Assembly: GCF_035594765.1 (NCBI RefSeq) | Contig: NW_026943819.1 | Coordinates: 18,712,703-18,776,702, forward strand | Reading direction: 5' to 3' | Length of the DNA: 64,000 nt | DNA from: Anolis carolinensis | Lineage: Eukaryota | Shown: positions 1 through 64,000 of the stretch, piece after piece | Layout of the letters: every line of letters starts with the position of its first letter | Numbering within the stretch: position 1 is the stretch's first letter | Program-made: the position numbers and the translations under genes | The notes under the pieces: generated by a model | What the model was told of the DNA's origin: nothing | Seen by the model: the letters and a program-made list of their open reading frames with translations, nothing else | Databases searched by the model: none

Positions 1-39
1 GCAGCTGGCTGCTCACCAGCCTGCGCCACAGCCCAGGCC
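1..39 (-). mobile_element. 5' head of tRNA-derived SINE (Anolis SINE2-like), cut by window edge
   Basis: ctgctcaccagcctgcgccacagccc matches the head of the full copies at 1917, 7476 and 9861. Confidence 0.85.
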
Positions 40-989
40 TATGAAATGTATATCTTGACAAGGATTGTGGACATACATTCTTAAAAATATACACACCTGA
101 AAAGTGCAGACATTTCATGTTTAGGGTACTCAGGCAAGATGTGCAATTTAAACTGTGTTTTTGGGGAGAGGATAAAGAAAGAAAGGGCTAGTGTTCATCC
201 TTTCAGAAAAGAGTGAGGGGATGAATGGAGCTGAAGCTGTACTAGATGTGAAGGAAGGAATGAGAGAATATACATACAGCTTGACTTGATAGCTATCCAT
301 ATTGCTGGGTAACATCAGCTCAGAACCTGTTCGGAGGTTCTCTGCATATGGGACAAAACACCTAACACAATGGTGTTTTTTCCTAGAGAGTTTCAGATAA
401 TGCCTGAATGTCACGTGATTTTTGTGCTTGGTTACATGATACATTGCACTTTGACATGATAATTGTGCTTTGCCAAACAGATTGGGTTTGAGACACTGCT
501 GGTTTTATGTCATCACCAGCAAATCTTCATTAACAGTATTTTCTAGCTCTACTATAGCAAATCCTGAAGCTTTCAGAGATTAAACATGGGGAAAGGGTAT
601 CTCTATCTCTGCATCTTCAACAGGGCTTTAATCTGGATAAAAGCCATCACAAAAAATACACACAAGTGCACTTGTGCTAAAGTATATTTCTATGCAAATT
701 AATTGTACAATTGTATTCATTAATGAAAATCATATTGGGTATCATCTTTGCTGAGCAACTAATGCAATAGATCTGGCATTTCTGCAATAGTAAATTACAT
801 ACAGGCTTTCAGTTTGGAATAATAACTTTCCATATGTGAATGGGGAGCTTATTTTCAGGATTCCCAGTCATGTGTACGGGTTGCACAAATAAAGAATGAG
901 ATTTTACTTACTGGTTGTATAATTTAAAATCATGCTATCACAGCTAGATTAGAGTTGGACAGGAGCAAAATATGAGTGACTGAGGAGTA

Positions 990-1200
990 AGGAACTGAAT
1001 ACTGGAGCAGGATTCTGGAGAACAGGGTTTGAATCCCTATTTGGTTGTGGAAATCCACTGGGTGAACTGGGCGAATCATACTCTCACGGCCTCAGAGAAA
1101 AGGAAGGGAAAACCCCCTCTGAATAAAATTCTGAATCCAAAATCCAATGATAGCTTTTCCTTTGGATCTCTATAAATTGGGAACGACTTGAAGTTACATA
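990..1200 (+). mobile_element. Old CORE-type tRNA SINE, degenerate (other copies ~5090-5280 +, ~5390-5580 -, 7360-7970 + split by SINE2, 11410-11630 -, 26560-26720 -, 51460-51802 +, 59140-59300 +)
   Basis: B-box-like GGTTTGAATCC, CORE-like ctgggtga..tgggc.a.tca, and 3' gacttgaag motif shared among copies. Confidence 0.6.
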
Positions 1201-1916
1201 TTGTGCAGAATATAGTGAGTAATTGTAGGGTTGTGTGGAGTTGGAGATTCACTTTCATAATGTCCTGAACAGCTGTGCAATGTTAAAGCTAGTTTAACAC
1301 CATACGCACATCCCTGATAAAGATGCCACTTTTGTGCCACATCCTTAAAAATCGCAATGGCATTTATATCAGTTTAAGACACTAGGAAGATTCAGCCCCC
1401 TTCTTGTATGTGAGCTGTGAACTCTTGTCTCTAACAATAAGGTGTTACCAGAGAGGCTTGGTCTCCAGCCTCTGTTACCTAAGACCAGAGGGAAAATGTG
1501 TTCTCTTAAATCATGATTTAGGAAACAATACCTAATGGGTTGTTTTGATCCAGTTAAATGGAGCATGCAGAGAAAGAAATACCACCTTTCAATTTGAGGC
1601 AGGTGAATTGTTGAAGAAAAGGCCTGCAGTAGAGAAATCAAGAGTTTGATGGGGAAAAGTGGGGAGCCAGAGACAGAATCTGGAGAAAATTATGGCCAAG
1701 GTAGTATGCTGCCTCTCAAACCTGGATTTCTCAGTTAATCACCTTGGTCCACATCTTGTTCTTTTTCTGATCCAGGTACCTGAAGTCTAAGGAATCTTAA
1801 TATAACATGATTCTGAGAATCAAAAATATGAACAGTCGGCAAAGCCTATAGTACGAGTTACATAGCACTAGACCAAACCTTCCAATAGTAGCAATCTAAT
1901 TTTTTCTTCATCTCCA

Positions 1917-2383
1917 TATTTATTTATTTATTTACAATAATTATATTCCGCCCTTCTCACCCCAAAGGGGACTCAGGGCGGATTACATTATATACATATA
2001 GGGCAAACATTCAATGCCCATATACACATAGAACCAAGACAGAGACAGACAGACGCAGAGGCAATTTAACCTTCTCCTGAGGGGATGTTCGATTCTGGCC
2101 ACAGGAGGAGGAGCTGCTTCATCATCCACTGCGACGACACTTCCTCATTCCAATGTCGTAAATTAGTTAAAATTGCCTCCCCACTTTATAAGTGGTACCT
2201 TATTTCCTACTTGATAGATGCAACTATATTTTGGGTTGCTAGGTCAGCAACGAGCAGGGGCTATTTTTTATTTATTAATTGACAGGTGCTCACCCCACCA
2301 CGGGCTGGCCTCGAACTTATGACCTCATGGTCAGAGTGATCTATTGTAGCAAGCTGCTCACCAGCCTGAGCCACAGCCCGGCC
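1917..2383 (-). mobile_element. Anolis SINE2-like tRNA SINE, full length
   Basis: Minus strand: A box TGGCTCAGGCTGG, B box GTTCGAGGCC, L2-like 3' stem-loop ccgccctgagtccc...gggcgg and (TAAA)n tail. Confidence 0.85.
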
Positions 2384-2529
2384 CTCATACTCCATACTCA
2401 ATCACTTTTCTATGTGTACTTTATGTTGTTTATATTGTTTGTTTTGATATGGCCAGTTGGCTGATCAATAAAAATTGTTTCATTTCATGTGATTTAAGCA
2501 CATAAAGAGGACACAGAAAGGGAACATGT

Positions 2530-2770
2530 AGAGGGGTGGTGTGGTAGAAACCCATAGTGAAAGGACACCCAAGAGATGGGCATCCAACTTCTGCTTAAAA
2601 ACTTCCAAAGATAGTATACCACCTTCCATGACAGTCTGTTTCACTGTTGTACACATTCATTAGATGTTCATATTAATGTTTATGTGGAATCTCTTTTTTT
2701 TCTGGAAAATTGAACTCATTCTCTCCTTGGTAACCATGCTCCATCTTCTACATGACTTCCCTTCAAATAT
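2530..2770 (-). mobile_element. Old CR1 3' fragment
   Basis: Degenerate match to the 3' part of the CR1 at 57936-58626 (gagatgggcatccaacttctgcttaaaaacttccaa). Confidence 0.5.
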
Positions 2771-2869
2771 TTAATGATGCAGAGGTACTTGGGAAGTTCA
2801 GAGAAAGCATGGGACTTTTGGATTTTCTTCTCTTATTACTTGGTCATTTAAATTGGTCCAGGTATATGC

Positions 2870-3101
2870 TCGATCTGTGCATTAATGTTTTTACTGATTG
2901 TCATGTTTAAATTTATTGTTTTTTAATGTGAAATTTTATTATAATGTGTATGTTATTGTCATTTTATACTTTTGATATTAATGAAGAAATTGGGGCATTG
3001 AATGTTTGCCATTTATATGTATGTTAACCACCCTGAGTCCCTCTGAGGAGAGAGGGAAGTCTAGAAATAAAGTTTTTATTGTTGTTGTTGTTGTTGTTGT
3101 T
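2870..3101 (+). mobile_element. L2-like LINE 3' end with (TTA)/(GTT)n tail
   Basis: T-rich UTR, ccctgagtccctctgaggagagagggaag stem-loop, aataaagtttttatt(gtt)n. Confidence 0.7.
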
Positions 3102-3954
3102 GTATGACACAGCAAACAAGATAGATATGCTGGATTTCGTATCACAAAATCACAAGTCGAACACTTCCCAAGTGTCTAGGACTGTGTGATGTATTTTTGG
3201 ATGATGCGTGCAGATCCCAGTAGGGGTGGCCTTTTGCAGTTGGCAGATCATAATTTTGTCAATGTCTATTGTTTCCAAATGCCGGCTGAGATCTTTTGGC
3301 ACGGCATCCAATGTGCCGATCACCACCAGGACCACCTGCACTGGTTTCTGCCAGAGTCTTTGAAGTTCAATCTTGAGGTCCTGATAGCAGCTTAGTTTTT
3401 CCTGTTGTTTTTCGTCAATGCTACTGTCACCTGGGATGGCGACATCAATGATCCAAACCTTTTTCTTTTCCACAACTGTGATGTCTGGTGTGTTGTGTTC
3501 CAGAACCTTGTCAGTCTGGATTCGGAAGTCCCACAGTATCTTTGCGTGCTCGTTTTCCAATACTTTTGCAGGTTTGTGATCCCACCAGTTCTTTGCTGCT
3601 TGGAGGTGGTACTTGAGGCATATTTGGGCCACATAGTTGTGCCTCCGTTTGTAGTCTGTCTGTGCGATTTTCTTACAGCAGCTGAGGATATGATCAATGG
3701 GTCATCAGCTGATTTTTTGATCTTGGCCTTAATTGCATTTGTTCTGATGACTTGCTCCTGGGCTGCAAGGATCAGGCCTTCTGTCTCCTTCTTCAGGATC
3801 CCATTTGTGAGCCAGAGCCAGGTCTTCTCCTTATCAGCTTTTCCTTCAATTTTGTCAAGGAACTTTCCATGCAATGTTTTGTTGTGCCAGCTGTCAGCTC
3901 TAGTTTGTAGTGCAGTTTTCTTGTACTGTTTTTTTGTCTGCTGTGCTTTGAGGA

Positions 3955-3955
<1 letters not shown>
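3102..3955 (-). mobile_element. R4/Dong-clade non-LTR retrotransposon, 5'-truncated, frameshifted
   Basis: ORFs 3392-3874 and 3150-3632 encode HNTPDITVVE...DVAIP...EK (restriction-like endonuclease); flanked by (GTT)n and (TTA)n 3956-4004. Confidence 0.9.
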
Positions 3956-4005
<50 letters not shown>

Positions 4006-5605
4006 TCAAGAGAAGACAAACTGTGCTCTTTTAATTGTTGTTCTACTTGTCGTCAGCAGTACCCTCATGTGTTTTCCCCTTTGTAGGCAAATGTTTCACC
4101 ACTCTTCTAATAAAACAGAATACGGGAAATCTACATGTTCCTACCATCATCCCCGCTGTTTGCAATCTGTCAATGAAGTCATAGTCCACTGCTTTACAAA
4201 GTTCGGAAAAGACCCAATCTGATAAAATTCTGATGCAGCTGACTTATTCCTTATATCATCTGGAGTTTTGTGTGAATAAGGACCCAGTGGAATTGAGCAA
4301 GATTGATCTTATAAGGCTGCCTCTCTACTCTCTTTAACTTTTGTGACCCCAGGCACTGCACAGAGAGTTTGCTGAGCAAACAGGTATTCCAAGACTTTTC
4401 CTAGGTACAAATCAATTTTAATTACAACAAAGCCTTCCCACAATAGTGCTGCCAGCCAAATGGATCCCAAACTGTGTAGTATTTCCTTCCTTCATCCACT
4501 AACTATCTGAAATTAAATGGCGAGCTGTATTGCGGCAGGGCCATTGTCATGCAAACGAAGGAAAAACAACTTCCTTTCCAATTTTCTCATGCAAATAGAG
4601 ACTGCATTGTTGAGACAGAGAATGTGTTTTGCCATCTCAGTGGTTCTGCAAGAGAGATAAGAAGGATTGCACAAGTTTTGCAATTTCTAAACTGGCTGGT
4701 TGTTTACACACACCTCTCACAAAATGTTTAAACAAAATTAGTATCTAAAACAGCAAGGTCAGCAAACTGAAAATTTCATCAGCATTATTTTCTTTCTTTA
4801 TGCCATATATTCACATTTATTCTGTCCATCCTCTGGTTCAAAACACCAGGCTTAGCATTTTCAGAGTACTAAGAGCAAGAGTTCTCTCTGACTCTATTGG
4901 CTCAATCTAGGATTTGCAAACTAAGGATTATACTCCAGCAATATTCACCTAAGTGCCTTTAGAAATGCAGGCTTTTTGGAAGTGAAGTTTCAGTAAACAT
5001 GCATAACCTTGGGCTGTAATATTAAACTGAACATATTGCCATTTAAATTTTTGAGAACAGGTGTGTGTGTGTACCTGTGTGTGTATGTTCAGTTCTGTAC
5101 TAAGACTTCAAGGAAACAGGGTTTGAATCCATTGGGTGACTCTGGGCAAGTCACATGCTCTTAGCCTTACAGGGATACAATGGCAACCTTCGTCTGAACA
5201 AATCTTGGCAACAAAAGGCCTGACGGAGCCCCAATGGGGTTGCCATAAATCAGAAATAATTCTAAAGCACAGTACCATAATCTTTTATGATAGCCTGGTG
5301 TCTAAACACATGTTTTCAGTTATCTTTCTGACCATAATTCTAAAATTAGAATGAGTATTTAAACACTGTAACGCAATTTTTGCTGCAAGTGTTGTTTGTT
5401 GTTTCTGCCTTTAAGTCATTTTTAATTTAAGGTGGCTCTATGATAATCCTATCAATGTTTTCTGGGAGTGTGTGACTCTTCCGAGACCAACCAATGGGTT
5501 TCCATGATTGAGTAGGGAATCGTACCCTCATCACTGCTCATCATCATAGTCCAATGCTCAACTACACTCACTATCAAAACAACCATGCTGCCTGTTCTGC
5601 TATGC

Positions 5606-5740
5606 CAGTGGTTCTCAACCTATGGGTCCCCAGATGTTTTGGCTTTCAACTCCCAGAAATCCTAACAGCTGGTAAACTGATTGGGATTTCTGGAAGTTGT
5701 AGGCCAAAACACCTGGGGACCCACAGGTTGAGAACCACTG
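5606..5740. mobile_element. hAT-type MITE
   Basis: TIR CAGTGGTTCTCAACCT...AGGTTGAGAACCACTG; perfect 8-bp TSD TGCTATGC. Confidence 0.92.
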
Positions 5741-5921
5741 TGCTATGCAAAGGGGTGCATTTCTCATTATGTTTTGGCTTCTTCGTATCACAAGCATTTC
5801 TGAATATTATAAAAGACTCCTGCCTTCTATGGTTGGATCTACATCTATACTGCCCTATATCCCAGGATCAGATCCCAAATTATCTTCTTATTCCAGATTA
5901 TCTGGTAGTGTAGATTTATAT

Positions 5922-6238
5922 AAAGGTAAAGGTTTCCCCTGACATTAAGTCCTGTCATGTCTGACTCTGGGGGTTGGTGCTCATCTCCATTTCTAAGCCG
6001 AAGAGCCGGCGTTGTCCGTAGACACCTCCAAGGTCATGTGGCTGGCATGACTGCATGGAGCACAGTTACCTTCCCACCGGAGCGGTACCTATTGATCTAC
6101 TCACATTGGAATGTTTTCGAACTGCTAGGTTGGCAGAAGCTGGAGCTAACAGCAGGCGCTCACTCCGCTCCCGGGATTTGAACTTGGGACCTTTCGGTCT
6201 GCAACTTCAGCAGCTCAGTGCTTTAACACACTTCGCCA
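5922..6238 (-). mobile_element. Sauria SINE, near full length
   Basis: (ACCTTT)n tail, tRNA-like head with GTTCAAATCCC B box, conserved body. Confidence 0.9.
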
Positions 6239-7475
6239 GATCCTGGGATATAGGGCCTAATATGGGAGGAGAACAAGAGAAGATAAAACCAGAAAAGGGA
6301 AAAGACAGAGGATTAACTTGTCTCCTTGATGTGTAGCAAGTCCAGGGCAAGCGGAATCCATGCAACTTGGCCTTGTGATTTAATTGATCTTGGTAGAAAT
6401 GTTTTTAATTCTATCTCAAGAAAGTTTTCTGTCACAGAGTCCTCAAAGGAAAACCACCTTTGACTGCTCGCCCTCCCCAAAGCATCTTATTGTGAGAAAA
6501 ATTATAAGACACATTATTAGCAAGTTCTTTTCCATGACACAGTTGGGTCATAAAAATGCAGGCAATTCAAAGTATGGTTTGAATATCCAGGTACACAATA
6601 TAGGTTTCCAGGACAACATGCCAACAACATTCTTTTCCTAGTGAAAGAGGTTCACAGACCAATGCAAAGATGTTTCCACTTGACTACTGTACTTTTCACA
6701 TTTCTCTGACTATTTTTATACCATAGGAACTTAAATCACATCTTAGGTACCTCAAGACTGATACAAAATCTTAAGACACTCCTCCTATTCTTCTCAAAGG
6801 CTTTATCTTCACATCTTTAGTTTTCTACTTTCCCTTTTATTTTACTTCCAAGAAAGACTTACTCAGCCTTACTGCCATGATCATGTGGTCGAAGCCACAA
6901 AGCCACATACCACAAAGTAATAACTAACAGTGTTGGAGCTCCACTAATTACTCTACTCTTGGAGACCACCTTACTGAAGACAGGAGTCTCTCTTCAAACG
7001 CTTCACTTTTGTGATATACTAGGATATCATATCTTCTTAAACCTTACTTCTACAAGCTGTGGGGGCATAAAATAAGGACTTCAAAACAGAGAGTGGGCTA
7101 AGTTATTCCTCCACATTATCTGGGACAGAAATCCAGTATCCAGTATAATAGGACACACCAAGGGATGGATGTAGTCTTCAGTGCATTGCCAGCAACTTCT
7201 GAGTATGTTCAAAAAACAAGAGAGAAGTAAAGTGTGTCATTACTTGAGGATGGTCTTAGATCATGCTGGGTCTCACCTCACATTCTTAAGAGTTTTCTGC
7301 TGTTAATAAAATATTCACAAACCACTTCCTATACAGAAAAGCCAGCAGGACATACCAGTTTGAACCTCAACTATGACTTTGGAGACCAGTGTTTGATTCT
7401 TCTGCTTGGCCATGAAAACCCACTGACCTGTTGTAAGTCATACTCTCCCAGATTCAGAGAGAGAGTCACCATAAG

Positions 7476-7938
7476 TTTATTTACTTATTATTTATTTACA
7501 GTATTTATATTCCGCCCTTCTCACCCCGAAGGGGACTCAGGGCCGATCACATTATACACACATAGGGCAAACATTCAATGGCCATAAACACATCAAACAG
7601 AGACCGAGACAGACAGACGCAGAGGCAATTTAACCTTCTCCTGAGGGGATGTTCGATTCTGGCCACAGGGGGGAGCAGCTGCTTCATCATCCACTCTGAC
7701 GGCACAGGTCGTAAATTAGTTAAACTTGCCTCCCCACTTTTATAAGTGGTACCTTATTTCCTACTTGATAGATGCAACTATCTTTCGGGTTGCTAGGTCA
7801 GCAACGAGCAGGGGCTATTTTTTTATTTATTTTTAATTGATGGGTGCTCACCCTGCCACGGGCTGGCCTCGAACTCATGACCACATGGTCAGAGTGATTT
7901 ATGGCAGCTGCTCAACAGCCTGAGCCACAGCCCGGCCC
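7476..7938 (-). mobile_element. Anolis SINE2-like SINE inserted in an old CORE-type SINE
   Basis: Same body as the 1917 copy; AAGTT duplicated at both junctions. Confidence 0.88.
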
Positions 7939-9860
7939 AAGTTGAAAACAACTTGAAGGCTTACAAAAACTAAAAGCATGCTGGAGGTCTCTCTACAGAT
8001 GCTCAGATTTCAGATCTGTGGGGGGAATCACAGGTAGCATTACCTTGTTACACATGTGGCTCTTATGTCCTAAAAAAGCATATGGTTGGAACCAAATGGT
8101 AAATGTAATTACAAGGCAAAATATGAAACAATTAAGATTTGTTTCCCTTTTGTCAGTCCTCCAGCAGCAAAATCCAACAATCCTTTTTTAAGGAATTAAT
8201 TAGAATGCTTTTGGTTGCAGTCCAAATTGGAAAGGATGGGATGGTCTCAACTGGTAGAACAGGGTTTGGAGTCCTATGCTATCAGATAAATTAACTTGCA
8301 ACATCACAGTAATTAGAGAAACAGAAATGTGGACAAGTTGTTTCCATCTGCTGTGCTTTCATTTATTTCACTGACAAAGATGGCAAGGATTGCTTAGGAA
8401 ACTCAACAGAGGGGGTCTTTTAGTGAGTTGATGTGTGTACAGTCCATCCTTCATTGTTATGTTATGTATCTGAGAATATTTAACTAACTTTTAAAACAAA
8501 CAAACAATATTGCCAGCAGATGGGCAAGTAAAGAATATAGAAGCATCAAATGCAGTCACCCATCCAAAATGTGTACAGAGAAATGAAAGAAAGGAGACTC
8601 TTTAGATCACAATAAGAACTTATAAAGGGGAAGTGTTGAAGACAAGATTAAATATAGAAATCGTAACTGGGAAGAAATTTGACAAGTGAGTTGAACTTTT
8701 TTCCTGGGCTTGAATCATGGCATGGATCAGACGCACTCCGTAGGTGACTATGTGACACACTGCGAGAGACTGGCTGAGTAGTACAAACACTAAGATTTGG
8801 CCTCTGTCCACCTCAACATCGTTTTAAGTACTACTGAGTTGGACTCTTCCCTATGCTGTGTCCTGGCTCAGAGCCAGTTGTGCAGCATCCAAAAATAAAG
8901 TCACATGGCACCTTATTCTCATATCGTGAACACTTTCTAAATCAAGCTGTCAACCCCAAGAAAAACAACCATGCAACAGCACTCTACAGTCAAGCTTCAC
9001 ATTTCCAAATAATACCAAAGAATGAATTTCATCCAAGGGTCCCTTAAAAACTTCCTTTGGTCTTTAATGAAGCAATTCAAATTGCACGCTGCAAAACAAC
9101 TCTAAATAAGATGAAAGCCCACCTACATGGAGTTGTTAGCCAATATGACCTGAATCAAAGTTCCTTCTGAATGGGAATGCTAAAATAATTCACTGAGTTT
9201 GATTTTTTTTTCATTTTTCATCTTCTACTTAAACACTGGCTTTCTAATTATTCCTTAAGCAACATTACAAGCATGTATAAAAACGAAACTATTATTCTGG
9301 TGAAACAAGTATCCCAGAACCTGCTTCTGCCTGATTCCATCTAGTGATCTTTAAAATATCTACTAAATTGTTCTCCTTGAAACAGACTGGTGATTAATTG
9401 CCAACCTCTGTGCAAATTTCTCATCCCTCGTAATGAGGAATGCTTTGCTTTTCATCAAAGATTTAGCAATCTGTACCAAAAAAAACCCTCTCTATGAAAA
9501 AATTGCCTTTTCATTTTCTGAAGGAAATTACACATGTGCGCATACGGAGAGTGGGGATGGGGGGGGGCTGATGGATAAAAAAATCCAATACTTCTCATCT
9601 TTAAAAGCCTATACAGTAGGACAGCAAGCATCATAGCTCCGCTATACAATTTGAACAGTTTCTACACTTTACACAATTTGCATGAAAAATGTTCTCAGAA
9701 ATACAAAACCTGTCTGAATTGAGAGAACTATCCAGAAATACAATACCTCTCAGAATGGAGAGAACTATCTTGCAGGTAAGGCTGGGGAAAATAGTAGTTT
9801 TTCATTTTCATGTGAGAGAAGAAGACGTGTAAGGATTTCTTTACATTTCCAGGTCTATTC

Positions 9861-10355
9861 CTTTATTTATTTATTTATTTATTTACAGTATTTATATTCC
9901 GCCCTTCTCACCCTGAAGGGGACTCAGGATGGATCACATTATGTACATATAGGGCAAACATTCAATGCCCATAAACGCATCGAACCGAGACAGAGACAAC
10001 AGACAGACAGACAGACGCAGCGGCAATTTAACCTTCTCCTGAGGGGATGTTCGATTCTGGCCACAGGGGGGAGCAGCTGCTTCATCATCCACTCTGACTG
10101 CACTTCCTCACTTCCTCATTCCAACGCTGTAAATTAGTTAAACTTGCCTCCCCACTTTTATAAGTGGTACCTTATTTCCTACTTGATAGATGCAACTATC
10201 TTTCGGGTTGCTAGGTCAGCAACGAGCAGGGGCTATATTTTATTTTTAATTGACGGGTGCTCACCCCGCCACGGGCTGGCCTCGAACTCATGACCTCATG
10301 GTCAGAGTGATTTATTGCAGCAGCTGTTTACCAGCCTGCGCCACAGCCTGGCCCC
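9861..10355 (-). mobile_element. Anolis SINE2-like SINE
   Basis: Same body; (TAAA)n tail. Confidence 0.88.
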
Positions 10356-11663
10356 TTTAAAGCTGAGATGGTCAACTGCATGGGGAATGTGGCAATCTTT
10401 CTGCCTCAGACCTCGCTCCTCAAACACCTTCATTGCCCTCTGAAGACCTTATGGAATTGGAGACAGTAAGTGAATATGCATCTTTTCCTTCCACTAATTT
10501 GAGATATACCTCAAAAGAACATTTAAGGATCTCTTGTTCCTCTCCTGGAATATTTTCTCTGTAGGCCTTGTGGTATACAGGAGTCAGGGATGCCAGTGGG
10601 GATACGTTTTATGTGTTGGGGAAAGGATTCTACATGATTTTGCAAACATAGTCTGAAAATAATGATATTTCAAAAAAGAATTGACGGTTGAGAGACTTTG
10701 GGGGGCTCTGGGGACTGGCGGGGGCTTCAGAGGCACAAGTGGGACTGCATCACGTCTGAAGGCTGTACTTTGCTAACCCATTTTAAGGTCTATTGTGAAA
10801 TGTGGATCACAGAAACCTCAGAGACTGACTATTGAACTCAAAAGTATTCATGAAACAATCTGATGCTTTCAAACAAAATGTCATTTTGACACTAAAATGA
10901 ATTTACTCCCTTAATTTCCCTCAACAGTTTTGAAACTGAATATCTACAGATATTCCTTGAATGCTCAATGATTTCCTGAATATTTATTATGTATTTGCAT
11001 TAATTGCAACTGGCATGCAAGAACACCTTTTTTTGATTACACATTACACCTGACAGGATACCATATTTAATATATGACATAATCTGATGAATATGCAGTG
11101 GCATTTCATATATGTTAAGTGGAAAAGCTCATAAGATTTCACATGACTCAGGGCAATATAGAGAGAACACCAGGTCCAAATATTACATTTTGAATCCAAG
11201 AATCGCACAGAAGAAGTGTGGATATTGTATTGAATATTTGCAATTCAAAAATTGTGTACCATATTTGATATTTAGAAAATACATATTAAAATTAAATTCA
11301 TCTGTAATCAGATTGAAGGTTCTTTCATGGAATGTATTATTTCATTTAGTTTGAAATCACGCTTATATCTTCGTTGCTACATGCCTTGAGATCTTGAAGA
11401 GTTTAATAACTTGTTGTTGTGAACCTTTAAGCCATTTTCAGTCTATGGCAACGGTAAGACAAATGTATCAAAGGGGATTTTTTGGCAAGATTTATCCAGA
11501 AATGTTTTGCCTTTGCCTTCCTTTGAGGCCAAGACTTGCCCAAGGTCACCCAGTAGGTTTCCTTGGTTGAGCAGGGATTCAAACCCTGATCTCCAAAGAT
11601 ATAGTCCAACACTCAAACCACTACACCACTTTCCCTTAAATGGCTTGTCTCTAGTCTTTAATA

Positions 11664-12484
11664 CAGTGGTTCTCAACCGTGACCCAACAATGGGTTTCAA
11701 GAACGAAATCTGGTCCACAAACCTCCTTCCTCTTTAATTCTTTATTTTCTTTTCCTTCTGCAAAGCTGACCATTGCATTGGATAGACCATTAAATACTAG
11801 CTGTGCCCGGCCACATGTTGCTGTGGCAAAGTGGTGGTGGTATTGGTGAAAAATTGTTGTGTAAATTTTATTTGACGTTATTTGTATTTTTTAATTAATT
11901 TTATTGTAAGTTATCTTTTTATTTATTATATTTTATTATTTTCTTATATTATTTTTAGTTATTTTCTGTTATTATACTATTTTATTGTATTAATTTTTTT
12001 AGTGTTTTTAATTATTTTTTAGTGTTTTTTATTATTTTTTATTGGGTTGCTAGGAGACCAAGTTGGAGGAGCTTAGCCTTCTAACTGGCAACAATTAGAT
12101 AAAAGCAATTATTCCTCTCCCTCTAATTAGGACTTTATTTTTCTTTTCTTTTTGTTGTATCAACCTAGAGCCGTGGATGATGGGTTATGTTGTCAAATTT
12201 CGAGGTTGGGGGGCCTGTAGTTTTGTTGTTTTGTCTGGTGCCGTGATTCCATCACTCTTTTATATATATAGATAGTTTTCTGTGGGTGAGCGGATGGCGA
12301 CTACTGGATGGCATATGTTCTGTATCAGAAACTAGAGCTGATGTGGTCCAACCAATGCAATTTTCTGAATCAGCACCCCAAATAATTAAACCAAATTTAT
12401 GGTTGACCAAAAACTGATTCATAACCCTTTTGGTACTCAAAAGTTGGAAAGTGGGCCCTGGTCAAAAAAGGTTGGGAACCACTA
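11664..12484. mobile_element. Non-autonomous hAT element hosting a Helitron
   Basis: CAGTGGTTCTCAACC...GGTTGGGAACCACTA termini; 8-bp TSD CTTTAATA at 11656-11663 and 12810-12817. Confidence 0.8.
11797..12272 (-). mobile_element. Non-autonomous Helitron (A-rich subfamily)
   Basis: Minus strand A|TC...GCCAC-N8-GTGGC hairpin...CTAG|T; no TSD. Confidence 0.85.
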
Positions 12485-12807
12485 CAGTAGAGTCTCACTT
12501 ATCCAACATAAACGGGCCGGCAGAACGTTGGATAAGCGAATATGTTGGATAATAAGGAGGCATTAAGGAAAAGCCTATTAAACATCAAATTAGGTAATGA
12601 TTTTACAAATGAAGCACCAAAACATCATGTTAGACAACAAATTTGGCAGAAAAAGTAGTTCAATACACAGTAATGCTATGTAGTAATTACTGTATTTATG
12701 AATTTAGCACCAAAATATCACGATATATTTAAAACATTGACTACAAAAATGCGTTGGATAATCCAGAACGTTGGATAAGCGAGTGTTGGATAAGTGAGAC
12801 TCTACTG
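12485..12807 (+). mobile_element. Tc1/mariner (pogo/Tigger-like) MITE, ~323 bp
   Basis: TIR CAGTAGAGTCTCACTTATCCAAC; TA TSD. Confidence 0.92.
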
Positions 12808-14350
12808 TACTTTAATACAATCATTATTACAACTATGGTTCTGTAGCCTTGAGTTTATAATCTCTCTTCTAACACATCTTCATACTTGTCCCGATTTGGC
12901 CAGGACAGTCCCAATTAATCCTGTCATCTCGCTTTCCAGTTGTTTTTAAAGCATCCCAGTTTCTCTCTCCTCCTTTTATTTCCCACTTTACATCAGCTGC
13001 TACAATCTAAGCTCAATGTGCAAAAGGAGTCTGCATTCAACTCAACAAGGTTTCCTTTAAATTGAGGCAAGACATAAATGTTGCAGTCTTTCCCTCCCTA
13101 GTTTGTCTGTCCTTCCTCCTTAATATCTTATGCCAACTTGTCTGTACTCAGATGCTGCTTGGCAACACATGTCCCGGTTTTCATCTGTGAAATGTTGGCG
13201 GATAGGCATCTGGCTGTGTATTGGAGAGAGTGCATTTCCTACATATTCTTTACCTCTATTTCCTATCCACACTACCTGTAGTTTCCTGACATTCTAAATA
13301 ACAGTTTGAGGCAGGATCTGGGTATGATGCTGAGGCACTAGCCATACTGGACTAGCAGGGGGGCAGGCGAGGAAAGAGAAGATTTGTGTGCTGAGCAGCT
13401 GTCAGCTCTGCTTGCTGGCATCTAAAAGCATGTAATTCACAACTTCTGTAAGCCGGAGAAGTTATCATTTGGAAGTTGTTGCTGTGCAGTGGCTTGACAG
13501 TCTAACAATGCAATATAAATCTTCTATTCATGCCACTCTGGCAAGACTGAATCCCAGAAATAGGCAGCAAACAGCCAAGGTGGTGATAACTTCTTGTTAC
13601 AGCAACATTCACTTCCAGCAGTCAGGCCTGTCCTCATTACCATATATTATCTTGTTGCATATGCTGAAAGTCATGCCAGTGGACTTCATTGTTGCTGGGC
13701 CTTGCTTTACTCATCCCCAGTGTTAATGGCAGAAAATACTTCCATTTTCTCTTCGCTCTTTCTAAGTCCAAAGCCCAAGCAGCCTTCTCAGATAACTCAG
13801 GTTTTGACGTGTCTACCGCTTGTGGTGTTTTTTTGCCATTCCTTTGGCTGGTGGATTGAAGTTAAGCAGCCATCAAAGCCTTGTAAAATGGGATTCGGGG
13901 TTGTGAAAGAACAGCACTTTCCCTGCCTCAATGTACTTTGGGTCTTAGCATGGGATTTCAGGCAGAACATTAAAGCATTCCAGCCACCTAAAGGGATATT
14001 ATGTTCATCTCAAGAAATGGCTGTTAAGGAAAAATAAAGTTCAAGATACAGACAGAGAGAGAGAGATGGAGAAAACTAGCGAAGGTAAGATGACAAACTT
14101 TTGCAGCTGAATTTGAGAGAACAAACTCAGGGTAAATAAAAGCCTTCCCATGTATGATAAAGGCTCTGGCTATACTGTTTTGTTACAATTATCAAAGAGG
14201 GAGAGAGAAATCAGACATTTCTTTCTCTCATATAGACATAAAGATCAAATTTAATGCTTGCAACAGAAAGAAGCAGAGAGACTGAACTGGTCATGATGCT
14301 CCATATTAACGCCGGCACCAGAGAATGTATTCCACTAGCTCATTCTAATA

Positions 14351-14632
14351 TTAATTTATTTATTTACAACATTTATACCCCACCCTTCTCACCCGAGGGG
14401 ACTCAGGGCGGCTTACAAAAATTGGCAAAATTTAATGCCCAAATTGCAATAATAAAAACAAAACAATATAAACAGATCTGTTAATAACATTGTTAAAACA
14501 CATTATAAAAACCTTAAAAACATATATATATATATATATAATTAATTCCATTCATCCGAGATCCTCATGCTTCATCCTTAAATCAGGCCATGTCAACTTT
14601 GTCATTTACTCATCAAAAGCTTGGGCACATAA
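14351..14632 (-). mobile_element. L2 LINE 3' fragment
   Basis: Minus strand encodes LCAQAFDE* (L2 ORF2 C-terminus-like), then UTR, gtaagccgccctgagtcc stem-loop and (TAAA)n. Confidence 0.7.
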
Positions 14633-14720
14633 CCTTTAATATGGCTTAAAGGTCTGTCTGCTCCTAAACAGAAAGTTGTACTCTTTCTGAAACAGATGTA
14701 CCTGCATTTTTGTGACATAT

Positions 14721-15005
14721 TGCTGAACTTGCTGACCAAAAGGTTGGCGGTTTGAATCTGAGGAATGAGGTGAGCTCCCGTTATTAGCCCCAGCTTCTGC
14801 CATCCTAGTAGTTCGAAACATGCAAATGTGAGTAGATACCGCTCTGGCAGGAACGTAACAATGCTCCATGCAGCCATGCCGGCCACATGACCTTGGAGGT
14901 GTCTACAGACAGTGCTGACTCTTCGGCTTAGAAATGGAGATGAGCACCAACCTCCAGAGTCGCACACAACTGGACTTAATGCCAGGGGAAAACCTTTACC
15001 TTTAC
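14721..15005 (+). mobile_element. Sauria SINE
   Basis: Conserved body; acctttacctttac tail. Confidence 0.88.
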
Positions 15006-16403
15006 TACACCTTTCAATTGAATCTATTTTACATCACACCCATTCATTTTTTTTTAAAAAAATGCCCCTTTTTAGAGATGGAAAGCTTGGAAATGCAAAT
15101 TGTATTACACTATCTGTTCAGTTTTGGAAGATGTAAATAATATCATGTTAAAGCAGAAACGCAGCAGATTTCTCAAGCATCCCTAGGCTGGTCAGAACTT
15201 TGGCATAATTCTTAGCTGCATCAAAGGAACAGAAAGAATAATGGGAAAGAATTCAGTACCTGCATTCTGAGCAGCACTGACTATTATCTAGCTCTGATCT
15301 ATCTCTAAAATATAGTCATTTTCCACAGACGCACTTAGAAGAATGTTCACAAACCAACACTTTCATCCTTTCACATCTGCTCTATTTTATGGCTGTAGTT
15401 GCTTTCTTCTTTTTGAATGAGTCAGGAGAGTGAAGCCATCAGGTTTCACACAGTAATGGGGTGATGTCACAATTCTAGGGAAGTGATAAGATTCAATTAT
15501 ATGATGATATCACCAAAGACAAGTGAATGTAATATTAATATGTAAAAGAGAAGATTATGACCGCCCTCCCTCCAAAGCCTCAGAAGGGAGATGGCTTTCA
15601 GCATTGCCTAAAACCTTCAAACTGATGGCTGCCATATCAATATGGCAGTGAATTTTTGCACCTCTGTAGAGTCAGAAAGCAGTATGAAGAGGACAGGAAA
15701 AATTTGCATCCCAGTTGGTGGTTTTAAGCTGGGGGAAAAAGACAGAAAGCATTAGGCTCAACTGGCTGGGAAAGGAGCTCTGCATATCCCATGGTAGGAA
15801 ACTGCTGCTCATCAAAGCCTTTTCTCCTGTGCTAATTTACTGTTGCTAAAAGGACCTACAAAAGTTTCCTTGAAGACTGTCATTTCTCCTTTCTCAGCTG
15901 AGCAGCTGAAGAATAGGCAAGGACATTTCCCGTTTCTCTGACATGCTCCTAAAGCACGGCAATTCTCACCGCATCTCTAGAAGTGGAGAGATTTGACACA
16001 GTAAGACAATTCTGTGAAAACTGGAGCCCAAGCCAGTTTATGCTGAAACAGCCAGTGAATTGGTTCCATAAAATGTATCACATTTAAATGAATGACAAGT
16101 GTGGTCATATGATGGCAACAAAGTCTGCACTTGCATAAAAGCAAAACAGAGCAAATTAGAACCTAGCAAAAACATTAACATGAAATACTCAAGTGTGTAT
16201 ATTCATTGAAGCTGAGATTCCATCTAAATTGGACCACACTAGTTGCTTCATGTGAACTGTTTCCCTACTAGTGATGTGTGATCCTGGGAAAATGCTACTC
16301 TGAGATGAGGAATGATAACAATCCCTGGGTACATCCAGTAGAATCATAAAAATATAGAGCTGGAAGGGATCCTAATGGCCCGCCAGCCCACACAGACTAT
16401 GTA

Positions 16404-16801
16404 CTGTATATACTCGAGTATAAGCTTAGTTTTTCAGCCCTTTTTTAGGGCTGAAAAAGCTCTCCTCAGCTTATACTCGAGTGAGGGTCCTGGCCAGCTT
16501 CTATTCAGGTCGGCTTATACTTGAGTATAAAGGTATTCAGAGTTGGATAGTCCTATCTTATTAAAGTCTTATTATTATCATCTTAAATTACAGTTTTATA
16601 TCAATATTCAAAAACATTTAACCCACTGATGCTTCAAATAATGGAATTTTATTAATTTTATTTTTATTTTTGAATTTGACCCATAGCTGCTGCATTTCCC
16701 ACCCTCGTCTTATACACGAATCAATAAGTTTTCCCAGTTTTTGTGGTAAAATGAGGTGCCTCAGCTTATATTCGGGTTGGCTTATATTCGAGTATATACG
16801 G
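16404..16801. mobile_element. Tc1/mariner-type MITE, second family (degenerate relative ~29160-29512)
   Basis: TIR C(C/T)GTATATACTCGAGTATAAGC; TA TSD. Confidence 0.85.
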
Positions 16802-18902
16802 TAATTCAAGTACTCCTGACAGATGCAGCATCTGCTCAAACACTTCCCATGACACCATGTTCATGATGCAGTAGTAAGCTTTTGTATGTAATTGAACATT
16901 TGGTGATCTCTTAGCGCCACAAATAATTGGATGAGATAGATTACCAATATACATTTCTACCTGGCTTTAAGTCTGGTTATGGAGAGTAAGTGGCTTTGGT
17001 CCTCTTGGTGGATGATCTGCTCCTTTATCAGAGTATTTGCAGCGCAGCAGTAGTTGGATGGAAGCAGTGGAGCACAGAACGAAGAGACACTCAGAGACAT
17101 TGGTAAAACTATTTACAAAGTTTTACTGTATCAACACAGACTTACAGTTGACAGATGAACACAGGACTTGACTCTAGGCAGACAGAACTCAACTGAACTG
17201 ACACAATCAATTATGCACACACACTTGTGTCTGGATACTCCCTAGTTCCAGCCACACATCAAGGTCATCATAGCTTCTTGGCAATTAACTCTTTCCACAC
17301 TATGGCACATTCTGGATGATGCAATCAGCTGCAATACAAGCATGGCACAAATTGCATTTAAACACTATCAATACACAAATCCCACATTAACATCCTTGTA
17401 ATGGACAGGAGTTGTGTGGCTTTGGACACTATCACCAATAGTATCCTTCTATCTTGACTGATTGGGACAGGGCTAGTCCAATGTTCACTTTTTCCTTCAG
17501 TTTTATTGCAAATGAAGGAGAAAGTGAAAAATTCTGCACAATTCTCAAAAAGCATTTTTTTAGCTTTGCAAAGTTTCTTGGTGACTTACTCTGTACAGAA
17601 AAATACATGTACTTTGTGCACATAAGACACTTACTATCTACTCTGCAGGAAGCAGAATAAGTTCACAAGAGACTTCACAAAATGTGAAGAATATCACAAT
17701 TGCACTATTCTTTTCTCTGGGAGTTTCCATGCACCAGAAGGCCATTATTTTGCTGGGAAACAAAATGTGGAGAATATTTGTTCCAACTGTAGCCCACAGG
17801 TTGCAGATATGAGCTCTGCAAATGTTTGCAGATCTGTTTAATCCCAGTCTCTTTGAATTTTTAAGCCTAAACCAAAGAGGCTGGCGAAGGTGGAGCAGGA
17901 AAGGTTGAAGCAATGAGTGGGGGCAGTGTAAATGATTTGGAGAAAGTTTTCAGTTTTCTGAAAAGTGAATGTTGTAGAAGAAAAGTTTCAGGTTGGCTGG
18001 GATTTTAATTGAAGTGACTCTGCCACTTCTTAGTCGGGGGATCAGCAAAAGGATCAGGCAATTGTTAATATTTTCCTACACTCTGATGCTTTTTAAGCAG
18101 GCGTCATCCCTAAGCATTTCTTGACAGGCTCTTGGAAACATAATGCACTGTGGCTTCTATTTCCTTTCTCTTAATAGAATGCAAAGCTCTGTTTTCAAAA
18201 GAATATGCTAACGTTTTAAGCTCTTTTTGTTAGTATAAATGATAATGCAGTCAACACAAGGGCCTCTTCGTCCCCTTGAAGTATTCGTACATCTAATTCC
18301 CATTCACCTTAACACAAATGTGCCACGCTGGAGGATAAACCTTAATGCCTGCCTGTCTTGAAAAGCAACTTGTTTGCAGATATGCAAAGTGTTTGTGTAT
18401 GGATGAAAGACGCCGCCTGCTATTGGCCAAACAAAGTGAAAGGGGAAGGGCTGTGGTTGTTGCTAGAGGAATTCCTTTGGGGCTGGTGGTTCAGCTCTGG
18501 ATCTGTTGCTTTGCAACAGTACCAAACATGTGGCCCACATTCATGGAAAGCAAACACTCATCTCAAGCAGGCCATTCTACAACAATACAATGCCACACAT
18601 GCACACACATTGTAAATTTAAGCAAACCACAATGGCTGTTTTCAAAAATTATATCTTGGTGAATAATGTGATAAATTCTCAAGACTTCTCTTAACATATC
18701 AGATAATCTCACAACTTCTTCCCTCTTGGATTGTTATGATTAGCCAGTAAATGATCTCCAAAGTCAGATAGGATCTGACCTGACAGTTTGATGTTGGTTT
18801 AAGATTTTGGCTTGTTCCAAACCATAGTTCCCTGTGCTCTATTTCTTTCCTTCTCTTTTTCCATCTCTCTCTCTCTCCCTCCCTCCCTCTCTCTCTCTCT
18901 CA

Positions 18903-19119
18903 GTAAAGATAAAAGTTTCCCCTGACATTAAGTCCATTCGTGTCTGACTCTGGGGATTGGTGCTTATCTCCATTTCTAAGCTGAAGAGCTGGCATTGTCC
19001 ATAGACACCTCCAAGGTCATGTGGCCGGCATGACTGCATGGAGCGCCGTTACCTTCCCGCCGGAGCGGTACCTATTGATCTACTCACATTGGCATGTTTT
19101 CGAACTGCTAGGTTGGCAT
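18903..19119 (-). mobile_element. Sauria SINE, 5'-truncated
   Basis: Body match to the 5922 copy. Confidence 0.88.
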
Positions 19120-20622
19120 GTATCTCTCTACATAGATATAATTGTTTAGTTGTGGGTAATACCTATCAAAACCTCAGAATAATTTTGGAGAAAAGTTTGC
19201 CTTAAGAACTGAATGGAGGCTTACAAGTCCCTCTAATTCCCCTCAATGTATTTTACAGGAAAAAAACTGGCTTTTCATTCACTCTATTTCTGAAATGTTT
19301 AGAAATGGAGGACATTATGGACTACTGCAGTCTTTGTTATTCCACTGAAGGACAATAAAGAATAAGGGAAGCAAGCAAACTAAACAGGAACATATTTTAA
19401 TTGGGAACTTTGTATAAAACAAAGAAACGATTTCAAGCAAATGAGGAATAGGAAAAGCTGTTCCGATATCAGAATTTTAATGACTTTGTGGCATCCCTGT
19501 CTGCTATGTATCAGCTTTGAAAATGGCACGTCCGGTTGTTGTGATAATTACTGAATCTCAACATTTACTGCAGATTGAACAGCAACAAGGAGCCAGCACA
19601 TACTGTATGGAGATAATTGCCCAGTTGGATACGTATGAAAGATGCAGAGATTCCCCTCCACCCACCATCTTACACTTATGAATACAGAAGATTTGATAAT
19701 TATCACTGCTGCTACTTGTTAAAGTATCAGAAAGCAGCAAAACACAAACAAACAAATGCCAATGCGGTTTATTCATTATAACTCAGAAAACACGTTGTTG
19801 CATTGATCTCAAGATTGCAAACAAATGCACTCAGCGAAGAAAGGACTTATGATGTTTACAGCACTGCTGCTCAAAACAGCCCTGAGGTTTGCTTCGGGGG
19901 ATTATGTCTCCATAATTGATACAATATTGCATTTATAGGTAAATCAGTACAAAACGGACGCTTCCAACATTCACCCGTTTTAGTGTACATCAGATAAAAG
20001 CTTTAAAGCTGGGATATGCATACAAAACACTTGAATCGATATGACTGATATATCTGGAGAAAGCAGAACCAAAGGTTCTCAGAAGGCACCCCAGATTAAT
20101 GTGAACTTTATTGGATATCTTTTCAAAGAGAATCCCAAACAAGCAAAAGATCTTGTCAATGTTGTCAGCCATTTAAGAGAACCACAGAAATGCCTCCTAT
20201 CTCTCTTCAAGCCCACTCTAAATCTAAACTTGTCACCCCACTCCAATCTCAGCTTTCTATTTTTCCATTCAGGACAGAGCCAGTCAGAAGGCAAACACAA
20301 TCACCTTGGTCAACCAAATTTCATTTATCTATCACACAATGGGATGAGGCAACATGACTGTTTAAGACAGGACTGCAACATGTCCTATTGAGAGCATCAG
20401 CTGGGGCGTCTAATAGGATCAATCAGGAAATTCTCATCACTACAGTTACCATCTACCCTCTCCTTATTTTTCCTCCTCCTAATATTAATTTATTTATAGA
20501 GCACACTAACTGCATTGCTTGACTTCAAAAGCAACTATATCCCTTGCTTAATGATAGGGCCCCCTTTCCAGTAGCAGGCAGTGCATTTTATGCCAGTGGG
20601 ATAGTAAACCAACTCTGGGTTT

Positions 20623-20764
20623 GTTGTATGTTTTCCGGGCTGTATGGCCATGTTCCAGAAGTATTCTCTCTCTCCAGAGAATACTTCTGGAACATAGCCA
20701 TACAGCCCAGAAAACACACAACAACCCTGTGATTCCAGCCATGAAAGCCTTCGACAACACATCA
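20623..20764 (+). mobile_element. Penelope-like fold-back mini-insertion
   Basis: ~48-bp inverted arms plus ~35-bp tail; 12-bp direct repeat AACTCTGGGTTT flanks; family assignment from recalled similarity. Confidence 0.65.
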
Positions 20765-21075
20765 AACTCTGGGTTTATTTTGAAGGCGCTATCCAAGGTG
20801 CTAGATTTATTTTGAGGTTAGAATTCAGCATTGTCTCCAAAATAGTTTCTTTGAAGTTCAGACAGAAAACTTGGGAAGAGTCGATCTCTCCACTGACCAT
20901 CAGCTAACACTGCAGTGGACTTAGATTTGTATTGGACACATCTTCACAATCATTGTGGTAAAATATTCTGACAGCCACACATTCTGTTTTTATATTAAAT
21001 TCCTCTCTTGAAAATGTTACATATTTATTAGTCATAGTGTGGCAATTATGAGACTTTAGAAATACATTCACCTGT

Positions 21076-21605
21076 GACAGCCACAAGAATAACCTTTGCG
21101 AGATTTTGGAAACAAAAAGAAATCCCAACAAGACAACAATGGTTAGAGAAATTGGATGAAATATTTTGATATGGTCAAAACTGACTAATCAATAAAGAGT
21201 TGTTGTTATTGTTGGATGAAATATATATGGATAAATTAACATACTTAATGAAAACAAGCAGAGGAAATGCAATAAAAAGGACAGATTGGGGAAAAAAATA
21301 TGAAGAATACAAGAAAAAGTCAAAGGAAAACTAAACAAAAGGAGAATCCGAGATTGGAAACTATAAAATAGACCAGAGCATAAAGGGAAAATAAATAAGA
21401 AATGAAAACAATACCACAAAGAATAGAAAACGGAAGAACAAACAAGACTTTTTACCCTACTTTACCCCCACATCCTAGACTATTCACCCATATCCCTGGG
21501 TTTTTTTCCTTCTATTTAACTTCCATACCAATCTTTCCTCACCTACCTTTCCCTTTTAATCATGTACACGAAAGAAAATCTTAATAAAAATTACAAAAAA
21601 GAGAA
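21076..21605 (+). mobile_element. L1 LINE 3' fragment
   Basis: TATRITFARFWKQKEIPTRQQWLEKL (L1 ORF2 C-terminus-like), AATAAA and A-rich tail, 18-bp TSD AGAAATACATTCACCTGT. Confidence 0.8.
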
Positions 21606-22859
21606 AGAAATACATTCACCTGTCCGTTATTATTATAGTTAATTAAAAAAATTAACACTAGAGGACTCAAGTAGAAAAAAGAAAATATGATTATAATTTC
21701 AGTCACTCCACAATTCTGTAGAATGACATTCTAGGTGGTTCTCCCTGCATTTAATGATATCCAGAAAAAGAAAACATATTTATTTGATAGTTGCTTAGCA
21801 GAAATGTAGTGAAGGCAAATATTCCCCTATATAATTAAAGCAGCAACAGAAGCACTCCAAGCACTGTGCAGTATTTAAACTTAACAAAAAGAAATTTCAG
21901 TTAGATATACACACAGCAGATAAGTGGACCTGGTGCTGTTAAGTCTATATAAGAATAACAGAGGGAAATTGCAGCCAGCAGAGAAAAGGCACAGACACCA
22001 ATGCTGTTTTTCCAAATGCTGAAAACACAGGATTTCTTAAATCAGGGAGGCAAGCTTTCCGGAAAAGAGAAAAACAGAAACAGGGGACATGTTAGGAAGT
22101 ACATGATTAACAAGCTGTTGTTTCAGAAAACAAAAGATCAGCCAACTGTCCTAGCATTAAATATAACCATCTGTGTAGCTTATACATAGTGTTAAGGTTA
22201 GAAGTTCTTCCTAAAAGAGGGAGGAATTTAGTTGACTAATAGAGAAGGAATCAGAAAATCCAAACAGCTCCTGCTCCAACATTAGGAAAAAGATGACAGC
22301 AGTGGGCTGCATGAAATGTCAACTGTTGTGTATGTACTTGGGAAGATTTCAGACTCAGGACTTGGAAGTCTCTAAGACGAGCTTTGATGGGTTGTGTTGC
22401 ATGTGCAAAGACAAGAACAAAAAGGTACATGCATAGATCCCCTACCACATATACCACAGACAAGTGTACATGATCCAGTGTTAGAAGTTAAGAAACGGCC
22501 TGATTAGTATGTGAAGTTTGGCCTCTCTTCTCACAACCTTCTGCTCAGATCACCAAACACACCTCTTGATCATCATTTAATATGAGCAACTTAGAAGGTA
22601 TGTGGACATGGAAGCTAATAAATTAGGTCTCTGGATGAAGGGTTGTAATATCATAGAATGTCTTGGGGGAAGAAACATTCCATATGTCCCAGAGATCATC
22701 TGTTTTAAGATGGCTGTAGAGATGCCAGATTGAGACAGCATAGTGCCTAAGGCCCAAAGAATCAAGGACATGTGGTGTAGATAGAGCAGCTGAAGTGAAA
22801 TAGAGAGCATTTAACCCATTTATGCAATTTCATTGCAAGTTTTAGGGCAGTGTATAAGG

Positions 22860-22993
22860 CAGGCATGGGCAAACTTGGTCCCTCCAAGTATTTTGGACTA
22901 CAATTTTCACAATTCTTACCAGCCAGTAGCCTGTTAGGAATTGTGGGAGTTGTAGTCCAAAATACCTGGAGGGACCAAGTTTGCCCATGCCTG
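22860..22993. mobile_element. hAT-type MITE (CAGGCATGGGCAAACTT family)
   Basis: Long TIRs; 8-bp TSD GT(A/G)TAAGG. Confidence 0.9.
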
Positions 22994-23616
22994 GTGTAAG
23001 GATTTTGGGTATAAAGGAGCACCAGAACTTCTGTTCTAAGAAAGGAAATACAATACTTCCCATTACAAGTATATGCTTGACTGGGTTGTAAAAATAGTTT
23101 TTTCACCATATAAAAGAAAAGAAAATACAACAATATATTTATTAATTTGGAAAAAATTATAACATTGACCACAACGTCCCAACAGGCAAAGGGAATTAAA
23201 GAAATTAATTTTGTACCAACATCTGCTGCTTAATTACCTTAAATCCTTATCGGAGATCTACCTTGACTTGGCATGAGAATTATGGAGATTGCACTTGCAC
23301 ACACACATATTTATTTATTTACAGTTGATGATCAGCACCAAAAAACGAACATAGTACGAGAAAGTTGCATTTGACCCAGTATATCTATTTCACTCTAAGC
23401 ATGCATCAGACTGCACTCCATGTCTGAAAGTTCTTATAGGCAGATATCCAAGTCTTCAGCCCATATTGTGTTAGATCCTGATGTAATCATGCTTCAAAGA
23501 GAACCACTGAAATTAATGAGGCAACTCCATGATGACTAGCTTATTTCAGTGGGTCTACTCCAAGTCTGCATTCAGTTCTATTAGGTTTAAAATGTCAAAA
23601 TACAGAATGGTTGCTA

Positions 23617-24191
23617 TCTATATATATATAAAAGGGTAATGAAATTTCGGCCTAGGACAAAACAACAAAACTACACATCCCAGAAACACTAAACTTGGCA
23701 GCACAACTCCTCATCCATGCCTCTACGTTCATACAACAAAAAGAAAAGAAAAATAAAGTCCTAATTAGAGGGAGAGGAAGAATTGTGTTTTACCCAATTG
23801 CTGCCTGTTAGAAGGCTAAGCTCTGCCCACTTGGTCTCCTAGCAACCCACTCAGCCCAGGGGACAGGCAGAGTTAGGCCTCACTTAGGCCTCTTCCACAC
23901 TGCCTATAAGATACAGATTATCTGATTTGAACTGGATTATATGGCAGTGTAGACTCAAGGCCCTTCCACACAGCTATATTACCCATTTATAATCTTATAT
24001 TATCTGCTTTGAACTGGATTATCTTGACTCCACACTGCCATATAATCCACTTCAGTGTGCAGTCAGACACGACTGCACTTAATGTCAGGGAAAAACCTTT
24101 ACCCTTTACCTTAACTACCACCAATTCCTCAATACTTTATTTCCCATACCACTATACTTTGCCACAGCAACACGTGGCCGGGCACAGCTAG
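23617..24191 (+). mobile_element. Non-autonomous Helitron (cargo-bearing subfamily)
   Basis: A|TC(TA)n...subterminal hairpin...CTAG|T. Confidence 0.87.
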
Positions 24192-25259
24192 TAATTATAT
24201 AACTGAAGGAGATTGTCCAACAGTCTGCCTTTAAATTTGTGACACACAATCATATTCTTGATAAACATAATCTTGTCTGTGTGTGTGTGTATATATGTGT
24301 GGGGTCATATTTGGTGATAACTGCAAGGGGAATTTTTATTTCTTACCATCCATGATGTTAAAGAAGGTGGGCACTTCGGTTTTGTAATGCTAAAGAAGTG
24401 TCTTCCATGTTCTGGGATACCATCCAAGAATTCATGTGTGCTCATAATCAACATTGGCAGGAGGTCTCATGATATTTACTCACATAATACAAACATCTTC
24501 TTAGATAGCTTTTGAAATAAGTAGGAAACATTGCTAGAAAACTAGAGATTGATTTACCACTGCTATGAGAAATCAGTTCCCATTCTGTAAGAAGAATGGT
24601 ATTCCCCTCTGATAGAAAGTCCATATATACACATATGGTGATGAAAAGAAAGAAAAGAAAAAAGCAGGGAGTTCTCCTACCATTCCCTCGAAGGATATGA
24701 AACAAATCATTTTCAACCTTTGCTGTTGGCTGCAGAGCTTATTAAAATATATGTGTCCAGTACTAATGGGAAACAAATTGAGGTTTGAAGAGATGGGAAT
24801 GAACTAGCCAATATTTAAATGGAGATATGAATTGCTTGGCACTCTGAAGTGTAGTATGTTCTTTAGCAAGTGATGATTTTTTTTGTGCTGACATTCATTA
24901 GGAATAGTGCATTACAGGGAATCCATACAGATCCAAAAGAGGAACCAATCCAAAAACATAGCACAAAACTTTTAGTATGGCCATTGAGCATTTAATCATG
25001 GAAGTCTTTATTCTTTTCACCCATTAGGAAAGGCTGCAGAGGGGGGGAAAAGAGCTGTTGGAGAATAATAAAGGAATCCAGGTGATGTGAAATAGAACAT
25101 TGTCATGTGTTTTCATGTATTCCTGGAACTACCTGCATAAGTTGTGGATAGATATCAATGGAACTAAACTAAAAACTAAAACTTTATTTATAAAGGCTCT
25201 TCCCATGACCTTGTAACACCTTAACTTCCTTCTTGTTTACAAGTTCCACTCAGTGCACT

Positions 25260-25442
25260 TTGCCCAGCTCATTTTATGTTTTTATTGCTGTGTTTTTCAT
25301 GTGTTTTATAATGATTGTGATTTTTTAATGCCTTTTAAATTTATTTGTGTGTTTTTGTATTTGATATTACTGTATGCTGGTTTTATATCTGTAAGCCACC
25401 CCGAGTCCCTCTGGGGAGATGGTGGCAGGGTACAAAAATAAA

Positions 25443-25496
<54 letters not shown>

Positions 25497-25533
25497 CCCC
25501 ACCACCATCTCCCCGCAGGGACTCGGGGCGGCT
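25260..25533. mobile_element. Two L2-like 3' ends tail-to-tail sharing a (TTA)n
   Basis: gtaagccaccccgagtccc...ggggagatggtgg (+) and an inverted copy at 25496-25533. Confidence 0.75.
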
Positions 25534-26491
25534 ATGGAATGATGGGAGTTGCTAGTTTGGTGAGGCACCAGCACTCCTTGGCAGAGATAGCTAAAGACTT
25601 TGTAAAAATTACAAGTCCCACAGTTCCATAACACTGAGCCATGGCAGTTGAAGTAGTCTCAAATTACATTTGTTTTGCAGTACAGATGTACACACAGTCT
25701 ACTTTTTCAGATGTGCAGAGTGAGGCGAAGGTGTATTTCACTCCCTGCATCTGAGGAAGTAGTCTCAGGCTGAAAACTCATGCTAGCATGTGGCTCATTT
25801 GGGTCTGATTTATTTGACTTTGTACAGTGGTTGCTTTTTATCCTGGTTAAGTTTTAGGATTCTTGTTAATGGTTTTTATGGTTTTTAACTTTTATGGTGA
25901 ACCATCCAGAACAAATTGCCTATTCATCTCTATTGATGTAAAAACAAACATAGGGACATGGAGAAAAACAAGAACACTTTAATTGGAATAAATGAAGACA
26001 GGTAGTAATCTCATCTGGAGATGTCTGTAGGTATTTTTAGATTTTAGGTGGGGAAATAGCGACACTGCTCACACAATAAAGCTGACTTTGATGGTGATTG
26101 GATGTGAAAAACCCTACCAGACCAGCTCTCTGTGCTTCTTAACTTCAGGGTCCCATGATCAAATTGTTTTCCCTTTCCACATTGCTCCTCATGAACTCTT
26201 CTGCTCAACTCTCTGTGCCCGAGGGGACAGGGCTGGAAATGGAAGTACAGGCTTCCCTCGGGTGCCAAGCTGTCAGAGCCCACTCGGTTAGCATCAGATC
26301 TGCCCCTTCTCTCTTCACTACATTGAGATGAAATCTTTGGAGATGGAAAAACAAAAAGAGTAAGCTCTTACACTGAACTGGAAGTGAGGGGAGAAAAAGA
26401 AGTGGCAAGGGACCCAAGGGGAGCGACAACAGATAATCTTGAGAAATGGCTTTCTCTTGGGTTTCTGCAAGCTGTTTTCAAGAGCAACAGT

Positions 26492-26546
26492 TAGAATCAT
26501 AGAGTTGGAAGAGACCTCATGGGCCATCCAGTCCAACCCCATTCTG
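26492..26546 (-). mobile_element. CR1 3' tail fragment
   Basis: Reverse complement of ~58560-58610. Confidence 0.8.
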
Positions 26547-26921
26547 TAATGCAGATATGCATTTGTACCTTTGAGTCATTCCAACTTATGGTGAACCTAC
26601 CATGGACGTTTCTTCACAATATTATTTAGAAAGAATTTACCTTTGCCTTTCACTGAGTCTGAAAGTGTATGATTTGTTCAAGATCAGCCAGCTCTACAGT
26701 TACTGGAAATAATGCTTATTGCCCACTTCAAGCCAGATCAGAGACTCAGCCATGTTCATACATCCAGTTTACTCTTCAGCACATTGGACAGTTCATGTAA
26801 TATATTCAGGATAAAGCTCAGAGTGGATTCAAGCCCTAGCAACAAAGAAGCTACAACTACTTTTAAAGTGAAGTCTTACACTCTACCTCCAACTTTAAAA
26901 AAAATTATTTGCATACTATTA

Positions 26922-26959
<38 letters not shown>

Positions 26960-26960
<1 letters not shown>

Positions 26961-27360
26961 TCTGGAACACAACACACCAGACATCACAGTTGTGGAAAAG
27001 AAAAAGGTTTGGATCATTGATGTTGCCATCCCAGGTGACAGTCGCATTGACGAAAAACAACAGGAAAAACTCAGCCGCTATCAGGACCTCAAGATTGAAC
27101 TTCAAAGACTCTGGCAGAAACCAGTACAGGTGGTCCCAGTGGTGACTGGCACATTGGGTGCCGTGCCAAAAGATCTCAGCCGGCATTTGGAAACAATAGA
27201 CATTGACAAAATCACAATCTGCCAACTGCAAAAGGCCACCCTACTGGGATCTGCACACATAATCCGAAAATACATCACACAGTCCTAGACACTTGGGAAG
27301 TGTTCAACTTGTGATTTTGTGATTCCAAATCCAGCATATCTATTTTGTTTGCTGTGTCAT
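26960..27360 (+). mobile_element. R4/Dong-clade retrotransposon, 5'-truncated
   Basis: ORF 26992-27288 gives the endonuclease C-terminus; (TAA)n on both sides. Confidence 0.92.
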
Positions 27361-27361
27361 A

Positions 27362-27412
<51 letters not shown>

Positions 27413-27849
27413 ATTTTATATCCCGCCACCTTACAAAGGCACTCCAGGGTACAGCATATAAAACAGTACATAAGTATAAAACAATAACACATAAAATTAT
27501 AACAACGATCACTATCAAGACATAAAACATAAAATAAAATAGCTCAATTTTAGAAATGCAGAACACTTGTAGATAAAAACTATCTGCCCCCAACTCTTAA
27601 ACTAAAGTCCCAGAGGGTCAACCTCATATTTCATCTTTCTCTGCCTTTTGATCAACCCTTAAAAGTATTACTAAACAGATGGATTGACAGAATAATTTTT
27701 TTGTAATAGTTCCCTTTCCATATTTCAACCTTCTTGCCAGATCTCCAAATGACCTCATTGTCTTCCATAAGTGTCCAGGAGTCTTAGCCTAGTCCTTCAT
27801 CACTATGGCTACTATTGGCAAGCCCTTTTTCAAGTTTCCTCCTCTCTTC

Positions 27850-28014
27850 CATGCAGTCATGCCAGCCACATGAGTTTGGAGGCATCTATGGACAGCGGAC
27901 AACTCTACGGTCTATAGACAACGGCAACTCTTCAGCTAAAAAATGGAGATGAGCACCAACCCACTGAGTCAGACACTACTAGACTTAATGTCAGAGGAAA
28001 ACCTTTACCTTTAC
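27850..28014 (+). mobile_element. Sauria SINE 3' part
   Basis: gagatgagcaccaac...acctttacctttac. Confidence 0.8.
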
Positions 28015-28056
28015 TTCTCTTCCATTCTGATTCCTGAGCCAATTGGGTCTCATTTT

Positions 28057-28058
28057 GA

Positions 28059-28120
<62 letters not shown>
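28057..28120 (+). repeat. (GAAA)n microsatellite
   Basis: Directly visible. Confidence 0.98.
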
Positions 28121-28122
<2 letters not shown>

Positions 28123-28829
28123 CAGACAGAAAGTCTGAAGCAGTTGGAGCTTTATGAGCTTTGGCGTCTAGTTTCCTTAGGGAGTGAGGAGAAAATCATG
28201 CAGTCCTTAGCTGCTGGAAATCAAATTACTCTTTGGCTCATGTGCAAAGCCCATTCATGAATTAACAACCTTTCACTTAATCACTGCAAGTTGATATTTA
28301 TCACAGGTACGTTTTACAAGATGAATTGTGTCACCAGAGCTGGCAGGCATTTGCCAAGTCCCACCAGCAGCTGCAATGGTTCATTAGTGAGGATGTGGTA
28401 TTGGCTCCAAAGTGCCACTTCCCATCCTCAAGCTTCATAAGTAGGGAGCGAGATCATTATGAGATGGCTGTACCTACTTAAAGGAGTGGGAGACACAGTA
28501 AATTTAAACAGAAAAAGATGTTGGGAAACTGTTAACACTTTTTTATACTAATATGGAAACCATTACATTTTCTAAACAATGAGACCTGGAAAGTGGTTGG
28601 AAAAAACAACGTAGTCCAATATCAAGATGTTTGCCCTTGATGAACATAACATTTAACCATAGGCTATTCTCCTTAACCAAGATAAATATTACCTAAATAT
28701 GAAGTAAGTTGGGAAAGAATGGTTTAGTGTTGTTTCTGAACCAAATAAACTATGCTTAAGACAATTTAGCTATCTCCCTTCTTGCAATATAATTTGCAAT
28801 TGTTTTTCAGACACAACATATTCTATATA

Positions 28830-29152
28830 CAGTAGAGTCTCACTTATCCAACATAAACGGGCCGGCAGAACGTTGGATAAGCGAATATGTTGGTTAATAA
28901 GGAGAGATTAAGAAAAAGCCTATTAAACATCAAATTAGGTTATGATTTTACAAATTAAGCACCAAAATATCATGTTATACAACAAGTTTGACAGAAAAAG
29001 TAGTTCATTACACATTAATGCTATGTAGTAATTACTGTATTTACGAATTTAGCACCAAAATATCACGATATATTGAAAACATTGACTACAAAAATGTGTT
29101 GGATAATCCAGAACATTGGATAAGTGAGTCTTGGATAAGTGAGACTCTACTG
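28830..29152 (+). mobile_element. Tc1/mariner MITE (CAGTAGAG family)
   Basis: TIRs and TA TSD. Confidence 0.92.
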
Positions 29153-30648
29153 TAATTAGAAATTTAGTCAAAACATCAATCCAACCTGGGTTGACTTATT
29201 CAGCATATGTGTAAGTATTGTACCCTAACTCTTATCAAAGAACGAATCATCAATTTCTCTGCATACAGCAGCAAAAAGCAAGGGCTCAGTCTGATCTGGG
29301 AGAATCTATAAGGAGTACTTATTCTCTCTAGTGTCTCCACTGTGACACCACTTTTGGTTTTTCTTAATGTTTAGGCAAGGAATTGATGAGGGCAGCTTTC
29401 CCCTCTTCATTGAACATCCCTCAAGTACGCAATGGGTAATATAAAAATCCATAATTTCAGCCCCAAAACCTGTTAATGCATATATGAGTTTGACTTATAC
29501 GTGAGTATATATGACAATGAAAACTGTTATTTAATTCATACAGCATTTGTGCATCTATAGCATCCACAAGTGATCACCCATACACATTTGAACCCAACCT
29601 GATTCAACTGAGTATATGTACCAGTACCGGCTCTTTAGCTGAAAATGAAACTTGACCAGAGTGTTTGGAATGTGAAGAGAATGGTCTCTTGACACTAGTG
29701 GATGCTTTTGCTTTTCATCCTCACTACTGTTATCTTTATATAACATGATCACACAAGAACATTTATAAAAGCCTCCAGGATGTTGGTCTCATTTGAGTTC
29801 AAAATAGCAACACGTCTCGCACAACAAACAACTTTCCATTCCAAAAAGCAAGAAAATCTTGCCACGTATGAGGATGAGCAAGTAACTCACTCCCCACTCT
29901 ATCCCAACACATCCTTGCCTCGGGGATCCAGGTTTGTCCAATTTATTTGAATGAATATACACTAGAAGCACTATTTTTATTTGGTGGATGGAAATGCATC
30001 CTTTAAAAAGGCTGCTGGACATAGAAGACAGAGAGAATTCCTCTTGATATGAATCCCCCAAAACCTTGCAAAGACCATCTCAAATGTAGTGATAGAAAAA
30101 AGAAATAGACTTTCTCTGAAAAATTAAATGTTTTTGCATGGCCTAAATGGACAAGATCCAGTCAAAGAATAAAACTGTTTCACTGCTCTGGTTGAAAATG
30201 AAATCAAGTAATCCATCAACTGATATAATAGCGTCCTTCCAGTCTCTATCTTTACTGTTCCCAGAGAATAAGATATCTGTGGTTATCTCAAACAACAGTT
30301 CTTTGAGGAGTTTCAAGCTTCCCTTCTTGCAATTAAATAGGCAAGAATAATGCAACAGCAAAATAATTGTGGTGATATTAAGTTTCTGACTATTATGTGA
30401 AATAATGTATGATGTATGAGACATCTCGTTATGATTAATTATTTTGCATGTTATTTTATATGATAAAGCAGAACAAAACAAAAATAACTCTTCTAAGAAC
30501 TAGAAGTGAGTCACTGACAGGCTCTAGGCTTATGCCACTCATAATATTATCAAGATACAAGGGATCACAAAGGCCACCAAGTCCAATCCCCAAATATGTA
30601 GGAAAACATACTAACTAAAGCACTCTCTAAAGATAATCACCATCCAAT

Positions 30649-30788
30649 GTGTTGTTGAAGGCTTTCATGGCTGGAATCAATGGGTTGCTATGAGTTTTCC
30701 AGGCTGTATAGCCATGTGTCAGAAGTAAACATCAGGAGAGAATACTTCTGGAACATGGCCATACAGCCTGGAAAACTCAAAGCAACCC
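30649..30788 (-). mobile_element. Penelope-like fold-back mini-insertion within an old CR1 fragment
   Basis: Same family as 20623; perfect 14-bp TSD AATCACCATCCAAT. Confidence 0.65.
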
Positions 30789-31230
30789 AATCACCATCCA
30801 ATCTTCAACCTTCTCAATATCAGTAAACATACAGACATCTAGGTAAAACTCTCCATGTCCCTGTTTGAGGGCATGGTGAAGGGAGCCACTGGCTCAGTTT
30901 TGTGCTATACGTATATGCTATAAGGACTCACAGAACTCCATGTAGTTTTCTTTTTTAAAGCATTTAAAATAATGGAAGAGGTTGTTTATGAATTTATAGT
31001 GAAGTGTTGTTGGTATGTAAAGAGTATGCATACTTTTTTCTGGGCAATTTAGATCTGCAGAAGACACTTTTTTGCTTTAGATTAAAGATAAAAGAGATCC
31101 TCCATTCCAAGTAAAGAAGTGAACTGAACTATCAGCGAATTCGTGCTTCCGTGTAGAGAAGTATCTTCTCAAAGAAAGCACACCATTTTCAGATTTTCCT
31201 CATAAATTTATATTTCTATTACATAGAAAA

Positions 31231-32237
31231 GGGGGGCCCTGGTGGCACAGTGCATTAAAGCGCTGAGCTGCTGAACTTGCAGACCAAAAAGTCCCAGGTT
31301 CAAATCCCAGGAGCGGAATGTGCGTCCGCTGTTAGCCCCAGCTCCTGCCAACCTAGCAGTTCGAAAACATGCAAATGTGAGTAGATCAATAGGTATCACT
31401 CCAGCAGGAAGGTAATGGCACTCCATGCAGTCATGCCGGCCACATGACCTTGGGGTGTCTATGGACAATGCTGGCTCTCCAGCTTAAAAATGGAGATGAG
31501 CACTGAAGAGGACTGAGGTGACAGGGATGATTTAGTGGATAAGGAAGGATAACGGAATTGATTGGGTTTAAATGAGTAAAGATGGTAACTTATATAGGAA
31601 AGTACGGTAACTTATATAGATAGGTACGGTAACTGCCACCAACGTGAGGTAACAGGCTTACAGAGAGGCAAGGAGACTTATCTTTATGACCAATAACAAA
31701 ATTCAAGTTTATTTTTGGTACATAAGCGTATGGTTTCAATCAGTAAACGTTCCGGATCTTAAGTTACAATGTAGTCTTTCTTGAATGGATATTTCTTAAA
31801 TAACTTCTCTTCAACACAGTATACTAAACTCCCCCGGTCAGCTTATATTCCCAGCCTTTCCCCTGAGTGACCATAAGCTGCCGTCCTTAGCTGATTTCCC
31901 CAGCTCCTAATCTTTCCAAAACCTAACCGCAACTGTCCTTTTTAAAACCCTCACAGCAACTGAACTTTTAAAAGGGAATATGCTCCAACTGTCATCTTAG
32001 CCACGCCCCTTTTCTCCCAAGGGAAGCTGTGTTACCATGGCAACCTACCAAATGCTGCTTCCAGCTAGTTTCCATGTTAGGCTTTTCCTTGCTAATATAT
32101 AACTCCCTTTTCCCTTAACAAACAAATAAATAAAATCATATCAATAATCTCTGTTTAACACACAACTTCTCTACAAGCACCAACCCCCAGAGTCAGTCAC
32201 GGCTGGACTTAACATCAGGGGAAACCTTTACCTTTTT
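31231..32237 (+). mobile_element. Sauria SINE split by a solo LTR
   Basis: SINE halves 31231-31503 and 32176-32237; 13-bp TSD TATTACATAGAAA. Confidence 0.9.
31504..32175 (-). mobile_element. Solo LTR (672 bp)
   Basis: TGAAGAG...CTCTACA termini; 5-bp TSD AGCAC; AATAAA on minus strand ~31710 (strand tentative). Confidence 0.85.
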
Positions 32238-35200
32238 TATTACATAGAAATATAAATTCATGTGCAGAAAAAAAGCTGTTTCCCATGCAAGAAATATTGT
32301 TTTATGTTAATTACTCTTGTGCAAATTTTGTACAAAATACAGCCCCCCAAATCAATTATTTGCTGCACAAGACTAAGCTTCTTATGGCTAGGAAATAATG
32401 TTTCTGTACAGAAATGTCATTTTCTGAGATATTTCCTAAACAAAGCAGTCTTTTGTACATTTTGCATAGAATATGTTCAAAAGTGCATAGAATTTGTCAT
32501 TCCAGGATTTTTTCTTCACACACATCCATTTTTCACCATGTTTCTTACCTCGTTGATTTACATCCAGAAACCTATGTCCTCTCTAAAGGTTTTCTGGGTC
32601 CTCAAGCCCATATTTTTGGGTCATTTTAATAGGCTTCACTATTTTATGCATTATTCACAGTAACTCCAGGAATGTACCTGCATGTATATGGGATCATGTA
32701 TATTATTTTCAACTGGACAACACATCTAATGACGTAAGGCAAATTGTTTAAAAGAAAGAGTGCTGGTTTTTCTCTGTTCTGCCTCTGAAACAGCACTTTG
32801 TTCCCTGATACAGCTCGTTCTATGCTTGCTTATACCATCCATCCCCATTTTTGAATGACTACTATCTTGCCTGATGTATACTTTTTTGGGGACTAGCCAT
32901 TTCCATCCTTTCATGACATCAATTTTACTGCTTTCCTCCACTTTGGCGTTTCTTTACATGCTCACAATGTGGGCATTTATGGGAAAGACATGAGCAGGAC
33001 AGTGACTCCAGAAACTAAAATTAGGGAAGGGATGGTCAATGAAAGAGTTGTTTCTATCAACACTTTTTAAATCAACCCACAAAGGCCATTTAAACATCCC
33101 ATACTGTCCTCACATTTAAAGCACAATGTCTTCATTTCTCCCTCTCTTCTTCCCACTATGACTCTTTCTTTTTCTTTTTAAAAAACTTATCTTCATGGGC
33201 TCCTATGTAAAAAGAAAATTCTTTCACCAAGCAACTCCAGTAGTAAAGTGCTCCATTTAGAAAATTCCTAATAAATCACCAAACACAATTGCTGCTAGAA
33301 TGCCAAATTTGACAAATGGAAAATAAATTGCACCAACCCTGACAGTTGAATAAGTATGTTTTTTTCCTGATATATTCACAAATGAGGCATTTAAAAACAA
33401 AAACAATAGTTCGCCAAACACCCTTACTGGAATCAATGTTGCCATTAACACAGCACCTTAGGACATAAAAGAGTTTAGCTGTAATAATTAAAATAACTAT
33501 TTCCCTATGATTTTTTTTCATTTTCAGCAACTATTATAGGTCAGTTGCATTACAATTGTCACTTTACAAGGGATACGTTCATTTATTTTTATTTATTTTT
33601 TTGCACTGGAAATAAATATTTAGCTACTTTTATAGTTGCATGGGTGGCAGAAGACTTGTCCACGTAGTTTATATTCTGGTTTCTGCTTGTAATGGCAACC
33701 TAACACATTGTATGGCATGTTGAGGAAACACCTGGCTGAAAACATGGAAACAACAAAGGATTAATTAGGACGGTCTCTACCAAACAAGGACAGCTGGGAG
33801 AGTATGTGAAATGGGCATGAATGTATTGTGCACCAGCTTGTAACAATTATATTTTAAAAATTAATTACTGGGACATCATATCCATTTTGGAATCAGGAAA
33901 GTACTTTAAAAAACAAAACTATAACAGAAAATATGTTACTAAACTTCATGATCCCAACTAGTTATGTTAATAGGCACTTTTCAAAACTCTGTTACATATA
34001 TATTTATACCATCAGTACAAATTCACTTAATTTTAGCCAACTCCCCTATGTGCTTTCTCCCATTTAAAATCATCACTTGAAATCATTAACGTCTTGAAAA
34101 TAATCAAATACACATTTAGAAATTTCTCAATTAATAAACATATAGATTCATCATTTCCCTCTCCATGCACAATTTATCCTACCAAATGGAACCACTCCAC
34201 AGCAAAGTTAATTTCCTATTACAATCATGCAGGGTTGGAATTAGGTTTGTAACAAGTGACAGTCGATGTCAATTTGTCCATATTCAGGGAAACAGATGGA
34301 AATCACAGCAGTAATAATTAATAATGCCAATGCAAAGAGAAAAGAGTTGCCCTGAATCTCTGATTGTTTGGGAAATGGGGGGGAAGAAGCACTTGCAAAC
34401 TTCATGAATCTACTACAAAGTATTCCAAGTGTATAGGAGGGGTTTTGAGCTGCTTCACACATGTTTATACCCTCTATAGTTTAGAAGAGGACATACTCCA
34501 GTTTCTATTTAACTCCATGAAAGAATCAGTTTGTAATTATCATTTTTAAGGTTATCTTTTTCATGTGCCTTTTATCCCTAATACTCACATTTTCATCTCC
34601 AGTTTTTTTTGAGTAGTCATACTATTCAATGGGATGTTGTTCTTTCTAATATGTACGTCTTGGTGGCCAGTCTTCTATAGCATGTAAACCAATTTTGATG
34701 CAAGCTTTTGACTGGATAATTGTTTCACAAAATGAGAAAAAGTGAATACATTATGTAAAGCATACCTTTCTTTGGTTTTCTATATTGAGTGGATACATGT
34801 GGTTTACATGAATGAATTAATAGGTAAAGCAAAACCAAATCCATTTCTCCATTACCTACCACTTACAGGTGCAAATGTGAACTTTCTTCACTGAAAACCA
34901 AACACATTTGTAGGGATACAATATCTGTAATTACAAGTTGCTCAAGAATGCACTTAGGTCTGTCACTGTGGCTCACTCACATCAAAATCCCTAGTGGGCC
35001 GTTGCCTACGGCAAGCCGGTATATCCATTGATTCCCTCTGGATCCATTCTAAAAAGAAGTCTGAGCTAAGCAGTGGCATAATGTGATTCCATATTTAGCA
35101 CTGGACGGCCTCATTTTGTCTGGAGTCCATCAATAACTTCTTCCATTTGGTCAAGACTGAAGATGGCAGGTGCAAAATAGGGATGAGGAATTGGGATCCA

Positions 35201-35280
35201 GGCTGTTGTTGGACTGTAACTCTTTGAATAAGAGGAATTTAATGCTGCACTGCAGCCACTCTAGCTTAATGCCCTTAAGG

Positions 35281-35415
35281 CAGTAGTTCTCAACCTGGGG
35301 TTCCCAGATGTTTTTGACCTACAACTCCCAGAAATCCCATCCAGTTTACCAGCTGTTAGGATTTCTGGAAGTTGAAGGCCAAAAACATCTGGGGACCCCT
35401 GGTTGAGAACCACTG
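35281..35415. mobile_element. hAT-type MITE
   Basis: Same family as 5606; TSD CCTTAAG(G/C). Confidence 0.9.
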
Positions 35416-35612
35416 CCTTAAGCAAAGAACCAGTCTTTCCACTATTTTGTGCAGAGCAGACTCCTTAGCATTACCTGTGTCTTATGAATAGGAATTGACA
35501 AGACAGGTAGCTGCATCTGACACTAGCACTACCACTAACAGTATCCTTTTCTGTAACAGAGAATAGGAGGGTCCAGTTTAGTGGCTAAAGTTCAAGGGAC
35601 AAAAAGTAGATA

Positions 35613-36352
35613 CAGTAGAGTCTCACTTATCCAAGCTAAACGGGCCAGCAGAAGCTTGGATAAGCGAATATCTTGGATAATAAGGAGGGATTAAGGAAAA
35701 GCCTATTAAACATCAAATTAAGTTATGATTTTACAAATTAAGCACCAAAACAGCATGTTATACAACAAATTTGACAGAAAGAGTAGTTCAGATAAACCCT
35801 TAATAATCTTCTCTTGGCACGGACTGGGTGTCTTTTAATACCATCTCTGTATAGCAATAGTTCCTGATTATGGCACATCTGGGAGTCGGGTAATATAGCA
35901 CATTCCTAGGAAAAGGAAGGGCGAGAAGGATCAACTCTGATATAATTATTTATATTCCCATGTTCATCCCTTTCTAGGAATATTGGCTTCCTGGTGTCAA
36001 AATACAGTTTATAAAGGCTAAGGATAAATACAGTAGAGTCTCGCTTATCCAAAGTAAACAGGCCGGCACAACGTTGGATAAGTGAATATGTTGGATAATA
36101 AGGAGAGATTAAGGAAAAGCCTATTAAACATCAAATTAGGTTATGATTTTACAAATTAAGCACCAAAACATCAGGTTATACAACACATTTGACAAAAAAG
36201 TAGTTCAATACGCAGTAATGCTATGTAGTAATTACTGTATTTACGAATTTAGCACCAAAATATCATGATGTATTGAAAACATTGACTACAAAAATGCATT
36301 GGATAATCCGGAACGTTGGATAAGCGAGTGTTAGATAAGTGAGACTCTACTG
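35613..36352 (+). mobile_element. Composite Tc1/mariner MITE: half MITE + 240-bp captured DNA + full MITE
   Basis: Outer TIRs with TA; 35791-36030 identical to 41141-41380. Confidence 0.88.
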
Positions 36353-37329
36353 TACTTTCATCAAGCACCATGCTTGCTACTTTGACTGACAGGAGAGAGA
36401 GTAAGAGACGGCAGGCAACAGATGGAGGCTGCCCTTGGTTCGAGGTCCAGGAACAATGCCATGTTGAATCCAATAGTACTTATGGTCCTGGAAGGTAGTA
36501 GAACACACAAGTCTATCCTCCAGTATCTTACAAACTGTTACCATGTATTACCAGAGACAATGCTTAGGGCAACTGCTTCAGTCTACTTCTACACGGTCCG
36601 TCCTGCCATATGCCCTGTTCCTATAAGGATCAGAATGGGGCAACAGAATTGGGGGAACTTGCATTTGTGAGCACCTTCTTTAGCCAAAGCCCTAGAAAAC
36701 CCCGTAGCGATGTACCAATTTATCTGATGCAAACAAAAGCCCTTCAGAAAAAAGTGAGGAGTCCCAGCTGCAAGCTAAGCCTGGCTTGAGCTCCATGAAT
36801 CCAGGTTCCAGAGCGACCCTATTAAAAAGCCATGTCTCTTCCATTAGAAGAAGCATAATTCCGACTTGGTGCATCCCAGGCAACAGTCCCCGGCAATTGT
36901 GTTTGTCTCTCTACTCGAGCTAAGAAATTAGTTATCTGTCTAAAACAAGCCGGCAGTTTCAAATGGTGTTTTTGTGCAATTTGCATGCCTCAACAATGTT
37001 TTATGTATTATGCTGCTTATAAGCTAAAATGTACATGCACGCTTCTGCAAATTTAGGTAAATTATGAATAAATTAAATCTTATCTAAATAAACAAGTGTC
37101 TTTTTGAACAGGAATGCAAGCTGTCATGAATATTTAAGTGGACAAGGATAAATCCTCTCCATACACTATTACTTCAAAGAGGATTTTCTAGCTTCCTGGG
37201 TTTTAGGAAGGGGGCTTTTTCAGATAGGTTTTTTTTTTAAATCAGAGAATTCAGAAGAGAAGAGGAAGGAAGGAAAATAGGTAGGTAGGAAGAACATGAA
37301 GCCTTAAGGTACTGTTACTGATTAGAAGG

Positions 37330-39165
37330 GAAAGAAGTATTCAAGGATTGCAAATCAAGACTGATAGGGAGTTAGGCTTCACCTAGCTAACTTAAACACA
37401 TTCAAATCTGCAGGGCCAGATGAAGTGCATTCCAAAGTATGGAAGGAACCTGCTTGATGTACTCTCTGAACCATTTGCCATCATTTTTGAGAAGTCATTG
37501 AGAATAGCTGGAAAAGGGCAAACATTGTTCATCTTTTCAAAAAATGGCAAAAAATGCCCAGGAAATGACAGACTAGTCAACTTGACCTCAACAGCAGGAA
37601 ACAAAAATATTAAAATTGATTATATGTCTATCTTCAAGTATCATGATGACAATCCAGTGATCAATAGAAGCCAGCATGGGTTTATCAAGAACCAATCCTA
37701 CCAAACTAATATTATATCTTTTTTTCGCATCACAAGTTTAGTAAATGGCAAGAAAGCTGTGGATGTCATTGATCTGGACTTCAACAAACCCTTTGATCAA
37801 GTCCCCCATAATATTTTGATCAACAAACTGATTAAATGTGAAATAGATGAGAACACAATTAGATTGACCATGGTTTTACAATGAATTATGGATCCAAGAG
37901 TCATCATGAATGACTGTGCTTCAAACTGGGAGGCGGTTGTACCCTGTTTCCCTGAAAATAAGACATCCCCGAAAAATAAGACCTAGTAGAAGTTTTGCTG
38001 AATTGCTAAATATAAGGCCTCCCCCGAAAGTAAGACCTAGCAAAGTTTTTGTTTGGAAGCATGCCCAGCACCTGCCAAACACAGTTTGTCTGGTTATGCT
38101 GGTTTGTGATGACAACTACTGTACAGTATATAATAAATGTTCATGTTTTAGTTCAACAATAAATGTGAATTCTTCTTCATGGAAAAACAAGACATCCCCT
38201 GAAAATAAGACCTAGCACATCTTTGGGAGCAAAAATTAATATAAGACACTGTCTTATTTTCGGGGAAACACGGTAAGTAAAATGCCTCAGGGTTTTGTCC
38301 CATGGCAATTACTCTTTAATATTTTTATCATTGTCTTAGGCAATGGGGCAAAGGAATTTTTTTTATCAAGTTAGCACATGATATTAAACTTGGAGGGCTG
38401 GCTAACACATTAGAGGATAGGGACAGTATTCCAAATAGCATAGATAAATTAGAAAGTTGGACAGAAATCAATAACATGAAATTTATTGGACACAAATGCA
38501 AAATTCTACATTTAGGCCACAAAAACCAAATGGATGGAGGATACATGGCTCAGCAATACTAAATGTGAAAAGGACTTTGGGATTATCATAAACTAAAAAG
38601 TGTGATTCTGCAGCAAAAGTGAATGCTATTTTACCCTGTGTTAATAGAAGCATACTTTCCAAGCTGATGGAAATAATAGTCTATATTATATTCTGGTCAG
38701 GCCTCATCTGGAGTACTGTGTTCAATTCTTTTAAGAAGGATACAGGCAATTTGGAGCAGATTCAGAGAAAGTCAATAAGGATGATGAAAGGTATGGAGAA
38801 TAAAAGATATCCAAAAAGGTTGAAGGAGCTGGGCATGTTCAGCTTGGTGAAGACAAGACTGATGTGACTGCACTCTTTAAATACCACAAGGACTATCATA
38901 GAGAGGAGGGAGCAGGCCTGTTGCCTCAGAGGGTAGAACCAGGTCTAATGGTTTGAAGTTGCAGGAGAATCAATTTCAACTGAACATTAGAAGGATCTAA
39001 TGTAGGGTGGTTAGGCAATGGAACCAGTTGTTTAGAGAGGGGGTGAGGTATCCTTCTCTGGATTTCTGCAAAAAGAGACTGGGGATATTGTAGCTGGAGA
39101 TTCTGCACTGAGCAAGGGGCAGGACCTGGTGGCTCTTGAGGCTCCTCCAACACTATGATTCTATA
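37330..39165 (+). mobile_element. Old degenerate CR1 LINE (RT region to 3' end), split by a MITE
   Basis: SQHGF...VDVIDLDFNKPFDQVPH, PQG and ADD-like remnants; ends ccaacactatgattctat. Confidence 0.88.
37942..38273. mobile_element. Tc1/mariner-type MITE, third family
   Basis: TIR CC(G/C)TGTTTCCC(C/T)GAAAATAAGACA; TA TSD. Confidence 0.88.
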
Positions 39166-39357
39166 AATGTGCTGTAAAGATGAGCACTGGGTATAAATCA
39201 ACTATCAGTTGGTTCGTTTCCTGGAAGTTGCAGGGAAACGTATTTGTGTCCATCACTCTGGCCATTTCTCTATTTTAGAAATCAGTCAAGGCTTCAGCAG
39301 GATCACTACCAATGTAACAGGAAACCCAAAGAGGCATCAGGAATCCTTCTGGATGCA

Positions 39358-40276
39358 TGCACTACAAACTAGAGCTGACAGCTGGCACAACAAAACATTG
39401 CATGGAAAGTTCCTTGACAAAATTGAAGGAAAAGCTGATAAGGAGAAGACCTGGCTCTGGCTAACAAATGGGACCCTGAAGAAGGAGACAGAAGGCCTGA
39501 TCCTTGCAGTCCCTTCGGGGAGATGGGGCGGGGTATAAAAATAAAGTTATTATTATTATTATCATAGCCCAGGAGCAAGCCATCAGAACAAAGGCAATTA
39601 AGGCCAAGATCGAAAAATCAGCTGATGACCTAAAATGCAGACTGTGCAAGGAAACCGACGAAACCATTGATCATATTCTCAGCTGCTGTAAGAAAATCGC
39701 ACAGACAGACTACAAACAGAGGCACAACTCCATGGCCCAAATGATCCATTGGAACTTATGCCTCAAGGACCACCTCCCAGCAGCAAAGAACTGGTGGGAT
39801 CACAAACCTGCAAAAGTATTGGAAAATGATCACGCAAAGATACTGTGGGACTTCCGAATCCAGACTGACAAGGTTCTGGAACACAACACACCAGACATCA
39901 CAGTTGTGGAAAAGAAAAAGGTTTGGATCATTGATGTTGCCATCCCAGGTGACAGTCGCATTGACGAAAAACAACAGGAAAAACTCAGCTGCTATCAGGA
40001 CCTCAAGATTGAACTTCAAAGACTCTGGCAGAAACCAGTACAGGTGGTCCCGGTGGTGATGGGCACATTGGGTGCCGTGCCAAAAGATCTCAGCTGGCAT
40101 TTGGAAACAATAGACATTGACAAAATTACGATCTGCCAACTGCAAAAGGCCACCCTACTGGGATCTGCATGCATCATCCGAAAATACATCACACAGTCCT
40201 AAACGCTTGGGAAGTGTTCGACTTGTGATTTTGTGATATGAAATCCAGCATGTCTATCTTTTTTGCTGTGTCATAC
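39358..40276 (+). mobile_element. R4/Dong-clade retrotransposon, 5'-truncated, with 58-bp insertion
   Basis: CRLCKETDETIDHILSCC zinc knuckle, RHN, PDI..D..EK endonuclease in ORF 39504-40202. Confidence 0.93.
39510..39567 (+). mobile_element. Minimal L2-like 3' tail inserted into R4
   Basis: tcccttcggggagatggggcggggtataaaaataaag(tta)n interrupts cttgcag|cccaggagc, which is contiguous in other copies. Confidence 0.85.
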
Positions 40277-40293
40277 AATAAAATAATAATAAA

Positions 40294-40294
<1 letters not shown>

Positions 40295-40344
<50 letters not shown>

Positions 40345-40712
40345 TTATTTTTATACCCCACCTCCATCTCCCCAGGCGGACTCGGGGCGGCTTACAAATA
40401 CAAAATGAACATACAATAATATCAATACTAAGAAACACGCAAATGAAAATTAAAAGGCATAAAATAAATTACAATCGTTTCTCAAACACAAGTTAAAACG
40501 CAACGATAAAAACATAAAATGAACTCGGCAAAAGTGCACTGAGTGAGACTTGTAAACATGAAGGAAGTTAAAGTGCTCTAAAATCATGGGGAGAACCTTA
40601 AAATGGGGTGAACCCTGAGGTAACCATGCAGGTGCAACCAATCAGAGGTAACTGCTAGTATGAAAATTTAATGTACAATGGGCGGTAGTTATTTAAAAGC
40701 CTGGGCGAAGAG
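40295..40712 (-). mobile_element. L2 LINE 3' fragment with (TAA)n tail
   Basis: Minus strand LFAQAFK* at 40712-40689, UTR, gtaagccgccccgagtcc stem-loop. Confidence 0.78.
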
Positions 40713-41380
40713 CATAACCCTCCTGGGGTGAACCCCTGCGTTCTAGCATGTCTAAAAACCCCGGGTTTATGTTTCAGGTGTTTAATATATATTTAAAGCA
40801 CACACATTTTCCGTCAGGCACTTCTCAAATATTTTTATTCCCTCCCACCCCCCACCCTATAAATATTTGAGGAAGTGTATGCTGAGATGACTCAATTGAC
40901 TCCTGATGGAAAATTGATTCCTCACACATTTGTTAACTCCAGTATGAGGTTAACATGTCTCATCAGGTCCAGATCTCTATTATGCAGTTACCTGTTTCAT
41001 GAACACTTGTTTGCAGAGCAGTTAATACCAAAACTGCTACATCAAGACTCCTAAGATTTAATTGCATGCGTTCGTGAAGCACTTTGGCCTTTTAAAATAA
41101 AAAGGTGCTAGAGAAGGGCAAAGTGTCATTACCAGCTGCAGATAAACCCTTAATAATCTTCTCTTGGCACGGACTGGGTGTCTTTTAATACCATCTCTGT
41201 ATAGCAATAGTTCCTGATTATGGCACATCTGGGAGTCGGGTAATATAGCACATTCCTAGGAAAAGGAAGGGCGAGAAGGATCAACTCTGATATAATTATT
41301 TATATTCCCATGTTCATCCCTTTCTAGGAATATTGGCTTCCTGGTGTCAAAATACAGTTTATAAAGGCTAAGGATAAATA

Positions 41381-41703
41381 CAGTAGAGTCTTGCTTATCC
41401 AACGTAAACAGGCCGGCACAACGTTGGATAAGTGAATATGTTGGATAATTAGGAGAGATTAAGGAAAAGCCTATTAAACATCAAATTAGGTTATGATTTT
41501 ACAAATTAAGCACCAAAACATCAGGTTATACAACACATTTGACAAAAAAAGTAGTTCAATACACAGTAATGCTATGTAGTAATTACTGTATTTACGAATT
41601 TAGCACCAAAATATCATGATGTATTGAAAACATTGACTACAAAAATGTGTTGGATAATCCAGAACGTTGGATAAGCGAGTGTTGGATAAGTGAGACTCTA
41701 CTG
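41381..41703 (+). mobile_element. Tc1/mariner MITE (CAGTAGAG family)
   Basis: TIRs and TA TSD. Confidence 0.92.
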
Positions 41704-41777
41704 TACCACCCAACAATTGGATTTCCTGGAAAGCTACTCCCTAGCAGGTTTAGCATAGTGGCAATGAGTCTGAACTA

Positions 41778-42110
41778 CAGTAGAGTCTCACTTATCCAAC
41801 ATTCACTTATCCAACATTCTGGATTATCCAACGCAGGCTGCCTTTTAGTAGTCAATGTTTTTGTAGTAAATGTTGCAATGTTTTGGTGCTAAATTCGTAA
41901 ATACGGTAATTAGTACATAACATTCCTGTGTATTGAACTGCTTTTTCTGTCATATTTGTTGTAGAACATGATGTTTTGGTGCTTAATTTGTAAAATCATA
42001 ATGTAATTTGATGTTTAATAGGATTTCCTTAATCTCTCCTTATTATCCAACATATTTGCTTATCCAACGTTCAGCCAGCCAGTTTATGTTGGATAAGTGA
42101 GACTCTACTG
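41778..42110 (-). mobile_element. Tc1/mariner MITE (CAGTAGAG family, variant)
   Basis: TIRs and TA TSD; inverted relative to 41381. Confidence 0.9.
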
Positions 42111-42591
42111 TACAACTAAGGAGTAAAAATCAACAGGCAATGAGTATCAGATTTGTAGAATAGTTTCAGTACTTGTATGTTTAGAAGATGTATATTTATG
42201 ATGGTGCCAGTTTTGTGTGTGTGTTTCAGATTTGGTTGTGTCAGATGTAGTAGTTTTAGTGTTATATATCACAATTTTTTTCTTTGTATTGTTTTTTCTT
42301 CACTTCATAATAAAAAAAAGTATTAACAAAGTATCCACCACAAATTTACCTCTCAGCTTCAGTTTTCCCAACTGTAGTAACAAAGATAATGGAACTGATT
42401 ACAGAGTAGTTGTCAGAAGTCCAACCACACAAGGCTCATGAAGACTTGGCAGATTTGGAAGCACCATGATAAATACTTTTCAGTTCCATAGGGCTTTCAT
42501 GTATATCTAGTTACAAGCATTTCCTGTACTTTATCAATGGAATCCGCAATGCAATGTACTACAGAGTTTATTCAAAATTAATATCTAGAGG

Positions 42592-42728
42592 GTTTTTTTC
42601 GTGTCAGGAGCAACTTGAGTCACTTCTGGAGTGAGAGAATTGGCCGTCTGCAAGGACGTTGCCCAGGGGACGCCCAGATGTTTTGATGTTTTTACCATCC
42701 TTGTGGGAAGCTTCTCTCATGTCCCTGC
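42592..42728 (-). mobile_element. 5'-truncated A-tailed SINE (family of 55781)
   Basis: gttgctcctgacacgaaaaaaa on minus strand; TSD ATCTAGAGG. Confidence 0.85.
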
Positions 42729-43959
42729 ATCTAGAGGTTAGGAAGGCTATTATACACCTCCTAGTATCTATGATGGCTGGGAGCTTCTGAGAGATATAAT
42801 CCAAATAAACAACTTCTCCATGATTCTATAACCCATACAACAGCCCTGTGAAGACAGATTCTCTTGGCATCTGTATAGACTTCCCTCTTCCTCTAATGAA
42901 GGAAGGAGTTGTTCAAAGTGTACGTCAGTTTCTTTTCCAGCTTTCCTGTGTTTGCAGGACTTTATAAACATACTCCAAACATAATCCCAAAGAAATGAAG
43001 GCTAATGATAAAGATGCCAACACAATGGGACCAAGCAAATATTATTCTTAGATGTCAACTGGGCCTCTTGAGAAAGATATTTTGATCCCTTGTTGTCATC
43101 TATTTTTGTCCCCTTGTGACATCTAATCAATCAAGGTATGTTTCTTGGAGAGCCTGAAGAAAACTCTTTGGGATACAGTTCATTTACCTTCCCTGCCATG
43201 ACCAACCGCAAGACATTTTGAGATTGGAGAGATGCCAGAGGTGGGGGCAACAGATGACAAATGAAGTCATCTGAGGAAGGGAAATGGGACCACCCCCAAC
43301 CTCATGCCCTATCTCCTTTATATTTTAAAAAACATATAGTTTTGATGGCTAATCACAGAGTGCTGAGCCGTGAGGTCTATCCATTATCAAAAGGCTGCTT
43401 AACACAGAAACTGGGAGGCAGACTAGGAGCCTGACTTCATAAATCAAAGCTTGACAAGCACTCCCAAACTGATATAAAATAGTCCTTCTAACGTCTGTGG
43501 CCTGCATACACTCTATTCATTTTACTTTCTAAAATAATAGATGAATAGCAATCAAAAACAATCTATTCCCCTCTGGCAGGAGTCTCATGTCTTCATTTTT
43601 CAAATGGGCAATGATGTTGACTGAACAATGGTGAGTAAGTGAGGCAGGGCATGAGCAAGGAGCATCTACGTGAGGGACAACTGGCGATTAAGATGACACC
43701 AGGTCGTCTTGTGTCTCATGCACTCTTAAACACTAAAAACACATCTCCCTGTGCAAATATGTTCAGCTTAATTAAATACTTTGGGACAAGGAGCTCCACA
43801 GATAAATTGATGCTCTCCAGCTTTTGAATGCATCACACACTGATAGAGTCAGGGTCCTGAGCTGCATTTAGGAGATACAGAATTAATCTCTAGGGTTTTC
43901 AGGGTTTAAACTCAAGAACAGGAAAAATATACATATTCTTATTTGTATATTAGATACTG

Positions 43960-44161
43960 GTTGTTGAGGTTGGTCTGATGCACTTTTATAAATTTTTTTT
44001 ATAAAATGCTGTATTTCAATGTTTTAATTAGACTGTTATATGTTATGTTTTTAATTATGTTTTAGCTGGTAAATTTTGTTGTATGTTCTGAGCTTGGTCC
44101 CGCACGTAAGCCGCCCCGAGTCCCTTTGGGGAGATGGTGCTGGGGTATAAAAATTAAGTTG

Positions 44162-44219
<58 letters not shown>

Positions 44220-44232
44220 TACTACTACTACT
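43960..44232 (+). mobile_element. L2-like 3' end with (TTA)n tail
   Basis: gtaagccgccccgagtccctttggggagatgg...(tta)n. Confidence 0.75.
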
Positions 44233-44344
44233 TGCACAGAACAACAGCAGTGATGCTGGTGCAATCTGCCCATAATTACTAGTTATGCATCAAATCACTT
44301 TGCAGCAAAAATCCTCAACCATCACATGCAGTATCAATATGTAT

Positions 44345-44478
44345 CACACATGGGCAAACTTGGGCCCTCCAGATGTTTTGGACTTCAACTCCCAGAAATC
44401 CCAGTCAGTTTACCAGCTGTTAGGAATGTAGGAGTTGAAGTCCAGAACACCTGGAGGGCTGAAGTTTGCCCGTGCCTG
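44345..44478. mobile_element. hAT-type MITE
   Basis: CA..CATGGGCAAACTT TIRs; TSD ATAT(G/A)TAT. Confidence 0.85.
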
Positions 44479-44508
44479 ATATATATGCTTTCTTGAGGAC
44501 CTCAGAGT

Positions 44509-44552
<44 letters not shown>

Positions 44553-44604
44553 TTAATTACTTATTAATCGCCCTCCATCCACGATGCTCTAGGCGATTTA
44601 CAAG
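44509..44604 (-). repeat. (ATC)n microsatellite with L2-like tail
   Basis: Minus strand tgtaaatcgcctagagc...gggcg followed by (GAT)n. Confidence 0.6.
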
Positions 44605-46335
44605 ATAAAATTATCTTCCTGCATTTCAGATTTTGTGCAAACAAAGGATTCTAGAATCCTTCCAGATATATTGTCAAGTTGTACTTTTGTCTTATTTATC
44701 AACAAGGTTCAGTTTTGAAAAGAGAGACACTTATACATAATAGGTTTCAAGTGGAAAACCCAAGCAGGAGACTCTAGTTTCTTGGCTAGAGTACTGAGGG
44801 TATTCACAACATAAGGTTGTTATACTTTGGCTTCCCCAAAGAGTCTCTACAAATGAAAATGCCTTCTTTTCCTGGGGATAGAGAATTAAGTTAGCACTCT
44901 CAAGCTAGCTTTTTTAAAAAAATAATTTCGCACAGCTCACAGATTTAACATATTCACAGAGCAATGTTGTTTCTTTCCTTATAAAAGAGAGTTTTGCCTG
45001 CTATCAATTTCAATCAAATTATATGCAATACAGGACTGCAAAAAAGAAGGCTTAAATTGCTTTGTCTGTTTCTTCCCACACTCCACCTTCAGCTTTCAGA
45101 AGGAATAAGGCTTGATCTTTTCAAATGTAAATCAAGCAATTTGCAAAAAATATGTATTTTGGCATTTATGCAATGCAGCTTTCAAAACAAACCTGGGATT
45201 TTATTGATTTTGTGAACTGTCATCTAAATGAGTTATCTATGGCTGGTAATTTGCAGCATTAATGAGAAAGGAATCTTTTCATTTATAATGACTAGTTTGA
45301 AAAAAAATCCCCCCCACACACATATTAAAAAACCCACCCAAACTCCTGAGCTTGCATGATTTTGTTGTTTGGAACCTCCCACCTTCCTGTTTTTTAACAA
45401 ATAGAAAAAAGCAATTGAACATAACTATTGTGGAAGATATGAAGTTGTAATTTTCAAACTTTGCCTTGACTATCAGCCTACACATAATAGCATGTGCTGC
45501 ACTTTCACAAAGAAAACTCCACATACTTAAAGTCAGCCTCTCCATCACATTCTCACCGATGGATTATGAACTAGAGGGTAATATCCAATTATTAGGGATG
45601 TGTGATCCATAAAAAAGTTCAAAAGTCATTAAAACTTGGGGACACTGGCATTTCATTTCTAAAGTGTTTCTAAAATATAGTTAGTGAAAAATTTGTTACT
45701 ATAATGAGAGTAACGAAATTTCATTACTATTTCGTTATAACAATTGCACGTAATTACTATTATCAGGGAAAATTCAGGGGCTCCTTCTTCCTTCATTTCT
45801 ATAGCTATTGGGGTGAAACATGCTACAATGGTAAACCACATTTATAAACAACATTTTTAATAATAAAGAAAATATGTTCCTAATTTGACAGTATCATGTC
45901 CAGTTTAATTGTATAGTCTTTACTTTGAAAGTAGTGGTTCTACACCAGGAACTTTGTTTTTGCTCCAAAAGCTTTGTTAAATAGGTGGATGACGATGTTA
46001 AGTTAGTAGACTGGAAACAACAGCAAAATGTGCTATAACACATTGTCCCTCGTGCAAAGACAAAGTTTTTGCAGTTTAATAAACTTTCAGCATGTTTTTG
46101 TGATAGAACCAATTAGGAAATGACATTTATAATCCAGGAACAAAAAAATAATAATTTATTGGAACTCTGGCTCACTACAGAGGGTCAAATCTCTCTGATG
46201 GTGAGCAGTGCACTACATTCTGAGAAATGTAGTTTAGGGCAGGGCATAGGACTCCTTCCTTCCAAACTACATTTCCCAGGGTTCTGTGCTGTTCACGTAA
46301 AACACTTAACATCATCACCCACCCATTTAACAAAC

Positions 46336-46497
46336 TTTTATTATAATGTTTATGTTATTGTCATTTTATACTCTTGATATTAATGAAGAAATTGGGGCAT
46401 TGAATGTTTGCCATTTATATGTATCTTAACCGCCCTGAGTCCCTCTGAGGAGAGAGGGAAGTCTAGAAATAAAGTTTTTATTATTATTATTATTATT

Positions 46498-46530
<33 letters not shown>
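46336..46530 (+). mobile_element. L2-like 3' end, near-identical to 2934-3101
   Basis: Direct sequence match. Confidence 0.85.
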
Positions 46531-46532
<2 letters not shown>

Positions 46533-46751
46533 ATGACACAGCAAACAAGATAGATATGCTGGATTTCATATCACAAAATCACAAGTCGAACACTTCCCAA
46601 GTGTCTAGGACTGTGTGATGTATTTTCGGATGATGCGTGCAGATCCCAGTAGGGTGGCCTTTTGCAGTTGGCAGATCATAATTTTGTCAATGTCCATTGT
46701 TTCCAAATGCCGGCTGAGATCTTTTGGCACGGCACCCAGTGTGCCCATCAC

Positions 46752-46753
<2 letters not shown>
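46531..46753 (-). mobile_element. R4/Dong-clade retrotransposon 3' end
   Basis: GTLGAVPKDLSRHL...RKYITQS*; (TTA)n 46754-46806. Confidence 0.9.
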
Positions 46754-46806
<53 letters not shown>

Positions 46807-47044
46807 GACCAATTATAAGAAAGACAGACATGGGTATTTTGGTTTGATTTAAGCAGATTTGGGGATTTAAGGAGATTCAAAATTGGGGATGGAAGCAGTA
46901 ATGACCTTGGTGAACTGGGTGTATGTATATTTTGTTTCTGTGTTGCATATACATGTAACTGAGATATGCAGTTTCAGAATCATGTAGAGTATTTTTTTTT
47001 TTGGTTTTTATTCTTATTTCTTTCTCACCCCAAGTTTTAACTGA

Positions 47045-47238
47045 GTGTTCATGTGGCCCACCCTGTTATATTGCTTTTTTGACTTTGTGTTGTACTGTAC
47101 ATTATTATTTATTGTATTGTTTAATTGTATTATGATATGTTGTTTTTATATTTTGCTATATTGTATTGTCCTGGGCATGGCCCCATGTAAGCCGCCCCGA
47201 GTCCCCGTTGGGGAGATGGTGGCGGGGTATAAATAAAG

Positions 47239-47290
<52 letters not shown>
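47045..47290 (+). mobile_element. L2-like 3' end with (TTA)n tail
   Basis: gtaagccgccccgagtccccgttggggagatggtggcgggg. Confidence 0.75.
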
Positions 47291-48618
47291 TCTTCAAACA
47301 CAGTGTCCTTTCATAGCAGGTTTCCAGGAGGACCCTGCCTTATTCCCAGCTCTGGCCAACTCTCATTGCAGTGTGCTGGACTTCTGTGGCACACCTCGAA
47401 CTTCTGCAAGCTTCCCTACAAAGTCACTACCACCTACTTCTTTGTGGAGGGAAGAAAGGGGCCTGGTGCAAGGTGTTAGAAGCATGAAAACTGCCTGAGC
47501 GGAGGGCTTTTACAGCCAATAAGGGAATAGGAGCAACTTAAGCTGTCATATTCTTTTCCGAGGCTTACTTAATTGGGAGGATTTTTCCTTTGGGAAATGG
47601 AACCACTGGTAATGTATGGAATGCCTCTCTGACCCAAATATGTCAGCTTTGGCTGGGGAGACAGAATGAGTGAATTCAAGGGCACCCTTGGGAAATAAAG
47701 AGGGGAAAAGAAAATTAGGGATGATTTCCCACACGCACACACTTACGCACACTCACACATTTTTCCCTTGCGTCTAAGCCCTTAGTCCCAAGCCTTACTT
47801 TGGCTATTATTGCAGTAGCACAAAGGACCAGGGAAAGAGTCTAGTTTCTCTGCTCTCTCTCTCAGTGTAAGGGTTTTTTTTTTTTTTTTGGAGGGAGGGG
47901 GTAGTGTTGTCATTACTGTTGCTGCTTTTCCATTCCATACATCATTTACAACTTTCTGTCATGATTTGCCAGTGCTGGTTTATCTCCTTAACATGCAGAC
48001 AACAAAATAAAAATGTCAAAGTAGAGTCAGAGCTACTGGGAAGTAAATGTACACTAATATACTGGTATATTGAGATCTCTCTTTCATGTTATGAATCAAA
48101 AACCTAGTTTGAGAAATACCACAATGCAAAAAAAAATCCCTAGGGATGGAAAATGGTTTCTCATTAATATTTTTCTCCTGGCTTCAATCAGTTCATAGTT
48201 GTCTATGGTTACTTATGAAATGAAAGTTCAGGAGTTGTCAAAATATATAAATGAAGATGCTTGCTAGCAGCAACTGGTGGTTTCTATGTCAGTGGGAAAG
48301 CGAAGGTGCTCTAAGGTAAGTACACCAATCCTACTTCTATTTTGGACCTGAATTCCCAGAAGTCCAAGGAAGTATAATCATTGCTCAGAGTTTGAGAGCT
48401 AGTGCAGTCTGGTGGTGTTTCATGTGTTTTTGTCCTCATGTGTTTTTGACTTCACATTCCTGACATTTGACTAAGTTGGCTAGGGATTCTGGAAATTGAA
48501 GTTCAAAACACTTGGAGAACTAAAGTTTGGGAACCACTGGTTCGGGATTTAAAGAACATAGACAAGGTGCTGGACTCTATCCCCTAAAAAAGGTCCAGGG
48601 CCTTGGTTTACTCCAGAC

Positions 48619-49698
48619 TAAACCCAAACTTCTGCCAACGTAGCAGTTCGAAAACATGCAAATGTGAGTAGATCAATAGGTACTGCTTCAGTGGTGTGAT
48701 GACTCATGGGCCTTGTAGTCCTGTTCCTAGTACTATTGTGGCAGACGAAGAGGAAAACATGGGATTTCCGCCGGTTCAACCAGAGCCGGAGCCTCTCCAC
48801 CTGGAGGATGTTTGCCCTCAAGAATTCAGCCAAACAGGCCTTGGGCAGAACTCCCCCCCGTTTCCTCGGAGGGACAATTATAATAGAGATAGAGGAGTCA
48901 GAGAGGCTAATCGCCGGAGCCTGAGAATCGCTGCCAAACAACTAGCTGATTAGGTCTGCTTCCCTTGGGAAATTCTAAGGAGTCATGCATCTGGACAGAG
49001 TTGGGTTTCGCTTCTCGTTCTCTAGGGAAAGTGTTCTGTTGGCGGGAAAACGAGACCCAATATAGGTGCTTGTCGCAAGGGGAACCTTGCGGAGTCAATT
49101 GATCAGCTTGAGGAGAGAGATCGTGTGTGGACTTCGTAACCCCAGTTCCTTGCTTCCCGGATCAAGTTCCAAGCCTGCCTTGTTTCACGTTTGCCACGGA
49201 CCTTGTTCATGCTTCATGTTTGCCTCGTTTCAAGTCTTTGATCTAGCCAAGAATCAAGTTTATTTTCCAGCCTTGTTGTCAAGCTACATTGGACTTTAAA
49301 GACTCTGTCATTTCCCCACACTTTTGCTTGGCAAAGTGTGTGTTTCGGTCAAGTGGATTAAAACTTTGAACTCTAATATCTTATATTGGACAATACATTT
49401 CTGGACTATATTTGACCTCATCTGAAAGGTCTGCTTCTGAACTATATTCTTCACTTGTTTTTATTGACTTTATATATTTCTTTAATAAAGATATTAGATA
49501 GATTCTGGCCTCTGTGTAAGGTTATTGGTGCTCTGCAGCCTGGGTCCTGACAAGTGGGAAGGTAACAGCACTCTATGCAGTCATGACCTTGGAGGTGTCT
49601 ACGGACAATGCTGGCTCTTTGGCTTAGAAATGGAGATGAGCACCAACCCTCAGAGTCGGACATGACTAAACATCAGGGGAAAACCTTTACCTTTACCT
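48619..49698 (+). mobile_element. Sauria SINE (5'-truncated) split by a solo LTR
   Basis: Halves 48619-48694 and 49553-49698 rejoin as gcttcagtgggaaggtaac. Confidence 0.85.
48695..49552 (+). mobile_element. Solo LTR (858 bp), Ty3/Gypsy- or ERV-type
   Basis: TGTGATGAC...GTCCTGACA; 5-bp TSD AGTGG; AATAAA ~49484; CpG-retaining. Confidence 0.9.
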
Positions 49699-51319
49699 AA
49701 AACCTAAACTGGATTCATCACTCTACTGAGAAGGAAACCTTGGAAATGGGGTGGGAGGAGAGAAGTATCAGATTCGTTTCCTTTTAAAAAATATTCACAG
49801 GTAATTGTATGTGACTCAAAAATGCTTTAGCCAAGAAGAATGTGCAAAATGCAGAAGTTTTAAGTGCATGTTAATATATGCACAAATATTCACTGAGGAA
49901 TATTTCTAAGACACTGCATTGGGTGCATTGAAAGGCCTGGTGGGTTTCCAAGAGACATATTAGTGATAGACTTTCACATCTCTATGCATAGTAAGACTCT
50001 CTGCCCCATTATTTATGAAACATTTGTTCGTCTCAATTTCTCTCATTCACACATTCTAGTTGTAGGTGCATGATATTTGGAAACTAGCCCTAAACATAAG
50101 CTTTATTCTGTGTCCATTGATACAAGAGCAGAGTCTCATAGCCCAGCCTTAAGGCATCCTCAGTCAGGAGATCTGAAGGCCTTTATAGTAAAACATCCCA
50201 AATGGAGGGAAGAAAGGAAGCCAGTGATGCAGACAGGAAAACACACACAACAACAGCATCCTTTCTTCTTGACCCCATGGTGCAGCTCAAGGCTCAGAGA
50301 AAAAAACAGTTCCGCCTCATTGCCGCTTCACAATCCTCTACACTGAATCTCTTCTGGTACCAACAAAGAGAGGCACGTGCCAAGGCTGGCAAGCTTACAG
50401 TTGCACTGACAGATGTTTCTCTCACCTTGCTGCCAATTTAGTTAACAGCCTCCCATCTACTGGAACTGATCAGCCGGGAAGCTAAAGGAGACGTAATAAG
50501 CCATGCAATCTCCTGATACTAAATGCGAGGCAAAGGACAAGGGAACTCGAGATGCACTAGGGCCGTCCTGGCTGGTAGGACCTATGTGTCTTCTGGAAAG
50601 TTCCACACTTGGGGTTTAAAGTGCTCTTGGAGAATGTAAAACACCCACAGTGAAAAGCCTATCAATTCAAAGACATTGGTACAGATCCAACATGATCTAT
50701 TCAGTATTCGAACTATTTGCTGGTTTATCCTTGTTTAGAAATACCAATTGAATGCAGAGATTTAGAATGTGTGTCTCCCCAGATGCTGGTGAATTGGAAT
50801 TCACACTTTTCCTGAGCATGACAAGTCTGTTGGTGGCTTGAAGTCTTAATCTACAAACATACATGGGGAGAGATATTCCCCATCCAACTTTTAACTCATT
50901 TAGTTCATGGCCAATAACCACTATTAATAATCCTGACCCAGCTGTAGTTCTGCAAAACCAGAAAGCCTTGCAGTTGACTGTGCATCCACTGGCATCGTTT
51001 ACTAAGAAGGCAATGTTTTACTTTGAATAAGTACAGCTACAAATATGTTTGCTATAATGATTTTGTTGTTCTCCAACCCTTTGAGGCAACAGTGGGCGAG
51101 CTTTGCTGAACAGTGGTTGATTTATATTGTCGCTTTGATTCTCAACTTCTTATATATTTTCCTGTTGTTAACAACGAGGCCTAAAACTTGTGATAAAGAC
51201 AGAGTCCAGGTTTTCAGGTTTTGACCATGAGATCACGAGACATTCCATGTGCCCTCTTTTCAACCTTTAATCCCTGCCTTGCACACTACGTAAATAAATC
51301 CTTCCAACAAACATTAGAG

Positions 51320-51454
51320 CAGTGGTTCTCAACCTGGCATACCAAGATGTTTTCAGCTTACAACTCCCAGAAATCCCAGTCAGTTTACCAGCTGTTAGGA
51401 TTTCTAGGAGTTGAAGGCCAAAAACATCTGGGGACCCCAGGTTGAGGACCACTG
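51320..51454. mobile_element. hAT-type MITE
   Basis: Same family as 5606. Confidence 0.85.
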
Positions 51455-51493
51455 TGGTAGAGGAATGTTAGACTAGAACTTCAGGAGATAAAT

Positions 51494-51568
51494 CCGCCCC
51501 GATAAGCCGCCCCGAGTCCCCGTTGGGGAGATGGTGGCAGGGTATAAATAAAGTTGTTGTTGTTGTTG

Positions 51569-51626
<58 letters not shown>
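51494..51626 (+). mobile_element. L2-like 3' tail with (GTT)n(ATT)n inside an old SINE
   Basis: taagccgccccgagtccccgttggggagatgg. Confidence 0.75.
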
Positions 51627-51627
<1 letters not shown>

Positions 51628-51926
51628 TCCATATTCCCAATCACCATGGAAGTTCATCAGGTGACTTTGGGTAAGTCACACTCTCCTCAGCTTCACAGGA
51701 AGGTCCTGTGAACCTCCTGTGACCAAATCTTGCCAAGAAAACATCATTATAGGATTGTGTTACAGTTTTCAGAAGTCAGAAACAACTTGAAGGTACACAA
51801 CAATATCAGTACAATACAATGCCCATATCTAGAGACCAGTATTTGCAGTTACATTTGCACACATCCAAGAAAATATTTCCATCTTAGGCATCTTCTGGAT
51901 CCTCCAGAAGTATTATCTACTGTTAT

Positions 51927-52445
51927 TCATATATATATATAAAGGAGTAATGGTGTCCGTTCCTCCCACTAAACAACAAAAGTACAAGCCCCAGAACCTA
52001 GAAATTTGGCAGCACAACCCACCATCCTTGCCCCTAGGTTCCGACAACAAAAAGAAAAGAAAAATAAAGTCCTAATTAGAGGGAGAGAAATAATTGTTCT
52101 TATCCAATTGCTGCCAGTTAGAAGGCTAAGCTCTGCCCACTTGGTCTCCTAGCAACCCACTCAGCCAAGTGTTAATAAAAGAATAAAAAAATAAAATAAA
52201 TACAAATAATACAATAAAAATAATAAAAAACACTAAAATAATTAAAAACACTAAAAAATTAATACAATAAAATACTATAACAAAATAACTACAAATAATA
52301 CAACAAAATAATAAAATATAATAAATAAAAAAGTTACAATAAAATTAATTAAAAAATACAAATAACGTCAAATAAAAATCCACAACAATTTTTAACTAAT
52401 ACCACCACCACTTTGCCACAGCAACGCGTGGCTGGGCACAGCTAG
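51927..52445 (+). mobile_element. Non-autonomous Helitron (A-rich subfamily)
   Basis: (TA)n start, shared core, gccacagcaacgcgtggc hairpin, CTAG|T. Confidence 0.85.
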
Positions 52446-52943
52446 TATCTGTATAAATTTCTCAGATACAGAGATTGTACTATATTTATATTAATGTAAG
52501 TCACCAAAAAGTTTCCAGCCAAGTAATTACTGCGCAAATCTGTTGGCACAAGAACCCCGAAAGTTTACCAAGGTGTTCATGCACAGAGGACTATCTGTAT
52601 TTAATATTGTGCTGAATTCAGAGCTGGTCACCCATCCATTTAGAAAATGCTCCCTGAATTCTTGTCTCAAATCAACATGAAATAAAAAGCTTTGGATGTG
52701 TGCAACCACTCCACCTAATAACCACCTGGGTAGAAAATTAAAGCTCAAAAGCTCTGTCAATGAGTAGGTGCATTCAAAAAAAAAAAAAACCCACCCCAGT
52801 AAATTAATAAATTCCCCCTGAATCCATAATAGATACATCTTTGTTCAGCCATGAAACTTCGATATAAATTGTAGCTTTTTAGGCTTGGCTGTCAAAAAGC
52901 ACAATATATATCATCCACGAGTGGATACGGAGTTCAAAAGTAC

Positions 52944-53092
52944 NNNNNNNNNNNNNNNNNNNNNNNNNNNNNNNNNNNNNNNNNNNNNNNNNNNNNNNNN
53001 NNNNNNNNNNNNNNNNNNNNNNNNNNNNNNNNNNNNNNNNNNNNNNNNNNNNNNNNNNNNNNNNNNNNNNNNNNNNNNNNNNNNNNNNNNNN
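52944..53092. other. Assembly gap (149 N)
   Basis: Directly visible. Confidence 1.
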
Positions 53093-53789
53093 CCAGGGAT
53101 ATTCACAGAACACAACCCCATTGAGGTGGGAGGGAGAAACTGGAGAAGTGAGTGAAAAGAATAAAGAGTCAAGTACAGGCCAAACAAGACATTAAACTTT
53201 CCAGGTGAGCGGCTTGGTAGATCAAACAAACAGATTGAAGAGGGAGCCTGGCTTGTTGATTGAACACACACATTCTTAAACGCACTTCTTTAAAGAATGC
53301 CGAAGAAAGGTAACAACCATATACTATTTATTGTAAATTAATAGTGCCGCCTTTGTCCTCTCGCTTTCTCTCTTTCTTCCCCTCCCTCATTCAAAAACCT
53401 TTTGATGCCAGGCATAAATGAGAGCAATTTTTAAGGGAATTACCAATGCATATTTTTAAAAGGTACTAAAAATAAAACGGAAAGGGAAAAGATGAAAGAG
53501 TAGGCTGCAGAAGGTGGTTAAGTGGGAAGAAAAAAAAAAGAAGCACACAACTTTGAAAATGTGAAACATTCTTGATCATCTGAATGGGCTTTATCCTGAG
53601 TAATTTTTGTCCCTAAAGGATGGATTTTACCAACAATTTCAGGATTGGGACACATTTTTTTGTTTCCGTTTTGCACTCTTATGCATGGTAGCCTCCCAGA
53701 TGATTCCTCATACCATGAGTATCGGGCCTGACTCTGGAAAAGATCAGAATAAAATCCCTCCCCTTTCACATATGTTTTAGATATAGGCT

Positions 53790-54100
53790 AAAGGTTTTCC
53801 CCTAATATTAAGTCTAGTCATGTCCAACTCTGGCAGTTGGTGCTTGAGATATCTCCATTTCTAAGCTGAAGAGCCGGCATTGTCCATAGACACCTTCAAG
53901 GTCATGTAGCCATCATGACTGTATGGAGTGCTGTTACCTTCCTGCCAGAGTGGTATCTATTGATCTACTCACATTTGCATGTTTTCAAACTGCTAGGTTG
54001 GCAGAAGCTGGGGCTAACAGCAGGAGCTCACCCTACTCCCCAGATCCGAACCAATGCAAGTTCTGCAGCTTGGCAGTTTAACCTACTGCGCCACTGGGGA
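53790..54100 (-). mobile_element. Sauria SINE
   Basis: Body match. Confidence 0.87.
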
Positions 54101-54345
54101 TCTCAGTTTTAGATTTAGTTAGACTATATCTAGACATGATTATTTTCATTTGGTATAGTAGCTTGAGTGTTGGACTACAAATCTGGAAGGCCATGTTCAT
54201 CCACTGGGAAAATGGATGGGTTGCTTAAGAACACCACGTAATGAAGTCATAACTGAGCTGAAATCTGAAATTGAGATTTCCACAAGTCATATTCTTGTAT
54301 CTATCTTGTATCTTGTATCACTTATTCCTCAGCTTATATTAAAGA

Positions 54346-54831
54346 CTAGCTGTGCCTGGCCACGCGTTGCTGTGGCGAAGTATGGTGGTATGGGAAATAA
54401 ACTATTGAGGAATTGGTAGTAGTTAAGGTAAAGGGTAAAGCTTTTCCCCTGACATGAAGTCCATTATAAATGGGTTATATAGCTGTGTGGAAGGGCCTTG
54501 AGTCTACACTGCCATATAATCCAGTTAAAATAAGATAATCTGTATTTTATAGGCAGTGTGGAAGAGGCCTAAGTGAGGCCTAACTCTGCCTGTCCCCTGG
54601 GCTGAGTGTGTTGCTAGGAGACCAAGTGGGCGGAGCTTAGCCTTCTAACAGGCAGCAATTGGATAAAAACAATTATTCCTTTCCCTCTAATTAGGACTTT
54701 ATTTTTCTTTTTGTTGTATGAATGTAGAGGCATGGATGAGGGGTTGTGCTACCAAGTTTAGTGTTTCTGGGATGTGCAGTTTTGTTGTTTTGTCCTAGGC
54801 CGAAATTTCATTACCCTTTTATATATATAGA
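54346..54831 (-). mobile_element. Non-autonomous Helitron (cargo-bearing, internally deleted)
   Basis: A|TC...CTAG|T on minus strand. Confidence 0.87.
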
Positions 54832-55576
54832 TAGATATGTTGTGGAATCATTCTTAGTTCTGTAGTCTGTTTGGTTAGTATATTCTTGGCAAGCTGAAGG
54901 ATACTTTAGAAAACAAGTGATGAAAAGGAGTCTTTTCTGCCCAGGATGCATCCTATCAGTACCTCTGCCTTTGAGAATCTATGCACCTAACATATGGACC
55001 ACTGACAGATCCTGTTCCTTCTTCTTGACAATTTACTTAACACTGAAGCTTTTTCATTATAATTTTTGCCAGAATTCAGGCAGGGGACATGTGTATCTCC
55101 ACAGCAGGTGTTACAAACAACTAGTTATAATGAAGTCCTCTTTACTCAAGAGCAAAACAAAGATATCCAGCAATTAGGTAGGAAAGAGCAATGGGATGGG
55201 GGAAATGATGTTTTCTAGGAATTGTGGCATACACATAACAGCCCTTGTGGTCTCATATGCTAGGAAATAGGAACAGCTCCATTTTCTGATAGACCAGGAA
55301 AAGGTTCTGAGAAAATAAATAGCAGATCATAACAGGCTTGATAAAAAAAAAAAAAAAGAATGTGTGGCCAATGAAAAAATCAGGTCCTCCGGGAATAACA
55401 AGGGGTCACATGATTCAAATCAAGTTAGGGAATGGGAAAATCTCTTAGAAAATAGAGGTGCATGCAAAGGATGGGGGCTGTCTGCATCAGGACCAGCCAA
55501 AGGTAGTTTCCTTCCTGAGATGGAGAAGACGGTGCTTCGGCTCGTTCTCTGTGCACCCTAGACAATTTTAGGAGAT

Positions 55577-56181
55577 TCAAGGCGGGTTAAACTGTTGAGC
55601 TGCTGAATTTGCTGACTGAAAGGTTGGCAGTTCAAATCCAGGGAGGGGGTGAGCTTCTGCTGTTAGCCCCAGCTTCTGCCAACCTTGAAATTCGAAAACA
55701 TGCAAATATGAATAGAACAATAGGTACCACTTTGGTGGGAAGGCAACGGCATTCCATGCAATCATGCCAGCCACATTACCAGGAGCCTCCGGTGGCCTAG
55801 GGGATAAAAGCCTCATGACTTGAAGGTTGGTTTGCTGACCTGAAAGCTGCCAGGTTCGAATCCCACCCGAGGAGAGCGCGGATGAGCTCCCTCTATCAGC
55901 TCCAGCTCCATGCGGGGACATGAGAGAAGCCTCCCACAAGGATGGTAAAAACGTCAAAACATCCGGGCATCCCCTGGGCAACGTCCTTGCAGATGGCCAA
56001 TTCTCTCACTCCAGAAGCAACTCCGGTTGCTCCTGACACACACACAAAAATGCCAGCCACATGACCTTGGAGGTGTCTATGGACAACGCCAGCTCTTCGG
56101 CTTAGAAATGGAGATGAGCACCAACCCCCAAAGTTGGACACGACTAGACTAAATGTCAGGGGAAAAGCTTTACCTTTACCT
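55577..56181 (+). mobile_element. Sauria SINE split by another SINE
   Basis: Halves 55577-55780 and 56050-56181. Confidence 0.87.
55781..56049 (+). mobile_element. Full-length tRNA-derived SINE (third young family)
   Basis: A box GGTGGCCTAGGGG, B box GGTTCGAATCC; 17-bp TSD ATGCCAGCCACAT(T/G)ACC. Confidence 0.88.
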
Positions 56182-56549
56182 AAGGCAGTGGGTAGCCTAG
56201 GTAATTCAGTTCAAAATGCAAGAGACACCACCATCATTTGTTGCTTGAAATGGGCATCTCAATCTCCTTTACATTAGGGACAACTCTGACCTGCACAAGG
56301 GAGATGAGCCTAAACAAAAGCTGGGGCTGAAATCTGAGAAGATGGTGTGCTTATTTGTCATTCCGCAAGAAGCTATTCTGTTTGCGACGGGTGCTGCATC
56401 AAACAAGATACAATTCTTTGCAGTCTGCATAAAATATCAAAAACTCAATGAAAACAACAGCCTAAATCCAATAATTAGTCTAAATTAGAATAGATCCCTA
56501 ACATAAGCATGGACTTACCAAGTAACCACCTGATTTGGTGAATCTACTA

Positions 56550-56872
56550 CAGTAGAGTCTCACTTATCCAACATAAACAGGCCGGCAGAATGTTGGATAA
56601 GTGAATATGTTGGATAATAAGGAAGGATTAAGGAAAAGCCTATTAAACATCAAATTAGGTTATGATTTTACAAATTAAGCACCAAAACATCATGTTATAC
56701 AACAAATTTGACAGAAAAAGTAGTTCAATACACAGTAATGCTATGTAGTAATTACTGTATTTACGAATTTAGCACCAAAATATCACGATGTATTGAAAAC
56801 ATTGACTACAAAAATGTGTTGGATAATCCAGAACGTTGGATAAGCGAGTGTTGGATAAGTGAGACTCTACTG
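56550..56872 (+). mobile_element. Tc1/mariner MITE (CAGTAGAG family)
   Basis: TIRs and TA TSD. Confidence 0.92.
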
Positions 56873-57935
56873 TATATTTATGACGACAATTGGATTTAGG
56901 TCGAACGTTTGGATATTATTGCATGCCGCAGTCAAGATTTCTCAAGAGAGTTGACAAATGCTCAAATAGCTTGATTTGACTAACCCAAAACATCAATGAG
57001 ATTATTCTGTGTCTGCTACAACTTCAGCGAGCCCTACAAAAGATATAGTGGTGTGGGGGATATACAGTCTGACAATATACGGCCCATCAGTCCTTCTTGT
57101 CCACATGGCCCATCAGTCCTTCTTGGAGATGACAAGAATGAGACCACCTCCCTACAAAGTTACGACTCTTTTACTTAGTCTCTCTTCAGACCAGAAAAGT
57201 TTCCTGATCTACTCAAGATAATACATTCATCCGTTCCTCATTTACAGTAATTAATAAGCTACCAACATAAAATTTTTATCACTAACAGCCTGGAAATATA
57301 ATACTTAGATTCATAGTGATTTCTTCCCCCTAAAGACCCAACCTAACCGCTCTCCTTATGAGATTATTGCTTTAAAAAACCGAGAGAAGCTTTTCTTATT
57401 TTCAGCTTTTATTGGCAATCAATTCTCATTAAGTTCAGCACATTTATCTTTATAATGTATACATCACAATTACAACATCAAAGGATTTGCATCAACATAA
57501 TAAACATGATCTATAGAAGACCACAAAGGAAAGTTTTAACAATGGCCCACCATTATTAATTAGCTGAATGGGGTGTGTAGCCCCATTATTGCTAAAGGGA
57601 AAATCTGCAACATCCTATTCAGAGGGCAGACAAATATCAGACTTGGGTACATCCTGGATTCAACCTTCCTACTTGACCTCAAATTAACAATTTGAAGGCA
57701 TCTGAGTATTCAATAATGTGAAGGTATCCGAGAAAGTTTCTGGTTGCCTGCACTTAAAAAGCCGTGTTGAGCTAGCCCCAGATTCTCCCATGATCTTTAC
57801 AACACTCTTCTTCCAAACTATGCGAGTTGCAGGATTCGAGCCTACCCTGTCTAGTCATGCCATGGAACTCTGTGGAGCTCTGTGGCCATCGCTACTGCGA
57901 AGAAAAATAGCAAAAGTGAGTGCCAACCTATTTCT

Positions 57936-58626
57936 AAAAAAGATCTTGGAGTCCTTGTGGACAACAAGTTAAAAATGAGCCAGCAATGTGATGCGGCTGC
58001 TAAGAAAGCCAATGGGATTCTGGCCTGCATCAATAGGGGTATAGCGTCTAGATCCAGAGAAGTCATGCTCCCCCTCTATTCTGCCTTGGTCAGACCACAC
58101 CTGGAATACTGTGTCCAATTCTGGACACCGCAGTTGGAGATGTTGACAAGCTGGAAAGCGTCCAGAGGAGGGCAACTAAAATGATCAAAGGTCTGGAGAA
58201 CAAGCCCTATGAGGAGAGGCTTAAAGAGCTGGGCATGTTTAGCCTGCAGAAGAGAAAGCTGAGAGGAGACATGATAGCCATGTACAAATATGTGAGGGGA
58301 AGTCATAGGGAGGAGGGAGCAAGCTTGTTTTCTGCTGTCCTGCAGACTAGGACGCAGAACAATGGCTTCAAACTACAGGAAAGGAGATTCCACCTGAACA
58401 TCAGGAAGAACTTCCTCACTGTGAGAAGGGCTATTCAGCAGTGGAACTCTCTGCCCCGGACTGTGGTGGAGGCTCCTTCCTTGGAGGCTTTTAAGAAGAG
58501 GCTGGATGGCCATCTGTCGGGGGTGCTTTGAATGCGATTTCCTGCTTCTTGCAGGGGGCTGGACTGGATGGCCCATGAGGTCTCTTCCAACTCTACTATT
58601 CTATGATTCTATGATTCTATGATTCT
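57936..58626 (+). mobile_element. Young CR1 LINE, 5'-truncated
   Basis: KDLGVLVD...[17 protein letters not shown]; WNSLP..VVEAPSL; (ATTCTATG)n tail. Confidence 0.95.
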
Positions 58627-58810
58627 CCATGCCCTTACAGCGGGAGAAATGGGATGGTGCCACTGGCCTATGTTCACAGTGGGACTGGTTCTAATTGACA
58701 ACCATCCCTAGGAAACAGATTTGTCAAATCCTGGCTCCATGACTGAAGACCTCTTTCTATGGTGGGACAGCCATCCACCTCATTTCTCAGACTATCTTAG
58801 GACACTCTAA

Positions 58811-58959
58811 GGCCATTTCCACACAGCTGAGTAAAATCCCACATTTTCTGCTTTCAGCTGGAATATATGGCAGTGTGGACTCAGACAACCCAGTTCAAAA
58901 AAGATATTGTGGGATTTTCTGCTTAATATTCTGGGTTATATAGCTGTGTGGAAGGGCCC
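58811..58959. mobile_element. PIF/Harbinger-type MITE
   Basis: Imperfect 18-bp TIR GG..C..TTCCACACAGCT; TAA TSD. Confidence 0.75.
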
Positions 58960-59556
58960 TAAGACATTTTGTCACCTGATGCGGGCTTTCTCTCTGTTCT
59001 ACAACCAGGACTTGCTTTGACTCCTTGTTTGCACCTTTCTTTAAACTGCATTAAAATGAGTAGTTGGTGGGAAACAAATACTGTTCATATGCCTTTGAGT
59101 AGTTTTTTGTTTGCCTTCAAAGCTTTATGGTGCAACAGACTACAAAAACAAGGTTGAAACCCCACTTGGCCATGGAAAACCAGTGAGTAGCCTTGAACAA
59201 GTCACACACAGCTTCAGAAGAAAGCAACAGCAAACCAACCTTGCTAAGAAAAGGTTAGGGTCATTATAAGTTGAACACTACTTGAAAACATAAAATAACA
59301 ACACTGTACATATTGTAGAAGTGATCACCTATTATAATTATTATTGCTATTATGTTTATACCTTAGTTTCTCTCTCCATATGAAGACTCAAAGCAGTTTA
59401 CAGTAAAAGCATTGCAACACAATTTAAAATCTATGAAAATATAAGTATTAAAATAGAATTAAATATCAATGCCATTAAAGATGCACAGTTAAAATCCATT
59501 TAAAAGAACTGGATTTCTACATTAAATACTCTGCATCAAAAGAAAACCTTTTCTGT

Positions 59557-59589
<33 letters not shown>

Positions 59590-59593
<4 letters not shown>

Positions 59594-60370
59594 GGAGAAG
59601 ACCTGGCTATGGCTCACAAATGGGACCCTGAAGAAGGAGACAGAAGGCTTGATCCTTGCAGCTCAGGAGCAAGCCATCAGAACAAAGGCAATTAAGGCCA
59701 AGATCGAAAAATCAGCTGATGACCCAAAATGCAGACTGTGCAAGGAAACTGATGAAACCATTGATCATATCCTCAGCTGCTGTAAGAAAATCGCACAGAC
59801 AGACTACAAACAGAGGCACAACTATGTGGCCCAAATGATTCATTGGAACTTATGCCTCAAGGACCACCTCCCGGCAGGAAAGAACTGGTGGGATCACAAA
59901 CCTGCAAAGGTTGTGGAAAATGAGCACACAAAGATACTGTGGGACTTCCGAATCCAGACTGACAAAGTTCTGGAACACAACACACCAGACATCACAGTTG
60001 TGGAAAAGAAAAAGGTTTGGATGATTGATGTCGCCATCCCAGGTGACAGTCGCATTGACGAAAAACAACAGGAAAAACTCAGCCGCTATCAGGACCTCAA
60101 GATTGAATGTCAAAGACTCTGACAGAAACCAGTGCAGGTGGTCCCGGTGGTGATCAGCACACTGGGTGCCATGTCAAAAGATCTCAGCCGGCATTTGGAA
60201 ACAATAGACATTGACAAAATTACGATCTGCCAACTGCAAAAGGCCACCCTACTGGGATCTGCATGCATCATCCGAAAATACATCACACAGTCCTAGACAC
60301 TTGGGAAGTGTTCGACTTGTGATTTTGTGTTATGAAATCCAGCATGTCTATCTTGTTTGCTGTGTCATAC
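59590..60370 (+). mobile_element. R4/Dong-clade retrotransposon, 5'-truncated
   Basis: ORF 59649-60122 CCHC plus endonuclease, premature TGA; (TAA)n 5' and (TGA)n 3'. Confidence 0.93.
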
Positions 60371-61621
60371 AATAAAATGATGATGATGATGATGTAAAGA
60401 TGAAGGATCTAGCTTTTAAATTTCCTTTTATCCAACCTCCCTGTAAAACATTTTTAAAAACATAGAGGGAATAAGGCTTTATAAAACTTTAGAGATGGCA
60501 ATCATCATTTTGCTTCACTCTTAATGAAGATCTTAGCAGCCTGCAATACTCTCCAAAATTATAATGGTGCTATTTAGCATTTATATGCCTATTTGGAGCA
60601 CTGAATGCTCCTCATAGATATTATCACAGAAAGGTTTACTACAAACCTATACAGCCGGTCTGTATTACTATTCCCAGATGTTACAATGAGAGGAGAGGGA
60701 GCTAAAATGAGAGGTGAGGAGGATTTGCCAAAGGCCACTTAGTGGGACACTCTTGCCTGCTTCACATCCATATTTTGGGAAGATCATGGGATGCTATAAA
60801 GCTGGCTCCATTTCCCCCACTGGGGTGAGGGTGGGAGTACTTTATGAAGTCTCTTTAGTGGAAAAAAAATGAGAACAACAAAATCGATAGCGAGAGGCAA
60901 GTATATGAAAAATGCATTTCGAACCGTTTTTAAAGTCTCATGTTGCAATTCAGTAATGCTTTCAAGGTAACACACACATTTAAATGTAAATTTGCTGCAA
61001 GAGGGGAAAAAGACTTAAGATAAGGAGCTTTCTTTTGCTAACAAAGAAGAATCAGAAATCTTACCAGCAGTAACTTTTTGAAGAGACTGGTGTGACAGCA
61101 GCAAGGAGATACATAGGAGGAACTCCTGAACATTGGACTTTGCAGCATCAGAACATACATTTACACAACACTGGTTTGTCTTTGAAGACTATGGAAGCTG
61201 CCGGGATGTATGAACACAGCATTGAACCCCTTTTCATTCCATTTTAACTGACATCACAATATGCTATGGAATTCTAGGGTTTGTATTTTGGGGAAATTTA
61301 AAACATCCCTTCTTAAACTTCAAATCCTAATACTTTCTATTCCAAAATGACATGAGCACTCATACTATTGCCTATTAGCCATATCCTTAAGAAACATTTT
61401 CTAAAAAGATCTGACACATTCCATGTGAGTTATCTATTATATCAGACCAAACTCTCAATTTATGTACAAAGTGGCACATTTTTGTGAGTTTACTATTACT
61501 TGAAAGGAAGTGAGTATGAAAAGTAAAAAGCCGGAATAGTAACGCACTGAGATTTCTCATTTTAAATTTTATAGTGGACAGCAGACTTCTTTATAGCTGA
61601 CAGCAGACTGCTCACCAGCCT

Positions 61622-62064
61622 GCTGTGGCGCAGGCTGGTAAACAGCTGCTGCAATAAATCACTCTGACCATGAGGTCATGAGTTCGAGGCCAGCCCGTGG
61701 CGGGGTGAGCACCCGTCAATTAAAAATAAAAAATAGCCCCTGCTCATTGCTGACCTAGCAACCCAAAAGATAGTTGCATCTATCAAGTAGGAAATAAGGT
61801 ACCACTTATAAAAGTGGGGAGGCAAGTTTAACTAATTTACGACGTTGGAATGAGGAAGTGCGGTCAGAGTGGATGATGAAGCAGCTGCTCCCCCCTGTGG
61901 CCAGAATCGAACATCCCCTCAGGAGAAGGTTAAATTGCCTCTGCATCTGTCTGTCTCTGTCTCGGTTCAATGTGTTTATGGGCATTGAATGTTTGCCCTA
62001 TATGTGTATAATGTGATCCGCCCTGAGTCCCCTTCGGGGTGAGAAGGGCGGAATATAAATACTG

Positions 62065-62096
<32 letters not shown>
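61622..62096 (+). mobile_element. Anolis SINE2-like SINE
   Basis: A/B boxes, L2-like tail, (TAAA)n. Confidence 0.9.
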
Positions 62097-63510
62097 ATTT
62101 GTGTGTGAAGGAGGGGGAATTTCATTATTTTAGTTGCTCAACCTAACTGCAAATCAATAGACAGATACACTTGAAATAGGATATGTAGTCAGTCATGGCA
62201 GCCTTTTGGGAAGCGAGTCTGGCAAACACATGAAAACCAAATGGGTCACTCAGACTGTGGTTCAGATGTGGGCAGTGTGCTTCCTTCAAATAACTTTGCC
62301 AGCATGAATATAGTTTTCCTTTATTTGTAATAGATAGCGGAGCAAGAAGGTATAGTATGATGTTCTGCCAGGTAGAATTACACAATGTCTTTCAGCTTTT
62401 GGGTCCATTAACTCTTAAAGATACAGGAGCCCTGTCCCATATTCAATCTGGCAGCCCTATCTTCCAATCTCATTTAAAAAGCCAATTCTATGATGATAGA
62501 TATATAGATAGCTAGGCAGGTGAGTACGTAAACAAATCTTGCCATCTTGCAGTGGAAAGGGGTGGTGTTGTCCCATTCACTACAGGAGGACAAACATAAA
62601 TTTAAAATCCCATGTCTGAATCTATCCATTGTCCTTGCATTTCTATTCATTTCCCATGATCAGTTTAAGCTGCTGGGAGGGATTCATTGTTGGCTCAACA
62701 GTGAAGGGCAAAATCTACTTTGCTCAATCGACCACGCCACCTCCACAACCATAAGACAGGAATTATCAAACAGTATTTAAGAAACACCCTGGCTTCCACC
62801 TGTCACTCGAACTATCCCCTTTTATCATTGGCCACATGGCTTAGGATTTACTCTCTTGCAGATGTGAGAAAGGTATAAATACCAGATCTAATTTCAACGG
62901 AGCAATATATAGGGCACAAGCCTATAATCGTTACAAAGATACAGATGTTGGACACAGATGTTCTTGTGTCCAAGCCGCGGTGCATCCTGTTAACGTATTT
63001 GTGGAGAATAGTTGTTAAAGCTGAGCTAATGCCAATCTTCTTAGAAGATTAATAATATTCTAGCATTGCATTACCAAACCATTAAACACACTTGAAAATG
63101 CACACTAGTATGTCAATCCTTAATACATCATCTTACCAAAGGCACTGAACAAGGTCAGAGTTACTTATTACAGCTTTGCTTTTCCACTAACATTTGCACA
63201 CATGTTGTGCTGGAGGTTAAATCCCAGCCAGCTGTAATCTCCACCACTACAGACTCCTGTTCAGAGCACCAATGGATATTCTTTACTGGAATGGGAGCCT
63301 AGTGAAGAGAAATTACATAGAAATGAGATAGATAGAACTGAGAATCAAAGCAATACTGTGAAACAAGATGGTTACACCATGAAGATGATTTGGTTTCACC
63401 AGTCCTTTCAGCATTAAAAAGTGGCCCAGATTGTGCCCTATATATTTATTTTGCTTAGAAATCATCTTCTTGTTCAACAGGGATGCCTTAGAGAAGGCAA
63501 ATATAAAACA

Positions 63511-63568
<58 letters not shown>
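63511..63568 (+). repeat. (CT)n(AT)n compound microsatellite
   Basis: Directly visible. Confidence 0.98.
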
Positions 63569-63571
<3 letters not shown>

Positions 63572-64000
63572 TAATGAAATTTCGGCCTAGGAAAAAACAA
63601 CAAAACTGCACATCCCAGAAACACTAAACTTGGCATCACAACCCCTCATCCATGCCTCTACGTTCATACAACAAAAAGAAAATAAAAATAAAATCCTAAT
63701 TAGAGGGAGAGGAATAATTGTTTTTATCCAATTGCTGCCAGTTAAAAGGCTAAGCTCCACCCACTTGGTCTCCTAGCAACCCACTCAACCCAGGGGATAG
63801 GCAGAGTTAGGCCCCACTTAGGCCTCTTCCACACTGCCTATAAAATACAGATTATAATATTTGAACTGGATTATATGGCAGTGTAGACTCAAGGCCCTTC
63901 CACACAGCTATATAACTCATTTATAATCTTATATTATCTGCTTTGAATTGGATTATCTTGACTCCACACTGCCATATAATCCACTTCAGTGTGCAGTCGG
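63534..64000 (+). mobile_element. Non-autonomous Helitron (cargo-bearing), runs off the window
   Basis: Colinear with 23617-24066. Confidence 0.87.

Follow-up and report, generated by a model that had tools for sequence, protein, structure and literature searches.

The L2-tail/(GTT)n/antisense-R4 composite found twice in the window, i.e., the whole 64,000-nt stretch of Anolis carolinensis DNA analyzed here, has probably arisen from two sister L2-like tails which were struck separately by TAA-targeting R4 elements deriving from different source elements. This reading makes the composites, most likely, a case of ordinary nesting, look-alike by convergence. Both sites show the same order of L2-like tail, (GTT)n, antisense R4-type piece and (ATT)n at an offset of 43,402 bases, and within-window BLAST pairs the two copies at E values of 7e-68 and 1e-103. 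Their features and those of the control loci are:

2838..3078, forward strand: copy 1, L2-like (LINE/SINE) 3' end, 5'-truncated, without ORF (from the depth boundary and a motif alignment with nine other tails)
3079..3103, forward strand: copy 1, (GTT)8 adjoining the 3' end of R4 (TRF)
3103..3955, reverse strand: copy 1, R4/Dong-type piece of 853 bases, 5'-truncated, comprising ORF end and 3' UTR
3956..4005, forward strand: copy 1, (ATT)17 adjoining the 5' end of R4, likely what remains of the tail array
46336..46477, forward strand: copy 2, shorter L2-like 3' end with TTTTATTAT as first bases (equal to 2934)
46478..46532, forward strand: copy 2, (ATT)8, then (GTT)11 adjoining the 3' end of R4 (TRF)
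46532..46753, reverse strand: copy 2, R4/Dong-type 3' end of 222 bases
46753..46806, forward strand: copy 2, (ATT)18 at the R4 5' junction (TRF)
26961..27361, forward strand: control R4 copy flanked by TAA arrays at either end, with an antisense L2-type tail downstream (27411, weaker match)
39358..40275, forward strand: control R4 copy without TAA at the 5' end, with an ATT array and an antisense L2-type tail (40345) past the 3' end
59594..60369, forward strand: control R4 copy with (TAA)12 at the 5' end and (TGA)6 at the 3' end, without L2-type tail
51503..51627, forward strand: control, R4-free L2-type tail ending in (GTT)7(ATT)18
44158-44218: control, second R4-free tail, with (GTT)3(ATT)17

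The basic layout described in the first-pass annotation, two composites 43 kb apart sharing about 140 bp of near-identical L2-like end, is borne out, as the tails show 4 mismatches over 145 bases (2934-3078 in copy 1, with TTATTA at the left edge). The R4 parts common to both copies differ at 7 of 223 columns, and the R4 truncation points vary as claimed (853 vs 222 bases) while the ACAA/CAA junction is identical. Tandem repeat analysis gave TTG x8.3 (3079-3103) and TTA x16.7 (3956-4005) for copy 1 and TTA x7.7, then TTG x11.3 (46499-46532) and ATT x18 (46753-46806) for copy 2. The R4 piece of copy 1 additionally bears internal deletions of 15 and 34 bases and a frameshift. Copy 2 lies entirely inside the span of copy 1, and within-window BLAST found nothing in common between the flanks outside the ATT runs. 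Target-site duplications are unreadable inside ATT arrays; a TTATT duplication is compatible with both sites and fits the competing models alike.

The L2 portions indeed start at different points. In contigs of two organisms (runs X15 and X10), multi-copy depth begins at 2838 in copy 1, and a single-copy contig stops at 2867; hence, the tail of copy 1 is about 96 bases longer than that of copy 2. Contigs that run from the single-copy flank across 2838 (X15 record 25 and X10 record 2) extend 28-29 bases beyond and, with the bar set at 31 bases, were not counted as bridging. Summed contig depths are not equivalent to copy numbers and served only for allele shares and for the 2838 boundary. In runs X11 and X13, almost no cover of 2866-2960 was observed at 86% likeness, with flank cover in X13 fading near 2839, a gap not counted as evidence.

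Both tails carry a G at 2993, found in at most 4.5% (X15) and 1.3% (X10) of the family depth, and their tail end is identical, unlike that of nine other aligned tails. At up to 3 mismatches, this 26-nt end occurs twice in the window and not at all in 100 shuffles. Due to this rare base and the odd tail end common to both, the two tails look like close kin. They possess the hairpin motif GCCC.GAGTCCC and end in short tandem repeats (ATT/GTT arrays), both of which we take to be L2 features. The 7-bp hairpin scored z values of -0.79 and -0.39 versus shuffles in the two tails and of -2.62, -1.97 and 0.08 in related ones. Upstream of 12 tails, a search for ORFs revealed no stop-free stretch longer than 82 residues, with only 3' ends being present. 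Metagenome contigs gave no matches to either the tail end or the R4 end. A two-unit ATT motif at both left edges (found at 2.2% of random positions) is compatible with R4 transduction and L2 priming alike.

The (GTT)n run had been considered unusual, and the other three R4 copies do have other 3' junctions (TAA, TAA-then-ATT and TGA). However, two of the four R4-free L2-type tails in the window also show (GTT)n before (ATT)n. Likewise, the DKIMIC variant is encoded by the R4 pieces of both copies, as noted before, but it results from a CpG change (ACG>ATG) reaching about 19% of family depth in X15, with other CpG sites at 11-25%. Among 38 anole proteins examined, it is present in 2 of the 17 covering the site, one per marker background. 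Both proposed marks of a single source thus recur without the composite.

All R4 copies in the window are truncated, and four of the five touch a TAA array with their 5' end, although only 1.1% of window positions are at most 10 nt away from one (P about 8e-8). Perfect arrays of at least six ATT units hold R4 at five of nine sites, and all four R4-free arrays are L2-type tails, so that R4 inside a tail is the common case in the window. Two control R4 copies adjoin antisense tails of other families (27411, weak, and 40345); in the latter copy (39358..40275), a short insert of L2 type lies at about 39510-39566. Another copy, at 59594, is likewise placed between TAA and a different triplet. Elsewhere in the genomes, 87 contigs in X15 and 83 in X10, among the matches listed, leave R4 at 3195 into (ATT)n. 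TAA targeting by R4 is by itself enough to produce such a layout, as other sites in the window show.

Concerning their origin, two markers common in the family distinguish the R4 pieces, as would be expected of separate sources. At 3311, the other allele accounts for 42% of family depth and at 3318 for 32%, the latter being the only G>C site at 5% or more across the 951 bases compared. Copy 1 shows a "VVIG" marker (3318 G) and copy 2 "VMG" (C at the equivalent site); among 18 anole proteins covering this codon, 15 have Met as copy 2 and 2 have Ile as copy 1. A source haplotype common to both R4 parts, which a propagated composite needs, is not found at 3311 and 3318. The log10 likelihood ratio favoring separate R4 sources amounts to 2.5-3.9 (17 sites, three rate settings), a value that rests on two sites 7 bases apart and at most 15 bases from the truncation of copy 2, takes sites as unlinked and uses depth shares instead of copy numbers, and was discounted by judgement to a ratio of about 30-300. 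All four allele pairs of 3311 and 3318 occur among the window copies, which indicates homoplasy or recombination there. With 7 differences, the two pieces are the closest of ten pairs among the five window copies (9-18 in the others), and a tree of the five 223-base R4 ends, a check suggested in the first-pass annotation, does not reject a clade of the two (p-AU 0.31), neither inner branch being supported. Of the chimeric unit from one source proposed earlier, the apparent close kinship of the L2-like tails stands, while spread of the whole unit is not favored, as (GTT)n and DKIMIC recur without the composite, the R4 markers differ and TAA targeting gives the layout elsewhere.

Separate insertion would proceed as follows. 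Both tails would belong to one small L2-like lineage, either stemming from the same source or being related by a local copy that predated R4 arrival, and the ancestral tails probably ended in (GTT)n(ATT)n. R4 would have to lie antisense in the ATT tail because it reads TAA on its own sense strand. Target-primed reverse transcription may have started from the 3' margin of the TAA array, with the terminal ACAA of R4 matching the CAA run, and would have halted early, after 853 and 222 bases, so that (ATT)n was left past the 5' end in either case. Among the contigs examined, whose cover does not include the junction at 3068-3110, neither an empty nor an L2-only allele was seen. Judging from the sequences at hand, two such close-kin tails within 43 kb would require a local copy or luck, which speaks against separate insertions.

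Movement of the L2-tail/(GTT)n/antisense-R4 chimera as a unit, by R4 3' transduction or break repair, is conceivable but doubtful. One such route, a local DNA-level copy, would have duplicated a 392-base part of copy 1 (2934-3325) in an ATT array 43 kb off via template switching or break repair, with the TTTTATTAT match as primer, 3311 and 3318 being altered later or by a short conversion tract. In one step, this accounts for the closeness of the copies, their rare base at 2993, their identical tail end and GTT run, and for copy 2 being nested in the span of copy 1; nine bases at the left edge that match an ATT array are in line with it. Nevertheless, two later changes would have to land on common family alleles, one of them a transversion, the flanks past the ATT runs have nothing in common, and a 222-base truncation next to (TAA)n is the usual R4 pattern in the window, making this route unlikely.

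R4 3' transduction, as suggested in the first-pass annotation, would imply that transcription of R4 continued beyond its end, across the CAA run and the antisense tail, and that reverse transcription then placed this RNA in TAA targets, with variable R4 truncation and tail ends. Variable R4 truncation and TAA at both 5' ends agree with this route, as does the end of copy 2 on the R4 strand, where TAATAAAA is found as in the R4 end at 40275; in addition, both far ends adjoin a short ATT motif and the rare tail base is shared. Daughters of one source, however, should agree at 3311 and 3318, where the copies differ. Moreover, neither poly(A) nor a TAA array is found at the transduced end, where each copy shows just a two-unit ATT motif, and an RNA route would presumably give no reason for landing 43 kb away unless copies are many. 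We consider this scenario rather improbable.

Far less credible is L2-driven read-through, the other route put forward earlier, in which L2 RNA extending through the tail into antisense R4 would have been copied from varied 3' stops, gaining a new (ATT)n tail. On the L2 strand, each unit does end in (ATT)n and the 5' starts differ. In contrast, the same (TAA)n contact is established at R4 copies without a tail of this lineage, in the case of 59594 without any tail, and window and contigs suggest that R4 5' truncations abut TAA arrays regardless of an L2 neighbor. The R4 markers again differ between the copies, and LINEs with essential 3' UTRs require their 3' end at the RNA end, according to the cited part of PMC3747384, while the hairpin is here 250-900 bases upstream. 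Finally, it is hardly to be believed that assembly produced copy 2 as an artefact of copy 1, in view of 11 sequence differences, different repeat lengths and unique flanks, and 13 runs contain 0.53-0.62 of the words of 45600-47200 (word content, not spanning reads).

If separate insertion holds, one retroposon targets the microsatellite tails of another, and the look-alike "chimeras" can mislead repeat annotation. It would also point to a preference of R4 in this lizard for TAA arrays, perhaps for their 3' edge. Had the unit moved as one, it would be an example either of transduction through an RLE-type element or of templated copying from one microsatellite to another. To our knowledge, 3' transduction is unusual for an element of the RLE type. 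In the case of R4 transduction, priming would have occurred inside the flank at TAATAAAA, mimicking R4's own end, and LINE-seeded microsatellites would be landing pads as well as cargo. A preference of R4 for TAA arrays in this lizard was not found stated in the literature searched, which did not cover the main anole LINE paper (Novick et al., 2009), and the searches yielded no papers on nested or chimeric LINEs in Anolis or on UnaL2 microhomology.

The label R4 for the window element is inferred from several likenesses. The window copies encode CRLC..DHILSCC and PDITVV..WIIDV, corresponding to a C-terminal CCHC zinc knuckle and a PD..D restriction-like endonuclease, with a weak match of these motifs to a solved R2 protein (E 0.19), and show 91-95% amino-acid identity to anole RT proteins, database entries named only "reverse transcriptase domain-containing". 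A full-length relative (P0002) possesses a PF00078 RT domain in an ORF of 1137 aa, which fits the 3.8-kb A. carolinensis R4 consensus given in the cited part of PMC5389967, and the A content of the window copies (35-37%) is near the 38.2% indicated for the lizard R4 ORF in an excerpt of PMC7140322.

As far as the cited sections go, Dong elements insert into TAA repeats (PMC3812793), and Dong belongs to the R4 lineage and shows a TAA-flanked 5' junction (PMC3774820). Its class differs between sources, being APE-type in the passage of PMC3812793 and R4, with R4 among the RLE clades, in those of PMC3774820 and PMC4640811. Like Dong of Bombyx mori, DongAg and DongBg, described there with TAA microsatellite targets, the window element touches TAA at four of five 5' ends; in contrast to Dong, likened by description only, the arrays in the window are tails of other retroposons and one of the five copies is without TAA at its 5' end. 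The tails resemble the Anolis L2 LINE and Anolis SINE2, an L2/SINE2 pair listed for the lizard in the cited part of PMC3747384, in hairpin motif and short tandem-repeat tail, but neither copy has an ORF, the tail end is divergent and the hairpin is no better than shuffles. With L1 3' transduction, as outlined in the relevant passage of PMC3812793, the composites have in common that a retroposon piece, 5'-truncated to varying extents, adjoins the same downstream flank. They differ from it in that poly(A) is missing at the far end, the element parts do not agree in the family markers, and the flank is a repeat too, with a tail that serves the element as its preferred target.

Both composite sites are present in the layout that the first-pass annotation had described:

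2838-4005, copy 1: L2-like 3' end, TTG x8.3 (3079-3103), antisense retrotransposon piece (3103-3955), TTA x16.7
46336-46806, copy 2: L2-like 3' end from 46336, TTA x7.7, TTG x11.3, antisense 222-base retrotransposon piece (46532-46753), ATT x18

The tail, which we take to be L2-like, is without an ORF in either copy. Between the copies, 4 of 145 tail bases and 7 of the 223 columns of the common retrotransposon part differ, and copy 2 falls within the span of copy 1. When contigs from four public sequencing runs were compared with window positions 2450-3400, those of runs X15 and X10 changed from single-copy to multi-copy depth between 2837 and 2838; the tail of copy 1 is therefore about 96 bases longer than that of copy 2, bearing out the differing start points noted earlier. 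Metagenome contigs gave no matches. The right arm of a 37-base inverted repeat (45967-46003 and 46304-46339, 89% alike, E 4e-7) adjoins the left edge of copy 2, the arms being unlike beyond the repeat. At about 53074-53223 the assembly has a gap, a run of N that is translated as X within an ORF.

A CCHC knuckle and a PD..D nuclease motif are encoded in the retrotransposon piece. Its identity to RT proteins of Anolis carolinensis, one of them 1137 residues long, is 91-95%, and a solved R2 protein is matched weakly (E 0.19). The anole R4 family (PMC5389967, PMC7140322) matches in ORF size and base content, and we infer that the piece is of R4 type. For the R4-type ORF end at 39567-40199 (proteins P0002, P0005, P0006 and P0137), the scorpion Centruroides sculpturatus supplies the closest relatives after anole, its proteins being 80-87% identical to P0002; the lizard Phrynocephalus reaches 77% and Hemicordylus 65-68%. 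In a 26-row tree the anole and scorpion sequences cluster together (SH-aLRT 99). Horizontal transfer of the element or contamination are possible reasons, and no paper on such a scorpion/anole transfer was found among the literature matches listed. R4 ORF pieces are also included as exons in several anole gene models (STIP1, ZKSCAN5, ABCD2, coatomer gamma and others; proteins P0007, P0028, P0044, P0086, P0106 and P0107), likely annotation errors.

The two tails are probably close kin. They have in common an identical 26-base end occurring just twice in the window, and a G at 2993, where T holds 95.5% (X15) and 98.7% (X10) of family depth. Their hairpin motif is found in nine other aligned tails of the window too. 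Elsewhere, at 25390-25540, two L2-type tails lie tail to tail with one (ATT)17 array in common.

Both features put forward as marks of a single source are weak ones. The (GTT)n run also precedes (ATT)n in two of four R4-free tails (44158, 51553), and ACAA, the R4's own end, matches the CAA run. The protein variant DKIMIC is an ACG>ATG change at a CpG holding about 19% of family depth (X15), inside the 11-25% at other CpG sites. Of 38 anole proteins examined, 17 cover the site within their final 120 residues and 21 do not; DKIMIC occurs in 2 of the 17, with the nearby marker codon Met in one and Ile in the other.

Whether the R4 pieces are sisters receives a divided answer: they are the closest R4 pair of ten (7 differences versus 9-18) and a tree of R4 ends does not reject their clade (p-AU 0.31), but they differ at two marker sites, where the other allele holds 42% of depth (3311) and 32% (3318). 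Site 3318 is the sole G>C position reaching 5% in the compared stretch, and its codon in 18 anole proteins is Met (as in copy 2) in 15, Ile (copy 1) in 2 and Val in 1. Site-wise comparison over 17 sites favours separate sources with log10 ratios of 2.5-3.9. These values are too clean: they are driven by two sites 7 bases apart near the copy 2 truncation, they are calculated from depth shares, and all four allele pairs at these sites are present among the window's R4 copies. By judgement, we mark the ratio down to roughly 30-300. Had a composite been copied as one, both sites would have had to change afterwards to alleles common in the family, or else a conversion tract would be needed; movement as one unit is unlikely.

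R4 5' ends are in contact with a TAA array in four of five window copies, against 1.1% of all window positions that have one within 10 nt (P about 8e-8). There are 11 perfect arrays with at least six ATT units, at nine sites; R4 occupies five, and all four R4-free arrays are L2-type tails. Two control R4 copies adjoin, at their end, antisense tails of other families (27411, a weak match, and 40345). Among the loose ends listed, at least 87 (X15) and 83 (X10) contigs exit R4 into (ATT)n at 3195, some 90 bases away from the 3' end of R4; either truncation recurs at this base or the contigs belong to a short family derived from R4. The copy at 59594 sits between a TAA and a TGA run, so that three of four TAA-flanked copies lie at the border between the TAA array and a different triplet (3103 CAA, 46532 CAA, 60369 TGA), which hints, with n small, that R4 prefers the 3' edge of the array. 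Reverse nesting is found at 39510-39566, where a 57-base L2-type 3' end with (TTA)6 interrupts R4 coding sequence outside any ATT repeat.

Separate insertion of R4 into each tail is the probable origin, compatible with tail kinship because R4 occupies about half of such sites in this window, often at a triplet edge: two sister tails, both with an array compounded of GTT and ATT, would each have been struck separately. Kin tails 43 kb apart need a small lineage and luck, or a local copy; a local DNA copy producing copy 2 is nonetheless improbable. Transduction of the tail by R4, as earlier proposed, is doubtful to a high degree; the two-unit ATT motif at both left edges (found at 2.2% of random positions) fits R4 transduction into TAA, ATT-tailed LINE priming and microhomology repair equally. 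L2 read-through, the other proposed route, faces 3'-end recognition (PMC3747384) and is very improbable, and an artefactual copy 2 hardly credible.

An element with TAA in sense orientation ends up antisense within an ATT tail, and targeting alone would therefore produce the layout. Dong elements reportedly target TAA repeats (PMC3812793) and are placed within the R4 lineage (PMC3774820). R4 itself counts among the mostly target-specific RLE clades (PMC4640811), and seeding of squamate microsatellites by LINEs is documented for other motifs (PMC6050309). The component parts belong to known families, and a TAA-targeting R4/Dong element nested in a LINE tail is an expected outcome.

Follow-up and report, generated by a model that had tools for sequence, protein, structure and literature searches.

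A 64-kb stretch of Anolis carolinensis (green anole) DNA, here called the window and the single source of all feature counts given below, carries copies of an R4/Dong-type retrotransposon whose 3' ends face the 3' ends of L2-like elements across simple repeats. This raises the question of whether one retrotransposon family supplies the insertion sites of another, as a preliminary description of this DNA had proposed: R4 would have inserted into L2 tails, and L2 would thereby make the target sites of R4.

All five R4 copies claimed in that description were found (copies A to E, Table 1). Their pairwise identities are 93.6-97.3%, and every copy is 5'-truncated and holds the C-terminal part of the protein only. 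In a relative, P0002 (1137 aa, 95% to copy C), RVT_1 lies at 475-730, a zf-RVT match at 904-970 scores below the cut-off, and the residues C950, C953, H962, C967, P1035, D1036, D1049 and K1065 are conserved; R2 proteins are its best solved relatives (E 5e-31). The predicted single ORF, a reverse transcriptase followed by a zinc knuckle and a restriction-like endonuclease, has the Dong-type architecture of the R4 clade, and the same plan, with the latter two domains C-terminal, is described for Dong of Bombyx mori, DongAg, DongBg and Darwinula Dong1/2 in the available parts of PMC3812793, PMC7998251 and PMC3774820. The trees covered unnamed relatives and gene models. The best protein matches (91-95%) belong to the same species, for which the accessible part of PMC5389967 (from Novick et al. 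2009) gives two R4-clade families of 3.8 kb and 17 L2-clade families, with no mention there of microsatellites or of a relation between R4 and L2; the length of P0002 fits a 3.8-kb element. As a separate observation, near-identical R4 elements (83-86% at the amino acid level) occur in two Centruroides scorpions. This match suggests horizontal transfer between lizard and scorpion and, if confirmed on DNA, would add a lizard-arachnid case of horizontal transfer in the R4 clade.

Table 1. R4/Dong-type copies, L2-like 3' ends and associated repeat arrays in the window.
Feature	Position	Strand	Remarks
Copy A, R4/Dong-type	3104-3955	-	5'-truncated; internal deletions of 34 and 15 bp
Copy B, R4/Dong-type	26961-27359	+	5'-truncated
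Copy C, R4/Dong-type	39358-40284	+	5'-truncated; without 5' array; zinc knuckle and endonuclease part
Copy D, R4/Dong-type	46533-46752	-	final 220 bp only
Copy E, R4/Dong-type	59594-60372	+	followed by (ATG)6; without L2-like end
(TTA)16 array, 5' end of copy A	3956-4005	+	
(AAT)13 array, 5' end of copy B	26922-26960	+	
(TAA)n array, 3' end of copy B	27359-27411	+	
(ATT)18 array, 5' end of copy D	46753-46806	+	
(TAA)12 array, 5' end of copy E	59558-59593	+	no L2-like end nearby
L2-like 3' end facing copy A	2931-3078	+	profile E 1.5e-6; 145 bp in common with 46333-46477
(TTG)8 junction run at copy A	3079-3103	+	(CAA)n on R4 strand
Degenerate L2-like 3' end facing copy B, weak partial match	27412-27443	-	9.1 bits, E 0.086
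(ATT)n array between copy C and L2-like neighbour	40294-40354	+	opposite polarity
L2-like 3' part facing copy C	40343-40599	-	profile E 1.3e-14
L2-like 3' end facing copy D	46333-46477	+	profile E 1.3e-6
(TTA)7(TTG)11 junction run at copy D	46478-46532	+	
L2-like 3' part, (TTA)17 tail	25193-25495	+	no R4
Short second L2-like 3' end, tail to tail with 25443 array	25496-25533	-	profile E 6.2e-13
L2-like 3' end, (TTA)18(TAC)5 tail	44079-44232	+	no R4
L2-like insertion 46993-47240 with (TTA)16 tail to 47290	46993-47290	+	no R4
Short L2-like 3' end, (GTT)7(TTA)18 tail	51500-51627	+	no R4
58-bp L2-like 3' end with (TTA)5, inserted within copy C	39508-39566	+	alignment gap

At four of the five copies, (TAA)12-18 on the R4 strand adjoins the 5' truncation point, a position at which the array cannot be R4's own 3' tail. 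Continuation of the microsatellite past the R4 5' end had been claimed for three copies; it holds for A, B and D, and copy E, where no L2-like end is present, shows it too. In relatives sharing 34-58% identity, AAT forms the nearest array downstream of the ORF at 39/77 loci and ATT at 2/77; for the nearest array upstream, the figures are 19/64 for AAT and 0/64 for ATT. Insertion into (TAA)n with fixed polarity is a clade-wide R4/Dong-type trait, broader than anole L2, and the earlier attribution of Dong-type TAA targeting to this family stands in the window and in relatives alike. Dong targets TAA (PMC3812793, PMC7998251), and Dong and Dong-like elements, as here, insert into (TAA)n in the orientation that puts TAA on their own strand (those two and PMC3774820); the available parts of these three papers do not discuss where such arrays come from, and those of PMC3248570 and PMC13295347 hold nothing about Dong. 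Unlike in the Dong accounts, a comparison made with published descriptions, most occupied arrays here lie at another LINE's 3' end. An Rfam scan, relevant to the 5' HDV-like ribozyme typical of the clade, gave no matches in the window and only two low-score, chance-like ones at seven related loci; the R4 3' end had no exact match among the metagenome contigs scanned, and inspection of the downstream flanks of 18 related loci (a weak search, by eye and without a repeat library) recognised no second LINE end.

L2-like 3' ends were sought with a stem-loop profile trained on seven ends without R4 contact. Four of the five R4 copies had been said to abut an L2-like stem-loop. The profile upholds this for A, C and D, the neighbour of C also matching the 25193 copy at 81.8% over 258 columns; at B the match is weak (1 of 20 shuffled windows outscored it), though its place and strand are as expected. 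As A and D have a flank in common (see below), there are at most four independent sites, three with an L2-like end; no L2-like flank was found by profile search at copy E. The TAA/TTA junction run of the description needs amending: A is joined through (TTG)8 and D through (TTA)7(TTG)11, while at C the long array is TTA when read along the R4 strand, the reverse of the polarity at A, B and D, and only about four AAT units adjoin R4. All four R4/L2-like pairs do face tail to tail. However, an R4 copy that lies in TAA of its own strand can only be tail to tail with a TTA-tailed element, whichever of the two came first. Repeat polarity dictates this layout, which is silent on insertion order, and orientation was rejected as a test.

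The L2-like ends carry (TTA)n, (TAA)n or (TAAA)n tails and form predicted hairpins of -13 to -26 kcal/mol, calculated without a shuffle control. The profile search gave 14 significant matches among 17 rows in 64 kb, 7 being training sequences. A 3' stem-loop with a short tandem-repeat tail is consistent with the label L2-like, as a feature not unique to L2; no ORF attached to such an end was found in the window, and the label is without protein support. The last 50-70 bp are common to four SINE-like copies, which may be Anolis SINE 2. Anolis SINE 2 and Anolis LINE 2 are listed as a pair with a common 3' end (PMC3747384). All 12 TAA/TTA runs of at least four units in the window are either L2-like tails or adjoin R4, and the long R4-free arrays are L2-like tails in 4/4 cases (lower 95% bound 0.40). 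The four unoccupied tails reported earlier were all recovered (25443, 44165, 47241 and 51572), the first of them not truly empty, as it is faced by a second L2-like end.

Contigs of four runs (X9, X10, X12 and X14, among 24 runs listed) were aligned to 38900-47600. The contig tables hold the best-supported rows, with 534,235 further pieces and 1,642 further joints outside them; summed contig depth was not taken as copy number, and a contig was counted as bridging when it reached at least 31 letters into the flanking copy. One contig of X10, a close relative (record 4), joins 46992 to 47301 through 11 letters (not displayed) where the window has 308, and both the L2-like element at 46993-47240 and its (TTA)16 are absent from it. 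Because element and array are missing together, this one locus, in one contig of one run, supports the conclusion that the L2-like insertion brought its own new (TTA)16 array. Squamate LINE tails are known to seed microsatellites, CR1-L3 and Rex LINEs giving rise to AATAG loci (available part of PMC6050309). As in those elements, a LINE 3' tail here creates a new microsatellite locus; the differences from those elements are the TTA motif, the L2-like carrier and the role of the new arrays as targets for a second element.

We consider it likely that the R4/Dong-type element uses L2-like (TTA)n tails simply as the main local supply of its clade's known target. An L2-like retroelement would insert carrying a (TTA)n tail; the restriction-like endonuclease of R4 would nick the TTA strand, and the freed 3' end would prime reverse transcription on the AAU-rich end of the R4 RNA, so that the new R4 copy splits the array and leaves repeats on either side. 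With TTA repeats on the strand of the L2-like element, its 3' end and that of R4 have to point at one another; the relationship would be one-way and opportunistic. The presence of R4 at L2-like tails is real, yet expected from microsatellite seeding and Dong targeting; the relation follows from two published habits. Of the claim that R4 inserted into arrays made by L2, the seeding of an array at 46993-47290 supports the first half, that L2 makes arrays. The second half, R4 as the later arrival, is an inference that fits A, B and D, where no residual array lies beyond the L2-like flanks; copy C is a misfit. Among the contigs listed for 38900-47600 there is no empty site for an R4-occupied tail, and none of them bridges the copy C or D site, which is evidence neither way (X9 contig record 20 extends into copy C by 29 letters, short of the 31 required).

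Copies A and D complicate this picture, as they are joined through (CAA)n beside R4. The preliminary description had rightly cautioned that two of its four cases might be dependent: the same 145 bp of flank and a junction of (TTG)n occur at both A and D, and we rejected their treatment as two separate events. That both derive from one R4-L2 junction copied as a unit is reasonably probable, and explains A and D only; the copying would have been read-through of an R4 transcript into the antisense L2 end (3' transduction), or else a duplication or conversion of local extent. The common flank is 96.6% identical (5 differences in 145 bp), the R4 part differs at 6 positions in 220 bp, the lowest of ten pairs (9-18 in the others), and both have the (CAA)n junction and the same altered stem-loop. 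The flank stops at 46333, where an A-rich stretch, read along the R4 strand, looks like the 3' end of R4 itself. Contig mapping indicates several copies of this flank in the host and in the nearest relative: position 46373 is covered by 52 contigs of X9 and 59 of X10, and by no contig of X12 or X14. Multiple copies would fit an ordinary young L2 subfamily struck twice as well; moreover, A and D have only one exclusive variant in common in the R4 part, of CpG type, that could arise twice. A and D are probably one event, and under R4 read-through the 5' array of D would not be a remainder of an L2 tail.

The reverse order, in which an R4 copy was already present in a TAA run, or had arrived together with one, before an L2-like element primed on that run, is an unlikely reading for the sites at large and has its best prospect at copy C, where it may be as likely as R4 inserting second. 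Copy C has its long array in the opposite polarity, lacks a 5' array and contains an inserted L2-like end, which implies L2-like activity after R4; a joint omitting this insert (39507-39566) is present in contigs of all four runs. L2-like ends also face one another at 25443-25533, and the 46993 insertion postdates the split from the close relative. Against the reverse order, no leftover array lies beyond the L2-like 5' ends at A, B, C or D, as expected at A, B and D if R4 was second; the flank of B is more decayed than the adjoining R4; and the insertions at 46993 and 39508 used array-free sites, so the L2-like family needs no TAA target.

Tighter coupling, the strong form of the preliminary description's idea, with L2-seeded arrays limiting R4 targets and R4 copy number tracking L2, or with R4 preferring L2-borne arrays, is improbable. 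It can draw on the L2-like origin of all four long R4-free arrays, on seeding seen once, and on the recent activity of both clades in this species, where 1,729 R4 and 11,210 L2 insertions are polymorphic (PMC5389967, Table 1, in its available part). However, with every long R4-free array being an L2-like tail, four of five R4 copies at L2-like ends is what TAA targeting alone predicts (4/5 versus 4/4, Fisher p = 1; independent sites, 3/4 versus 4/4, Fisher p = 1; both with tiny n). The adjacency is real compared with random placement and shows no excess given TAA targeting. Four long arrays in 64 kb are free of R4, copy E occupies an array without L2, TAA targeting is clade-wide, and R4, which retains TAA runs at one end or at both, likely renews its targets itself. 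We are equally doubtful of the extended version, in which the TTA-tailed anole L2 makes most long TAA arrays and sets the safe sites of R4, the R4 load tracks L2, and one tail-landed R4 master spreads a composite unit of R4 and antisense L2 (A and D). Finally, chance adjacency of two plentiful repeat families in a repeat-rich window dense in stem-loop ends is hardly credible, given p of about 5e-6 (3/4) or, strictly, 7e-4 (2/4) under random placement and the fixed polarity at A, B and D.

Use of one repeat by another as a landing site has precedents. Alu and L1 insert into older Alu A-tails, a parallel case. Microsatellites and transposons are among the targets of the non-LTR elements Waldo, Mino, Kibi, Koshi and Togen (available parts of PMC3812793 and PMC4640811), for which, as here, repeated sequence is a safe landing site; unlike for those target-specific elements, the target here is a simple-repeat tail rather than a family-specific sequence, and the dependence is indirect. 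That tail-to-tail orientation carries no information here is a caution for such readings. If the proposed relation between L2-like tails and R4 holds true genome-wide, it would be a clean example, in a vertebrate, of a retrotransposon that provides landing sites for another by seeding microsatellites.

Self-comparison and alignment recovered five copies of one R4/Dong-type element in the window, with pairwise identities of 93.6-97.3%. The copy C protein matches Anolis carolinensis proteins at 91-95%, which identifies the host. In the longest of these (P0002, 1137 aa), an RT domain is accompanied by a zinc knuckle at the C-terminus. Endonuclease-type residues are kept across 19 relatives, and the best relatives of solved structure are R2 proteins. 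On these sequence features the element is classed as an RLE-type LINE, Dong-like in behaviour; the trees that include it comprise gene models and unnamed relatives. For A. carolinensis, PMC5389967 tabulates 17 families of the L2 clade and two of the R4 clade, the latter 3.8 kb long; both clades include polymorphic insertions.

R4 copies, flanking arrays and associated features
Feature	Position	Strand	Description
R4 copy A	3104-3955	-	5'-truncated; L2-like end, (TTG)8, R4, then (TTA)16
R4 copy B	26961-27359	+	5'-truncated; (AAT)13, R4, (TAA)n, weak L2-like end
R4 copy C	39358-40284	+	5'-truncated; R4 without 5' array, ~4 AAT units, long array, strong L2-like end
R4 copy D	46533-46752	-	5'-truncated; L2-like end as at A, (TTA)7(TTG)11, R4, then (ATT)18
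R4 copy E	59594-60372	+	5'-truncated; (TAA)12, R4, (ATG)6, no L2-like end
58-bp L2-like 3' end with (TTA)5	39508-39566		inside R4 copy C; site without any array
SINE-like copies (four)	1917-2384, 7476-7938, 9856-10354, 61622-62094		stem-loop 3' end, (TAAA)n tails
Last-three-base repeats	44156-44164, 51553-51573, 3079-3103, 46499-46532, 60377-60394		
Match to Centruroides relatives P0005, P0006, P0106-P0108, P0167	39567-40199		

The preliminary description had four of the five R4 copies abutting an L2-like end, and this adjacency stands in part, with an independent count of three of four, one weak flank (B) and one wrong polarity (C). A stem-loop profile trained on seven ends touching no R4 copy gave 14 significant matches among 17 rows in the window, 7 of them training ends; the flanks at A, C and D were significant, and the profile found no L2-like flank at E. 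The B flank is a partial match (9.1 bits, E 0.086) in the expected place and strand, a score exceeded by 1 of 20 shuffled windows. The polarity of the arrays, like the arrays themselves, is seen directly: the long array at C reads TTA on the R4 strand, opposite to A, B and D. The suspicion that two of the four cases were not independent is supported, as A and D have 145 bp of flank in common with 5 differences, and no other two R4 copies are so similar (6 differences in 220 bp versus 9-18 for other pairs). Although only one variant in the R4 part is exclusive to A and D, both most likely go back to a single junction. Against random placement, the adjacency has p ~5e-6 for three of four sites and 7e-4 for two of four. 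Tail-to-tail orientation, previously offered as evidence, is uninformative, because an element carrying TAA on its own strand and one with a TTA tail end up tail to tail in either order of arrival.

Each of the 12 TAA/TTA runs of at least four units in the window either forms an L2-like tail or adjoins R4, and the four long R4-free arrays are all L2-like tails, which supports the view that arrays are supplied locally by L2. Since this is so, comparing R4 copies at L2-like ends (4/5) with R4-free arrays at such ends (4/4) gives a Fisher p of 1 in the window; given TAA targeting, no R4 preference for L2-borne arrays is shown. The label "L2" rests on the hairpin, the repeat tail and a 3' end common with four SINE-like copies, because no ORF is attached to any L2-like end in the window. 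These copies are putatively Anolis SINE 2; an Anolis SINE 2/Anolis LINE 2 pair is listed in PMC3747384. A further end with the same stem-loop and a (TAAA)n tail lies at 14349-14418, and neither it nor the four copies has an R4 neighbour. At 25388-25533, one (TTA)17 array lies between two mutually facing L2-like ends, the second of which carries no separate TTA tail and is joined through its AT-rich end. Short repeats of an element's last three bases, (GTT)n, (CAA)n or (ATG)n, stand ahead of the main tail or take its place, as though reverse transcription had stuttered on starting. An RT fragment at 37396-38862 (RVT_1 E 4e-6) and a related stretch at 58052-58626, ending in (ATTCTATG)n, are presumably CR1-type.

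Contigs of four of 24 listed sequencing runs were compared over 38900-47600: X9 (organism A, the label of the best-matching runs), the close relative X10 (organism B, 0.43 of words shared) and the more distant X12 and X14. In one X10 contig (record 4), the parts that match 46816-46992 and 47301-47600 are 11 letters apart, versus 308 in the window. The unique stretch 47290-47300 has just this length, so the L2-like copy is read as absent together with its (TTA)16, the gap having room for at most three repeat units. That L2-like elements make TTA arrays is thus directly supported at one site, by one contig. Contigs of all four runs have joints skipping 39507-39566, so the 58-bp end was inserted into copy C at a later time, and L2-like elements are directly seen to have stayed active after that R4 copy. 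The A/D flank at 46373 is covered by 52 contigs in X9, 59 in X10 and none in X12 or X14, and hence is young and multi-copy; it represents a subfamily of L2 or else an extension carried by R4. X10 record 1 skips 41379-42110 and 42583-42728, repeats that are recent insertions since this close relative lacks them.

RLE LINEs nick their target and then perform target-primed reverse transcription. We infer the order of R4 and L2 insertion at occupied sites, no contig among the matches listed bridging C or D. Since nothing remains of an array past the 5' ends of the L2-like flanks, R4 would have entered pre-existing L2-like tails at B and at the site from which A and D derive. Copies A and D would have been copied as one unit, and the order at C may be the reverse.

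Among 92 related loci, which are elements of eukaryote type on metagenome and MAG contigs, 77 were kept (34-58% identity) because their match extends to the end of the ORF, and 15 were dropped. Downstream, the first array was AAT at 39 loci and ATT at 2, while 9 had another motif and 27 no array; the corresponding upstream counts, for the 64 loci with at least 30 bp, were 19, 0, 5 and 40. Because distant relatives show an AAT bias on both sides, TAA association with fixed polarity is far wider than anole L2 tails, in agreement with PMC3812793, PMC7998251 and PMC3774820. Squamate LINE tails are described as seeding microsatellites (AATAG, CR1-L3 and Rex LINEs; PMC6050309). The closest metagenome relatives show, by eye, tRNA-like promoter boxes after a 5' (AAT)n run (L001:24-90, L002:10-80, L003 after 3541), for which Rfam gave no match. 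At two loci (L034 after 3463, L044 after 4711) the terminal repeat is telomere-type (CTAACC)n or (TTATT)n instead of (AAT)n, which may reflect a shift of target. A single bacterial MAG contributes seven loci (L085-L091) whose contigs bear R4-like copies, most likely because eukaryotic DNA is included in the assembly.

Outside the anoles, the closest proteins belong to scorpions, namely five gene models of Centruroides sculpturatus on contigs of 0.27-1.4 Mb, and C. vittatus. The Centruroides proteins have 83-86% amino acid identity to P0002, more than those of the lizards Phrynocephalus (77%) and Hemicordylus (66-67%). Quick trees grouped Anolis, Phrynocephalus and the scorpions (100% SH-aLRT), the scorpion copies nesting with iguanian lizards. 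A tree holding all six squamate rows together was rejected (p-AU 4e-11), the group having been defined after the first tree. Contamination is disfavoured because the element occurs in two scorpion species; horizontal transfer between lizard and scorpion is a likely candidate at the protein level, and our search of literature listings turned up no account of such a transfer involving this element.

The preliminary description had proposed niche construction coupling the copy numbers of R4 and L2. Tight coupling, under which targets would be limiting, is argued against, because four long arrays stand free in 64 kb, copy E does without L2 and TAA runs persist beside R4 insertions. A search of openly accessible literature listings found no report relating R4/Dong to L2 tails. 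Transposons and microsatellites are among known targets (PMC4640811), and R4 in L2-like tails is rated a new instance of known behaviour.

Follow-up and report, generated by a model that had tools for sequence, protein, structure and literature searches.

Captured DNA in TIR elements

Pack-TIRs carry more than 100 bp of non-TE DNA within one TIR element, and in the one animal survey of them that was found (Tan et al., 2021; PMC8277862) they hold 100-5000 bp of internal non-TE DNA with at least 10 bp of each terminus and have one unambiguous parent at least 90% identical at 80-120% of the length, any parent lying 100 bp or less from a TE being discarded (methods section 14). The lizard row of that survey contains 0 Pack-TIRs and 0 annotated TcMariner copies. 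In the accessible part of Novick et al. (PMC3014272), the families said to capture cargo are hobo/hAT and one Helitron family, among them composite, non-autonomous hobo_AC elements that acquired extraneous DNA and recombined with one another. That part describes no such capture for TcMar-N7_AC, a family of 323 bp with a TA target, a 24-bp TIR and more than 5,000 copies (Table 2), for which the same part reports that no autonomous partner was found.

The whole stretch of Anolis carolinensis DNA analysed here (the window) covers 64 kb and is a gapped draft, with a single run of 149 N at 52944-53092; features lie on the forward strand except where stated. A 740-bp unit at 35613-36352 is bounded by TA target-site copies (35611-35612 and 36353-36354) and by outer TIRs that match at 21 of 24 positions; a sequence-only reading of this DNA had already observed the bounding TIRs and TA. 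It comprises the left 178 bp of a recipient MITE (A, 35613-35790), broken at element position 180, then 240 bp of unique DNA (U, 35791-36030), and then a second MITE beginning at 36031. The donor MITE (B, 323 bp, 41381-41703) has TA at 41379-41380 and 41704-41705. TA also lies on either side of copies D, E and F, which like the donor measure 327 bp with both TA, that is 323 bp, and the first 20 TIR bases of TcMar-N7_AC are matched at 20 of 20 at 35613 and in D, E and F, at 19 in the 36031 copy and at 18 in the donor. By TIR, TA and length the element appears to match TcMar-N7_AC, an anole Tc1/mariner MITE; TcMar-N8_AC (468 bp, same TIR) was excluded by the length of 323 bp. Copies in the window differ pairwise by 3.7-6.4%, between the means of TcMar-N7_AC (2.9%) and TcMar-N12_AC (321 bp, 10.5%), and the latter, a related family, could be an alternative identity. 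The 24-base MITE end gave 0 matches against metagenomes, a search that is uninformative.

The compound resembles the single-copy, gap-filling Pack-TIRs (Tan et al., 2021; PMC8277862) in holding more than 100 bp of non-TE DNA in one TIR element with the target-site pair kept. Further likenesses are a parent in cis no more than 15 kb away, an internal break, a microhomology of 2 bp, a single extra copy and an element without cargo that other animals likely have at this position. Its 240 bp of cargo lie between two complete termini, and the parent, the single other match in the window, is 100% identical over those 240 bp; one contig covers U in each of four other runs. Unlike those Pack-TIRs, the parent adjoins a MITE of the same family, which begins directly after it at 41381 and half of which would have been copied too, so that one join is seamless homology. 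The earlier label of a Pack-type element is a fair description of a 240-bp cargo inside TIRs, though the MITE beside the parent goes against that survey's rule on neighbouring TEs. Distant copies with distinct target sites, as in multicopy Pack-TIRs or FoSTeST elements, were not seen in X1, X15 and X6. The hobo_AC composites, which come from the same type of genome, are hAT families of 1.3-3.4 kb that have been amplified, as far as the accessible part of Novick et al. goes, whereas the present locus is one Tc1/mariner case that shows no amplification and whose source still lies 5 kb off. The literature search, outside which most subscription papers fell, returned no account of this locus and none of one MITE capturing the flank of another; the general process is already known.

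The duplicated stretch and the probable hybrid MITE

Comparison within the window showed that 35789-36041 and 41139-41391 are the same over 253 bp, with 0 differences and an offset of 5350, and that 240 bp of this run are U, copied in direct orientation and ending in the donor's TA. The earlier statement that 35791-36030 equals 41141-41380 is thus borne out for the assembled sequence, as is the break of the first MITE at 35790 (element position 180) with CA microhomology. The CA at 35789-35790, common to 41139-41140, marks a non-homologous join, and by itself a 2-bp overlap is unremarkable (the chance of at least 2 bp is about 0.17). The original copy of U with its TA (41139-41380) adjoins the donor MITE, whose upstream unique stretch measures 539 bp, and U begins with CAG, as does the TIR. 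A BLAST search with the 240 bp, which the sequence-only reading had suggested as a check for further genomic copies within TIRs, returned a single other match in the window, the donor (100% over 240 bp), and each of the four other runs has one contig over U. At a level of at least 97% identity and at least 60 bp, this is the only same-strand duplication in the 64 kb, the one further match being inverted and 155 bp long.

The second MITE had been read as a full copy sharing the motifs ggcacaacg, tcaggtt and aacacattt with the copy at 41381. The motifs hold up as the bases at element positions 41, 146 and 158, common to the two copies and absent from the five other window copies compared, and positions 15, 26 and 239 are likewise shared by these two alone. 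The capture of an entire second MITE, however, probably did not happen, judging by the two halves of the element. The left half (36031-36207, element positions 3-180), which includes an internal left TIR, would have been copied from the donor: it sides with the donor at 15 of the 19 sites (among 180 positions) at which the recipient's left part and the donor differ, has 5 sites shared with the donor only, and is the window copy closest to the donor in that half (4 differences against 11). The right part (36208-36352) is likely the native right half of the recipient MITE; there the window copy closest to the donor is that at 56548 (1 difference) and not that at 36031 (5 differences). The first right-half difference from the donor falls at 36212, 5 bases beyond the break register at 36207, and the A at 36333 was seen at this locus in all three same-species runs (X1, X15 and X6), which lack the duplication and whose records start at 36332; the rest of the right part is assigned to the recipient by inference. 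The T at 36266, shared only with the donor and located at a CpG site, counts against a native right half and fits a later switch. The point of change from donor to recipient sequence was placed between 36198 and 36333, and the contrast of shared versus differing sites between the halves is not significant alone (p 0.29). Joins and loose ends inside the MITE were not used for the right half, each run having 23,000-82,000 contigs of this family.

The MITEs at 36031 and 41381 differ at 9 sites (8 substitutions and 1 indel), close to the 8 or so reported earlier, and U at 0 of 240. The contrast between MITE and U reaches a Fisher p of 0.012 over all sites and 0.14-0.26 without CpG sites. As a puzzle the contrast recedes: 5 of the 9 differences fall in the part that copying likely did not reach, and without CpG sites the excess in the left half loses significance (p 0.18). 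Gene conversion, considered as a requirement of this contrast, is unneeded when the CpG sites and the hybrid structure are taken into account.

At positions 14 and 72, both of the left-half sites at which the donor alone has changed, the copy carries the family base, with a chance of about 2e-5 (a rough sum) of arising by random read error, which argues that the copy did not reuse reads from the donor. This weighs against a pure artefact, in which the contig incorporated a single read that was chimeric or in-clone-deleted, and so does the agreement with the donor at 15 of 19 sites, which corresponds neither to donor reads nor to a mixture of donor and recipient reads. In favour of such an artefact stand the missing join in all four other runs and a best word share equal to the no-join expectation (both given below); altogether we consider it very improbable.

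Proposed repair from a sister MITE and competing routes

Coupled homologous and non-homologous repair of breaks was reportedly described by Richardson and Jasin in 2000. One-ended repair of this coupled type has the same homologous priming, synthesis past the homology and end joining as the route proposed here, which is inferred from a natural allele. We consider it moderately probable that a 417-bp insert (the 240 bp of U plus the MITE left half) entered the MITE at 35613 when a break near its position 180 was repaired off a sister MITE 5.35 kb downstream. The broken right end of the recipient would have invaded the donor through shared MITE sequence, and copying would have run leftward through the donor's left half and then 240 bp past the homology, after which the strand would have let go and been sealed to the other side of the break through the 2-bp CA overlap. 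The product would be ordered recipient left, U, donor left, recipient right, within the recipient's original TA pair, in one step that would require no transposase. Priming by homology explains why the donor DNA lies directly beside a MITE of the same family and strand. The earlier proposal of ectopic repair or template switching between nearby MITE copies remains the best reading of the exact U, the intact TA and TIRs and the donor-like left half. Long-tract conversion is described for mammalian cells in the accessible part of PMC4888836.

Two steps would also yield this arrangement, hybrid MITE included: an unequal crossover between donor and recipient producing a 5.77-kb tandem duplication with a donor/recipient hybrid MITE, followed by a microhomology deletion of about 4.9 kb from the first copy. 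A switch after 36266 would then account for the T shared with the donor, and the part of Novick et al. available (PMC3014272) describes the anole genome as one whose elements often recombine with each other and which loses DNA fast. Nevertheless, this requires two events rather than one, and only by coincidence would the deletion end at 180 and the switch fall near 171-185 (a window of 14 in 327), provided that the G at 36212 is native to the recipient; we regard the two-step origin as improbable.

Fork switching that begins with microhomology would yield the same product: a rightward fork leaves the recipient at 180, lands on the CA at 41139, copies U, enters the donor, stalls there and returns by homology. 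FoSTeS is described in the accessible part of PMC2583991, and a stalling site might be offered by a related MITE (G, 41778-42110, reverse strand), inverted, 70 bp from the donor and 86% identical to it. With it the donor is predicted to form a long DNA hairpin (-279.5 kcal/mol, versus -48.9 for the donor alone), making G a possible hairpin partner in fork stalling. But this leaves it to chance that a landing on 2 bp should fall 240 bp short of a MITE of the same family and strand, and the predicted structure at the recipient break is weak (-1.6 kcal/mol over 51 bases). Fork switching seems decidedly improbable.

Excision of the donor MITE by a transposase that bypassed its end, taking 240 bp of left flank via a cryptic end and inserting into the recipient, is hardly credible. 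The CAG at the start of U recalls the TIR and a young family might plausibly hop locally; however, 35790/35791 has neither a TA target nor a TA duplication, nothing of the recipient is left after 36354, the right end is the recipient's own, and the donor MITE and its U are intact on the same sequence. This route is largely ruled out, since no new TA pair is present and the right end is native.

Occurrence in other samples

Four other runs were compared, X1, X15 and X6 of the same species and organism B. The join at 35790/35791 is in no contig of any of them; each has one unbranched contig through U, with flat depth from 35810, which extends upstream into 200-515 letters unlike the recipient locus. 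The compound is therefore not fixed, being a rare allele or an assembly merge. Ratios of U to flank depth were 0.62-0.72 in X1, 0.91 in X6 and 1.17 in X15. A heterozygote would be expected to give 1.15-1.26 and a homozygote 1.30-1.51; X15 fits either reading. The best of 19 word-sharing runs has 0.95 of the words, 0.952 being expected if just the 28 join words were missing. Word share was dropped as a genotype, since X15 has a share of 0.90 yet no left-flank contig, so that records are filtered. Given the absent join, the depth and the word share, the existence of the compound in a cell is without independent support.

In X1 both flanks are joined to ends of the MITE, and a contig record (35423-35632) connects the left flank to a recipient-type left end with 0 other letters. 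X15 and X6 show such a join at the right flank alone. None of the records runs across the entire element, and organism B has no cover of the flanks. The 36333 A and the single U in X1, X15 and X6, together with the left end in X1, make it likely that other animals have a MITE here that lacks U.

An assembly merge, in which a real haplotype with a deletion of about 4.9 kb (recipient position 180 to the start of U) was walked into an intact allele via the MITE, leaving a false duplication, predicts the same letters and is consistent with the join unseen elsewhere, the gapped draft and the identity of U in both assembled copies and in X1, X15 and X6 over 35810-35981. Such a merged 4.9-kb deletion allele would give reads over 35790/35791 just as a real junction would, and the earlier test of misassembly by reads spanning it is too weak for this reason. 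On the other hand, a mis-join is needed across 323-bp MITEs only about 90-97% alike, as well as a donor allele that has 4 differences over 180 bp in a region whose unique DNA shows only 0-2 differing sites per contig, the 64 kb have no other same-strand near-identical doubling, and a switch point near the break is not predicted. We judge the merge unlikely. The join-carrying compound is likely a rare variant and possibly an assembly error; as an allele it is likely rare or population-limited and non-functional.

The potential mobility suggested earlier for the element finds no second location in the four runs, U having one contig and approximately single-copy depth in X1, X15 and X6 and no copies seen at distant sites; in addition, no autonomous partner is known for TcMar-N7_AC in the available part of PMC3014272. 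The single case shows no sign of function, mobility or spread. If real, it would make donor, recipient, both joins and a likely pre-event allele readable within 6 kb, and would show how dispersed MITEs, without moving themselves, can direct small duplications nearby. Such compounds are removed by the filter of the animal survey cited above, which had no lizard TcMariner annotation. It is doubtful, although conceivable, that the compound is a segregating allele recording a common, uncounted route in MITE-dense genomes, in which a broken MITE primes on its nearest sister and pulls the sister's flank inside its own TIRs, seeding cargo MITEs for later transposase spread, a route that Pack-TIR surveys would miss by design and for which lizard Tc1/mariner MITEs were never screened.

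An Rfam search of 33000-44000 gave 0 matches, and the one ORF of at least 70 aa overlapping U had no Pfam match. Pfam searches of 91 of 165 stop-to-stop frames of at least 70 aa, from which short exons would escape, detected no host gene; below E 1e-4 they returned only two retro-element fragments, RVT_1 (37396-37881) and zf-RVT (39501-40199), both under the curated cut-offs.

Four differences in 420 bp (0.95%, range 0.26-2.4) versus 7 in 243 to organism B (2.9%, 1.2-5.9) are not significantly different (p 0.11), and the compound is therefore left undated. The U contigs of X1, X15 and X6 have one other letter each and end at 36052, which would fit the donor's changed bases at 36042 and 36053; if they reflect those bases, the compound predates a base that is common at the donor, which would take age together with recombination or repeated CpG decay. 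The organism B contig departs from the match at 36031, as predicted for an empty donor site.

The duplicated segment in the assembly

A duplication is present in the assembly: positions 35789-36041 and 41139-41391 form an exact 253-bp match at an offset of 5350 in a scripted comparison, which also placed the whole duplicated match at 568 bp with 98.4% identity. This bears out the sequence-only reading that 240 bp of unique DNA (U, 35791-36030) was copied from about 5.35 kb downstream (41141-41380); beyond the donor copy, the 240 bp preceding MITE C had no further match in the window. The recipient element, MITE A, breaks off at element position 180 (35790), where the CA proposed as microhomology is indeed common to MITE A and the donor, the chance of a 2-bp overlap at the join being about 0.17. 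The compound (A-left, U and MITE C, 35613-36352) measures 740 bp and, as had been claimed, is bounded by TIRs (21 of 24 bases matching) and by TA at each side. The only other match of at least 97% and at least 60 bp in the window is a 155-bp inverted pair (3760-3914 vs 39358-39512, 98%) at the edge of retro-element copies. A single sized gap (52944-53092, 149 N) marks the source as a gapped draft assembly.

No host gene was found with Pfam on 91 of the 165 long frames in the window, nor any RNA family in 33000-44000. Reverse-transcriptase fragments lie at 37396-37881 (RVT_1, E 4e-6) and 39358-40290 (zf-RVT, E 9e-5), the latter being one unit of a repeat whose several window copies, at 89-96%, end in ATT runs.

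The MITE family and the probable hybrid nature of MITE C

Seven copies of the MITE occur in the window, with pairwise differences of 12-21 of 327 bases among B (the donor MITE, 41381-41703) and the full copies D, E, and F. In its length of 323 bp, its TA target site and the leading 20 bases of its TIR the element agrees with the entry for TcMar-N7_AC (Novick et al., Table 2, PMC3014272), a family reported there with more than 5,000 copies and its autonomous partner not found; the agreement indicates an anole lizard. By TIR, TA and length the element probably belongs to TcMar-N7_AC, with the related N12 family as an alternative. Two other elements lie nearby: a palindromic MITE from a different family (35274-35422, 149 bp long and 190 bp left of the compound, with copies at 5606 and 51319), and a 336-bp TA-flanked element (37940-38275) containing three internal 42-bp repeats, with ends resembling TcMar-N3/N5_AC in the same Table 2 and shorter than both lengths listed there (427 and 1,396 bp).

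MITE C (from 36031) differs from B at 9 sites, close to the roughly 8 first noted, and U is exact; four fall in positions 1-180 and five in 181-327. In positions 1-180, B is the nearest copy to C (4 differences; next nearest 10) and five sites are common to B and C alone. At positions 14 and 72 the base is changed in B alone among the seven copies and C keeps the family base. B reads with errors were rejected as the source of C, the chance of errors giving the family base at both sites being about 2e-5 (a rough sum). Mixed A and B reads were likewise rejected, since C sides with B at 15 of the 19 sites that separate A from B. Judged from these bases, the left half of C derives from B in an earlier or otherwise different state. 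Either of two readings fits this: a duplication that is real and has some age, or an old deletion allele, also real, that the assembler merged.

Over positions 181-327 the copy at 56548 is the nearest to B (1 difference), and the distances to all three other full copies are larger for C (6, 8, and 12) than for B (1, 5, and 7). The left/right contrast alone is not significant (p 0.29), and other animals provide firmer evidence for a hybrid C. The T at 36266, a CpG site in the right half common to B and C only, points to a later switch point or repeated CpG decay.

The locus in other samples

Searching sequencing runs with 35420-36030 gave a list of 24, of which 19 contain all or part of the stretch; the best word share among these was 0.95, with 0.952 expected if only the 28 join-spanning of 581 words were absent. 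Four of the 24 were compared over 35423-36700, all as contigs: X1, X15, and X6 (organism A, same species, three studies) and X10 (organism B). Logan contigs are described as merging variants after graph simplification (preprint 10.1101/2024.07.30.605881), and the comparison covered filtered records at depths of only 5-9, among the matches listed. In each run a single listed record spans U, its match beginning at 35789. These records extend 200-515 letters upstream, unlike the recipient locus, and the unique stretch upstream of the donor measures 539 bp; they therefore probably represent the donor locus. Over 35810-35852, where a join contig would contribute 10 of 43 letters, depth stays flat in all four runs, and the compound join was found in none of the listed contigs of these four samples.

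In X1, X15, and X6 the U record carries one other letter and stops at 36052, as predicted by B's bases at 36042 and 36053. The record of the right flank begins at 36332. The positions 36395 (C in X1 only) and 36496 (C in all three, T in the window) fully explain its other letters, so that A at 36333, a base private to MITE C, is present in these runs. In X1 the left flank, too, is joined to a MITE, with a beginning of the A type. Other animals therefore likely have at the 35613 site a MITE that shares the right end of MITE C and lacks U. Of the proposed capture of a second full MITE, the part that stands is the left half; the right end is probably native to the A locus.

In X10 the match stops at 36031, as predicted for an empty B site, with 7 differences in 243 bases of U. 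MITE B is seemingly absent in organism B, and its insertion therefore appears younger than the split or polymorphic. U-to-flank depth ratios were 0.62-0.72 (X1), 0.91 (X6), and 1.17 (X15); against a heterozygote expectation of 1.15-1.26, X15 may carry the compound. The compound is not fixed.

Mechanism and related systems

Read as an insertion, 35791-36207 (417 bp, a copy of 41141-41558) would have been added between A positions 180 and 181; what is observed are the constituent parts and the order in which they stand, their match to the donor and the native base at 36333. A break in A was probably followed by invasion of B by the right broken end, synthesis 240 bp beyond the homology, and closure of the gap over CA. 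Such a course would account both for the donor adjoining a same-family, same-strand MITE and for the right half first departing from B at 36212, just beyond the break register. Two rival routes yield the same product: unequal crossover followed by deletion, and fork switching that begins at a microhomology. The latter may have been aided by MITE G (41778-42110, minus strand, inverted), whose pairing with B has a predicted hairpin energy of -279.5 kcal/mol. B and the longer G lie tail to tail at 41379-42112, 70 bp apart and 86% alike, as a predicted long hairpin; compared with the other copies, G contains two small insertions in its interior. Transposase-driven end bypass, in turn, fails, as a new TA pair is absent and there is no left-over A. 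With these three routes and a small transposase share taken together, the compound is probably real in the source animal, and an artefact is unlikely. Its suggested mobility is unsupported: no further copy was seen, no partner transposase is known, and the outer end would probably face competition from the TIR with TA that lies inside the compound at 36029-36054.

The mechanism belongs to a known kind but has one twist. Richardson and Jasin in 2000 and Woodward in 2005 are said to have described coupled homologous and non-homologous repair, also termed long-tract conversion. The repair route proposed here corresponds to this process (PMC4888836, PMC3678771). A literature search found no published report of the compound locus; for anole DNA transposons, recombination and cargo uptake have already been reported (Novick et al., PMC3014272). 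In its working the compound resembles the single-copy class among the 370 Pack-TIRs reported across 100 animal genomes, most of which are described as cis (160 of 281 within 15 kb). These have a median microhomology of 2 bp and small internal gaps, and outgroups carry the plain element (91 of 97 in primates; Tan et al., 2021, PMC8277862). However, the parent has a TE within 100 bp, which the rule of that study disallows, and its lizard row gives 0 Pack-TIRs, 77 annotated copies and no TcMariner; the compound is therefore a variant of Pack-TIRs and not a member.
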